Source: Hydrolagus affinis (lineage: Eukaryota). Taken from it: 64,000 nt of DNA. Each line of letters opens with the position of its first letter. The stretch's first letter is position 1. The stretch is from contig JAAILG010000140.1 of assembly GCA_012026655.1 (NCBI GenBank), positions 62,001-126,000 of the forward strand, written 5' to 3'. The notes under the pieces were generated by a model, which made no database searches, had not been told where the DNA came from, and saw only the letters and a program-made list of their open reading frames with translations. A program made the position numbers and the translations under genes. Positions 1 through 64,000 of the stretch are shown here, piece after piece.

Positions 1-244
1 GTTTCTTTCTGCAACACTGAGGGCTAATTTCAGATGAAGCTTTTTTGGGGGAGGGGAAAACTTTGATATATAATCGTCACAATATGAACGAATGTTAATC
101 GAATATGCCAAGATTGATTTGCAGAGAGGCAAGGTGACAACTGAATCAGGCGTGGGGATATTTTGGCTAATCACAATCAGAAACATATCCAAGTGTATGT
201 TGCGTATTCATCGGAAACTATTGAAACCTGGAAAAGTGAAGGCT

Positions 245-1253
245 CCGCTGTTGTGTTGCTCCCACTTGGTGACATCATCTGCAGACATGGAGTAAATTTC
301 CATATGTACATAGATGACACCCAACTCTATCCGTCTGCCTCCACCTTCAATTCCAGGACTTTTGGCATCCTGACAGACTGCCTTGTCAGACATCAAGTCT
401 GGGATGAGAGACAACTTTCTACAGTTCTACAGTCAGCAAGAACAAGGCCCTCCTGATTCACTCATGCCAGCACCTCCGCACCTCAGGCACTGGCAGCATC
501 AGCATCCACAGATGTACGTTCCACCTAACCAAGCCAGTCAGGAACCTGGGTGTCTTGTTTGACCCTGAACTGACTCTTTCTCCCGCAAATCTGTGCCATG
601 ACCAACACTGCCTTCCACCACCTCTGAAACATTGCTCGACTCCGCCACTGCCTCAACCCTCAGGCCGCAGAAACCCTCACATATGTGTTTGTCACCTCAA
701 GACTCAACTATGGCAACTCCCTCCTTGTTGGTTCCCCAACTCTTCGCTCCACAAGCTGCAGATCATCCAAAACTCTGCAGCCCGTGTCCTCTCCCACACC
801 AGGCTCCATGATCCCATCACCCCCACCCTCTACCGACTCCACTGGCTCCCCAGCCCTCAGAGGATAAAATTCAAGATCCTCATCCTCACTTTCAACGCCA
901 TCCCCGGCCTTGCCCCCTCCTAGCTCTCTGACCCCCTATCAACCTGTCCACTCCCTCCGTTCAGCAGGCTCCAGCATGATTCACGTTTCCCGCCCGACCT
1001 GCCCTACCATCAGCGGCCGGGCTTTTAGCCTCTCTGTTCCCATGCTTTGGAACTCCATCCCACAGTCCATTCACCTTGCTTCCTTCAAGGCTGGTCTCAA
1101 GACCCTCCTTTTCGACAGTCCCTTCAGCCACCCTCCATGTCTCTGTCCTCCCTCATTCCAGCTCGGATCCTGACCCTTAACTGTTCAGCGCCTTGGTCGT
1201 CCTCCCGACGTGAAAGGCGCTCAAGAAATGTAATTTTGTTGTTGTTCTTGTTG
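245..1253 (+). mobile_element. 5'-truncated L2-clade LINE (family A): degenerate RT C-terminal region, 3' UTR and (TTG)n tail
   Basis: Frameshifted translations give LGDIICRHGVNFHMYIDDTQLY (YADD-type RT motif), SRLNYGNSLL and KLQIIQNSAARVL...ITPTLYRLHWLP...RIKFKILILTF, typical of L2 ORF2; ends in the AGCGCCTT...AAGGCGCT stem-loop and TTGTTGTTG tail. Confidence 0.92.
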
Positions 1254-1257
1254 TGCA

Positions 1258-1535
1258 TGTGTGACACTGAGCAACACAGATCAGCAAGGTCTCAGGTTCA
1301 ATTCCTGGTCTGTGCTGAATCAACAGATCTCAGCTGGAGAAACAATTGGGTCACTATAAATTGGCATCAGTGTCTCAATGTTGTGGAGAGAATGTTTTTT
1401 TTAAAAAAAATGCTTAGTTCTACACTAATCCAGTCACTCTTACTGGAAATACACATGTATGGACAGGAACAGGCTCAGTGGTGACCTCCAGCTTCGCACT
1501 ATTTGAATAATTTCTCAATCCTCACTGTCTATGAA
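1258..1535 (+). mobile_element. Old tRNA-derived SINE-like relic
   Basis: B-box-like GGTTCAATTCC at about 1295; related degenerate pieces at about 25665-25727 (-) and 39135-39215 (+). Confidence 0.5.
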
Positions 1536-1964
1536 GAAAGGCCTCGGGAATAACCTAAGTCTGAGTCAGTACTTTGAAGAAAGTAACAAGGGGTGGGGGA
1601 TTGCAAAAGTTTGGCAAATTGTGCTGAGAATTGTTCCAAAAAGCCTCAGATATTGCAGACTGTTGCTTCTTATGTTTTTGAGTGTCAATCCTATCTTAGA
1701 TGTTACCTTTAACCTGGTTATGTGATGCTTACCAGATATTTTTTGTTTTTTAAAACTCAATACTGGCCTAACAACAACTGGCATCAATTAGGCACCCAAT
1801 CGAATGAGCACATATATGAATATATTCTTTTCAGTTTGGGTTTCTGTACCTAGGGCAGACAGCTATAGCACCCTCCATGCCAGGTAGCATCTCACAGCAA
1901 GTGGCGGAGCCATACTCCCAGCCAGGCAAGGGGAGGGAGTGGTGGTGGGTGGTTTGGGTGTCCA

Positions 1965-2072
1965 TACAGGAAGGTTTTCAGGCATGACTTGAAATGGGGG
2001 AGAGAGGGGGCAAGGCAGAGGGATTGAGGGAGAGTGCTCGAGAGTTTTGTGGCATAGTGGCTAAAAGCACGG
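1965..2072 (-). mobile_element. L2 3' region remnant
   Basis: Reverse complement resembles the L2 3' segment at about 1015-1120 (GCTTTTAGC...AAGACCCTCC). Confidence 0.6.
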
Positions 2073-4699
2073 TAGTAGCACTCCTTTCAGATCAAGAAAT
2101 ATGAGTGCAAATAACATTAGCTAAACTAGTTATTCTACAGATTCCGAGCTAATTCAACCCCCAAACTGCATTGAGCAATGCTGCTTCAATGTGCCGGGAA
2201 TCTGCTGACTTGACACCCAGTGGCAGTCCACAAATTGGAGCAGGATACCTGATTGATGCCGCCCACTTTAAATTCCTCTGGCCGGTGGCTGAGCAATGAG
2301 CTGAGCTATGCTGGCACTGACTTCCAGTTAAGTTTGTCATATTATTAGCCAAGAGTGTGACTGGCTCTTTTGTTACATTAAAATACCCATTTTATTTTCC
2401 CACCCACAAGTTTTTAACTTTTATTTCCTTTTAGGTTTTAAAAGTTTGTTTAAAATGGCTGCAGTAAAGTAAATTTAGTTAATTTGTCAGCTGATGGCAT
2501 CACCTCATTCTGAAACCACCTCCTGGAGTGGGGCAGAACTGATTAATGCATCTGGTATAAATGGGATCTCAAACCACCTTAAAACTTGCCCATCAACCAT
2601 CCCTTTAACATTTATAAGTAGCAAAGCATTCCAAATGTATTGGATGGAAAGTTAACATCACAGCACTGCCTCCCTAACCAATTTAATTGGATACAAAGCC
2701 CCTAACAATTGTTTGGCAAATAATCTTAGCCATATTATAATTTGGGAGGAATCTAACCCAATCCCTTAATATCCTTGTCATCTTGGATCCAGGAATCCAA
2801 AGTCTGAAATTATCTTAAACGCTCATCCCTACACTTAATGTAATACCATAATTTGCTGTAGAATTGAAAGCAGGTGCATTAGGAATGCATCGAAATACCA
2901 GTTATTTTTTTTTGAAAAATTTAATTTACAAATTAACAACACTTATCACAGCGTGGGCCTTGGGTTCTGTTTGCCTGAATTTGTGGTAAGAGCTGACAAA
3001 CCTATTCTCTTGCCCCTTGAGATTGCAATACTTGAGCTTAGTTAGTCAATTTGCATCAACAGAAACAAAACAATTTTCTTTTTGACATATTTCTCATATA
3101 TTTGGGTACATTACCACTACACATTCTCCATGTTTAACGTATTTATGATAAATACTGTTCTTATGGAATCAGTTGAGCATTGTAGAACTGCCCTGCGCTG
3201 GTCATTAAATAAACACAAATCTATCTGGGGAATCACTGATGTATTCTTTGCTGAGTGAAAGCAATCCTCAAAAATAATGAAATGGCTTTTTTTTTATATA
3301 TACTGTTGGGAAGTTGTAACTTCACCAACAAATCTGGATGGAACAAAAGCGGCCCTAGGATTGCTAGGCAACATATACCCAGTTCCAAGTTTCTTAACTA
3401 TTTATTGTGAGCAGTGCACTGCATAACTAGATCAAGCCAATATTGCAGCTAATAGAGGATACCAATTATGACCGATTACGTACATCAAAATGGAGCTTTA
3501 TGGTGCTGTCAATCCCTGCCAGCATACAAGTTATTTCAACATTAGAGTAAAAACTGCAGGCAATTGTAATAAGCTGGATTCGCAAACAATTCGTAAATCT
3601 GGAATCTCACTGAGTTGAGCCAACTGACAGAAACTCGATGCCAATTTGCTCCATTGGAAAGACCAATGGAGCATGAGGTAATGTGGGCTTACAGACAGGA
3701 CCAAAGTATTGTATGCAAGCATCTGACAGCTGGAATGCCAACCTTATTTATGTTGTTAAATAATAAGTATTTTTTTTGAAAAAATGATTTTTTGGGGATC
3801 AGGTTCTCCTCGTAACCTGATTCTAAATGGAGCACAACATATAATTAAGTTAGGAATTGGAATTTTGGGTCACCTATTCACTTTATGTGCATGGTATCCA
3901 TGTTTTTTTTTAAAAAAAAGCCAAAGCGTATAAATCAGTAGCATACTTAACAAATGTCTGGCCAAATAAAAAATAAAGTATTGTTCTTAATCTATTACTA
4001 TTGCACCTGTTTCCAATTTAACACAAACTAATAAACGTGGCCACGAGCGTTTGTGTAATCTCTGAATTTGTTTTTTTGGCCCTCATTCATGGTTTCTTAA
4101 CCATATATATGAGGTTTGAATTTTTGCAAGAATAATATCTATTCATCGAAATATCTGCATTAGACCACCGGGGAGAAGTGCTATTGCTGGATTTTCCAAG
4201 ATTGGATATATGTTGACTAAAGCATTGTGAAATATTGTGCAAAGCCCCAGAAGACTATATAGCCACTCTTCCAGCAACTGACAGCTATGGTGTTACAGCA
4301 AACAAACAAAACAATGTTCCAAATGCACAGAGGACTTTTGTCGTTGTTAATGTAGTTGACCATTTTTAATGGGTCAAGTGCATTTAAATGTAAACGCTCA
4401 AATATGTTTTCTTTTCTCAATAAATTATTTGACTTTTTCTCTCTTGCTGTCATTCACCACCCCTCCCCCCCCCCACCACCCCATGCAAAAAAGAATGTAC
4501 ATTTTGTTGGAATTGGAAGAGAGCCATAACTACAACATTCAACAAACTTAAGCCTGTGAAAATCTGACAAAACTAATATCCTTTGTGACAGAAGGTGGGG
4601 TGGGGGGGTAATACCTATATTATAAGGAATTCCAGTCTGGTTTCATAAAGTTTGTTTTGGTTAACTTTTCATTTAAAAGTAAGATGAATCATAAGGAGG

Positions 4700-4850
4700 C
4701 TTGGTACATTGTTCTTTTGCTACTGGGTGACTTGAGTTCAAATCCAATACAGACTGATGGATGAACATGTTTGTTTTGTTTTCAGATTGTGGGACTACAA
4801 AGTGAAATTGGCTAGTATCTGCCGAGTTCCTTGTGGGGTAGATCAGGGTG
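4700..4850 (+). mobile_element. Degenerate LF-SINE-like element 5' part
   Basis: GAGTTCAAATCCAATACAGACTGATGGATGAA resembles the head of the element at 58868; family assignment from memory of the LF-SINE consensus. Confidence 0.4.
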
Positions 4851-5224
4851 TGTAATTTATCGAACGCAAACTGAACAGTTTATGTTGATAAACTACATTG
4901 AAAAGGTAATAGGAATAGAGGAGGTGAAATGCTTAAAATTATTAAACAAGCTTTACAGATTTCAGTTTGGCCTCTTCTTTCTGATTGATCTCCAAATAAA
5001 CTGGACTATAATAATAATCAATAATCATCCTTGCATTTGATATACAGTATTCCATCACATCCATTTCAAAGGAGCAGGAAATTTCTCTCAGTGCCCTGAC
5101 CAAATGTCATCCAGATGCAAATTGGCTTCAGCATTTACCTTCACATACAGCAAGTACACCTGACTGCAATAACTTGTAAAGCATTTTCCAATGACTTTGG
5201 CATCGATGATTATTGTTTGTAATG

Positions 5225-5298
5225 TTGACCCTTGAGCATCCAGTGGCTTGGGATGTCCTCCCGTCATGAAAAGTATTGTATAAATCAATATATTGTTT
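5225..5298 (+). mobile_element. L2 family A 3' tail fragment
   Basis: TGACCCTT...TTGGGATGTCCTCCCGTCATGAAAAG matches 1171-1230. Confidence 0.7.
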
Positions 5299-5357
5299 TT
5301 GATAAGGAATCACTATTTATAAATGATACAACTTAACTGATTTGATCCTGGATCTTT

Positions 5358-5374
5358 GTCGCCACCTATTGGTC
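5358..5374 (-). promoter_or_regulatory. CTCF-like motif
   Basis: Minus strand GACCAATAGGTGGCGAC resembles the CTCF core CCA(N)YAGRTGGCG, with its CpG retained. Confidence 0.4.
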
Positions 5375-5380
5375 CTGTTT

Positions 5381-5495
5381 TAATAATAATATTGCTTGCA
5401 TTTAATACAGCGCTTTTCACGTCTTCTAGATGTCTCACAGCGCTTCACAGAATATACTGTAAAGTGAATTGACTGTATATATGTGGGTGAAGCAC
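5381..5495 (-). mobile_element. SINE 3' fragment (abundant tRNA/Deu/L2-tail family)
   Basis: Reverse complement matches the tail of 11816-12120. Confidence 0.85.
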
Positions 5496-6825
5496 TATCT
5501 CAAATACAGTACAAGAATTATTATTATTCACCCCATGGCTGTTTGTGGGGCATTGACTGCTGTGTTTATCCTCAAAATATACAGTCAAAAATAAATAAGG
5601 TGATTGATTTGGCTCAGCAATATTGATAGCTTTAAGAGTGGGTACTTTGAGATTCGCCTTTTCTTTGTTCTTGTGTTCCATTAGTTGAAGAGGCAATTGT
5701 CTCTGTTGCTGGATGTGATAGCTTATTGTTTTCCATTTTTAATTTTAAATTTAAAAATTGCTTAAAATTGCAAATTGCGTAATTTGCTACAAATGAAAAT
5801 AAGCTGTCTGCAGAGTCTGATGGAATTCCAAGGAAATGGTGGAATTCCAAGGAAATGCAAAACATGGTGTACACTGAGGCATTTGCAAACAGTACTTTGT
5901 GACTCTTATCCAAGGTATCCCACTATCAGCACAGTAAGTGAAAGGACCTATTAAACCATTATCCTACCAAGGTGAAAGGCACTAGTAGGATTAGCACGAG
6001 TAATAGTAGGCACTATCAATGTAAATTTGTATTGTATTTATTAGAATCAATGATCCTATGTCTTTTCCCTTCCTTTTGGATGGTGCATGCACTCCCTGCA
6101 TGGCCCTGATTGAAAATTGGAGCTGAGTGTGAAAGGAATCACAGAGGCAGTGTTGTGGAGTTCCTTTAGATTAGAGGTACCCTCTGAGCAAGACATTAAA
6201 CTTACTTAAGACCAGGCTCTGCTTACCTGTAGATGGAGACAAACCCTTTTTTAAAAATGTAAGTACTGTAAAACAGAAAAGCTTGCGATCAATTAAGCAA
6301 CATCCCTTTTGGATGTGCAGTGATAAAAGAACAAAGGAAATATTTAATAGAGTTCCAATTTATTTTGCATGAACTCAGTAAGTTTGTGAGCAAATGTATT
6401 TTATTGGGTTGCATTGACGAGATAACTAAAGGTCCAAAAGTGTAAGCTTTAATATTGTAATTTTTAAAAATCCTAACTCAGGGTTGGGAGTTGACAGAGG
6501 GAAGTACAATTGCAATGTAAACATGCAGTAGGATGAAGGTTCATTAATTTCCTTTGCCCCACTGTGTGTATCATTTGAGATTTCATCTGTGTTGCTGAGG
6601 GAGTTGTCAATCAGAGGTTGGGAGCGGCTGAGGAGAGGTATCTCTGGGCTATGCCTTCCCCCTAGAACCCAGTTAGGTGCAACTGCTCACTGTGAACTGG
6701 AATCAGCAAATGGTGGGGACCTGCAGAGACTAAGTGGTACAAAGGAGACAATGCAAGATTGCAAAACATTTCAGAATAAAAATTGAAAATCATGACTATT
6801 TCATGATTTTGAAATAAAATATTAT

Positions 6826-6920
6826 TAATAGTAATCGTTGCATTTGTTTGTGCCTTACCACTTTGTTGAGACGTCTCAAAGCGCTACACAGCAGATACTA
6901 TAACATGGATTGACTGTGTA
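6826..6920 (-). mobile_element. SINE 3' fragment
   Basis: TTGCATTTG...GAGACGTCTCAAAGCGCT matches the family tail. Confidence 0.75.
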
Positions 6921-7430
6921 TTAGATTTTGAAGTTAAATTTATCACACTATTTCAAAGTATGACAATCTGTAAATTGCCTTAAAGATTCCATATAATTTT
7001 TGCTGAAACGATTTGCTTTGTGCTCCTGATACACAGTGAAGCTCTGATGATAATTTCTGACATGAGGCGCAATATATCTTTTAAGAGCCTTATAGAATGA
7101 AACATTGTACATTTTAGGCAAAGCAGGTGATGAATACTCAATTTCAATGCAACGTTTTCAAGTTAACATGTGACGCAAACATGCCAAATAGACTTACATA
7201 TACGTTTTTCTGTTTGAATAATATTTTGTTCTTTACAGTTAATAGGAAGTTTTGATGTAAAAGATTTCTCAAACACCCTCCACCCTTCGTAGGTCAGACA
7301 TCTACAGTTTCAGCTCATCTCAACCTCAGTAGCCTCTATCCTCCTCACACTTTTAGGTTCCCTTCCTCTGCAATGCAAATTCAAACTTACTCTAAGATTT
7401 ACACTATTATTAATAATAATATTAATAATC

Positions 7431-7787
7431 ATGGAGTCCTGTAGTTCAGTGGTTAGAGCACTCACCTTGCAAGTGAGAGACCTGGGTGCGATTCCCAGCA
7501 GGTCAGGACGAAACCTTCGGCAAGTTTCCTTACTCCTCACGCCTAATAATAATAATCCCTAAAAAAAAATTAAATTGGTAAACTCAATCCACTTCTGTGG
7601 GACACTGTGGTGCAATTGGCTGTCGCATTTTGCCCACAAAATTGACTATACAGTATATTCTGTGAAGCGCTTTGAGACATCTAGAAGACGTGAAAACAAC
7701 AACAAAATTATATTTATAAAGCTCCTTGAGGATGTCCTAAGGCACTGAAAACCGCTGTTTCAAATTCAAGGATTATTATTATTATTA
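7431..7787 (+). mobile_element. Near full-length tRNA-derived SINE with a small L2-tail insertion in its 3' end
   Basis: A box TAGTTCAGTGG, B box GGTGCGATTCC, Deu-like core GTGGGACACTG..GCAATTGGCTG, (ATT)n tail. Confidence 0.92.
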
Positions 7788-7811
7788 CACTGGAACTGAT
7801 TTTTCAGGAAC

Positions 7812-8052
7812 TTTGTCCCCATGCTCTGGAACTTTCTCCCAAAACAAATCTGTCTCACACCCTCTCTCCCTCTCTTCATCCAAAGTCATTTTAAAATACT
7901 ACCTCTTTAACTACCTCGTCATCTCTTTCCATGTTCAGTCAATCAACTCCTATCAGGCCTGTTTTGCATCTCTCTCAGGCTCCTATTGCATCTCTATCTA
8001 ATGTATTGAGACATTATCCTACTAGTAAGTTGCTGTATAAGTGCAAATTGTC
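7812..8052 (+). mobile_element. Old L2 3' end remnant
   Basis: CCCATGCTCTGGAAC matches 1038-1053; ends in a degenerate tail TGTATAAGTGCAAATTGT. Confidence 0.6.
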
Positions 8053-8192
8053 TTCAAAATCATACTCACGCTCCTAAACTTATTCCAAATGCTCGCAGTA
8101 AAGATTCCCAAGTTTTATTCACTCACCTACTCAGACAGATTGCCAGATTAATCTAGTGCTTTAACAATCCCAAAGTTGGCATCAGGCATCTG

Positions 8193-8270
8193 ATAATAGT
8201 AATAATAATAATAATCCTTACATTTGATAAAGCACCTTATCACATCGTTCAGACGTGTCAAAGTACTTCA
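8193..8270 (-). mobile_element. SINE tail fragment (GTGATAAGG variant)
   Basis: (AAT)n CCTTACATTTGATAAAGCACCTTATCAC. Confidence 0.75.
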
Positions 8271-9119
8271 CTAAAATCTAACAGGAAATCATGTTGTTTT
8301 CCACTGGTGGAAAGTTGCTATTACTCCTAGGTAGAACAAATCCAGATTTAATAGCACAGATATCCTTGGGCAGTGATAGAGCAAGAGTAACGGCAACTTT
8401 TCCATATCACACTCACTGTGCCTCCACACCCAAAGCAACACTTACCCATCTCAGCCACTGTACAAACATGACAAGATGTGGTCTACCACTTCCATGTCCC
8501 TGGGCAGTGTCAGCAACATCTAACGTGTGACACAAACCAGACATGCAGCTTGCAGCCCAAGGCAAAGATTTCAAGTCCTGGCACGACGAGGGCATTCAAA
8601 AGCCCTTGCCGTTTATCGACAACACAATGATTGACTCTTTTTGACATTGGAAAAAACACAGAAAACACAGGGGCTTGAAAACTTTTAAGGTATTCGATTT
8701 AGCCACCAGGTCACATATTTCCACTCCTCTATTTTACTAGATTTGTGCCTCAAGTGTTTAAATGGGAAAATCCCACCAGTGGAATATTTCAACGATTAAA
8801 GCAAAGGCTTACTGTCAACAGTAGACAAAGCCCACGGTGATAAATGTTACTGTTAACCATCAGCAGTAAACCCATCTCTGTATCTCCACAGGAACGTATG
8901 GCATGAGGAATTTTTAAATGAGTTTGATGCACCATGTTTACACCATCAAAAGCACGTTGTTAAAAGTGCTTGCAGGCTGTCACCTTTATGATGGTTTCTA
9001 AAGCAAACACAATGTTGTGATAGCCATTGAGTTTAATAGCCTCACATCATCCAAATGGTTTGACTTGAAGTCTGATAAATTGAATTTACTGTATACGGTA
9101 CATTGGCAATCTAACTTAC

Positions 9120-9291
9120 AATAATAATAATCTTGCATTTGATACAGTGCTTTATCAAGTTTTCTAGACGTCTCAAAGTGCTTTACAGAATATACTGTAA
9201 AGTGAATTGTCTGTTTATTGTGGATGAAACGTGGCAACCAATTGCACACAACAGTATCCCAGTCATGGCTTGAAATGGCCAATTTATTATT
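9120..9291 (-). mobile_element. SINE 3' half
   Basis: Tail plus core (CCAATTGCACACAACAGTATCCC) of the abundant family. Confidence 0.85.
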
Positions 9292-10253
9292 TTGTGGTAT
9301 AAAATGGTTGTTGCACAACAAATAAAATCACAGATAAGTTTCAAATAGTTTGAATAATGTACTGCATATAACATAATCTGGTTTCTCAAAAACCTGTTAA
9401 ATCAACTGGGATTATGGCAATGGAAAAAGACAATGATCTTTTTACTGCACGTCAATCAGCACCTACCTATACCTGGATTTTTTAATTATCACATAGAACA
9501 GTACAGTAAGATTTCACTCGGATATACCTGACAATCATGTTGACATAAATGTTCCGACTTCTGTGGAATTGTGGACATATTAAGGAACCAGTTTGTAGCA
9601 AAGTGCTGACGAAACCAAAAAATCAAACAAGAAATCTGCACCTATTTCATTAAAGGCTTTCAACAGATAATTTGCACATGAATGTCCAGAGCAAACTGCG
9701 ATCTTGTAGTATCTTTGTTAATAAGCAGCAATCCAATAAAATAAGAACATAAGAATTTGCTCTGTGAGAGAAGACTAAAGTTCATCTCATTCACCATCCT
9801 GGCAGTCGTTTGACATTTTTTGTCCCTATGACTGTAAATACTGTACCTTAAAGTATAATGCATTTCTCTGCAGCATTGTAAGTATAAGACAATGTAAATC
9901 ACTGCAAGCCAATATAAAATTCTTGCTATCACTTCCCCATAGTATCAGCTGTTGGTCATCAATATTTAATATTTAGGCACTGCAAAAAATTAAAAGCATG
10001 AGCAATTAAAAATTTATCAACCACGGCATACATTGATTTACAGGAAATCTGTGAGCTGTTTTTTTGTTGTGGTAAAGTAGTGATGCACTTTATATGTACA
10101 GGTACATACAATTCATCAGCGCAACTGTTATTCTATCACATTATTTTGAAAAGGCAAAAGCTTTGCAGAGTTGAGTTGATAGAACAATTTCATTGGCAGA
10201 GTTTGATCATTGTGCAAGGTTGCAAACTTCTTTTTTAATGGCTCATTCTATAG

Positions 10254-10300
10254 ACAACAACAACAAGTTTGATTTATATAGTGCTCTCCACGCCGACATC
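10254..10300 (-). mobile_element. L2 family B extreme 3' tail
   Basis: (CAA)n TTTGATTTATATAGTGC...CCACGCCG matches the reverse complement of 29428-29481. Confidence 0.65.
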
Positions 10301-11815
10301 AGATGTGTAATTACAGTATTTTAAACAAACACTTTGGGGAACTCAGCAGGAAATTTACATCAAAATAAAATACATGTACTGTAGTACAATGTCACAATCA
10401 ATTAATTCTTCAAAATGTTGCAAAATGTATTTCACTTTTCCATTCATTTAGCTGCTTGGGCTTTGTAATATTTCACATTAGAAGTACAGTATATGGACCT
10501 TTTTTCGAATTGTTATAAATTATGGGAACAGATAAAAGCAAAGCTACATTGAATATTTAACAACCTTCTGACCCAGTGGCGAGAGAGCAACTAACTGAAT
10601 TCTTGAAATGCGTGAAACATAAAACATTAAAAAAATTCATTGAAAATGAAATACATTTAAAACAAATATGTTGAGACATATGCACAATGTTTATTTTTTC
10701 ACATGGAATAGAATATCTGTACTCAGCGTTTAACATTCAGGGCCAGCCCTATAACAAGATTCCTTGTATTTATATTCAGCAATATACAGCTGATTATATG
10801 TGGAACTATTTAATGTGGAACACTTCCACTAACTGATGGAAATGGCTAAACACTGTTACTTGTAGCTGCAGTTGTTATTTCGAGAGATTGAAGGTGTCAA
10901 TACCTTTCCCTCAAAATATTAGTGTGCTGCTGGATTAACTCAGAGAACAGTTGTAATGCCAATTTAATGGGCTGCTTTAGTTGTATCAAATCGTCAAATT
11001 ATGATGACAGAATTAGCAGTGTTAGACAGAATGAATAACATTTCCCGGACTGGCTTAATTGACACTCATAAAAAAATATTAATAGCGTTCCATTAAAGAG
11101 AAGAGATAATAAGATGACATTGTAGAATAATTCATCATGAAGGAGTATTAATGCTTACACTGGAATAAGTAGCTTTGAAAAGATTCACAATTAAAAATGA
11201 AACAAATAACGGTTGTGTTGAATATGTCAAATTAAAAAAATGTTTAGTCAATTTGTATACCCATTGAGTAATTTAAGTAATTTAAGTAATGCATTTATAA
11301 TGTATTTATAATGGCTTTTAAGGTTGGGTGTTTTTTAAATGCTCGCACTGTTTACCTATTGCAATAGATAATACACATCTTAATATTTTATACCAGATTG
11401 CTTTATGTCTATCATCTGTATCATGATGATTAATTTTTTTTACAAAAGCATGTTCATATTTATTGTTTAATCCACACATTTATTTTATTTCCAAATCATT
11501 CCTAACATTGCTTCACGTGTGTACAAACATGCTAGATCTTTCATAGTCACCATGAAATTAATTTATTGAATCTTCCCTAACTATCTGCCTAAATATGTTT
11601 ACACTTTAGGACAAGAATCTTGTACCAAATACTCTTCCAAATGTGTCTTCAAGCAGTTACTGGTCATGCATCATAGTCTGTTTCCACCTTACCTTAATAC
11701 TGAACAGAAGAAAAATGTGTTGTATAGGATGCTTCCTGATGCATCTTACTTAAGTAAGTACAGTAGTATATTTATATTTATGATGTTATAGTTTTATGTT
11801 ACCAAAGTAGTTCTC

Positions 11816-12120
11816 ATGGAGTCCTGTAGCTCAGTGGTTAGAGCACTTGCCTCACAAGTGAGAGACCTGGGTTCGATTCCAGGCAGGGTGAAATCTTGGA
11901 CTGGTTTCCTTACGCCTGATAATAATCCCTCCAGAAAAAAAAACAATAATAAATTGGTCATTTCAATCCACGACTGTTTGTGGGACACTGCTGTGAGGAA
12001 TTGGCTGCTATGTTTCACACATATACAGTAAATTCACTTTACAGTATATTATGTGAAGCATTTTGAGGTGTCTAGAAGATGTGTAAAAGCGTTATATGAA
12101 AGGCAAGGATTATTATTATT
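11816..12120 (+). mobile_element. Full-length tRNA-derived SINE (~305 bp)
   Basis: GGAGTCCTGTAGCTCAGTGGTTAGAGC head, perfect B box GGTTCGATTCC, Deu-like core, L2-like stem-loop tail with (ATT)n. Confidence 0.95.
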
Positions 12121-12231
12121 GACTAACTGGCAAGTTGAGACTGGCACAAAGTCATTCCTATTAAGCACATTTGTTGTTGTTGTGAGATCTTGGTTTAACA
12201 ATCATTCGAAGGATGGCATGCTTATCTTGGC

Positions 12232-12335
12232 ATAGCTCCCCCAGCACTGCACTGGAGTGTCAGCCCAGATTATGAACATAGAGTCCTAAAATTTAACAAT
12301 CTTCTGACCCAGCGGTGAGAGTTCAACCAACTGAA
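12232..12335 (-). mobile_element. Older DeuSINE (SacSINE1/AmnSINE1-like) 5' part
   Basis: CAGCACTGCACTGGAGTGTCAGCCCAGATTATG...CTTCTGACCCAG resembles the reverse complement of the DeuSINE head/Deu junction. Confidence 0.65.
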
Positions 12336-14221
12336 TTCATGAAATGCATGAAACATAAAACATGTTTTAATTTTGTAGAAGATTAGGTACATCTATATGA
12401 AAAAAAACTATGTTGAGACATATGCACAATGTTTATTTTTTCTCTACATGGAATCATTGCAACCGTACTATATTGAATTCAATTATTTCAACAATACAGT
12501 AGTACTTTTTGAAATAACTGTTGACAGATTAAAATGTATTTGGGATTCTAATGTATTAGAAAATTATTTTGCTTGATAAAAGCCACCAAAAACATTTTTT
12601 GTTCTTAAACTATGATTCAGTGATCGAAAGAAGAGAAAGAATTAGCACAGCTATCATGTAGGCACTGGTACTGATGTGTGCGAGAGATTCCTTCAGGTGA
12701 GTTTAACCACAGTAAACATTATCAGCTCATTTACAAGAAATACTTAGTTCACATATGTAATTTAGCAAGTGATTTATTTATAATGGGTCCATCCAGACTA
12801 ATTTGTGCCTCTTCCACTAGCTAAAGTGCAAACGTGGGACTTTTGTGACTGCACTGGTCAAACCACAGCTCACTCAAGTGCCGGCCAATCTCTCTCAATG
12901 TGGCTGCTGTCTTTCTCTTACAGTACCTATCAATGACCTTTCAGTTTGAGTGATGTTAATTCCTGAGACTAAATGAACCAACATGGATCAGTTGGAGGTT
13001 CTTCTAGATGAGGTCTTCTGTGATGTTACAAAGCAGTTGTATCAGTTGTATCAGTTTAGGCCAGGTTGGCTGTGTAACCAGTACTGATCCACATATGGTT
13101 CTTGTTCCTGTATGTTGGTATGGATTTTTCTGGTCAACAGAAGTCCTCTATTTGTGACTTGGTGGCAGTACTATTAAGTAGAAAGTAGAAAATATTGAGG
13201 AATTCTTGAGTACCTCATCTGATTAAAGTGGCTTTGTATTTTTAGGACATGATTCTTCAATCATCTTATTTTCTGGTTGGTAGATTTACTTACCTGGTGG
13301 CATAAGCTTATAATGCAATTACTGTTTTGTTCTTAAAATGAAAGGCTTGCTTGTTTCATTTAAGTAACCACATTAGGTTTTGTTGAACAAGCTGCACACG
13401 TATGCATTTAATCCAAAACCCTTTGAAAACCTGTTTGGCACAGAGCCAGGAGGTTACCTGGTGAAGCTCACCTTCAGTGAGAAAGCTGCAAAGCCCTCAT
13501 TTACAGTGTGTCTGTGACCTCCTGGATGCAGTTAGACAAGAAGATCTGTGAAGCCTTCTCATCTCACACTTCTATGTATAGCTATGGGATGACTCCCTGA
13601 AGCCTGAAAGGAATCAATGGCAGAGACATTGAAATCTGCTATGTCCCTCACAGCTGAAAGAAACGTAGGCCCAATCAAACAAAGGGAATTGAGATTGGTG
13701 CACAAATGTTGGCATATTGTCATTCGGTGAGTCCATCGCTGCTGAAGAGAAAACAATGCAGACACTGTTGTTTTGTCCATAGTAAATATTTTGTTCATAT
13801 TTCTCTGCCTTTCTTCTTGTTCTGTTTCTTTAAGGGGTCTGCTACTTAAAACTAATGCTGCACTCACATGAAACCCTGCTGCTACTCATTAATATGGCTA
13901 AAGGAGTCTGTGTATGCAAGTGATATTTAATCCTGCTTTGATTTATAGTGCACATGGATTACGATACTATTTGGTGCAGAAAGTCACAGTTTGGCATATT
14001 TTAGTCAGTTCCACCCAATTAATAATTGGGTCAATTGGGGTTTTAATCATTGTGGGTGAATGTGCCTTCACTGTGTTTTGTCAACTGTGGAAAACACAGT
14101 AATAATGCCAAAAATACAGTTAGCACCAAAATAGGTATTCAGCAATACATGATAACATGGTAAGAGCATCACAGCAGACAGATAGCCTAACCCCATCTCA
14201 GAAGGTTTTCACTATGAAGTG

Positions 14222-14700
14222 ATTCACACCAGATTTCGCCCGCAAACTCACCCGCACCAAACTTCGCTCCCCCATTACCCCAGTTCTTGCCAGACTTCAC
14301 TAGCTCCCGGTCCCTGAGAGGATCAACTTCAAGATCCTTACCCTTGTTTTCACTCCTCTGCACCCCCCTACTTCACTGATCTCTCTCCCCAAACCAGCAC
14401 CCGCTGCCTTTGCTCCACCGGGTCTGACCTTCTCCATGTCCCCCGAATCCTCAGCTCCACCCTCGGCGGCCGTGCCTTCAGCCACTACACCCCGAGGCTC
14501 TGGAACTCACTTCCTCACTCCCTTTGCCTCGCCCCCTCTCTTCCCAGTTTCAGATTACAGCTAAAGACCTTTCTCTTCAACCGCGCCTTTGGTCACCTTT
14601 CTACCCTTGGCTCGGTCCTGCGATCCGCTACTGTGAAGCGCTGTGAGATGTCGTCTGGCATGGAAGGAGCTATATAAATCGAAGTTGTTGTTATTGGTGT
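14222..14700 (+). mobile_element. 5'-truncated L2 LINE (family B)
   Basis: Encodes ITPVLARLH*LPVPERINFKILTL; tail GAAGCGCTGTGAGATGTCGTCTGGCATGGAAGGAGCTATATAAATCGAAG(TTG)n differs from family A. Confidence 0.9.
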
Positions 14701-17019
14701 TGTTTATGTCTTGTCGAAAAATCTAGGATATTATGCTTTTCACACAATTTACATAAGAGGGTTGTGACCATCATCAGGATAGTTAAGTAAGGATTCATTA
14801 AATCTAACTGCATACACAATCCTAAATCATTTACATCACAGATTTATGTACAGAGAGTGATCTGAAATGTGTTTAATGGCTTTGAACACACTTTTTCCTG
14901 CATCTTGGGTTCATGTGCTGCATTATACACTACACAAATTATATATATTTTCTTGAGAAGCATCTTTGTTCCATCTATTTTTAAATACGATTCACTTCCT
15001 TGTATGAACATTGCACTCCCAACATTGTCTTAAATAAATAAGCAGCATATTGAAATCACTAGCTAAGGATTCATCCATTAGTATAAACCAATTTGTTCCA
15101 TAGTTCAGCATCTTCATTTTATTAGCAACCTGTGCTCTATAAACCTATGATCACCTTCAAAATGTAAATTACCTTTAATAATGCTTATTAATAATTCTTT
15201 CTTATCTCAAACCAAATTAACTCCATGCTATGGATACATTGGATATTTCAAATATTAAATATTTCAACCACTTAACTATTCTGTTTTGTGTGAATTGCAT
15301 AACTTTTCTAACCTGCAGACATCCTCTCACACTTCCATTTATGAGCGAAAAATCCACTCTGCACATGAGGCAGATTTAAAAATGGCTCAAAATTCCATGT
15401 CTTTTGGACATGGAAAAAACTCTTCACCTGAAGAGTTGAAGAGTGAAGAGTTGCTAACAGTTGCTAATAATTAAACTATTTAGAAGCATTTTGTGTGCAG
15501 AAAACAACCATGAAGTGAATGATCAATTTATCTGTTGAATTGTTTGCCAGTATAACTGGAGTAGTTTGACAAGGGGAAGTATTCTATTAGACCTGAGGGT
15601 CTAGAGTAATTATACCTCGAAAGGTCTTATTTACTTTAAAACCCAGCAGGATCAGTAAAGATGAATGTTCATTTTTTGAGGATTTTAACTGTGTTTTAAC
15701 ATGTAGGTTTAGATTTGTGGAGTGAGGAAATGGCAAACCTCCCAACATGATTTGACTGTCAGTATAGCAGCTGCTCACCTGCCAAATTTGGAGATGGATT
15801 TCACAGTTATTATTGAACTATCTTCCAGAAGTCACATACTAAATACAGGACTATAGTTTTACTTTGAAAGACGTGAATCTAATTTTTACTTTCTATTGAA
15901 AAGACAATGGAATTAGTGCCTGAAACACACTGTTTTGGGACATAACTTTTTCTTACTCTAACCTTTATCCTTCACACAACTCATTGGAGATCAATCTACT
16001 CTGGCACACTACCTTTGTTAATTGACGCATGACTTCTCTCAACAGATTATCTTTAAAAATACCTTTAACAAGACTTCCTAAGGTTTACAGTCAAGTCTCA
16101 GGATTAAACAATGTCGGTAAATTGATCCCATCTGGAGTTGAAAGGGAATCTGAAAGGGTTGAGATGGTGACGCTTGATAATTCTTAGTTATCAGATGACC
16201 TCTTAATGGTCCTTGATTCTGTGACTTCTAAATGTTCACTTTTAGCTTCTTGGATTAATATAAAGCACCGGGGATGTATAGATACTCAATAAAGACATTT
16301 TAACAAGGTGCACAGTTGAGTTGCGATATATCAGTCATACTTCTCGAGGAAGCACAAAGTTGTCCGCAAACATCAGAAAGAACAGATATATTCAATGTTA
16401 CAATTTGTTAAGATTAAACACTTGAAAATTATTTTATATGGAATTATATAATAAAGACATAAGGTAAAGTAACATTTTACTTCCATTTTCTTTTGCCAGA
16501 CTACTACAACTGCAAGTAACTTGTTAACAAATGTTGCACATATAGCTGAAACAAGGCATGAAAGTATCAATGATCCCACTTTGATTCTGTTCTTGTCAAA
16601 CTTGTCAATGACTGAGACCTTCTTCTACACATGCTGTCTATAGGGAAAATATGACACCTGTCAGACACATTACAGATTACTGCTTGACCAAAGTGTGTCA
16701 ATCTTTACCCAATGGAAACAAATATATTATTCAATACTGCAATCGGATGTAATGTTATTAGATATTCAAATGCGCTACTCCATTGTCTTGTCATGTTTTC
16801 TGCAAATGAAGATCTTTATGTGACAGTCTGTTTTAGGAAGCAGTGAATAGGGTTAGAACACTGGCTGTATTCAGTCTTGGGCTATGAAATTAATGAAGCC
16901 TGAAGCTGATAATGCCATGTCTCACTACACTGGCAGTGACACCCCCACAAGTTCACAGAAAACACTGGACCAATATATAGACAGCATGAATTGCAAGGAA
17001 ATACAAATCCATCACAAGA

Positions 17020-17400
17020 TCATGTAAGATAAGAAGAAAGGTTCGGATGAAGAAGGCCCATTTGGTGGGCTTATTGTTGCAGAATACCAACCCTATCATC
17101 CATTAATTTTAGCATCAAGCACCTTTTTAAATGAGTCGAGCATCCTGTCCTCAACTACCTGTCTTCAGGAGGATGTTAAAGATCTCATGACATCTATGAT
17201 TTTCAAAGAGAAGGGAGTTTCTCCTAGTGTCTCGGGCAGCAATCCATCAGATAAATTGGACATTCGCTGCCTGGCTGTTTGTGGGACCTTGTTGCCCTGG
17301 CCTCAATCATTCTTCTGTTAATTGTCCTCAGGTAAAGAAATATTTCCTGGTGTCTGTCCTGAAATTGCCCTTTGGAACCTTAAAACCTTCCCTCTTCTGC
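17020..17400 (-). mobile_element. Old CR1 LINE 3' remnant
   Basis: AAGAAGGCCCATTTGG...CCTCAACTACCT...GTAAAGAAATATTTCCTGGTGTCTGTCCTGAAATTGCCC resembles the reverse complement of a CR1 ORF2 end/3' UTR. Confidence 0.55.
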
Positions 17401-18212
17401 TGTCTTGCTGCATCCAAAAGTATTGTCTTCTCCACTCAATCACCAGCAAACTGATGCTGGTATAAACAACTAAATTGTATGGGAGTACAAATGCAGTCAT
17501 TCCCTAGGCTACCAGATTACATTGTTTTGTGGGGCTAGACTACTTTAGTTTAAAATAAGCAGCTGATTTGCGTAAAATGTTCTCAGTACCAGGAGAAACA
17601 GTAAGTAAATACATATTTACAAAGGTCATACAATGCAGTAGCAAAGTATGGTCTTAACTTTTATAATTATATACCAAAGAGTGCAATAATTATTTAAATC
17701 TTTTGGTTTAAAACCTGGCCAATCAGAGCTAAGTATTTAAAATATGAACATTTTTCTCACATATGTCCTGTCATAGTTTTTATGAAAATGCTCAATAATG
17801 TAAATCCCAGGGTTTCTGACACACATCGCAGTCACTTCAAGTTTTAATAACCTTGGCTGCTTTATTTAGTGTTTGTTTTTTCCTCGTAGCCCGTACTAGA
17901 TTCTCCTTGCTTTTCACTTGCCCTGTCATGCCCAAAAATTCCTAGAGGACATCAAGTTTTATGTTTAAAAGCCACAAACAATGGGGTGTGCTGCAACTAA
18001 ATGGAGCTGGTGAATTGAGTGTCTTCTTCTTTCCAATCTTCCACTGCTTATCTGATCACTTGATTATCGAGTTCTATATTTGTCAATGAGGCCAAATTAG
18101 CTGTCCTTCGCATTGACAACACTCAGGTTGGGACCATGTTACATCATGATAAATGCCTAGGCCAAGAAATATACTTATTCAAGATTTGATTTGAAACATA
18201 CCTATAGCAGTG

Positions 18213-18528
18213 AATAATAATAATAATCCTTGAATTCGATATAGCATTTTTCACATTTTCTAGACATCTCAAAGTGCTTCACAGAATATACTGTAAAGTC
18301 AATTAACTGTATATTTGTGGGTGAAACGTGACAGCCAATTGCGCACAGCAGTGTCCCCCAAATAGTCGTGGATTGAGTGATTATAATTATAAATTTTATT
18401 TTCTTGAGAGATTATTATAAGGCATGTGGACGAAGGAAATTTGCCCAAGGTTTTGCCCTGCAGGGAATCGAACCTAGGACTCTCTCTTGCGAGACGAGTG
18501 CTCTGAGGACTGAGCTACAGGACTCCAT
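18213..18528 (-). mobile_element. Full-length tRNA-derived SINE
   Basis: Reverse complement aligns end-to-end with 11816-12120. Confidence 0.95.
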
Positions 18529-18807
18529 GGTATGTGTAGATTTATTTTTGTTCTTTGTTGAGCAGGCAATTCAGTTTATTGCGATTCACAAAAGAACACG
18601 TGGCTTAAAGTCTCTCCTCTCTGGGTATTCACTGATGCAAAGTGAATAATGTGACAACATACAAAAGAGCTGCAGATTTATTTGGACAATTTATAAGGAA
18701 GCATGGGGGGTAGTTTCAGATTAAATGTGGAAAATAGAATAGGGCTTGGCTGTTGGTGATGCAAGAAATCAGTGTTTGATTTACAAAAATGTAATAGATG
18801 TATTGGC

Positions 18808-18910
18808 TGGTCTGATACTCTGTGATCCAAAGCATGGTTGGGGGAGTGCTGCATTGTCGGAGGTGCCATTGTTCAGATGAAAAGTTAGAACTCAGGTCCT
18901 GCAAATGGAG
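18808..18910 (+). mobile_element. Deu-domain fragment of an older DeuSINE
   Basis: GGGAGTGCTGCATTGTCGGAGGTGCCATTGTTCAGATGAAAAGTTA is the characteristic start of the Deu domain. Confidence 0.7.
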
Positions 18911-20535
18911 GGAAAAAAAGAAAAAAGAAAAATCTGAAAGGAAGCACGTAGGTTGCAAATAATTAATAAATCTCTGGAATTCTTTATGATGCCAAATAAA
19001 GGCTGCTATGGCTGGCAGTCATTACCTCATCAGTAGCATAATTCAGGCGGCGTTAAGATGGTCAGTAGAAAAATTTAATTTGGACTCTAGAGAGAAACCG
19101 CTTGATGACTGAAAGGACTGTCACCAGCACAATTTGACAAGGATGAAACAACTGCAAGTCTATTATCAATATTCATGTTCCCCAAGTAGCCTCTTCATCT
19201 CTTTGCTCTCTTCAGTTCAACTCTTCAGTTCTTCATTTGACACAGTGTTATTGTGATTCCTGATGATAAGTTCTCTCTTAAAAAATAGAGTTGATGGCCT
19301 GTAGATGATATAACGACCTGAAGGCAATTTGAGTGGTTACATGCAATGGATTTGCTGTTGTACTTTGGGAATATTGTTGGGGGGTGGGGGAGAGAAGTCT
19401 TCAAGCTATCAACTGACACACCAAATTTCTAAGCACAAAATGCAAGAATTCACACAGGTAGTCAGGTGTTTTGAAATTGAATGTTGTTTTAAAAGGGTCT
19501 GTCAACTTTTACGTTGGGTAATAATGCGATTCAAATAGGATCTGTAGTTTCCTTTATACTTGTGCATTTTCATAACTTGCAATTTAAATCGCTAACAAAA
19601 TGCATTCTTAGCTGGGCTTCCGTTCCATGATTTCACATGCGGGCCAGCTTGACCCACATAATTCACAATGATTTACACCACCAAAGCTCATAAAATGATC
19701 TTTTCCCTCCCCTCCCGCTTCAAGGAAGTGCATATTCTGCTCAACAATGCTTACTTACCGACTTACTCCGCTTAAGCTATGGATAAATCTTTCTTCTGTC
19801 ATCAGTCTCTTCAAGTTCAGCAGGTGTAATGCTGATTTCTTGTTCACTCTTGAGTCCTGTTTTGTTTTCTCTTTGAATACTCATGAACATACCCATGTGC
19901 AAATGATGTCTGAGCAACAGGTCAGATAGGTAAACTCATGTGGAGCAGATTAGGTCACGGTCCTGAGCCAGATCATGTGAGTTTCAGGTCAACCGGTGAC
20001 TAATAGCATCTCCCACAGATGTAAGCATCTCTCCGCTGGGATTACAGGCACAGCTGCTCGTCAATTGAACAGCCACAGATGTAAAATCACTCAGCCATTA
20101 AAATCATGTCCAACATGACACTTGCTGAGGCATGAATAGGATCAATATACATAAATCCAAGTTATTTCTGCTGAACTCAAAGCTGGCAGAACAAACAGAT
20201 GTAACATGATTGCAAGTGCATGCATTCAGTGCCAGGCTTGTTATCAACTACTTTGCTAAGTTATGTCTGCTAGAATGAGTTAGAAGGCAAAGCACGCTGT
20301 TCTTCAGATATGTGTATAGAAATCAATTCAGCCACTTTGTTCACTTCAATTTAGTTTTGGAGAAAAACAGATTCTGAGTTCTTGTGAGATGCATGATAGA
20401 TTTGCGTTACTGTACACCGTTGTTGAAATATTCAATTATGTGAAACTATCCCTGCAGAAGACAAGTAAATTTCCCTGGGCCCTAATGCTGTGACATACAG
20501 CTGTGGCAATGTTCCATGATATTATACTGATACCA

Positions 20536-20622
20536 CAACAACAACAACAACAACAACAAAATCACATTTGTAGAGTGCCTTTCACATCGGGGGGACGTCC
20601 CAAGGTGCTGAATGTCAGGGAT
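20536..20622 (-). mobile_element. L2 family A tail with (CAA)n
   Basis: (CAA)n AAATCACATTTGTAGAGTGCCTTTCACATCGGGGGGACGTCCCAAGGTGCTG. Confidence 0.85.
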
Positions 20623-20927
20623 ACAAGGTGATATCTGAACAACTTTGAATAAACCGTAGTGTAGTACTGTCTAAGGATTAGTATAGTACAATATCACAAA
20701 GCATGAAAAAAAATGCAGAACAACCTCACACTTGTTACGTTGCTCGGTTTGTGCAGTCAACGCAAGTGGGCAACATTTAAATTTAAATAATATATACAAT
20801 ATAATTTAGCATTGCTAAACCTTTCTCATACTTTATTTCCCTGGAACTCAGCTAAATAAGCAATGTCTAACATGTAAGGTTGTCATAGGTTGGCCCAGCT
20901 TTGGAGCTTATTAATACAATAGCCTCA

Positions 20928-20952
20928 ACACACACACACACACACACACACA
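20928..20952. repeat. (CA)n microsatellite
   Basis: About 12 CA units seen directly. Confidence 0.95.
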
Positions 20953-21317
20953 TTGAATTCTTGGTGTTCCAGCTAACAATCCCCCAATAAAATTCATTAG
21001 TTTCATAGTTGTTTGTGGGCCTTTGCTGTGTGCGTATTAGCCACTGTCTTTGCCTGCTGAACAATCGCTACACTTTACAGTTATATCCCCTGAAGCGCTT
21101 TCACATCAAGTAGAAAGCTTAATTTTACACTTGTTATCATTAGGCAATTTCTCTCTTGTGTAGACATTGTACCTTTCATAACATATTTAGGAGCTAAGCT
21201 TTACAAAGATAAAGTTTATTTTAATTGATCTAAATTGCTTCATTTCTGTCCAGATGAATGCAAAGTCGTTGTTCTGAGAAAATGCTAAAATATTATTATA
21301 ATAAATACAATTAATAT

Positions 21318-21412
21318 AATAGTCAATTTGCTTTACGATATATTCTATGAACTGCTTTGAGACGTCCAGAAAATTAGAAAATCGCTATATCAAATGCAAG
21401 GATTATTATTAT
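21318..21412 (+). mobile_element. SINE 3' fragment
   Basis: GCTTTGAGACGTCCAGAA...CGCTATATCAAATGCAAGGATTATTATT. Confidence 0.8.
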
Positions 21413-23801
21413 ATTACTGCAAAAAATGATACAAAGTTTGAGCTGCACACAGTTCAGAGCAAATCAGAGATTCTATTGATTTTTAGGTAGCATTTGAGAC
21501 ATAAATGATTTCAGGCAGGATACTGTGGCATGTATTATAAATTATACAGAACTAATATGACAGCTTTTTCTACTCTTTGCTATAGCCTCAAATAGAGTTG
21601 TGATAGATTTTTCTCTGAGTCCATAAAAAGAACTCAAGAAATTGCTACATTTTAAATCATCCTTCAAATGCATGTTGAGTTGGTTTATCAGCAGGCTACT
21701 GAATGGTTCATGAGCTAGTGAATGATGTATGAAGAAACAAGAATACATTTTAGCTCAATCAGCTTAACTTTCTGGGTTTCTTTCTTTCTTCCAACATCGC
21801 TGATCAGGGCAAACGGCTCTTGATTAATTTTGCCAGTGGATTATGCTGTAAGTCTGTCATAACATAATTTAATGACCAATTAACAGAGTTGTACATCTGT
21901 ATTTTTTTTGCGTGTATAATATACACTACTGTTTCCACACACATTTTTTTCAGGTGTATGCCCTTTAGTTCCATTACGCTAATACTTCTAAACATAACAC
22001 TGTCATGTGCCTCTCGTTAGGAAAATCTGGAAGGAAAGCACTGCCCGAACAGAATTTCGTACTTCATATCAGGTGACTGAAGGGATCATTATTGAGATAA
22101 GCGTAGGCTAGTGCCCCACCCTCCAACCCTCCCGCTGACTGACCCCCTTCACCCCCTTCTGTGCAGCAGAATGATGTGCCCAGGTGGACTAAAGGTATTC
22201 TACATGAGGATAAATGTATATACAGTATAAATAAAATTAAATAAAACAAGTACACAAGCTATGAGTTCTATCGAAAAATGTACTTCGCCACTATTTTGAT
22301 ACAAACATAAATAACCCTGACAGAAACTTTGTAGAGGGGTTTGAGATGTTCAATGTTCTGGGCGCTGTATCAAAGGCACAACTCATTAACATTTTGCTGC
22401 AAGCAATAACTTTGGTTCTATATCATGCTGCAATAACCTCGCAAAAACATCCTGTAAAATTATGCATTTTTCAACGCATACAGTAAAGCAAAAAATATTA
22501 AAGAAAATATCTGTTGCAGTGAATCTTACAGTTGAATTCTCAGTCTTTCAGCTTTACCTTCACATTGTATCCTGTCATTTGGCCACAATTGGATAGGAAT
22601 CTCTGTACCCAGAAATCTATTTTTACACATAAATGTACAACATCATATATAAAATTCTCCATGATGTCTGCAGGATATCTACCCTCACCAAACAATGCCT
22701 TGCTACATGTAAGCGAACTGTAACTTGTGATCTTGTGATTATCAGATCCACAAAGGAACCAAAGCACACAGTAGTCACCAGTAATTGCTTCTGCACATCT
22801 GCCTTTCAAACAATTTAAACAAAATGTGATTAAGGAAAAATGCCGTCCTCTATCTCAGTGCAAGCAACACTCTTGAACTTTTTAGAGCTGATGCCACTAA
22901 AGTTGATTAATTTTTTCTTTTTTATCTGATAGAAAATACCTAGAATCTTAAAACAACAGCGACGAGTTACACTTTTGTGGAACATGTGTAACCATAAAAG
23001 GCTTTTTTTTTACATGGAGCCCCAGTGAGATTAGTCTTTGAGCTCAGGCAAAGAAAAAAACAGCACAAAGCAATTAAAGAATCCATTTTTGGCTCAAAGC
23101 AATATTTTTTTTATTGCCAAGGTGTAGTCTTTCAATAGTTGAATAGGGTTTAACGTTTAACAATGTAATCACATAAAATAAAGTTTTGGTTTTATTGAGC
23201 AGAGAAATTAGAACCTTGTATCCGCCTATATCTCTAAGCCACGAGTCCTTCAGGTCAATAGGAGAAACGTATAGGTAAGGATGAGTAATTGATTTTGGCA
23301 GCTCCTGCTCGGAGCAGTGAGCTCTTCCTCTGCTCAATGAGCCCAGCAGAGGGTATGAGCTTGAATGGATGAGCAGACCCCAACCTAGACGTGGATCATT
23401 TATACTCCAATGGGCTTCGGAAAAAAAACACTGGAGATTCAATTAAACACATCTTGATTCTTCAAGCAGTAAACTTACTGCTGTTCAAAACTTATTTTAT
23501 TTCTTGATCCTCCTTCCCGTTGGTAAGCTACTGTGAGACTTTCTGCCTCACCATCAATTCTTAAGTGATTAGATTGTGTTGTGAAGTCTTTTTACCTAGT
23601 ATTTACTGGGGTAACAGAAATTCTGAAAGATCTCGGCAAGTTTTAAAACTTTTATTCAATGTGCATTTGCAGCTGTTTAAATTATGATGTTTGTCACAAT
23701 GCTGATCATTGTTTGTTTCTTACAGGAACCCTTTATTTCTTCATTGAAGTTGGTGTGCTGGAATTAGAGGGCTTTGAACTAGAAAGTAATACTACCACCA
23801 G

Positions 23802-23908
23802 TAATAATTCTTGCATTTGATACAGCGCCTTATCGCTTCCTTGAGATGTCTCAAAGCACTTCACAGAATATACTGCAAAGTGAATTGACACTATATTTTG
23901 TGGGCGAA
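23802..23908 (-). mobile_element. SINE 3' fragment
   Basis: Matches the reverse complement of the family tail. Confidence 0.82.
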
Positions 23909-26900
23909 GTCCTGGGAAACCACATGGTAAATTGTGACAACTACATATGGGTTGAACACATTCCACCACAATATTGTATGTGCAGTAACAAGTTGTTGAT
24001 AACATTATAATACCTACACAGATACTGACCTGATGATTTGTTGTAATGGCTTGCTACCAGCTACTGCATACTCATACAAGTAAAACATTAAGTAAATGAA
24101 TACATACAAACACATAGATATGCTCTTTGATTCAATTATATTTATTGATTAGGAATTGTATAGCATCACTCTATTGTTCAGTCTCATCCATTACTTGGTT
24201 ACTTGGCTAGACCACTTTGTTTAAACCATTATGAATCCAGCTATGACCTCAGAAAATCAATATGTTAGAGAAGGTATGGTTCCAGATACAAAACGAATTA
24301 TTGCACGCATCTGTGTTTTCTTTCCCCCAATCTCAACTCAAGTTTCTACGATATTCTCAGAAATAATCATTTTCTTTTGACCTCAGCTTAAAAAAAAATT
24401 TAGCTTAAGTATCAAAGATAATAAATCACTTGGGTTAATAGGAGATATTGATTAAAAGATACATTCTCCATTATATATATCTTTGCATCAATTGATCAGA
24501 AACAAAGTTGTGATAATTCTGATTATGCACATGTATCCACACCTCAGTCGCAAGCCCAGATTTAAAAGTCAATGACCATGACTCATTCTGAGAATGGGTT
24601 ATAATGTCAGAAAAGCTGGGAAAGTGGAGTAAAGCTGGGTAACACTAAAAGTGTGATGACATGTGACATGGAACTCACATAGTTGGCCAAACCTTTCTTT
24701 CATTTCTATATAACAAATGCTTCTCTCTCCTAGAGGATATGGGATTTTGTTTTTACGTGCATGATAGAGAAATGAATGAAAGTAACAAAAATGTTCCATG
24801 TACTAGGTGTTATTTCCAACACCAGTTCCAGTTTTCTGAAAGAAAGATGTGACATGCAGATGTAGGGCCCTTAGGGATTTGAAAATACCTTAGTGTTCTG
24901 CACAAGCGCCAGACTGTCCCCTTTGTTCAAAATGTGCGGCAGATGTACAGTAAAATCTTTTTGAAATAGGGGACTGAAAGGAACTACTGAATTTCAGTAA
25001 TCTCCCCCACCCACCACCACTACCCATTTCCCACAATTGTTTTTTAAATACTGATTTATTTAATTAAGATAGGAATTCCTATTATAAAGATAACAAAAGG
25101 TTCCCTATTTATTTTTCGTGTGATTGATCCGGTTAGTTGAAGATAATCACTTACAAATTCAATTTTAAAGAGAAACATAACTTTTAGGAATTCGCATACC
25201 ATTTCAATATGTCTCTGCTTCCAAGTGTTGATGACCTCAAAAGCAATAGTTTAATTTCTTAAACATGTTTTAACATAGCGTAGTGTAAACTAGTCTATAC
25301 TTTCAGTGTTTTTCAGTCCCACCTCACTATTGCACAGTTATGTTTTCAATGCCATGTCAAATCCTGTAGTCAAGATAAGGTATGACACTGACATTTAACC
25401 TATCTCGGAAACAAGGGGGAGAGAGGAAGTGCAGATGGATGATTGGTGACCTGCTTAATCCAACATGATGGACCCTCTAAAGATGCTAGTAAAGATATAG
25501 AAGCAATGACAGCAATTCAATGCTGTGAAGTTGAATACAGTATTTGAAGTAATTTTTTGAAAAAAAGCCAGTTAGTCATGTTAGTCAATCTTTATGTTCT
25601 TATAAATTTGCAATAACTTTACTTTTCTGAAACTATCACCCATTTCCAGGCTGATGCAACACAAATTGGAATTTGAACATGGGATCTTTTAGTTTGGCTC
25701 AATTCTACACTCAGCAGCGAGTTTAAACACAAAGCAATTGGGGTCGCTGAGCCATGTAAATTAAATCCTCAAGGGTGACAGAATAGAAGAAGTACCATAT
25801 TCTGAAGTAACAGCAAATGAATCGGATACAAGTAAAAAGTAAAATGTATTTTTTTTCCAATACTGTCATTTTATGTGTTTCTGTGTCAGTATGCATTACC
25901 ACTGCAATGAAAAACTGAAATCTCACACAATGATCTTTTGCTGTATTTTCTGATCAGAAATATTTCTTAACTTCTCGTCCTAATTTCTCATATGGAGAAA
26001 TGCACTTAATTGTTCACCATTTGCTCTTTCTTCCCCTTCTTCTATCGTCACCTCTTCCACTGACTTGGGTTTGCAAAACGGATTTACGCTAAGGAAAGGA
26101 TGTCAGGTTCTGCCTTATTATTGACAAAGAAATGAACATTTATTGATGGTTACTAATTTGATTTTAAGTATTTCAATATACAGTATTTTGGAATTATTCA
26201 ACAATATGCGAGCTGAGTGGTTTCAGCAATAAAAAAAACACTTTGGCAATAAATCAATTACTGGGACTGTGGAAAAAACAATGACTAAACTAGAGAGCTC
26301 TTTGCCAATGCTGTTGTAATGAAGTGTCTTACACTGGACAACTTGAGGTAAGGAAAACTATGAACTACTGCAGTTGTTTTAAGCCTAAGGCCACTTTCCA
26401 AGTCTTTTCGAAGTCTTTTGAAGTCTCGCACCCATCCTATAGCAGCCTTGGGGCATTGCCTTCTGGGATCACAGCCACAAACATCAAGCATCTGATTCAT
26501 CTGCCATGGCATAAATCAGCAAATAAGACGAGCTGAAATGTCAAAGGTCATCATGGTGTGATGCAAAGAAAGGACCACGGCAGCAATAGCGTTTATACCA
26601 TGCAATGAATTAATATAATTGGCTAACTACCAATCCTAATGAATAAAATTATATCTTTCCGTGTACGCTGCTCTTAATGGGATTTCCAGGAACACCCTGA
26701 GCAAGATGAATCACCATCAGTCTGTATTTTATGAGTGAAGTACATTTCTGCATGCAGTGATGAAAGTGATCCATCATTATGCTCATTATCGGATGCTGGT
26801 GTATTTTGCTTAAGGTTTTGAGGGGGAGGGGGAATCAAACTATAACCTGAAGGGCTCAAGAGGCACTTCAAATTAAACATGTTTTGTTAATGTAAACTTA

Positions 26901-27409
26901 CAAATTCCCTAACACAGCTTATTTTGATGAATACTGTGAATGATCCTTACATTTGATGTAGCTCCTTATCACATTGTTGAGATGGCTCTAAATGCTTCAC
27001 AGGGTATAGTGCAGAGCGGTGTGACTGTGTATTTTCAAATAGAGAGCATTCTGTGGGATCAAGCAAATATCATATGGTTCCTATTCACCTCCTGGACACA
27101 ACATGTCAATGGTTGTCCTTAAGATGTTCAGAAAGGGACATTTTCTGGCTACTGGGATTGAATAGTTGTGCAACGCTGATTTTGTTTGACAGATCAAAAC
27201 TCAAAAAGGATGTATGGTATTTAATCCTAAAGTAATGCGCATATGACAATATCCCACTCCTCACCTGAATCTTTCCTGCTTGAGAAATTTCTCATCCAAG
27301 ATGTCACTGAGAAGGGAAATACACAATGCAGTGGTAATACTATAAAGTTACACGATAGTATTCTCTTAGAAACACGAATATTAAAAAAGGAATATAAACA
27401 TGTACTGTA

Positions 27410-27623
27410 CAGTAAAAGCCCGTTTATCTGTGACCCGATCAATCGTAATTTCCGTATAACCGGCACCGCAAAAAAAGGTCCCCATTCGATTAACCAGAAT
27501 TTATCCGGCACAATGTATTATTTTAAAAAAAATTGGGGGGGATGTTTTCAGCCGAATATCCGGCACGCGCTTTAACCGGCATTGGCCAGGTCCCGAGGGT
27601 GGCGGATAAGCAGGCTTTTACTG
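27410..27623. mobile_element. Non-autonomous Tc1/mariner(pogo/Tigger)-type MITE, 214 bp
   Basis: Terminal inverted repeats CAGTAAAAGCCCGTTTATC / GATAAGCAGGCTTTTACTG (17 of 19 matching), TA on both sides, CpG-rich interior, no ORF. Confidence 0.9.
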
Positions 27624-29369
27624 TATGACTATTCAATGTATTTCCGTCTTGCTTAAGTTAAAATCATTCTGTTGGAAAGGTGCTTTTCACGTCAGTTAAT
27701 TTACGATCCTAAAATGAGAAACTAATGAATATAGCTGGTTATTAGAGATCGTAGGAATGGTGGTTCTACATTTAATCATTAAAACATATCATAGAAATGG
27801 CCAGACCTCAACATTGATTTGTGCTTAGATTATGTTGATGATATGGGTTTAAGTACTTTTTTCGTACCTGCAGGGCAAGTTCACTGCCAGTGACGGAGAA
27901 ACTATGCATTAAGTCTGTAGCATCTGGGTTGAGTCGAACTTAAAACACCAGTGAAACAGCTGTCACATCTGGTACCCTGGGGCGGGAGCTGGTGGTAGCT
28001 GGAGAACAACACAGCAGATCACTGGCTGTCATACTGTGTTTTATCTTTTTTGGATTTATGTCTATTTAGGCACTTAATGCAATACATTATGTTTAACGAT
28101 CAAGATTTATTTATTAGCTCACTAGTAAGAAGTGGCATATTCTACTCATAATTTACACTTCAAGCTGTTAATTTTCATGCATTTGAGTGGACATTTTCAT
28201 AGAAGAAACCATTGTTTTTAAAGCATTAAAATTGGTACATTCACAGTTGTGACATTAATATAGCGATAGAAGCTTCAATGAGGTATTAAGCTTTAGTTAG
28301 GTTTGTAGATTGATTGATGTGAAAAGTATCCATTTGGCATCATTATTTTGAGTGGGGATAACACATTTAATAACAATGCACACATTCACATTTCTGTTTA
28401 ATATTCAAATTTTTCAAAGATTACTTGATCCATTTATATTCCATTAAGTTTCTCAAAGCATTTATACTGTAGCTGTATTTTTTCATAAGCGCAAGATTGT
28501 AAGATGTTGGCATGGTAGTTGACAAACATTTGAATTGCTCTTGCTATTTTTATTCAAATGTGCCACATAGCTACATCACTATATATTAATAGGGAGCTGG
28601 TCTGGATACCATCTACTCTGGATGACAAATTGTAAGTGTTTATGTTAATGTTCAATGAACAAAGGAACATTGTAAGCCTCTTACTAATATTATAAAGTGT
28701 TGCTTAACTATTTCCTGTTAAATTTCACGGTTTTATTCCAGCAACTTATCTTAGCTCTAAATTTGCTGTTTCCATCATTCATCTCTTCTGTTTATTATTT
28801 TTTACATTTATGGTGTTCCGTTTTGTTCAGTTTGACTGTTGTGTGCCTACATTTTCTTTTCTTTCCTACAAATTGGGAAGGTTACATTGATTGTGACTAA
28901 GATTCATCATCATAAACATGTTAAGCTTTCCTATCTTGTGGGGACAAGATTGTGCTGGAGCTATTGATGCCTGGAGGTTTGTAGATTAACACTGAATTCT
29001 GAGTGTGACATAGCAACATTGGTTACATTTAAAGAAACTGAAAGCTTTTCTCGATGTCCCATTGATGGATTGGGGAATAGTGATTGCGGGAACTCCCAGT
29101 GCCTAGAACAAATGAAAAAACTAACCTAATTTGAAGCCTGAGAGCTGTATGCTCAGCCCCAGCAAAGTCCATGTTTTAAGCAGTATTAAGAGGTATTTTT
29201 GCTGCAATGTAAACAATTGTGCTGTGATTTTCATTTAAATTTTACTTTTTGGATGCATTTTAATGAGATTGAAAAGCATAACCGGAAAACTTAATGTGTA
29301 ATCCAATGACTTTATTATGTCATCAATTGGCTTCTTGTGCATCTCTCTTTACAAAGTTGGTAAAATGGT

Positions 29370-29481
29370 AACATTTCTACCCCTGCCCCTACCTCGGTCC
29401 CGGGATTCGCTATTGTAAAGCGCTCTGAGACGCCGTCCGGCATGGAAGGCACTATATAAATCAAAGTTGTTGTTGTTGTTG
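29370..29481 (+). mobile_element. L2 family B 3' end
   Basis: TTTCTACCCC...AAGCGCTCTGAGACGCCGTCCGGCATGGAAGGCACTATATAAATCAAAG(TTG)n, matching 14598-14692. Confidence 0.88.
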
Positions 29482-29812
29482 CAGTAAAATGGTACACGTC
29501 TTGCTTCTCTAAAATGCCCGAGTTGCAGATTTCCATATCCAGGTACCCCAGAGGAAGTTCACAGGTACAAAGTCCATTTCTATTTTTAAAAGAATGGGAC
29601 TGAGCACTTTTTAAAGTCTTGCACAGCGAATTACGCACCTCAGAAGACACTCGAGGCTCATTTGGAAGTAAAGTTCATTTTCTGCTTGAAGTATGCTTTG
29701 GGTATTTTGTGTGAGTGCATTGTTGAGAGTGAGTGCTGGGTGAAACAAAAAACTGTGAAGTGCAGACAAGAAAAATAGTATCATTCGACTACGGAGCTTT
29801 TGGAAGAGATAG

Positions 29813-30133
29813 AACAACAACAACAAAATTACATTTGTAGAGCACTTCTCATGTCGGAAGGATGTCCCAAGGCGCTGGACTGTCAATGTTTCGGACCCGA
29901 GCTGAGTTCGGGACAGGGGAAGGTGGAGGGAAATGAGGGCAAAGGGGGTTGAAGGATGGCATGGTCGAAGAGGAGGGTCTTGAGGTGGGATTTGAAGCAG
30001 GCTAGGAAGGGGGAACGAGATAGAGGGATTGCGGGATGGAATTCCAAAGGTTGGAAGCAGAGTGGCTGAAGGCTCGTTCGCTGATTGTGGGGTGGATGGG
30101 TAGGGGGACATGGAACAGGTCGGAGCCCCCTGA
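29813..30133 (-). mobile_element. L2 family A 3' end
   Basis: (CAA)n AATTACATTTGTAGAGCAC...GGATGTCCCAAGGCGCTG followed by the reverse complement of the L2 3' ORF/UTR. Confidence 0.9.
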
Positions 30134-31667
30134 GAAAAGGAGAGGCTGAATCTGAAATTTGAATTGAAAAAATAGACTAAAATAAGATAGACTGGCCTCA
30201 AAATAAGAGGACAGTCATTGTAAGAACATAAATCGCACACACACACCTACCTGTGTACCAAGGTATCAAACTGATTTGTGTCAAGGATTTGGAATTCTCA
30301 AACCAAACCAGAAGATTCCCTGTACTTATTTTTTAAATTTGAATACCACCATCATTTCACTGTATGTTTCTGTTGATTGCTTGAGGCAACATTCAAGCTG
30401 GTGATCATTAGCTTCTCATGGATTTTCCAAGCATCTGCACCATGCCAATGCTGTAAGCAGACAAATTCATTACAGCGTTCACTGGTGGGAAGTGCTTTGG
30501 TAATTTATGGTAAATAAATCAGATACAGTACTACAGTGTATGCTAAGTCAATGCCAAAAGAACAATTTCCTTTCTCATGAACTAAAATGGAATGCTGAAC
30601 AAGTATTTCAAAAACAAAATCTATGATCTGCATGAGTTACTTTCAAGCCCAATAGAAAATACACAAACTGAAGTGTTTTAATCTTTTAAAAAGTTCATAC
30701 TGGGTAAATCATGCAGTGTGTTTTAAAAAATGATTCAGAGACTTTTAAAAATAGCCAAATGACCAATCTCCAGAATAGCAAAGTTTCTGTGTACAATTTA
30801 TTCCTCTCTTCAAAATGACTGTCTTTAATGACTTTTACAACAAACGTTCGTATATTTGGCAGAAGAATTAGAAATCTGATGGTAGAGGGATGTGAGCAGG
30901 TGAATAATGTTAAACTGAATGTTGTATATTCAGTGTAGAGTGCTAATGGTATGTGATAAAATCATGGTTGCATATGGTTGTAGAGGACAGGAGATGTACA
31001 TCAGCTGTGGTTAGTTTACAATCTGAAGGTGGTGTTTCTTCCTCCAAACGTCATAACCCTGGACTTAAAATCTGCAATACTGGAGTCAAGTACAATTGCC
31101 TCTAATGCAGTCACAAGTATAGCTACAGCTGCTGTACCTCACTTTACACATCTAGAGCTCAGTGGTAAATTATTTGAGAAATTCTTCCAAGAAGTTGGAA
31201 GACAACACATTAAGTGCGTTGGTGAAAGATTTTTCATTATCTTGTGATGAGAAAGATTAATGTATTGAATAATGTATGGAATTCGACTGCCAGAGAGTTT
31301 CTCAAAAAATCAGTCTGGACACTGTCTGGTTTATTTTTTGTTCATTATTTGTGTGTGCTTTATTAGGATTGTAAAATGCACATTGACTTAAAGGCTTGAC
31401 TGAGAATATATGAAATTTAATATGAGGTGCAGATTGCTGTGCTGCTGAGGCAGAAAAGGGGGCTGTAGATGATGTGCGTGGAGGGAAGGAAACTAGTGAG
31501 GAAAAATTGCTATTCTAGAGTTTTTTCTTAAATACCTTTGAAGAATAAGGAACTGCACAATATTCCTGTCTACCTCGTCTGGCAAGAAGAGTGGGGTAGG
31601 GTGAAGACCATGTTAGATTAGATTGTACATGGATGTGAAGGATTGGGTTTGGTGACTTAAATATTTC

Positions 31668-31762
31668 ATCCACAAAACACACAGTCAATCCACTTTACAG
31701 TGAAGCAATTTGAGATGTCTCAATGATATGATATGGTGCTATACTGAAAACAAAGATTATTA
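31668..31762 (+). mobile_element. SINE 3' fragment
   Basis: CACAAAACACACAGTCAATCCACTTTACAGTGAAGC...GATTATTAT. Confidence 0.7.
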
Positions 31763-32812
31763 TATTTCATGTCCTGCTTCTATGTCCGATTTGTTGGTGG
31801 GTGAACTTTTCAGCCATTTTGCCTCTGCTCTCTGGTACCCCACACACTCGCATATTTCTGATGCTGTAAATGCAAGACCTATTTTCTGTCTTTATTTTTT
31901 CAATTGGAGATTTTGGCACAGTACATTTATGAACAGTCTTAGTGTAATGAGATACAAAATTGGCTTGGAAACCAATACACATGGTTTTCATGTGGATAAG
32001 ATAGATATTGATGTGTCAGCTGTCCAGACTTACTGGTTTATTAAAGTGTAGTGAGAGTTATATGTTTAGAGATGAGTTAATTTATTATTAAGTCAAAGTG
32101 AAAGTATTGTAACCCACATTTAAATGCATAATCTATCATCAATAAGATTGAAGAATCAAGAGCATATTTTGTTTTGACAGTGATGAGGTAAATAGGTGCA
32201 CATGGTCCTGTTATATACTATACAGTAGATGGAATGATCATGGCTTAACAGGTGAACATACAAGTCATTTTTTTTCACAAGATGTTTGTTGAAAGCATGA
32301 AGCTATGCCAACATTTCACTTAACTACATCTCACCCTTGTATGGGAGTCAAATAAATGAGTTTTCATTCTCGACATTTCCAAATAACAAATCAGCATTCA
32401 CCTTTTGCGAGGCATTTTCTATGGTTTCTATGACACTGTCATGTCTTCCAATGCAACACCTAATAATTTGTTTCTTCTGTTCAGATATGATTACACAAAC
32501 ACAGAAATAATCAACACTCACCCCCATCATATTTCTGCAATTGACAGTTAAAGTGGCAGTTCATCTAGAACTTGTGGCTCGAGTGTCTCATCAATCCCTG
32601 ATGTCAGAAACTTTATCCTGTAACTTGGCATTGTTGTGGGAATGCAGATATCCAGACTTCAGTGGAAGTGTAGTATTTTCTTCATCAATAATTTTTTAAG
32701 ATTTGCTTTTCAGGACTTTTTTTTCATACAGGAGAGGGACACAGATGAAATGAAAGTCAGGAGCCTCGGGAAAGGCCAGCCAGAGTCCTCCGCACCCCCT
32801 TCACTCCTTTGA

Positions 32813-32875
32813 CAACAACAACAACAACAAAATTACATTTATGTAACGCCTTTCACGTCAGGAGGACGTCCCAAT
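32813..32875 (-). mobile_element. L2 family A extreme 3' tail
   Basis: (CAA)n AATTACATTTATGTAACGCCTTTCACGTCAGGAGGACGTCCCAA. Confidence 0.85.
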
Positions 32876-33182
32876 ATCTGCAGCCAGAACACTTCAGAGG
32901 AGAGTGAGATTTTTTTTCTTACTGACTTGGGAAAGCAGCCAAGGTAAGTGTAGCTTTGAGAGTTCTGTAAACCAGCAGGAGCTGTTCATTATACAATGTA
33001 GGAAAGCCCATCACCAGACCCAGTGGGTAACCTACAGACTGGTGGCCCAAACCGACAATTTATGTGTCCAACCTATTTGACCATATGTTGAGCTGTGTTT
33101 ATGAGAGTTACCTGCAGTGTGCCCAGGATAAATTGCCTGCTGTTCCATGTGTATAGTGTGAATAAATGTTCTACTGTAACTG

Positions 33183-33250
33183 CGCTCAAGAGCCTCGGGA
33201 CAACCTCCCGACGTGAAAGGCGCTATCCAAATGTAATTTTTTTGTTAAGT
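33183..33250 (+). mobile_element. L2 family A-type tail attached to non-L2 upstream sequence
   Basis: GCCTCGGGACAACCTCCCGACGTGAAAGGCGCTATCCAAATGTAATTTT. Confidence 0.8.
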
Positions 33251-33509
33251 TGCTGTTTTCATTCCAAGCAAATGTTTTGGCTCCTCAAATGAAAATATAT
33301 ACAAGGTTATGGATATCCCTCCTCTGATATTTCCATCTCTTTCTTATTCATGTGAACTCTGTGCACCATTTTACCTAATTGTAAGTGACAGGTGAACTTA
33401 CTCCCAGGACCGAGCCATTGGATTACTGTTCAGGCTATACAAATGTAAGTTTGCTGTTTTTGTTGATGTTTTTCCATCAGTGTATACCCCAGTGCCCTGG
33501 AAATGATCA

Positions 33510-33710
33510 GGCTGCTCCCTTTGCCTAGCAAACACCAGCCCGATTCGTGTTCTCTGTCCGTCTCACCACACCATCAGTGGATGATCTTTCAACCATCCTG
33601 CCCCTGCTCTCTGCAACTCCATCCCAGAATGCCTCCGCTTGCTTCTATCCTCCCCTTTTAAGGCCAGTCTTAAGCTTAAGATCTATCTCTTCAGCCCATG
33701 CTTTTGGTTA
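33510..33710 (+). mobile_element. Old L2 3' region remnant
   Basis: CACCATCAGTGG...CTCTGCAACTCCATCCCAG...TTTAAGGCCAGTCTTAAG resembles 1005-1125. Confidence 0.7.
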
Positions 33711-34766
33711 AAACCTCAACAGCTTCCCTGCCTGTTATTTCTATGATTATGTCTCCACGTCTGTAACTCACTGAAACATCTGATCAATTAAGATAACTAA
33801 AGGAAGCACAGAAATCTACTATTCTGCTGTATCTGAGCAGAAACATCCCTTTGACGCAGCTAGAGGAACAGTTTATTGCTCGGCCCCACCTCGCCCACCT
33901 CCCTAGCCCCCACCCCCACTCTGATTGAAGGCCCAAAGGAACAAAACTGTGATTTTCAACAGAAAATTTGCCAATTGTAAATGCTCTACATGTGAAAATT
34001 TGGCTCATTGTTCGCAAGTTTTGGACATCAGTCTCTTTCGTTCAACTTACTGTTGATGCTCAGTAATTACATAGGCAGAAAAGTTGTTAATGTATGACAG
34101 AACTGGACAAATACACCAAAAGACCTGATACTACTTGATGCATTGTACAGTTGCATTTCATAAGCCTAAACATGCTCCAAAGGCAGGTACTGAACATTTG
34201 CTTGAGGCTTTTAGTGTCAAACTGCATTAGATCTTTCACCAGCGCACAGAGCACTGGCATGACACATGAAACTAGCCAGATTCTCCACAGTTTACAATTC
34301 AGCTGTTGTCTGTTACTAAAACTTGGGACAGAACATTCTGTCAATCAAACTAGGTCATAGACCTTGTACCCCAGGTGGCACATGTAGACAAATTTTAACC
34401 TACCACAATATAGGATATTTGGGGATGACTGGAAATAAGCAGTTTGTGAACAAAAACAGAAAGAAAATTTTGAACACAAAGCGCTTTTCTGACACTTCAG
34501 TGCAACGATTTAATATGTGTTTGGGAATCAGACATTTTTTTTAACTGCATACAATCATGTAATTTGTGATTTAAATGACAGCACTTGTTTTCATTTATTT
34601 AAGGCTTTGTTCCAGGACGTGTGTGTGAAAGCATCAATTGATTGTTTCGGCCTTATAAATTTCCATGTTAAGAAGCCTCCTGGAAAGAAGGTAAATTTAC
34701 ATGATCAGTACACATAAATCAATGTCTATTCGCATAGATTTATAAAAATGTTATCACTAGGAGAAG

Positions 34767-34891
34767 AATTGGCTGCCGTGTTTTGCTCACAAAATGTACA
34801 ATAAATTAACTGTACAGTACATTCCATGGAGTGCTTTGAGATGTCTCGAAGATGTGATGAGGTACTTTATCAAAAGCAAGGATTATTATTA
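34767..34891 (+). mobile_element. SINE 3' fragment
   Basis: AATTGGCTGCCGTGTTTTGCTCACAAA...GCAAGGATTATTATT. Confidence 0.82.
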
Positions 34892-36234
34892 TAAGAACTG
34901 AATTCAAGAATTTGGAGATATGGGGATGTAAATTATTTTGATTTAAATTGCTGTGATATGGTTGTTTTCGGGCATTTTGATCCATTTCAGAAAGTTCTTT
35001 TGCATGAACGTACTTTAAAACATTTCAATCAGAAAAACAGTTTGTAAACATTAAGAATGTAAGAAACGTAAGCATGCATGTTGCTCAATGGTTCAGAGTT
35101 GTGTGATCTGAGCAGAGAATTATTGAAGAACGAACCTAAACGTTACACTGAAAAGAACAGCCTCAATGTTGAGTCGAGGAGATGGAAAGCCGAATGGCTT
35201 CTTTTTAACTTGCTCTGTCTTATGCCTGATTTACATTGCGTCGTTAGTGTCCATTTAATGCTCTCTCCGCATTGACAAATTGCTCCAGCAAAAACATCTA
35301 CTATGAGAGACACTCCTAGCTTTGACTCCCTCCCCCAACATCGCCATGGTGATGGACTTTGGCAAAGTTAACCAGGGGAGGAAAGGGCACGCCGTCGGGA
35401 GAAACTTTTCTAATGAATTTTGATTTGTCGCCTCTAGAACAGCCTTCTGAGGGAGACAATTCTGTTGCTAGTATAGTTTGACTGGATTTTAGGCCTGTTT
35501 GACTCTCTTAATAATTAATGCATGCAAGTAGATTAAGGAACAATAGTGTCATAGTAACTATTGTACAGTACCAGTTGTTTTAAAAACATTCTAACTCTTA
35601 TAAACACACCACACTGAGATAAATAATTTTACCAACAAAGGAATGTATAACACAAGCTCAATGCTAGACTGGTGAATCTACAGACAGGTGGACAAAAGGT
35701 ACTTATATTCTTCATGAAATGCCGTCCACACCAGAACAACATTTCATGAACAAGAAGAAACAGCTTAGCTTCCAAAAAAAAATACTCTTTGCATTTGATT
35801 TGGCGACTTATTCGCTGCCCTCATATTTTTGCATTGATCTTCACTTTCCAGCTTTTGTTACTCCCAATGTTCATTTTAAATGCCAAGTTCATTAACATAG
35901 ATGAAGTGTTGTAGCTGGTTCCAGCTCATTGAAACAGTACAATTGAATAATCTAAATGGGTACCTTAACTTACTGCCACAGTGATTTAAGGCCCTGTGAA
36001 TCTGAATATGCAGTATTCATTTACCTCAACAACTGACACTCAGAAAATAGGGTCACATTTTATGCAAATCCCGCTGCTATTTTAAGTTTGTTTTGTTTTA
36101 GTGCAGTTCGTGAATGACAAATGAATGACAGAAAAATAAGAAACATGCAGAGAAAGACACATAATCCGAAAGGAAGGATGAGTTGGAAATGGAAAGGCAG
36201 CGATACAAATACGCTGAATTCTAATTCTAATAGA

Positions 36235-36310
36235 TAATAATAGTGATAATAATAATCCTTCAATTTGAAATAGCGCCTCTTATGTTTGAAAGGACATCTC
36301 AAGGCACTTA
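36235..36310 (-). mobile_element. SINE tail fragment
   Basis: (AAT)n CCTTCAATTTGAAATAGCGCC. Confidence 0.65.
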
Positions 36311-37339
36311 ATAATAAGAAGCATATGATCTTCACTTAATTCTTCTAAAACTGTCTTGGACTATTTTAAATTAACACAGAAAATTAGAGGCTTTCAGAAT
36401 CGAAAATTAACTTGTTTGTTGGTGTATTCAACAGCGATAGTTTCTATTGTTCTTTAGATATAAATATGAGCTATAAATGGATTTTATAAAAACATCCAGA
36501 AATCCAAAATACCTCTTCTTCCAAATGCAACACTCACCTTTCACATCAAGCCCACAAATGCTGGCAATTACATGGTATAATGATATCTAATGAAATGCAC
36601 CATATAATAATAAAAACACATTGTTTGAAAAGATCCATACGCACAGCATATTAACAAATCTCTTATGTTAAGCAAGTATCGTGATGTAAATCACTGTAGT
36701 TTGAATGTCATAATCTGAAACAGGGATTTGGCATCAAAGTTAAAGTCATATAACAGTGAAGTAGATTTGTGAAGCCAAATTTATTTTAAATGAATAAATA
36801 GCATGTTATTCCTTCCTTGCCTCCTTGCGGCTAGTCACCAACACATACTCTCCTCTAGCAAGCAGAGCTAGCTGGAATGAAACACATTAAATACGAGGTG
36901 AGCTTCAAGAGAAATGCACTGATTAGGAACTTTGGTCCCTGTGCATAGCGCACTATAAACTGCGGCAAGAACTGTTGAAACTTGCCAAACTGTACACCAA
37001 CAATGGGAGCTTAGCCCTTCAGCCTGGTATAGTACAGTACAAAGTTAAAGTGAGTGCATTTTCCTAAAATGTTGTAAAACTTCAACACAGACAAATATAC
37101 GATATAATTTATTTTTTATTTTTACTTTTGGTGCTTGCATTCAACTTTCAAATCAGCAACATTCCCTCCAATGGTTATTCATTACTTTCCTCTTTGCTTG
37201 GACAGCAAAGCTGGGATAACCTATTCTCTGCCGAAACCTCTCTCAGAGGGAGTACAAGAGGAAGGAGAAGTCCCAAAGCAATGCTTATTTGTACAAGCCA
37301 GAGGCACAAAATAAAGAAATAAAGATCTGAACCCAATTA

Positions 37340-37830
37340 AATTGATGGGCTAAAAAGCAACAGGTGAATTTTAATGGATCAATGGAAGGAAGTGAATTTT
37401 TAAAACATAAATAGTAAATAAAAACGGATTGCCATCAGCATAGTTGGAGAAGCAAAAAGAGTTTGAGTGTGATTATCAATCACTCATTAAAGATTTCCAG
37501 TCAAGTTGATGGCATTTTACTAGACAAACATTATTTATTCTAATCTTGAATAGAGCACAGGTGCGACTATGTCTATTTGTTGTGCGTGATCAGCCTACTT
37601 TTAAAAAGTACATGGAGGGACAGGAGAAGATCCACTAAGTGTGATTTGGGGCATAGCAATTCAACTGTTTATCAGAAGCCCACGTAACTCAAAGTATTAC
37701 TCTCTGTGGAAAAACAAGGGGAGACCAAATACAGGTTTTTTTTTAATGAACTGAAGTTGATGTGGCTACTATTAACCTATGTGAAAGCAAAATCAAAGGG
37801 TTTAGGTTTATTCTTGAAAAGCCTCAAAAG
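37340..37830 (+). mobile_element. Highly degenerate CR1 RT C-terminal remnant
   Basis: Fragments translate as WAKKQQVNFN and LSVIINHSLKISSQ, resembling CR1 WA..WQM.FN and LGV..D.SL..S.Q. Confidence 0.5.
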
Positions 37831-40558
37831 TGAATGTCATAATCTATAACAGGGATTTGGCATCAAAGTTAGAATCATATAACAGTGAAGTAGATTTTTG
37901 AAGCCAGATGAAGACATGTTGTGCTATAAAATAATTATTTGGGGGAAGAAATGTGGTGCTAACTAACTCCTTCAGAAAGTAAGCGACTAAGTATTTGATT
38001 GGGAATAGTGTTAGATGTATAGACTGAAATGAACTGTCGGACACAACAGTTTAGGTGTTGCTTACCCTGGTTGGGTGGGAATGTTGCCTATGTGGGAAAG
38101 GAGGTCAGATATCAATAGTGGACATTTGGGGCTTCCGGAATATTCTGGTGTTATTACTGATTACGTTTGGGAATCTGGAGTGTCTATGTTAAACGTTTCC
38201 CCAGCAAATAGAATGCATCAAGTCCATGATCGTTGGTGTTATCTAGGACGTTGAAGGAATGGACTTCATGGGCAGAACCTATTTTTACGTTATTTGTTTT
38301 CAATGCAAGCCATCTGTACATTATTTTTTCATTAACTTTTTTAGTTAGATTCATGAAGCACAAATTTGTACTGCCACCTTTTCGCAAGTGCTGAAAGAAA
38401 GGAAACAGGACACTATGCTAAAGTACACGGCACATTTTACTGAATAATGTTTCTCAGGAGTTCTGGCTGTCAGTATTGACTTATGGCTTCCTGAGAAGTG
38501 AATTAGTGCATCTGATTAAAGTTACATTAACAGAAACACAGCTTGATATTTTTACTGAAGCAGTTCTCTCCAAACTTAAATGAAGGGTATGAATTATTGA
38601 ATTGATGTATTGACGTTTTTTCATGGACGGCTTAACTGGATATTCAATGGCTGGTAAACAGAAAATAATATTAAAATGCAAAAAAAAACAGCAGTCCAAG
38701 TAATTCAAAACCATTCTATTGACCAACAACCTTTTATACCAATGGCAAAGTGCAAAGTACAAGCTAAGAAACAAATTAATATGAAAATAAATGTCCTGTT
38801 CTGGTCTGCTGGCATGATATCACAATCTAATAGTAAAAAAAAATGTAGCCATTAGCAGACTGATTTTATGTTTCAGTGGTGTCAAGTTATGACACTAATT
38901 ATAATACTTATGTTATCAGATATGGCCTAAATAAAATATACATTTGCACTATTAGGATAAAATGCTGAAGCCAATGGCACTGTTTCACCACAAGGCTAAG
39001 GTTAATTGACATCTCTGAAAATCTCTCCTGAACAATGGCAATACTGCACCATTCCACATGACAAATAATGACCCTTTTCTGATACATGCAAACATCTTAA
39101 GGATAGCATCATTTTAACTATACACTTTTCAGAGACGCCTGATGGAACGTACTCATATGTGGATATCAGGTGAAGACAGGATTGATTTCAACTGTGATGT
39201 CCCAAGTCTGAATAGTAGTTGAGGCTGATTTCAATACCCAGTTCAGAGGTCAATTGAAGATCTCCAAAGGAGATCTATCAGTACATATGCCTTAAAAGTT
39301 AAAATTATTGATGTGTAATTAGTTCTAATTAATGCTCAAAACATGTCATAATAAAATTGAAAAACAACATTAGCTCCTTTACTACTCTGAGTGAGAATGA
39401 CAGAATCATTTAAAAAAAACGATGATAACCCAATTCACTATGGCTTTTCCTAACGACATTTCCAAATTTGGAACTAAACAAGACACTTAGAAACAATAAA
39501 TCTGTTTCTGAATCTGATAATGCACAAGCAGATTTGATTCATGTGCTCTGGTTTCAATTAGAGATAAATGAACTTTATACATTACAAATCTGCTTAAATA
39601 TACAACCATAATTCCCACCCACAACAAAACACTCTTAAAATTTAATTTGCTTTGATCAATCATAGCTCTATCATTTCCAAATGTACATTACAATATAGTT
39701 ACTTGTGCTTTATGTTTATAATTAATACAGCTGGCAACTGCAACATGATTTCCTTATTAAGACTTTGAACTTATTAGAAAAATACTTGATTATTTAAGTG
39801 TGAGTCATTACAGCTCTACTGCCAGCTATTTGAGAAATCCTGCTGAAGTGTGTTTGTTGTGCATGTTTTGTTGTCAGCTGACTTTCAGGCTGGCTGCTGA
39901 TCTCTTCTGATATACAGTACATGACACACCAATGAGACACGGTCTTTAATCAGAATGATGAGGATTCAAGGGTACAGCATTGTCAGTGGGTTGAATTAAG
40001 TCAGCAGTTAGCAGCTGTGTGCACAAGTCAGATGGAATGAACAATTTTTGAAAAATCCACAGGGGTTAAGGAATCACTGGTGGAAATGTTACGCTTTCAG
40101 ATAAACTCAAAAAGTCATGCAGATGCTAGCATTTCCACAGCTGTAAAGCATTAAGTCACATAAATGCAGTGTTACCTTGCCTTAATGATCTTTGTCACCA
40201 CCGAATGTTCTGAAGTGCTTTGAGAGTTATCTGAAAATAAGTGTGCTACACTGTGAAGGAAAGGATAGGGACATGTATAAAAAGTAAACATTAGCTCGTC
40301 TCCCATCACTGTGCAAGCCTATAATTTGATCAAAGTAACTTGTGAGTGTTAAGGGTTAATCAAAGTAACTTGTGAGGGAACAATTTGGTGTAAGCATTTT
40401 ACTTTAAAATCCGAGCATTGTTTTGCCTAACAAACAGAAAAGTCTTCATTTATGTTAGAATAATTGACAATGACTTGGTAAGATTCTGTATGTCGTTGCT
40501 TTTAATGTTTGTGATATGTTACACCTACATTATTTATTGTTAGATACTCATTTAATAT

Positions 40559-40742
40559 AATAATAAATTGGTCATTTCATTCCACAACTGTTTGTGGGAC
40601 ACTGCTCTGTCCAATTGACTGCTGGATTTTGCCCACAAATATACAGTCAATTCACTTTACTGTATATTCTGTGAAACACTTTGAGATGTCTAGAAGATGT
40701 GAAAAGCGCTATATCAAATGCACAGATTATTATTATTATTAT
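40559..40742 (+). mobile_element. 5'-truncated SINE flanked by ~39-bp direct repeats
   Basis: Core plus tail of the family; flanks 40521-40559 and 40753-40791 are near-identical. Confidence 0.92.
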
Positions 40743-41480
40743 CTTAATACAAACACCTACATTATTTCTTGCAAGATAATCATTTAATATATGCCTAAAA
40801 TGAAGGTGAATTCTTTACAATGTTTAATTCATTATCGGTACATTCAAAGATTATTAAGCCTAGATATAATATAGTATGAGTAGGGAAGCATCATGTGGCT
40901 GCTCACTGTGATGTTGGTAAATGCATTAGGGGTTTATCAGGAGTCTACACGCAGACCCTCGGAAAATTGATAATGCAGTACTGGCAAGTGAACTTAAATT
41001 CAGTAAGAACTGTCTACCGAAAAGGGTGTCGATTCACCAACAGGGTTAAAACATAAAAGGCCACTGATGGTGTTGGACAGTCGGTTGCTGAATGGAGATG
41101 CTTTATTATGGAAGAGAAGTTAGGACAGTTACTGGGTGGTTGATGACAGCAGGTGGTTGCTGAATAGACGTGGTTGTTTTAATGAGTTTAAGTGAAGTAA
41201 ACTGACAGCAAGAAAATAGTGATGCCATTCAGTCCATCCATCTGGCCAGGACAATATTATGATCTTTACATCTGATAATACCAAGTCAGGAGGATGTCTG
41301 ACAGCACTTAACAGTGTAAATCAACAGTATGTATTTTGTAGGCAAAAAATTTATTTAGGCTCAAATTTCAAAGTTTAGTTCTGCCACTGGCCCAAACTGT
41401 TCTTTACTTTCAAAATAAATTATTTTATTTCATATATTTTCTAATGGCTCTTATTTTCCTTATTTATTTTCTATACTATT

Positions 41481-41745
41481 ATAATAATCCTTGCATTTGA
41501 TATAGTTCCCAATCATGTCTTCGAGACGTCTCAAAGTATTTCACAGGGTAGACGGTAAAATGAATTGCCTGTATATTTTGTGGACAAAATGCTTATACCA
41601 ATCTGCACACAGCAATGTCCCACAAATAACCATGGAGTGAATGAATAATTTTATCTGGGGGGAATTGTTTGCCAGGACCCTGGAAAAAAAAATCACTTCT
41701 CTTTCTGAATTGTGCTTTAACCTCCAGCAGTTTCATGTCTCATTC
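41481..41745 (-). mobile_element. Older SINE: family tail joined to a longer Deu domain
   Basis: Tail/core at 41481-41650 continues into TTTGCCAGGACCCTGG...CTTCTCTTTCTGAATTGTGC...TTTCATGTCTCATTC, a Deu-domain-like reverse complement. Confidence 0.75.
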
Positions 41746-41917
41746 AACTATGTACTCACTGCATTAATAGAGGGATATTCTGGACCTGAGAAGCAGCCTG
41801 CTTCACCTCCCCACTGCCCTATTGCTGCAAGCCTTCAGCCATTCTGTCCCCCACCCTCTGCACCTACATCCCGCCGTCCCTCCGCCTCACCCCATCCCTC
41901 GCTTCCTTTTTGTTCAA

Positions 41918-42232
41918 TGGGACACTGCTGTGTGCAATTGACTGCCGCGTTTTGCCCACAAACATACAATCAATCCATTTTTTTTAAGAGAGAACTAGAT
42001 AGGTATCTGGGGAAGACGGGTTGGCAGGGTTATGGGGAGAAAGCTGGTGATCGGGGTTAACAAAAGTGACTTGCTCGGTCAAAGAGCCGGCACAGACTTG
42101 ATGGGTCGAATGGCCTCCTTCTGTGCCGTAACATTCTATGATTCTGTGAATTCACTTTACACTATGTTGTATGAAGCACTTTGAGACGTCGAGAAGACGT
42201 GAAAAGCTCTGTATCAAATGCAAAGATTATTC
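41918..42232 (+). mobile_element. SINE 3' half interrupted by a CR1 insertion
   Basis: Core GGGACACTGCTGTGTGCAATTGACTGCCGCG to about 41978; tail resumes at ATTCACTTTAC about 42150. Confidence 0.88.
41979..42149 (+). mobile_element. CR1 LINE 3' end (shark-type)
   Basis: Encodes FKRELDRYLGKTGWQGYGEKAGDRG*; 3' UTR GATGGGTCGAATGGCCTCCTTCTGTGCCGTAAC ending in the CR1 octamer repeat ATTCTATG-ATTCTGTG. Confidence 0.92.
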
Positions 42233-42244
42233 TTGTTCTTATTC

Positions 42245-42420
42245 TCCTTCAGGACCCACCTCAACGGCCTCCTCTTTGACCGAGCTTTCAACCCTCTTCC
42301 CTCCCTGCCCTCCCAAATCCCTACCCCCAGCTCGAGTCCGGAATACAGTCTGACCAGCGCCTTGCGAGGTCCTTCCCGACGTGAAAGGCGCCATACGAAT
42401 GTAATTTTGTTGTTCTTGTT
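42245..42420 (+). mobile_element. L2 family A 3' end
   Basis: CCTTCAGG...CAGCGCCTTGCGAGGTCCTTCCCGACGTGAAAGGCGCCATACGAATGTAATTTTGTTGTT. Confidence 0.88.
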
Positions 42421-43567
42421 TCAGTTAACAAATACTGTTCGCAGGTTGACCATCTGGGATTGATTTCTCCTGTGACATCAGTGGGATACATCCACTGACA
42501 TCACAAAAATAGCAATCTACTCAACTCATTCATTCTCAACGTCTTTGCTCGAGTTTCATTACCGGATGGTGAATCAGACCGGCTTCCAGGTACAATTGTA
42601 TCTGATTAAACGTCTGAATTTCCAGCCTTAAAACTCAGGGGGCAAGTCGGTGTTGCAGTGTGTGGGACTGTTCCAAGCTGGTGGACGTGGTGTGGAACTT
42701 AAGCATCGTTTTAACGGGAAGCCAGATGCTGTCTCTTTCAGGGGGTGGTGGGGGGATGTGGGGGTGTGTGTTGTGGCTATACAGTTGTGAGAAGTGTTCA
42801 CCACTGCTCAAATCCAGAAAACCTTAACAGGAGGGAGAGAAACTCCATCAGATTCGTTACACAGATTGATTTTTTTAATATTAAAAAAAAGGTTGTTGGG
42901 AGGTGGGGGGGGTTGTTTTTTTTCTTATTACTGTGACTCTACGGGCTGGTAAATGAATTCACTCAATAGTGGCAGTACTGTACTGTACAACTAATCTGAC
43001 CACTGGCTTTTCTTTATAAGTGAGTTGGTTTCAATTGAACAAAAAGCTTTTTTAACAAGTGCCAATTTCCCGTCCAGATTTGTTCAGGAAAGTTCACATT
43101 TCTCTCTCACTTTGAAGAGTACACATGGGGGTTTGTAAATTGACCTGATGTATTCTTTGTTTTTTTAATATATATATATACAGTATATATATATAAACGC
43201 CCTTAAACAGTGTGCTTTTGTGTGTTGTTTTTAAAATAGCTTTTTCTTGTGGGTGAGGAGGTTGGAGAGAGAGGAGGGGGAGTGAGTGACTGACTGAGTG
43301 ACTGAGTGAGGGACAGGAGAGGTGGGTGTAAAATGCGTAAGTTGAATGCGTTTCAATGCGAATTATGACAAGCATCGAGTGGTGAGGGAGGAGGGGGATG
43401 GGGGGGGGTGACTACAGGTGACAAGTTGTCACACCTCAGTAACGTTAACACTACTGCCTGCCCTGCTCTCCCCAGGGACCACAGCAAACTGCTCTCACAA
43501 CTGATTACAAGTCTCTCTCTCTCTGTGTCTGTGTTTAAAACTCACTCACTTGCACCTCGGAGCCCAG

Positions 43568-43600
43568 TATGTGTGTGTGTTGAGAGAGAGAGAGAGAGAG
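43568..43600. repeat. (TG)n-(GA)n compound microsatellite
   Basis: Seen directly. Confidence 0.9.
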
Positions 43601-43687
43601 TTTTGCTCTATACCCTTTTCAATGTTTTAAACTCGTTCTTTTTAAAGTTGATTTGAAGTCGATTCACTCCCCCCTTTCCCTCGGAAG

Positions 43688-43696
43688 ATGGCGGCG
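43688..43696 (+). CDS. First coding exon (Met-Ala-Ala, phase 0) of an unidentified gene; intron 1 starts at 43697
   Basis: GGAAG-ATG-GCG-GCG|GTAAGT: strong Kozak context (A at -3, G at +4), TISU consensus and consensus 5' splice donor inside a promoter-like region; no convincing exon 2 found in the window. Confidence 0.62.
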
Positions 43697-43745
43697 GTAA
43701 GTTGCATTAAAGTTAGAACTGATTCATTAGAATATAAAGAGAAAG

Positions 43746-43766
43746 ATATATATATATATATATATA
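43746..43766. repeat. (TA)n microsatellite
   Basis: Seen directly. Confidence 0.95.
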
Positions 43767-43899
43767 TTAAACCCACACACAAAAGAAGTGTGGAGTGTGG
43801 GGAGGGGGTGGGGGGGGTGAGTTTAAATCCAGTAGTTTCTTCTTGTTGGTGGTGGTGATTGTGGTATTGTAAATAGTTTTTTTCCTTGCCATTTATTTG

Positions 43900-43938
43900 G
43901 TGTGTGTGTGTGTGTGTGTGTGAGTGAGAGGAGAGAGA
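43900..43938. repeat. (GT)n microsatellite grading into (GA)n
   Basis: Seen directly. Confidence 0.9.
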
Positions 43939-44094
43939 TTTCTTTTTTGCGCTTGTCTGTGTTCTTACGTGGCTGCTGAGTTTGGTGGGAAAGTTTGTTT
44001 TGAGGGGGTGGTGTGGGAGGAGTGAGGCTGAGATGTGGTTGCTTCCCCCCCCCCACCCCTGTTGCCAGCTGTTTACATGGTGACCTGGCTCGAC

Positions 44095-44150
44095 ACTCAC
44101 TAACTAACTAGCTAACTAACTAGCTAGCTAACTGACTGACCGACTGACTC
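44095..44150. repeat. Degenerate tetranucleotide repeat (CTAA/CTAG/CTGA)n
   Basis: ACTCACTAACTAACTAGCTAACTAACTAGCTAGCTAACTGACTGACCGACTGACTC. Confidence 0.9.
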
Positions 44151-45044
44151 GATAATAATGATAGTAACTGCTTCACAACCTTTGTTAAATATCAGTTTAA
44201 ACCCATCGACTTCCATTCCCAACCCAGTCCCTCACAGGCTCCTATATCTCCCACTCTGATTGATGCGCGTTGTGGATACTCGAGTTGGAGGGAGAACCCC
44301 CCCCCTCCCTCTTTAACTGATCCTGAAGGGTTGAAACTGCCCTGCTTTATCTGACTGTATTTAAGTTACCACCGATTATGTGATGTAACAAATGAGGGCG
44401 ATTTTTTTTAAAAAAAACTCATTTTAGGAGAGTGACAAGCTTTTGAAATGTGTGTGTGTATATATATGTGTGTGTGTACAATCTTTATATAACTTTTTAA
44501 ACCCTCTCCCTCTCCATTTAGCGGATATGTGTAAATAGGAACAATACTGGCATTATTCGTGTGCGTTGAGATCTTTTTCTAATCTAATTTGAGTTTCAAA
44601 TGAAGGTGGAAACGTCACGTTTCATTGCGGGGTTTGTTTCTCTTTGCCTCGTCCCGGTTGACAGATCGTTTGTTTCAAGCAAGTTCGGTTCATAAGTAAC
44701 ACTGAATCTTGGTTTAGAAGTACTGTACTGTTATTGTTGTATGAAGGCTTCCAAAGTCTACTCACAAAGTACAACGGGAAACTCCGAGGGATTGCGTTGA
44801 GGATACATGACTTCGTTGGAGGAGTGAGTTAGTTAGAGGACAAAACACTGGTTGAATAACCTTTAATTCTACTGGATTTCTGTGGTTCTGTAACCACTGT
44901 ACTGTACCACAAAAGGAAACAACAGGTAATATGAAGTTCAGTACAGGTAATTATTACAGGTATTATTGTGTGATAATAGGTCGATTTTGGAGGCACATGT
45001 TGACTGTTGTGCATGAGTTAGAACTTGTCAAGGAGGATGTTGAG

Positions 45045-45135
45045 AAACACCAGACTTTTGGTTGACTCATCGTTAACCATGTTCAAACAGTGTGAGCAGC
45101 AACAAACAAGGCAAACTGAATGGTGGGTGCATTAC
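45045..45135 (+). mobile_element. CR1 RT C-terminal remnant
   Basis: Translates as LLVDSSLTMFKQC..(frameshift)..AATNKAN*MVG, resembling CR1 LGV.VD.SL.MS.QC..A..KAN.MLG. Confidence 0.65.
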
Positions 45136-45241
45136 TAATTTAGTCTAACCTCCCCCGAAGTCGTGCTCATGCTAGTGTGGTCTGCCAAGAGAACTCGGGT
45201 AAGGGTTTGGTGACTGCAACATAATGCAGTTGGCTGGGTCA

Positions 45242-45602
45242 CAAAACAACAACAAAATGACATTTATAGAGAGAGCGCCTTTCACATCGGGAGGACGTCC
45301 CAAGGCGCTGAACGGTCAGGGGTCGGGACCCGATCATGGGAGAGGGAGAAGGTGGTGGGGGATGGTGGTGGGCGGGTGAGGTGAAGGGAGGGAGAGAAGT
45401 GGGAAGGCGGCAGAAGGCATGATCGAAAATGAGGGTCTTGAGAATGGTCTTGAAGGAGGCAAGGGAGGAAGCGAGGGGAAGGGACTGTGGGATAGAGTTC
45501 TAGAGCATGGGGGCAGAGAGGCCTGAGAGCCCGGCAGATTTGGGCGGGAGATATGGAGCAGACTGGCGCCCGCTGCACAGAGGGGTGGGCAGGTTGGTAA
45601 GG
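45242..45602 (-). mobile_element. L2 family A 3' end
   Basis: (CAA)n...AGCGCCTTTCACATCGGGAGGACGTCCCAAGGCGCTGAAC, then the reverse complement of the L2 3' ORF/UTR. Confidence 0.92.
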
Positions 45603-45687
45603 CAATAGGGCCAATATTACATATATTGTAGCAACAAACTTGATTATGGGAACTTAGATGAACAGCTAGAGATAAAATAATGATATT

Positions 45688-45733
45688 AATAATCCTTGCA
45701 TTTGATATAGCGCTTTTCACGCCTTCTAGATGT
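45688..45733 (-). mobile_element. SINE tail fragment
   Basis: AATAATCCTTGCATTTGATATAGCGCTTTTCACGCCTTCTAGATG. Confidence 0.8.
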
Positions 45734-48072
45734 TATGCTCATTCTGTCTATAGAGATATAAAACGCTATATCTGATTAGAGGAGGTGAACATGGAAGAAT
45801 TATTTCAGATGTGTTAAGGTAGGGTCTAATATTGGTACATTGTAAGATGAACACCAGGATTCTTTTTACACCTATCACAATCAACAGATAGAATATAGTA
45901 TAGCAACAGCAAGAAACTGTCAACACTGTAATAGCAAGATGGTAGGGCTGATATTCTGGAATGATAAATGAATTAAATGAATTGAAGAGCTAAACTCCTA
46001 CTCCTAAACTCTCTAGTGATCTCTTATTGAATGCTGATGTGCTCTCTCTCCCCTATAGGCTGCTTTGAACCTTTCCAGGCCACCAGCAGTGCAAACAATA
46101 TTCACTTCATATTGGTGCATTGACTCGTCTCCGCAGATGCATACAGTACACTTATAACATCCATCAGTTTTTCGCAGTTCACGTTCTACATTCTTGAGAC
46201 AGAAGCAAAAACAGCTGTTGGGTCTTCAAATAGAGAATGGTCTCCATTGCAGGGTGTCATATACTGATGTAAATGTGGCTTAATCTGGAGAAAAGATAAT
46301 GTATAGGCACCGTATCAGGTTTATTAAGTTTGGATGAAAGATTTCTTTGTTTTTTTTCATGTCAAATGGCTATGTGGTGATAGCTACTGATAACTCGTCC
46401 CCCTTCACCAAGCTCTTTAGATAGAGAGCCAAATGGGACTCTTGCAGCTGTACATAGGACATGTTCCACACTGGCCTCTTACATAGAGTCTGGGGCTAAT
46501 TATATTTGAAACCATTTCAAGAACTTTAGACGCTTGTATGATGTACCACACAAGGAATATCATGTTTAAGGAAAGGAAGCTCAACTGGACCATTCAATAA
46601 GCTGTTTCTTTGGCAGATTCTAACTGTTAAATTTCCAAGACCTTGAGTTAGATGTGACCAGAGATTAATCCTGTGTTTTTACTCATTTAGTTTCTGCAGA
46701 AGAGTGAAACAGCTGATTTATATGTTCCAATTTAGTTTACGGTTGCATCAGGGACGTTAGCTACTTGACAACAAATTGTGGATCCAGAATTTGGCAACTT
46801 TTTGACTTCAGTGTTATCTATGAAATCAGAAAAACGACTTCAGCAGCAAGACTGCATCTAAGAATTCGCTAAATTCTGGATGATCCGAAATGTTAATTTC
46901 AAACAAATCTAGACCCAGGTTGAACACTTTCCCCTACTTGTGGAGTACCCCAGTATGCTTTATGTTGCTGTCTCAATTACTGTCTGACTCAAACTGTAGA
47001 TGACGGTTACTTCCTCTAGTCACTCACTGTTCAACATAAAGTTCCAAAGTAGAATCCTCACCAATGTATCCATCCTCATCAAAATTGTGAAATTCTATGG
47101 AATACAAGATATTTAAAGCTATAAAAAGTCTAGATTATTCAGTAATACATAGTTTTCCATTACTTAGCAATGGGTCCACAGAAATAATTCAGAAAGTGAA
47201 TTTCATCATTTATGCATGAAACTTCTGAGTTCCAATTGCATTTCCCATTGGATAGGTGCATCTGTAAGCATTAACAGTTCTGAAACATAGCTGTTAAAAT
47301 GTTTTCTTTCAAACCCAAAGAAATGCTAAGCAGAAATGTTACGCTTTTATTTTTCAAAGGTCAGCTTTAGGATCCCCTGGCTCTTATAATTGCACTGCTT
47401 GACCTTTCCTCTTTGCTCCGAGTTCTGGATCTATGATTGACAGGAAGTTCAGGGCAAAACTTTGGATGTCAGTGGTGCGAGCAAGCAAACTGTGAATTCC
47501 TGAAATGGACCTCACTTCAAAAACTTGAAACCGTGTATTGTGGTTAGAGTTCCTCTGCTATTTCTCATAATTAACACAATCTTAAATGACTTAGGTGCAA
47601 TAGCAATCCTATATACGTTTTCTTGGTTTTAAAGTTTAGGAGTTACCTTTGTTTCTTTGAAATATCAAGAAATGTGTTTAAATATGTGACCTTTTACAAT
47701 TTACAAAGCTTGACTTGATACATTTTTTACACAGTAGCTGTGACATTTACGCTCCATTATATTTATTTTGTTTTCCTGGAGGTAGGAAGCTTCTTTCAGT
47801 TGTCTCTGGTAGGAAAGCTACTTCAAAGCAAATGTATGAACATAACATATATGCACTGTATGTAATGTATGTAATACAATCAAACTTAAGAACTGCTATT
47901 TATTGTTACCACTTATAATGCTCTATGTCAGGAAAGCACTCATTCCTATTAAACTTTAGGAGATGTCTAGTTTACGAATTATGTTTTCTTGTCTTTGATG
48001 TTTCTTGTAGCATAGTCAACCCAGTTCAGCAAACTATCTCTGGATCATTTTTAATAATGTGTACGAAAACAG

Positions 48073-48160
48073 AATAATAAATAATCCTTGCATTTGATAT
48101 AGAATCTTATCACATCATCAAGACACCTCACAGTTCTTCACAGAATATACTGTAAAGTGT
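48073..48160 (-). mobile_element. SINE tail fragment (GTGATAAG variant)
   Basis: Matches the reverse complement of the family tail. Confidence 0.78.
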
Positions 48161-50205
48161 TTTCAAATTTAAAGTGGTATTGTAAAGATTGTGTATTTTT
48201 GGTCATATGGAGCAGCGAACCCACCCACAATAAATTTACAGTTACAGTGTACAGTTATGTAAATTTTGCAGATGCAATTCATCTCTGAAAGGCATTCCAT
48301 TGCTCCTAAAAGACAGAATTTTGAAAGGCAGACTGATGGTACTTATTATTTGCGAAGCTTAGCTTATTATTGCGAAGTGTTGCTTTCTCTGGATTGTTTT
48401 GTCAATAATGCTTTGTGATTTTGTATGCTTTGTGTTGAAAATGATGTTTTATTCTAAAAATACTCTACAGTTCTGTTGGAATTTTGACCATGGATTTGTC
48501 CTTTTAAAGCAACAATAACTCCCTTTGTTAGTAAATATCTGGGGACTGTGTTTTGGGTGTTTGTCCACTAAACGTTGGCTGGTGACCTGGGGCCCATTAT
48601 TTTATTTATTGTGAATGATACTCATCTTTCTCGCATAAACTTCATTTTATTGTTCCTAAATCCCGCTGCTCTTGTTTTTGTTGACTTTCAGTCAGTGCTC
48701 ATGATCAGAAATCTTAAATAATTTTCTACAGTAATTTCTTAGAAGCAGTTATTTCAAAGTGCAATGCATGAAGGAACAGGCAATGCATTAGGATTTTGTT
48801 TCCCCCTAAAGCAAATGGTATATTTCTAGAATTTCAGTCATTGTCTAACTATGAAGTGTGAGCTGATTTCATAATACAATTCACTTTGTAATCAGCACAA
48901 AATGTGACTTGTTGTGGAAATTATAGTCCTAAAGATCAATTTTGTTTTCTTTGGCCAAACATGTTGGAAGAAGGCGTCTTTCTAAAGTCTGATTGTTTTT
49001 ATCAGCGGTAGAGAAGCATAGAGTTAATAACATGGGAATTCAGGGAAGACATCTGGAGGAAACTGTGGGTGTTACTGTGCGGCTCGCAGCTTCGTACCAG
49101 TCTCTGCAAGGTAGCTGTCGTGTTCCTGATTTATCATTACCACACGTCATGGGCTGGCAAAATAGTGACTGTTTAACACATAAAATACCACAGTCTGTTC
49201 TTTCTTATTCAGCACCCGATGATGCGATTATCCACGAAATTTAAAACATCAACCAAGGCGACAGAAAACTGTATTGTGCAAGTCCTTCATCAATAAGCGT
49301 ATCCTCAGGGAATGTCAGGAATAACCATGTTCATTTTGGATTCCCTCACATCTATCATTTACACCTATTTTACTGCATATGTCGATATGCTCCTGTCATC
49401 CTATTTGCACAATGGTTATACCATCCCAGCTGCTCTTCTCTAAGTCATGCACTTTCTTCCAGACTACCTGCTGAATCCTGGCGTTTGGCATTTGCAGTCT
49501 TCATTTTGTCCGTCATGGAGCTCCTCAATGGAATAGGGCTTCTTTGCATTAGAGAGGGAGGATATATACCCACAAACACACACATACATACATATATCCA
49601 AGTTAAAACACCCTGGCAAGGTTCCATTATAAATAACACCCACCATGATTCACACAGCCTTATCTGCAAAATAGTATGTTGTTCAGTTATTGTGCACCAG
49701 CAGCTCTGTATTTTTACATATTTTATGAGATGGCTCATTAACTGCTCCAGAAGTGTGAAATATTCTTCGTCACTTTTTTTTAAAAGCCCTAACAAAGTTT
49801 GTCACCACACAAAAATAGAGGCACACTGAGGCCTATTGGAGTTCCATTAACACATTTGTTGAATAGGCTTTTCTTGATTTTTTTTGTTACATTTAATGAA
49901 GCCTTCTAGCACCTGTCTCCGTTCTGTAGTGGCTACTCTTCTGATGTTGGCTCACAAGGTGAGGAGTAGGTTGCCTGGGAATCCAGTCATTCAATTGCCT
50001 CTTTAATGCTATAGTGTATGGTAAACCGTACAACTTCAAGTTGACCCCAGTGGTTGCCTCTATGAGATTGCAGAATTATACAAGTTGAGGACAAAAGTAT
50101 TGTTGACTGCCACCTGAGTGCAGTGTTCACAGTATCAATGCAGATACTTTGTGGACAATGCGGCCCTTTTGTCACAAGTCTGCATTCTGAATCTCAGCCC
50201 CATTG

Positions 50206-50568
50206 TGGAGTCCTACAGCTCAGTGGTTAGAGCACTCACCTTGCAAGCGGGAAGACCTGGGGTTCGTTTCCCGGGCAGGGCGACACGTTAGGCAAGTTTC
50301 ATCGCTCCACATGCCACTGTATACCTAGCAGTAAGTAGGAACCCAGTTGTTAGTTCGATTGGCAGATCGCTTTCTGATCTTTTTTTTTAAAAAATCTTTG
50401 GTCACTCAATCTACAACTGTTTGTAGGACACTGCTGTGCGCAATTGGCTGCTGTGTTTTGCCCACAAAATATACAGTCAATTCACTTTACAGATTGATAC
50501 ATGAAGAGATTTGGGATGGCTTGAATTGATCCAAGTGCTATATCAAATGCAAGGATTAATATTATTAT
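50206..50568 (+). mobile_element. Full-length tRNA-derived SINE, long variant
   Basis: Same head, core and tail as 11816 but with a different, longer linker at about 50315-50385. Confidence 0.92.
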
Positions 50569-52019
50569 GCACTGGTCTCATAATACCAGATACCTCATTC
50601 CTATCACCAGAGCCTGAAAATTGTGCTTCTCATCAATAATGGGTTGAGTTGAAATTAAATACTCCCTTTCTTTCTCTGTGCCTCTCAGCCGTGCAGTGCT
50701 GCCAGAGTCCCTGCTTAATTGACCTTTATCCCTCTCTTTATGTTAAATAGTTTAACTGCAGTCGCATTAAACCTGGACAATTCACTTGTTTGTATAATCT
50801 TCCAATTTTTCTATCCCTTTTCTGTGCAACATGGTCAATAAAATTAGCAAACCCAGGAATGTCGTGACCCTGTGATCTACTTACAAAATTAATATAATCC
50901 TCTGGACATATAAAGCCCTTACAGCCATGTCATTAAATGTCACAATAGTAGCTAACATTTTGACCTTTTTCTAAAGTGCCAACAATTAAAATAGTATTAG
51001 AATTCCACAGAAGAAAGCGGCTCTTCGAAGCACCAGAACATCAAAACAGCATCAGTATCTTTTGTCGCTGTGCACACTGTGATTTTATTGAATTATTGTG
51101 AAATGTGACATGGCGTGGAGTATAATAGTCCCATCAATTCATTTTCTTGCTTTTCCTAAATAAGATAACTCTCCCATAGTTATAATGATGATTTTTTTTT
51201 CTGTTTGGGTATGTGAGTGAGTTTGTGAGCAGCGCTCAACATTGTGACAGATGAAATCTGTTTTTCCTCACTGGAACCAAATTCTTAAGAAGAAAGCAAT
51301 AACTTCAGTACTGTACTGGTTTCCTTCAGTATTCCTACTCACAGATATGTGTCTGACCTTTGTAACACAGTCTAGCCACAGGACTCTTCTTTCGCATGCA
51401 GTCAGCGCAAAAACATAACTGCACTGTCTTTAAGTCAATGAATACTGAAGGGTAAGTGTGTTCTACTAGAATGAAGGACTTTGATGATAGGTACTGGAAT
51501 TCCTTGTTTAATTACAGAGACAACCTGACAAGTAAACACAACTGTGAGTTGCACATGGTTATTTTAGAATCACACTTTTGCTCTTTTCATACTTTACCTC
51601 TCCTCTCACACATATGAACTTAGCAAATGGAACACGATACACACTGAAAATTTTGAGGTTAATAATTCTTAAAAGTTAGCAAAACGCTGACCCAAAGGGA
51701 AACAAATTAACGCAGCGTGATGCACCAAAAGGAATGTGTAGTGTGATGCATCACTGTTGCAGTGAAGTTGGAATTTTCTATATCGTTAGAGAAACATTGT
51801 ACAGAAACAACTAAATAGATACTTGAAATGTCTTCACCATCAGTTCCAGATACGTTTTTATGAACTGTCTTGTTGAGAAAAAACTGTTGTACATACAGTG
51901 TAGTAATTCACTAATAATACTGTCTAGAAGATAACTGGCAAATATTCAATTGGTACACGTATCGGTCTAGTCACTAGAAATGGTAAGTTCTGATGTAAAT
52001 GTCTTGGTTATGGAGGTAG

Positions 52020-52093
52020 GAAAGTTATGCTGGGATTTGTTATGTCCCAGTTGGCATATTATGTTCAGTTTGGAGTTTCCCAATAGAGGAAAG
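52020..52093 (+). mobile_element. CR1 RT remnant
   Basis: Translates as FVMSQLAYYVQFGVSQ*RK, resembling CR1 LVRPQLEYCVQFWSPHYRK. Confidence 0.6.
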
Positions 52094-53329
52094 TTTTTTT
52101 TAATTTGTGTTTTTTCTGTTTATCGATTTTATAAGCTACCAACTTCTCTGATTTTGTGACTCTAAATCAATCGTTAACCAGCTAAAACCGGCATCGTGCT
52201 GTGAGATATTTTGCTAAGATGATACAGTTTTTGGATAAAAATAGGATTCCATGTTATAAATAATCCAAATGTAGATGATTAAGTACTCTATGGAACACTA
52301 CACTTCCCGTTCTGTAGGATACTGAGATATTGGCTGTAGAATGCAGCTTCAGGGATGAATGTTATGTATTTGAATAGATTACCGGACTTGAGGAAAAGTG
52401 GGAGTGGGAAAAATTGGTAAATATTTCACAGCAGTTTTTTTTTTCTATTTTTGTTTGTGCTTTGTTGCTTCCTTCGAAAACTTCACTAACCCACCTGGAG
52501 TGCACGCACAGATGAATCGCAACATGGACAAGTGAAATCAATTGACATGATGTGCAAAATGGCTTTTCTGCTTGTTTCCATAGTTAATTTACATTACGAT
52601 GCCATGCATCTTCAGTTTCTGTGTTAATCAGCACCCAGTGACCCATTTTCTCTCTTGTACATAAGTAGAAATTCAAGCCTTTCAAACCAGATAGATTTAT
52701 TTTAGAATCGATTCCTACCATAAGCTGCAAATTCCTGCCCTGTTCAAGTACAGTGTGTAGAATATGAGTGTAATTGTTCTTGGCAGTTCAGCTAGTGTTT
52801 TACTTTTTGCTATGGTGAAAGTTCTTGTGTTTATATTGAAATTCAGGGAAAGTCCTGGCAGTGATCTTGTGTGCTTGATGACCTCCCCAATCTTAACATT
52901 CTTAGCACATGATGTGTAACAAGTATGTCTCCTGTTTTTGGAAACCTTTTTTTTTCAATACATGTCTGGTAAGAATAATTAAAATACACGGATGGATTCT
53001 GTGAAGGAACAAAACAGCCTCAACAGAAGTGTCCCTGGATAGTTTTCTAGTTGCTCACATTGTGAACCTTCACAGTCACTCATTATTGGTAAATGTTTCA
53101 CCGACAGACACATTTACATGTTCACAATGGGTCAGAATAATCAACAACATTTCAAAATGTTTACAACATTTGTGAAAAAAAACTTTGTAAAGTAGTATAA
53201 ACTTGGGTTGGTGCTTTTTTTTTTGCAGTGAAGTGCGGTTCAGCGATAAATGTTTAATAAATGTTTCCACAAGTTGAAGCATGCTTTGAGTGGATGGGGT
53301 GAAGGAAAGTTGGGATCTGCATATGACAT

Positions 53330-53561
53330 AAAACCATGGGCAAGTTTCCTTACTCCACAGACCTAATAATAATCCCTTGAAATTAATTGGTCATTTCAAT
53401 CCATTTGTGGGATACCTCTGTGTGCAATTGGCTGCCGCGTTTCGCTCACAAATATATAGTCAATTCACTTTAGAATATATTTTGTGAAGCACTATGAGAC
53501 ATTTAGATTTTAGAAGATGTGAAAAGCAATATTATCAACTGCGAGGATTACTATTATTATT
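53330..53561 (+). mobile_element. 5'-truncated SINE
   Basis: GGGCAAGTTTCCTTACTCCAC...CTAATAATAATCCC...core...GGATTACTATTATT. Confidence 0.9.
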
Positions 53562-53654
53562 AATTTAACTCCCAACACATTGCTTTCATCCTGGTTTGGT
53601 TGGTTGTGCGTTTGGTTTCAATTTTTTAAAAGTAGCTGGCTATGATTGTTGAAC

Positions 53655-53708
53655 TTGGAGAAATCTTGACGACATGATAAGGTGCTATATCAAATGCAAG
53701 GATTATTA
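53655..53708 (+). mobile_element. SINE tail fragment
   Basis: GACATGATAAGGTGCTATATCAAATGCAAGGATTATT. Confidence 0.75.
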
Positions 53709-55827
53709 GTGATATAGTTCGCACATAACGTAAATTCTAATTGAATCACTGTGCACTAAACAATGGAAATAAACTTTTTCCATGGAGCATCTATATAAAG
53801 TGATTCAGGAAACACTGCAAACATAGATAGTATTGAATTAAAAGGAGTACAGAAGACGAGCGCATATTTATGTGTTTAAATGGCATACGGCACTCTTGAT
53901 TGCTGTGCTTTTGGTGTACAGTACTATAATACAAAGATCTTATTTGTCATGGAGAAATCTACCATCAAATACAATTATTTCAAATTAAATGCTACAGATC
54001 ACATGAAATGAAATCAAAGCACAGGAAGTGATTGTTTAGCCTGTACTGGCAAAAACCTACTTCCTGCAATAAACATGCCTGTGGCTACCATTTGGCTCTA
54101 AAATCTGCTGTAGTGTGCATATTGTCGCGCAAAGAAACAGCTGCATTCATAGCACACCCACTAACTATCACTATTAAAATTGAACCAAAAACCATAGTCA
54201 TTAGATTCAGAACATTTGGAATGCAGATCTGAATGCCCCACTTTTAACATATATTTTAGCAGCATAAAACATTTGCGTTCTTCACAATTAACATATACGG
54301 AATATGCATCTGAATAAATACACTCGAAGAATAAAAAGTGCAGTCAGTGGCAATATGTACATAGTGTTCAATAGGCTTCTAGATGTTCAAAGTGGACTTG
54401 CAGTCAAAGTATGATACAATTTGCATTTATATTGTGTCTTTCATGTAGGGTGGGCATCTTTCACTCGATTGCTTCACAGTGCACACAATGTGACCTGCCC
54501 TCATATGTTCATTATTTGTTACCAGCATTAATGGGCCTTAGGGAAGTATAAAGGAAACTTACGAGGCACAAGGAGACAGGCTAAAGACGCTCTCCTTAGT
54601 CTATATAATTAATTGACCCACATCTTTAATGTTTGTAATCATTTATTTATTCATCTGGCCACCGAATTTGTGGTATAATTGTCGAAATTCATTATACAGA
54701 AGAAGAAATAGCAGTTTAGGATTAGCCGCAAAGAATCTGCAAAGCAGATTAAATTAGTGGACCTGTTCTGTTACATTAGATGTATCAGAATTAAGAAATG
54801 GATAAGATATGGTCTGCAAGCAGAGTTCAAATGGTTTGGAGTGTAATGTAGGTACTGTATAAGCTACTGTCAGTCAATATCACCGAAGTATGCATGTCTT
54901 GTGCTGCTGGCAGCTTTGGCCCAGCCGGTTATACAGTATTGTTACTTACATATTTAGAACTTTTGTTTGACAGATGACAAAGACTGAAACACCATCTTCT
55001 AATTTCAGACTAAATCCATAAAACAGCCATTAAAGTCATGTAAATCAAGTGAACAATATCGTATCATGGGACAATAGAGTGAAAGTTTGTTATATTACAG
55101 ATGCATTTTCATTGCTTAGGTTTTTATAGGTAGTGATTGAAGTGTAATCCTTTTACAATGGCCCACTAGATGTTTGCCATCTGTTGTGTTCTTAGCCTGT
55201 ACGTTAGTACGTTATATGTTATTGCTTTGTCTGGACATACCAAGTCATGTGGAGGAGGCAAACTCTGGAAGAGCAAGAGTAGATCCTCCCACTGCACACT
55301 ACATTTTTACAGATCTTGTTTAGAATTGCTCTACTTAAGAGCGTTGATAACATTAGCTTGTAAAAGCTAGTATTCATGACTTGTTGGTATGCAGGATTCA
55401 GGGGCTGTGGTCAGTGGTATGGTGTCTCTCTTTTTCTACCACCCTGTGCGACATCAGCTCATCACTATCTTTGCTCTTCATTTTACTATTCTACCTGACA
55501 AGCAATTTGAATACTTACTCATTGAGTGGACTTTCAAAATGACAGAGGGGAAATGAGAGGTGATTTCCCCATCGTGTGGATATTATGTTTTTAGAAGTGA
55601 CTTCAGTGTCAGGAATGCAGCATTTTCTAAAAGCATCGGCTTTAGTTGCCACTTGAGGAAGAAGAAGTCACTCAAAAAGCAAATCTGTACTCAGGGCAAA
55701 TCACTTGATGTCATGAGATAGAGATGCTTCTGGACAACCAAGATAATATGCAGCAAATAACATCTACCAAACATCCTACACAGCTAGTCTATCTCAGATG
55801 TCAGCCTTTTCTTGCCTTTCATGTTCA

Positions 55828-56022
55828 TTTGGAAGCAACTCTTGCTTCTGAGTTGGAAGGTTGGAAGCACCACTTGAACACTCCAATGCAATGTTGGGGG
55901 AGTGCTGCAGTCAGAGGTGCCATCCTTAGGATGAAACATTACACTACCGCATCTTAGAGCACTTAAAATCCTGAGGCAGTTTGAGATGTTTTGAGGTCGT
56001 GATAAGACAACAAATGAAAGGA
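55828..56022 (+). mobile_element. Internally deleted older DeuSINE (SacSINE1/AmnSINE1-like)
   Basis: Head CAACTCTTGCTTCTGAGTTGGAAGGTT, Deu start GGGAGTGCTGCAGTCAGAGGTGCCATCCTTAGGATGAAACATTA, tail TTTGAGATGTTTTGAGGTCGTGATAAG. Confidence 0.7.
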
Positions 56023-57412
56023 TCAGTTGTTTTTTGTATTGTCAAGAGATCAAGGCACTGAAATTGCTGCTTAAGGTCACTGAAGGAAGGAGTCATTACA
56101 CCTCAGACCTACAGATGCAATAGTCTTCGTGAAAGCCAAGAATTTTTTTTAAGGAAGTGAGGAAAGACTCTCCGAATATCTCCACTTGTGTCTGCCTCAG
56201 TTTGTGTTAGTGAAAACACCAAACTTTGTGTAATCTGAACTGAACACGTAACCTTAGCCACCTTCATCCCTACTTGTGATACAAAGATATTTAATGAAAA
56301 GGACAGTCCTTATAGCATGCGATTTTACTATATCATGTCTGATTATGATCTAGTAGAGTCTAATAAAGTCAGTTATAAGTTCCTCAATGGACTTTGGGAA
56401 AGCTTCAGTGGGGACTAGGGAACATGTTTACCATAATGAAAGGCTTGTAATGATAGTCTTTGACTATGTTCTTTTTAATAGTAGCTTGGTTTCATTATAT
56501 TTTATATGCAAGTAGAGTCGCAGTATTGGATAATGCTTATTTATGCTTCCTTTAATAAAGTCTTCCCATTGTCGCACTGGGCTACTTTGTCAGTGTTTAT
56601 TCATGTTAAAATAACACAGCTTTTAAATACCCTGAAGTCATGAGAATTCATATATGCACTTCTTGGGATGTGTCATGTTAATCTCTACGTGCATTATACA
56701 GAAATAAAATTCTGAATAGCAGCTTTACCTTAGCTTGTTGAAGAAAATAAACACAGAGTAAACTTCAAAAAATTCAGTAAACTCTTGAATTGTAAAGACA
56801 ACTCAAATGTAGAAAACAACTAGAAGTTGTGCCTTTTTTTCTCTTTACAAAAATGAAGAAAAGGGATCATTTTTATATTTGGATACCAAGCAAAATCCCC
56901 CCTTTGCAAGTAATCATGTATTCTGGAAACAGTGAGAGTCCAGATTTATTACATTTACAGTCGAGGGAAGCATGACCAGTGTAAAGTTATCTTATTAGCA
57001 GTATAGAACTTGAGATGCAGAAATTCTGGAAAATATGTGGGTGGTGGTAATTCTAATGAATGCTCCAATTTCTTATGGTTAGTGGTATTAATGGCTAAAT
57101 ACCAAGTCAAGCAATTTATTTTTTTAAAAAGTGCTAAATGCAGGACTTCATCTGAAACCTGCAGTCGTAATACTTCATCAGTTTGACTGGTGATTGACGC
57201 AAGTTTGGCTTTTGAGGCCATTCTGCATAGTTGCAACAACCAGGTGTGTATTTGAACATGACAAAGAATGCATCTCACAAAACCATCTGAAACTATAATG
57301 GGGGCACTGTGTTACATCAGCTTTCTCACAAAATATTTACAAATAGAAGCGGTAAAGAGCCTTCATAAAGAGAGAGTTAAAACTTAAAAAGCCTATTGTC
57401 ACTGAATAAAAT

Positions 57413-57420
57413 TGACGTCA
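57413..57420. promoter_or_regulatory. Full palindromic CRE (TGACGTCA)
   Basis: Exact motif, with three further CpGs within 25 bp downstream. Confidence 0.35.
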
Positions 57421-58867
57421 CATAAGCGAACGTGTTAACCGAAGCAGTTCAAATACTGTGTTGATGTAGAAAGGAGCAATAGCTGAACAGGCATCACAAA
57501 ATGTGCACAAACATATTTTGCAGTCCAATAATGAATGACAGTGTTATGGTTTGTTTGTCAGAATGGAATGGATGGATCAGGTCCCTCAGCTCCCTTATAG
57601 CTTAACCAGCCTTGACTTGCATTGTGGTGACACGCATCTGCTGACTCGAAGTATCGGCGTGTTAAGCTTCAGGCTGACTGGTGGGCCATGCTTAAAAGAC
57701 TTTTGGCATGTGCTGGTGCCTGCATTTTTCACCCTTGACTGAAAGCATATGCTCTACACAATTGAGACAGTGTTAGTGTGTAGGTCCTCCACAGTTTCCT
57801 ACACATCTGGCATAGCTTGGCCCTGCTTCCAGGTGAATCATTTCTCCTGGGAGGGTGACTTGCAGCTCTGTGGCATCTGCAGGGAATGGCGTGAGTGGCA
57901 GGAAGTGTCTGAGTCCCTCTGAGGGCGAATTTTGTCTACACATGCTTTTCCAATTTCATCAGACATTCGTAATACATTCTAAGTGACATGGTTTAATCAA
58001 GCATAAATGAACTAGAGGCCGATTGATAAAAATTGCCTCTGACCCTTAAAGTTTCATGTCATGGGCACAAAAAGGTAATTAGGATTTCAGATCAAAATTT
58101 GCTTCAGTAGCTTAATACTGTGGTATGTGGTATATATTAAGTGGGCATTTTGGGTCGACCAAATCATTAAGAAATCAGATAACTTTTTTTTCTGATTCTG
58201 GATAGGAGGTCAATATTAATAATACAGATTTAATACAGATACAGTTTTAAGTAACTTTCATTGTTTGACTGGGTGACTCGGGCAATGATTCGGTACAGGA
58301 ACATTTTTCCAGGATGAAAAATTAATCTTTTCATACAATATCAGTCCGTTTGAGACAGTTTTAATCCAGATGTTAGCTTGTGTGCAGTAATGTGAAATTA
58401 AGTTGAAGAAGATTTGAAGCCAAAATGTCATTCTGAGCTCAATTCTGATGGACCTGTCTCCTTTGTCTTACGGGGAGAGGAAAGGAGAAAAACAAGCGAT
58501 ACAGCTGAAGTTAGCAGTAATAAACTGGATTACAAGGTGTGCATGAATGGTTCTTCTATGGACGGATTTAAAATTGATTTTGGTTACAGCTGTGAATACT
58601 TCTGCACTTGTTGGCAGCACTACTGACAACTGTAGTCTGTTTTATTATTTATTACTAATACCGGTATTTGGAGTGTCTTTAATGTGGTTCATTGTCCATC
58701 CAGAGTCTATGGAATTTACATGACTGCAGATCTAAGACCTTAGTAGTTCACTTATCTGGGTACAAGAGTGAAACAGCAGTGTGCTGATGTTTTGTCAGTT
58801 CATTGCTATCACCTATTCTCTGGAGTTATATGGCAGAGATGACTGTGCAATAGATTAAAATATTATC

Positions 58868-59040
58868 TGTTTTCATCTCTGTGATTAAGGATCAAATCCA
58901 GCCAAGATTGATGATATGAAAGTCTATCTGACTGTTGGAAGTCCTAAGTGAACTTAAATTTTTAATTCCTAGTGGACATAATTTTATAGTAGAAAACACT
59001 GCCAATGATTAGTAAATTGGTTTACAATTGACCTCCAGCT
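58868..59040 (+). mobile_element. LF-SINE-like ancient SINE relic
   Basis: TTTCATCTCTG...GATCAAATCCAGCCAAG and TTCCTAGTGGACA recall the LF-SINE segments TTTCACCTCT...GTTCAAATCCAGCCCAGG and GTTCCTAGTGGACA (from memory). Confidence 0.55.
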
Positions 59041-59744
59041 CACTCACAGAAGCTATAACTCTCCAGCTCTCGTGGGAAATGGAAATGTCATCCTGAAAAG
59101 GGGCGCTGTTCTCTGTCGAACAAAGAGGTGTTTCCTGTGCCTAGGATCATAAATTGTCACTGGAATACATTCACTGATCTATTGTTAAATTTGCTGGTCT
59201 CAATCTAGCAAACCATTGTTCAATTTGAGCTGTACACACTGCAGTCATCTCTTCGTGTATGTGTGTACATTTGTTAAAAGTAACCACTAACCTCTTTAAC
59301 GACGGAAGGGAACAAACATACCATGCTGGGGGCTGATCCAAACAAGCAAATCACCCCTTTGTCTTCGATCTCACAGATCACTGATGGTTTGTAGAAAAAT
59401 ATTTTGCTGCATATCATGGACTTTCAATTTCTTATGTTGTAAAGTTACTCTGTTATTGGAATTTGCCTTGGTTGATTGTTATTCCTTATAAATATGACCC
59501 TGAAGAACTGCATCCAGGCTAAAAATGGACCTCTTCCAAGGTCCACACATACTGAAATGAATCAAAAATTTGTAACATTTCGCCTGTATCTTGTGTCCCA
59601 TATCTCATTGAGGTTCTGCAGAGGCAGAATGCTAAAACTATCATCACATCTCACTGGTTAGAGCATTGTTTAAGTAGATCAGTGGACCACACATGTATCC
59701 AGGCAAGACCCAGAGCAACACATCCATAGCAAAATGAAACGCCG

Positions 59745-60172
59745 AAATTTGCAAATATACAGTTAATTCGCTCCACAGTATATTCTGTAAAGCGCTTTGA
59801 GATGTCTCAAAGATATGATAAGGCACATCCCATAGCTCAGTGGTTAGACCACACACCTTACAAGCGAGAGAACTGGGTTTAATTCCAGACCGGGCGAAAC
59901 CTTGGGCAAGTTTCCTTACTCCACACGCCTAATAATCATCCCTCCCAAAAAAACAATAATAAATTGGTCATTTCAATTCACGACTGTTTGTGGGACACTG
60001 TTGTGTGCAATTGACTGCTGCGTTTTGCCCACATACATAGTCAATTATCTGTACTGTATATTCTGTGAAGCACTTTGAGACATCTAGATGTTATGAAAAG
60101 CGTTATTATATCAAATGCAAGTCAAAAGGATCATTATATTTTTTATTATATCAAATGCTAGTATTATTATTA
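59745..60172 (+). mobile_element. SINE nested in a SINE: full copy (59827-60146) inside the tail of a truncated copy
   Basis: Outer tail breaks at GATAAGGCAC (59826) and resumes as TATATCAAATGCTAGTATTATT (60147). Confidence 0.88.
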
Positions 60173-61179
60173 ACAAGCCTGAAACAGATACTCCAAGATT
60201 GTTGTTCTTAACACTGTTCATCATAATTGTTGTCAACATCAGATGGGTTGGCTGACTGTGACAAGTAGGTAATTTTGCCACACCCCTTTCTTGAGTGGAA
60301 TAGTCTCAATTAAACCCCCTCAACTCTTACTGGGATCTGTCAACTGAGTACCAGGCCAGATGAGGCCCAGGATTTGGGTGTGTACAACTAGCAGCTTGCA
60401 ATTTTTTTTACGAACCCTGTACAAGGCATGAAATCAAAATGAAACTCTTATCATGCCTGAGGAGTCCATGATGTTGTAAGCCTGATAGTTAGCATCTACG
60501 AAAGCTTGTCGTTTTTAGTATAGGGTAATATACTAAATATAGTATATAAATATAAACATTTATATTTATAACTAAATATAGCTGTTGAAATAAAAGTAGT
60601 AATTAATATTGCGATGAATAATAATTTGGGGATTTAAAAAAATATATACCCAGAGTGTTTTCTTTTACTAGTACATTTCCAGTGTGAAGTGTTTTACTCT
60701 GCAAGCGGTCCTCCGTAATCAGCAAACCAAAGGTTCAGTTAATCCCACAAACTTTTCATTTATCGTCTCCAATTCCAGAGGAGCGGTGTCCTGATGCTGC
60801 ACAGCACTCGATTTAACAACCAGACACACAATTCCTCCCACTGGAACCACAATGGGATTGCCAGGCAAATGCTAGGATTTGAACTCCGAATATTTGTGAC
60901 TGCTAAAAGTATTGAGCAACATAAGCATAAAATTGCCATTGAAATGTTTTAATTATTTCCAGTTAGAAGTATTTTTTTTCCAAAAGATCAGACAAATAGG
61001 TTTTCCTCATGTGTGGGATGACCACAGAGAGCAAGCATTGCCACTGAAATACATTAACTGCTTCCATCATTGTTTTAGTGAGTGATTTTGAACAGCTGTA
61101 GGTCATGCAGGGGAGGATGATTTCATTTAAACATTTCAGATTTGTTGTATTTCCTAGGAATGTCAAAAGAATACATCTT

Positions 61180-61296
61180 GTGTATTTCACCCACAAAATA
61201 TGCAGTCAATTCACTTTACAGTATATTCTGTGATGCGCTATGAGATATCTTGAAGACGTGATAAGTCGCTATATGAAAATCAAGAATTATTATTAT
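61180..61296 (+). mobile_element. SINE 3' fragment
   Basis: CCCACAAAATATGCAGTCAATTCACTTTACAGTATATTCTG...GAATTATTATT. Confidence 0.85.
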
Positions 61297-63429
61297 CATC
61301 CTTATATATGTTGGAAATGCAATTCTGCGAAAAACAATATCTGTTTTAAGGCATTATGCAGAGAATCATTTACCATTTTCCGTCTTGAAACATGAATTTG
61401 GTATTCGGATTAATGTAACCCAATTATGGGCTACTTATGAAATGCTTTATTGAGCTGATGAATTGTTTATCTTTGTTCAAAGAGTTGCCATTAGAAAGCT
61501 GCCTTTTGAGTTCTGTTTTTGTTTGATAATGTGCAGAATGTGAATGGGCATACAAATTGGTAAATTAGGATAAATGCAGAGAATAGTGTGGTTAATAACG
61601 ATCCATGATGCAATCATTCTGTAACTGATGCTGCCTGAGCACTGGTGGTAACTGCAGAAGGCGATGTAGCTTTCTTTTAAACCTGAACATAACATCTCCT
61701 AAGAATCGAGATAAATGCAATTATGTACATTTCAAAATCAAAATGAAGTTGCATATTACGCCTGGAAAGTCGATGATGTGGTGAGATGGTTTAGTGCTGT
61801 AATCTTTGACTGGTCTTTACTTTGGGAATGGAGTAATACCGGTATGTTCACTGCAATGAAACCAAATAGTATTAATAATTCATTTTAATACTAAACATAG
61901 TCATCTTTATCCCATGGAATGTCTGTCTGGAAAAACATAGGTAAACCACTAACCAAGAAAAGTTTCTGTGTTAACCTTTGCTCATTGCTGAGAGTAGTTA
62001 TCTTTTGTTGTGTTTGGATGAATGTACTTGTGTTAAGTAGAATTACATATTTCATTGATTGAAAATCAGCTTGTCTTAAAAGAAACTTAAGACGTTACAT
62101 GTCAACAAGTTTCTTCATTCTACTGTAAAAGAAAACTTCTCTGCTTCCGCAATTAGAGGCTCTTAGATGAAGACCAGTTGAAAATTCTGAATAGTACCTG
62201 TACATTAAATACTATGCAGACTTTCATCCCCTTGAGCACTGGAATCCATTTCCCCACCTTCTAGCCCACATTATTTTCTAACGCTCAATATTAACAGGGG
62301 AAATGTACCATTTTTTAAAAAAAAACTTGGCAAGGTTGTGTCAGTAAACTACTTAAACTTCACACTGGTGAGAAATGTGTCCAACCTCAGGAGCAGTAAC
62401 TTTAGTGGAATGTGCTAGGAATGGGGGTTCCTATAAATGTAGCAATACTTGGTATTAATTAGCACATGTGTTAAGTACCATGCAAAAAAATATTGTGCAG
62501 TACTCAGATTTCAAATTAATTGATTCCTAAATTTGTTAAAATATAACCCATAAACATTCTACGCTTATAAATTCACGATTGGGAAAGGCATTCCCTTCAG
62601 TAGTAGCAAATAGAGAGCTTAGCACTGCAGTATTCCTGAAGTCCCTTCTTTTCGCCCCCTTCATTAGGAAGCTGTTGATGGGAGCTGTCATTTGGCAGCT
62701 GAAAAGCCCATAGCTCACAGACAATCCACCTGGTTTGGCAGAAGGCTGAGCCGGGCTCCCAGCACACAGAGCTTGCTCCAGCTCTTTGATGTAAGAACGG
62801 AGGCCTGACAAACCTTGTGACAGGTTTGTCCAGGGGGCTTACAGAGCAACATCAGAGAACATGAAAGTGGGTTGCCATAATTAATCATCAATCACACAAA
62901 ATAAACTTCATCCACCGCTCACATCAGCTTATGAGTATGTAATAATTTTGGATTATTAGTGCAAAATTATTGCTGTCATGTGTTAAGGGCTTACAAGTGA
63001 TGTATTCGGTATTTTACTAGACTCTTTAAGTGTTTGTTTCAAGTAACTGCTTTGTATCTAATGCATAACCCAAATCCTATCTTTTTCCCTTGGTGCTTAG
63101 AAAAAGGGGCGTACGATAAATAATAATTGTGGGGAAATAAAAGTAGTCTGTCATTCATTTTAAGAATAGGCTATGCTATTTTGTGACGCAATTGTATCAA
63201 GTGCATTGGGTTGCTCTTTTCATTTGCTTACCATATTTGTTCCTTGCCCTTATTGCTCTGACTTGCTCATTTACACCAATTCCTTTGTTATTATTTATAT
63301 ACAGTTTGTTTCCTCTTCCTTACTACATCATCCAAGTCACTGCCCTTGAAGTTTAAGCAGTGTATTGAAGCAACATTGTTCAATGAGAAATTTTGTTCAT
63401 TTCCCTTTTAATATTTTGTATCGATGCAT

Positions 63430-63493
63430 ATTACAGTAAATCTTGTGAAGCACTTTGAGGTGCTGATAAAGAACTATATCAAGTGCAAGGATT
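63430..63493 (+). mobile_element. SINE tail fragment
   Basis: TGTGAAGCACTTTGAGG...ACTATATCAAGTGCAAGGATT. Confidence 0.7.
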
Positions 63494-64000
63494 TTGTCAA
63501 TATTTCACTCATCATGCAATTGCAATTGTGCTCTGTTCATCATGTAATTACAGTATACAACCTTGGATAAATACACTTGAGGTACTTTACACCACTCCTA
63601 CCTTGACTGTTTGACTGTTTAGATCAGAAAAGGCAGGCAGTGCATTAACTGAGTCTGCAGTAATGTAATACGCTCAGAATTCGTAACAGCAAAAAAAATG
63701 TTTAAAACCCAGTGACCTAGATAAGCAAGCAGAGTTCTGTGACCAAAGGAAAAGTGCTGTCTTGAGAAAATGCAGAATATTCAAGAGTTTTATGCTCAAA
63801 CTAATTGATTTTTATCATTCTTTCTCCACCCTTTAAAATGTAACTCTTTCAAAATGGATAGTTCCACTTACCGTACAGCGAACCTTTAACTTTAAAGAAA
63901 TGTAACATTTTGTCACCAGATGTGAAAGTACCAGATGTATTTGGTCTCCAATACACGGGAGACCAAGATTTTAGTTTGTTTTAAATTCATTTTCTTCCCC

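Follow-up and report, generated by a model that had tools for sequence, protein, structure and literature searches.

INTRODUCTION

Laboratory excision of the Tc1-family element Sleeping Beauty leaves the canonical 7-bp footprint TACAGTA or TACTGTA, in which the terminal three bases of the CAG...CTG ends stay between two TA dinucleotides, in both orientations (excision passages of PMC6943129). The footprint chemistry itself is textbook. Tigger elements are described with a DD29-36D spacing, and JRK with DD32D/E, and the term "footprint" is absent from the available portions of the two papers concerned (PMC9219625, PMC7386202). Our literature search found no measured footprint of a Tigger element and no genome-wide record of such footprints in a vertebrate. 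Passer, an active fish pogo element (DD35D), has the measured target AAGTACTT, and its footprints in HeLa cells were 0-4 bp long (available sections of PMC9976928). In rice, excision marks have likewise served to gauge DNA-transposon activity at genome scale; that study counts species polymorphisms, with insertions to excisions expected at 1:1 to 2:1 and, for mariner, found at 2.6-2.8:1 (excerpts of PMC4423477).

Here we have analyzed a 64,000-nt stretch of Hydrolagus affinis DNA (the window). We propose that its excess of TA-CAG-TA/TA-CTG-TA very probably represents excision scars of a now-decayed Tigger (pogo superfamily) transposon and its MITEs. This reading draws on the excess itself, on insertions of the word inside repeat copies, on a two-sided flank signature and on the anatomy of a resident element. 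Whereas the Sleeping Beauty footprint comes from laboratory excision, the word would here have accumulated naturally across a genome, and the source that matches it belongs to pogo/Tigger and differs in its target profile.

RESULTS AND DISCUSSION

TACWGTA is overrepresented in the window and beyond

The exact word TACWGTA occurs 53 times in the window: 12 sites are SINE-derived, 2 are MITE ends and 39 are others. The initial annotation had estimated about 38 heptamers outside the SINE position, and all 24 coordinates that it quoted are exact TACAGTA/TACTGTA starts. Unmasked, the expectation is 13.3 at order 0 and 12.5, 14.0, 19.3 and 36.1 under Markov orders 2-5. TACWGTA takes first or second place among heptamer pairs at orders 1-4; at order 5, where the model already includes the hexamers of which the word consists, it comes 26th among 16,074 words. 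The excess over a Markov background held after repeat masking, with 32 heptamers in 52,268 bases against 11.4, 11.8, 13.6 and 21.2 expected (orders 2-5; Poisson p 9e-7 at order 3 and 2e-5 at order 4). The surplus of ~18-21 words in 52 kb equals one per 2.5-2.9 kb, in agreement with the one scar per 2-3 kb that had been suggested.

The SINE-derived words, which are not scars, lie within 5455..63438 (all heptamer sites are given without strand). Seven occupy the native position (5455, 7649, 9193, 12040, 18289, 34813 and 61217), two the native position of truncated copies (48148 and 63432), and three are point variants of SINE words (12024, 40658 and 60052). We have also asked whether the native word is itself a former scar. 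Of 209 matched copies, 196 are full length and a single one is 5 bases shorter; with no subfamily lacking the word, the idea is unsupported. The three tRNAs called by ARAGORN in the window are SINE heads.

For comparison we have used 120 other stretches of ~10 kb, and the genome-wide numbers are rough because these were hand-picked from contigs >10 kb. They contain 742 TACWGTA in 1,199,005 bases before masking, and 395 after masking against 137, 152, 175 and 276 expected. In the masked sample the heptamer ranked top among the TANNNTA control words (2.87x, the next reaching 1.48x). It is the sole word in the top nine heptamers that is not a simple repeat, and its one-mismatch neighbours stand at 0.83-1.38x, so that enrichment is limited to the exact word. 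The window does not differ from the other stretches in heptamers per TA (odds ratio 1.21, p 0.32). Hence, the window-wide excess noted initially is real but not special to the window, the signal being genome-wide. Orientations on the + strand are roughly equal (183 CAG and 212 CTG), and heptamers are spread nearly evenly over the 120 stretches (dispersion 154, 119 df), with 6 stretches lacking one.

That the word is a functional motif under selection, for instance one bound by a protein, has nothing in its favour except the enrichment. The lack of strand bias and the near-even spread speak against it, as do insertion of the word inside decayed SINE copies and flanks that copy a transposon target profile (both below), and we regard its probability as negligible.

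Mutation bias could also be invoked, with CpG decay of TACCGTA/TACGGTA and slippage of CAGTA units making the word without transposons. The genome is CpG-poor (observed/expected 0.17-0.72), and double words number 14 in masked DNA where 3 are expected, 8 having both words in the same orientation. The other 6 are of mixed orientation, however, and the surplus of doubles is compatible with, though only suggestive of, stacked scars. Moreover, the CAG/CTG excess is absorbed by orders 2-4, the neighbours AACAGTA, TACAGAA and TACAGTC occur at 0.9-1.0x, and heptamer frequency is unrelated to CpG level or GC over the 120 stretches (rho -0.02 and -0.04). Since the flank signature remains without stacked words and de novo insertions into plain TA contradict it, mutation bias appears extremely unlikely as the source.

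The word arises by 5-base insertion at TA inside repeat copies

The insertion spectrum was taken without bias over 173,922 assayed repeat bases. Nine of the 30 five-base insertions carry exact TACWGTA (8 create it and 1 adjoins the native SINE word), and 4 further ones carry it at one mismatch. The exact word was found at none of the 29 three-base and 25 four-base insertions (0/54 together), against a background of 1.3% (Fisher p 1.3e-4, binomial p 4e-9). At the 8 exact sites homologous repeat copies have a plain TA, which corresponds to insertion at a single TA with TA duplicated; one SINE TA has both the CAG and the CTG form. Tandem duplication, as slippage would produce, accounts for 1 of these 8.

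A looser second realignment of the SINE gave the exact word at 4 of 43 five-base insertions, with 6 more at one mismatch, and also at 3 of 62 four-base insertions. The insertions demonstrated directly are few, about a dozen. A first comparison over all TANNNTA words (12/219 vs 8/476, with 3 of the 12 not being new words at the queried site) looked weak because SINE-native sites filled the denominator.

The scar rate in the assayed repeats (8 of 8,707 TAs, 0.9 per 1000) is 4-5 times below that inferred for unique DNA (3.3-4.3 per 1000). MITEs and scars fall inside older repeats at similarly low rates, 4 of 65 and ~8-12 of some 200-250, respectively. Some SINE TAs are common to both (L053/L220 with L157/L137, L063 with L133 and L222 with L049), a post hoc observation.

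Heptamer flanks match the target profile of the resident MITE on both sides

The flanks of 416 masked heptamers show a purine at -1 and A at -2, -3 and -7, as do 143 MITE half-sites. The pooled fraction of masked heptamers with the MITE target signature is 0.48 (CI 0.42-0.56), whereas all 31 other TANNNTA words give 0.00-0.11. In calibration, held-out sites scored 0.98-1.0 and random TA 0.02. The fraction is unchanged without stacked words and varies from 0.29 to 0.50 according to the positions used: it is 0.40 when position -1 is left out and 0.29 when only positions 5-8 are scored, both below the Markov excess of 0.56-0.65.

The two sides of the heptamer are equal (0.48 and 0.50), which bears on the possibility that the heptamers are remnants of decayed repeats, namely the native SINE word and lone Tigger MITE ends (TA+CAGTA) with unrecognised bodies. 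The MITE end does spell the word, and of 786 sites 168 are words native to a repeat and 86 fall at the end of an element; low-copy repeats were missed because the masking library was a local one of 1.5 Mb only. A lone end, however, predicts a one-sided signature, and this explanation is largely refuted. The excess persists after masking, and remnants do not account for the 5-base insertions seen in single copies of repeats; decayed repeats explain about one third of all heptamers, though not the surplus in masked DNA. We therefore hold remnants to be a very unlikely cause of the excess.

Under the same flank test shorter footprints gave little (TAGTA 0.00, TACATA 0.08, TATA 0.06); TATATA reached 0.29, a value confounded by microsatellites. 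In contrast to the 0-4 bp range of Passer (PMC9976928, available sections), one 3-bp form dominates here, a 2-bp form being weak at most (TACATA).

The MITE preference resembles the published pogo target in its sequence, the Passer target AAGTACTT fitting the A at -3, the A at -2 and the purine at -1 of both MITE sites and heptamers (PMC9976928, same sections). At heptamers, G at -1 is raised (0.31 vs 0.19) with no gain of T at -2 (0.33 vs 0.34). Sleeping Beauty prefers alternating ATATATAT as its target, and the heptamer flanks are unlike it.

A Jerky-like Tigger family is the likeliest source

The window holds a Tigger-derived MITE on the + strand (27410-27623, 214 bp; 27408..27625 with the TA duplication), with inverted ends starting CAGTA. 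Its two ends form the heptamers at 27408 and 27619. A TA-flanked element of 2371 bp (L232) matches MITE positions 1-105 and 143-214 with its two ends; judged by this match, the MITE is an internal-deletion derivative of that pogo/Tigger element. Both read TA-CAG...CTG-TA, so the scar filler equals the terminal bases of a resident element, as initially noted for the MITE ends.

The anatomy of the family is that of Tigger as described in PMC9219625 and PMC7386202 (available portions): a TA duplication, short terminal inverted repeats, a length of 2.37 kb, CENP-B_N, HTH_Tnp_Tc5 and DDE_1 domains, and DD32D spacing. The domains were found in two broken copies, on open frames of L234 and L235, and 32 residues separate the second and third D, the first having decayed in L234. 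The best protein matches are named "jerky protein homolog" (59-68%), as in the Jerky/JRK clade; Passer differs in being DD35D. The ten fetched copies (L231-L240) are all broken, with pairwise identity of ~75-89%. Based on domains, spacing and nearest-hit names, the source is most likely a Jerky-like Tigger (pogo superfamily, DD32D). With 25 ends, against 2-3 per other element-like cluster, it outnumbers every other TA-CAG-ended family in the sample, and extrapolation from the sample gives ~15,000 loci genome-wide. All 150 DDE_1 matches scored, probably including domesticated genes.

The initial annotation had proposed a Tc1/mariner source. The MITE with CAG...CTG ends, on which that proposal drew, does belong to the probable source family, but this family is most likely a pogo-superfamily Tigger. 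Real scars left mainly by Tc1/mariner elements (Sleeping Beauty-like, DD34E), now mostly lost, would explain a word that is the canonical Sleeping Beauty footprint (PMC6943129, excision passages), and a Tc1-like family of 1.6 kb that carries CAG ends and inverted repeats of ~220 bp does exist (L193-L195). Against this, the Tc1 transposase domain DDE_3 gave only 3 matches from 8 candidates and exact end matches numbered 5 in 3 contigs, compared with 150/150 for DDE_1 and the ~15,000 Tigger-family loci, and the flanks (G at -1, no T gain at -2) are like those of the Tigger MITE and Passer. Among Tc1/mariner transposases of the DDE_3 type, no abundant family with matching ends and target profile was found beyond these 3 copies. 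We consider such a source unlikely.

For the Tigger family we envisage, by analogy to Sleeping Beauty, that the transposase would cut three bases inside each element end and that end-joining of the empty donor site would retain both TA copies plus CAG or CTG. Excision by this transposase would then leave TA-CWG-TA.

Candidate scars in the window

The reading as excision footprints passed the insertion and two-sided flank tests, but it would apply to about half to two-thirds of the 39 other sites, most of which cannot be called singly. The best single-site case is the TACAGTA at 5505..5511 in the decayed tail of a SINE, where 5 bases have been inserted at a TA: of four homologues that bridge the site, two are shorter by exactly 5 bases, and L057, L168 and, in decayed form, L095 have the CTG form at this SINE position. 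Another candidate scar is the TACAGTA at 5043..5049, which borders a truncated SINE tail; in L053 and L220 the same TA holds a MITE. The TACTGTA at 27403..27409 shares its last TA with the left duplication of the MITE and may be a scar in which the MITE landed later; such landings are not in excess, because 1 of 143 half-sites shows one against 1.0 expected. The double word TACTGTACTGTA at 42976..42987 may represent stacked scars or a slippage duplicate.

The maximum flank score in the window (2.73) belongs to the TACAGTA in a (TA)n tract at 43179..43185. Target-like flanks in unique DNA were found for TACAGTA at 11759..11765 (2.44), 26179..26185 (2.29; no deletion here in organism A), 30524..30530 (2.27), 39913..39919 (1.89), 22221..22227 (1.84), 10485..10491 (1.56) and 37033..37039 (1.33), and for TACTGTA at 44721..44727 (2.26), 51309..51315 (1.48), 54853..54859 (1.28) and 6264..6270 (1.17). 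The TACTGTA at 10377..10383 has target-like flanks as well (1.92). The other non-SINE heptamers, within 9087..63555, are a mix of scar and chance in three groups: scores of -1.4 to +0.8 (12495, 24946, 25536, 28465, 32221, 35564, 44900, 48727, 53917, 54932, 62121 and 63549), scores below -1.9 that are probably chance (9502, 12919, 20408, 22479 and 46142), and sites in or beside masked DNA, without a flank score (9087, 9839, 10312 and 33172). Six of the 50 open frames of at least 85 aa in the window were scanned and gave no Pfam match.

Comparison with close relatives

The relatives used were runs of organisms A and B, ~1.2-1.6% diverged from the window; X6, X7 and X11 were near-identical to it, with patchy cover. 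A first orthologue comparison was flooded by repeats. The comparison has little power with relatives ~1.5% away, and among the matches listed organism A contigs covered 10 sites and showed no deletion at 9 of them. At 10377 organism A differs by 7 letters missing in pieces, not a clean 5, and organism B retains the word. Among the indels listed (12 of 55 and 12 of 21) no heptamer had a clean 5-base deletion, and the sites covered by the relatives' contigs gave no clean pair of empty and scar alleles at ~1.5% divergence. A contig of organism A runs into the left end of the window MITE, which therefore predates the split. Most scars would likewise have been made before the sampled relatives split. 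The past "burst" put forward initially was not borne out, as scars are present in SINE copies 5-19% diverged from their majority.

Scale of the record

Scars would make up ~30-65% of repeat-masked heptamers. By rough extrapolation from the hand-picked sample, this would give 100,000-240,000 scars genome-wide, or ~7-16 per surviving element. There is about an even chance that this vertebrate genome preserves a readable ledger in which a single Tigger family has entered >100,000 germline excisions, around ten per surviving copy. If so, the cut-and-paste events of the family would be about tenfold more numerous than repeat annotation suggests, and no other single class of 5-base insertion would be as common in the lineage as the scar. 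Surviving copies tell only where a DNA transposon stopped, whereas scars tell where it has been.

Should about half of the masked heptamers be scars, the number of excisions for each surviving copy could be counted directly from this genome, which would also provide >100,000 near homoplasy-free 5-base markers and show the footprint and target preference of a Tigger transposase as they occur in nature. For motif scans there is a caution, as an over-represented 7-mer may be transposon debris and not a binding site. The ratio of scars to survivors over the life of the family (~10:1) is not the same quantity as the rice ratio (PMC4423477, excerpts). The transposases nearest to that of the family occur in coelacanth, turtles, crocodilians and sharks.

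Excess of the heptamers in the window and across the genome

The window is CpG-poor, with 38% GC, and has many copies of a tRNA-derived SINE as well as LINE-like fragments. It contains 53 copies of TACAGTA or TACTGTA (TACWGTA), of which 12 derive from the SINE, two form the termini of a MITE and the other 39 have neither origin. The initial annotation had reported an excess of these words, and the 24 positions it quoted were all exact. The excess was confirmed, with 32 words in the 52,268 bases of repeat-masked window versus 11.4, 11.8, 13.6 and 21.2 expected under Markov orders 2 to 5, respectively. The order-5 model is made from the word's own hexamers and takes up much of the signal; under it the word ranked only 26th in the unmasked window.

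We have sampled the same assembly by means of 120 stretches, each 10 kb long (hand-picked, contigs >10 kb, ~0.1% of the genome). Unmasked, these held 742 words in 1,199,005 bases; masked, 395 words in 842,791 bases, with 137, 152, 175 and 276 expected (orders 2 to 5). TACWGTA ranked top among the TANNNTA words of the masked sample (2.87-fold, the second-highest reaching 1.48-fold), and its one-mismatch neighbours stood at 0.83- to 1.38-fold. Heptamer density did not differ between the window and the other stretches (p 0.32), was unrelated to GC or CpG level across the 120 stretches and was only mildly overdispersed among them.

Flanks of the heptamers

Among the 143 MITE half-sites, the flanks favoured a purine at -1 (0.78) and A at three other positions, namely -2 and -3 (0.55 each) and -7 (0.53). 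The same shifts were present on both sides of the masked heptamers (n = 416) and absent from background TA flanks, as well as from the left flank of TACWG without a following TA (p 1e-17, 3e-6 and 2e-8 at -1 to -3). For the masked heptamers, the target-like fraction from a mixture fit was 0.48 (0.42-0.56), with 0.48 on one side and 0.50 on the other; because this signature is symmetric, the possibility that the words are lone element ends was excluded. The fraction was 0.67 (0.40-0.90) for the 32 window sites, 0.00-0.11 for the 31 other TANNNTA words, and 0.44 and 0.50 with two independent MITE sets. Held-out calibration returned 0.98-1.0 and random TA 0.02; omitting position -1 left 0.40, and positions 5-8 alone 0.29. 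Three transition neighbours of the word had a small fraction (0.10-0.11), as would decaying scars, and three others had 0.00-0.04. The flank profile resembles AAGTACTT, the target measured for the active fish pogo element Passer (PMC9976928).

The words as insertions inside repeat copies

Since a suitable outgroup was lacking, repeat copies served as the ancestral state. Insertions were called in a tiled sample against the majority of at least four homologues (173,922 bases assayed). The exact word was found at 9 of 30 five-base insertions, eight of them creating it and the ninth, a CCG variant, lying next to the native SINE word; four more carried a one-mismatch word. It occurred at none of the 54 three- and four-base insertions in these 173,922 bases and at 1 of 16 six- and seven-base insertions, the background being 1.3% (Fisher p 1.3e-4). 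A site-centred pass assigned all 786 words as native (168), element ends (86), five-base insertions (12, two being native words beside an insertion), substitutions (16), unclear (24), near repeats (50) and unique (430).

Window site 5505 is a five-base insertion with thin support (two of four homologues). Other SINE copies carry the opposite, CTG form at this position; therefore, at least two independent events took place there. Recurrent scars were seen at the TA of SINE majority position 142 (L057, L095, L168 and window 5505), a TA present only in copies with a TG-to-TA change. This position may be a hotspot, or may in part reflect a SINE sub-lineage in which a scar was copied. Many heptamers lie within the SINE (ATT)n tail or at its end (L035:4483, L038:1823, L101:2767, L104:6033, L130:2931, L153:7278, L167:2247 and L168:3827); these are probably scars in a TA-rich target, which alignment cannot score.

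Two results spoke against the insertion reading. In a looser realignment (816 SINE hits, some loci duplicated), the exact word was present at only 4 of the 43 insertions of five bases, and at 3 of the 62 of four bases. Secondly, the scar rate in repeats was 0.9 per 1000 TA, 4-5 times below that inferred for unique DNA. MITEs were likewise scarce in repeats (4 of 65 vs. ~10% of TAs), a pattern that may reflect overlapping repeat ages and imperfect detection.

The probable source element

The MITE (27410-27623) has CAGTA ends and is flanked by a duplicated TA; its relatives number in the thousands (6,998 candidates, 40 scored). Its positions 1-105 and 143-214 match both ends of a TA-flanked, 2371-bp element (L232), whose family, in broken copies, encodes CENP-B_N, HTH_Tnp_Tc5 and DDE_1 with DD32D catalytic spacing. 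The nearest proteins to this transposase are "jerky protein homolog" of coelacanth (68%) and of whale shark (59%), together with a tortoise protein that carries no name (63%), and the element fits Tigger as defined in PMC7386202 and PMC9219625. We found 16 family loci in 1.2 Mb (Poisson range 9-24), or ~15,000 genome-wide by extrapolation. No other TA-CAG-ended family in the sample was as large. Outside CpG, MITE copies differed from their majority by 7.5% in a set of 37 that favoured good copies, and by 6-12% in five unbiased ones.

Only three copies of a CAG-ended Tc1-like family were found (L193:1149-2764, L194 and L195). This low-copy, 1.6-kb family has ~220-bp inverted repeats and open frames up to 317 aa; its copies are 95% identical and younger than Tigger. 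The initial reading of the words as excision scars was supported by the insertions, the two-sided flanks and a matching source, and that source was reassigned from Tc1/mariner to Tigger/pogo.

In three small TA-CAG clusters, 2-3 ends each begin with CAGGTA, and in one pair the ends begin with CAGTA-CAGGTA; these could belong to additional Tigger-like families. More short elements start with TA-CAGGTA (L091:685(-), L173:1799-1804, L049, L113, L132 and L046); the one in L173 has TACAG before it, resembling the window MITE beside a candidate scar. Several DDE_1 loci (L181-L192) have long open frames, up to ~700 aa, and may be in some cases domesticated Tigger-derived genes and in others further CAG-ended Tigger families.

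Proposed scar formation and estimated numbers

Sleeping Beauty transposase makes its cuts within the ends of the element, and after end-joining the three terminal bases remain between two TA (PMC6943129). Tigger excision would work likewise, keeping CAG or CTG between two TA; Passer, the nearest tested pogo element, leaves footprints of 0-4 bp (PMC9976928). By rough extrapolation from hand-picked stretches, the excess of 158-258 words per 1.2 Mb would correspond to 147,000-239,000 scars with the exact word, or 10-16 for every surviving locus; with the flank fraction at its most conservative (0.29), the estimate falls to ~106,000, or 7 per locus. Such a surplus is expected if each lineage made many hops, if excised copies frequently failed to reinsert, or if insertions of 200-700 bp were purged more than those of 5 bp, and our data are compatible with all three alike. 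The palindromic double TACAGTACTGTA made up 5 of the 14 double words in the masked sample; it could represent scars stacked on one another, or an element that collapsed onto the TA within its own ends.

The chemistry of excision footprints is textbook knowledge. Listings from openly accessible full-text literature showed no genome-wide survey of TACWGTA in a natural vertebrate genome; the four papers with both words plus "transposon" were Sleeping Beauty experiments. The present case contributes a vertebrate-type genome in which both the source family and the target profile are matched and a ratio of scars to survivors can be given.

Comparison with relatives

Public sequencing runs of two relatives (organisms A and B) were ~1.2-1.6% diverged from the window. 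Organism A contigs had no deletion at 9502, 9839, 10312, 10485, 11759, 12495, 12919, 25536 and 26179, the alignment rows shown explaining the gap totals, and one of these contigs continues into the MITE. Site 10377 is kept in organism B; in the organism A contig seven letters are missing there, in four pieces, with 19 inserted contig letters outside the alignment shown. As organism A shares sites and MITE, the aligned sequences suggest that the activity mostly predates the split from these relatives, a comparison with little power at ~1.2-1.6% divergence.

Other features of the window

A short part of an open frame at 49445-49801 (-) resembles a real exon, with no Pfam match. The 43000-44140 segment is GC-richer, packed with simple repeats and promoter- or UTR-like.
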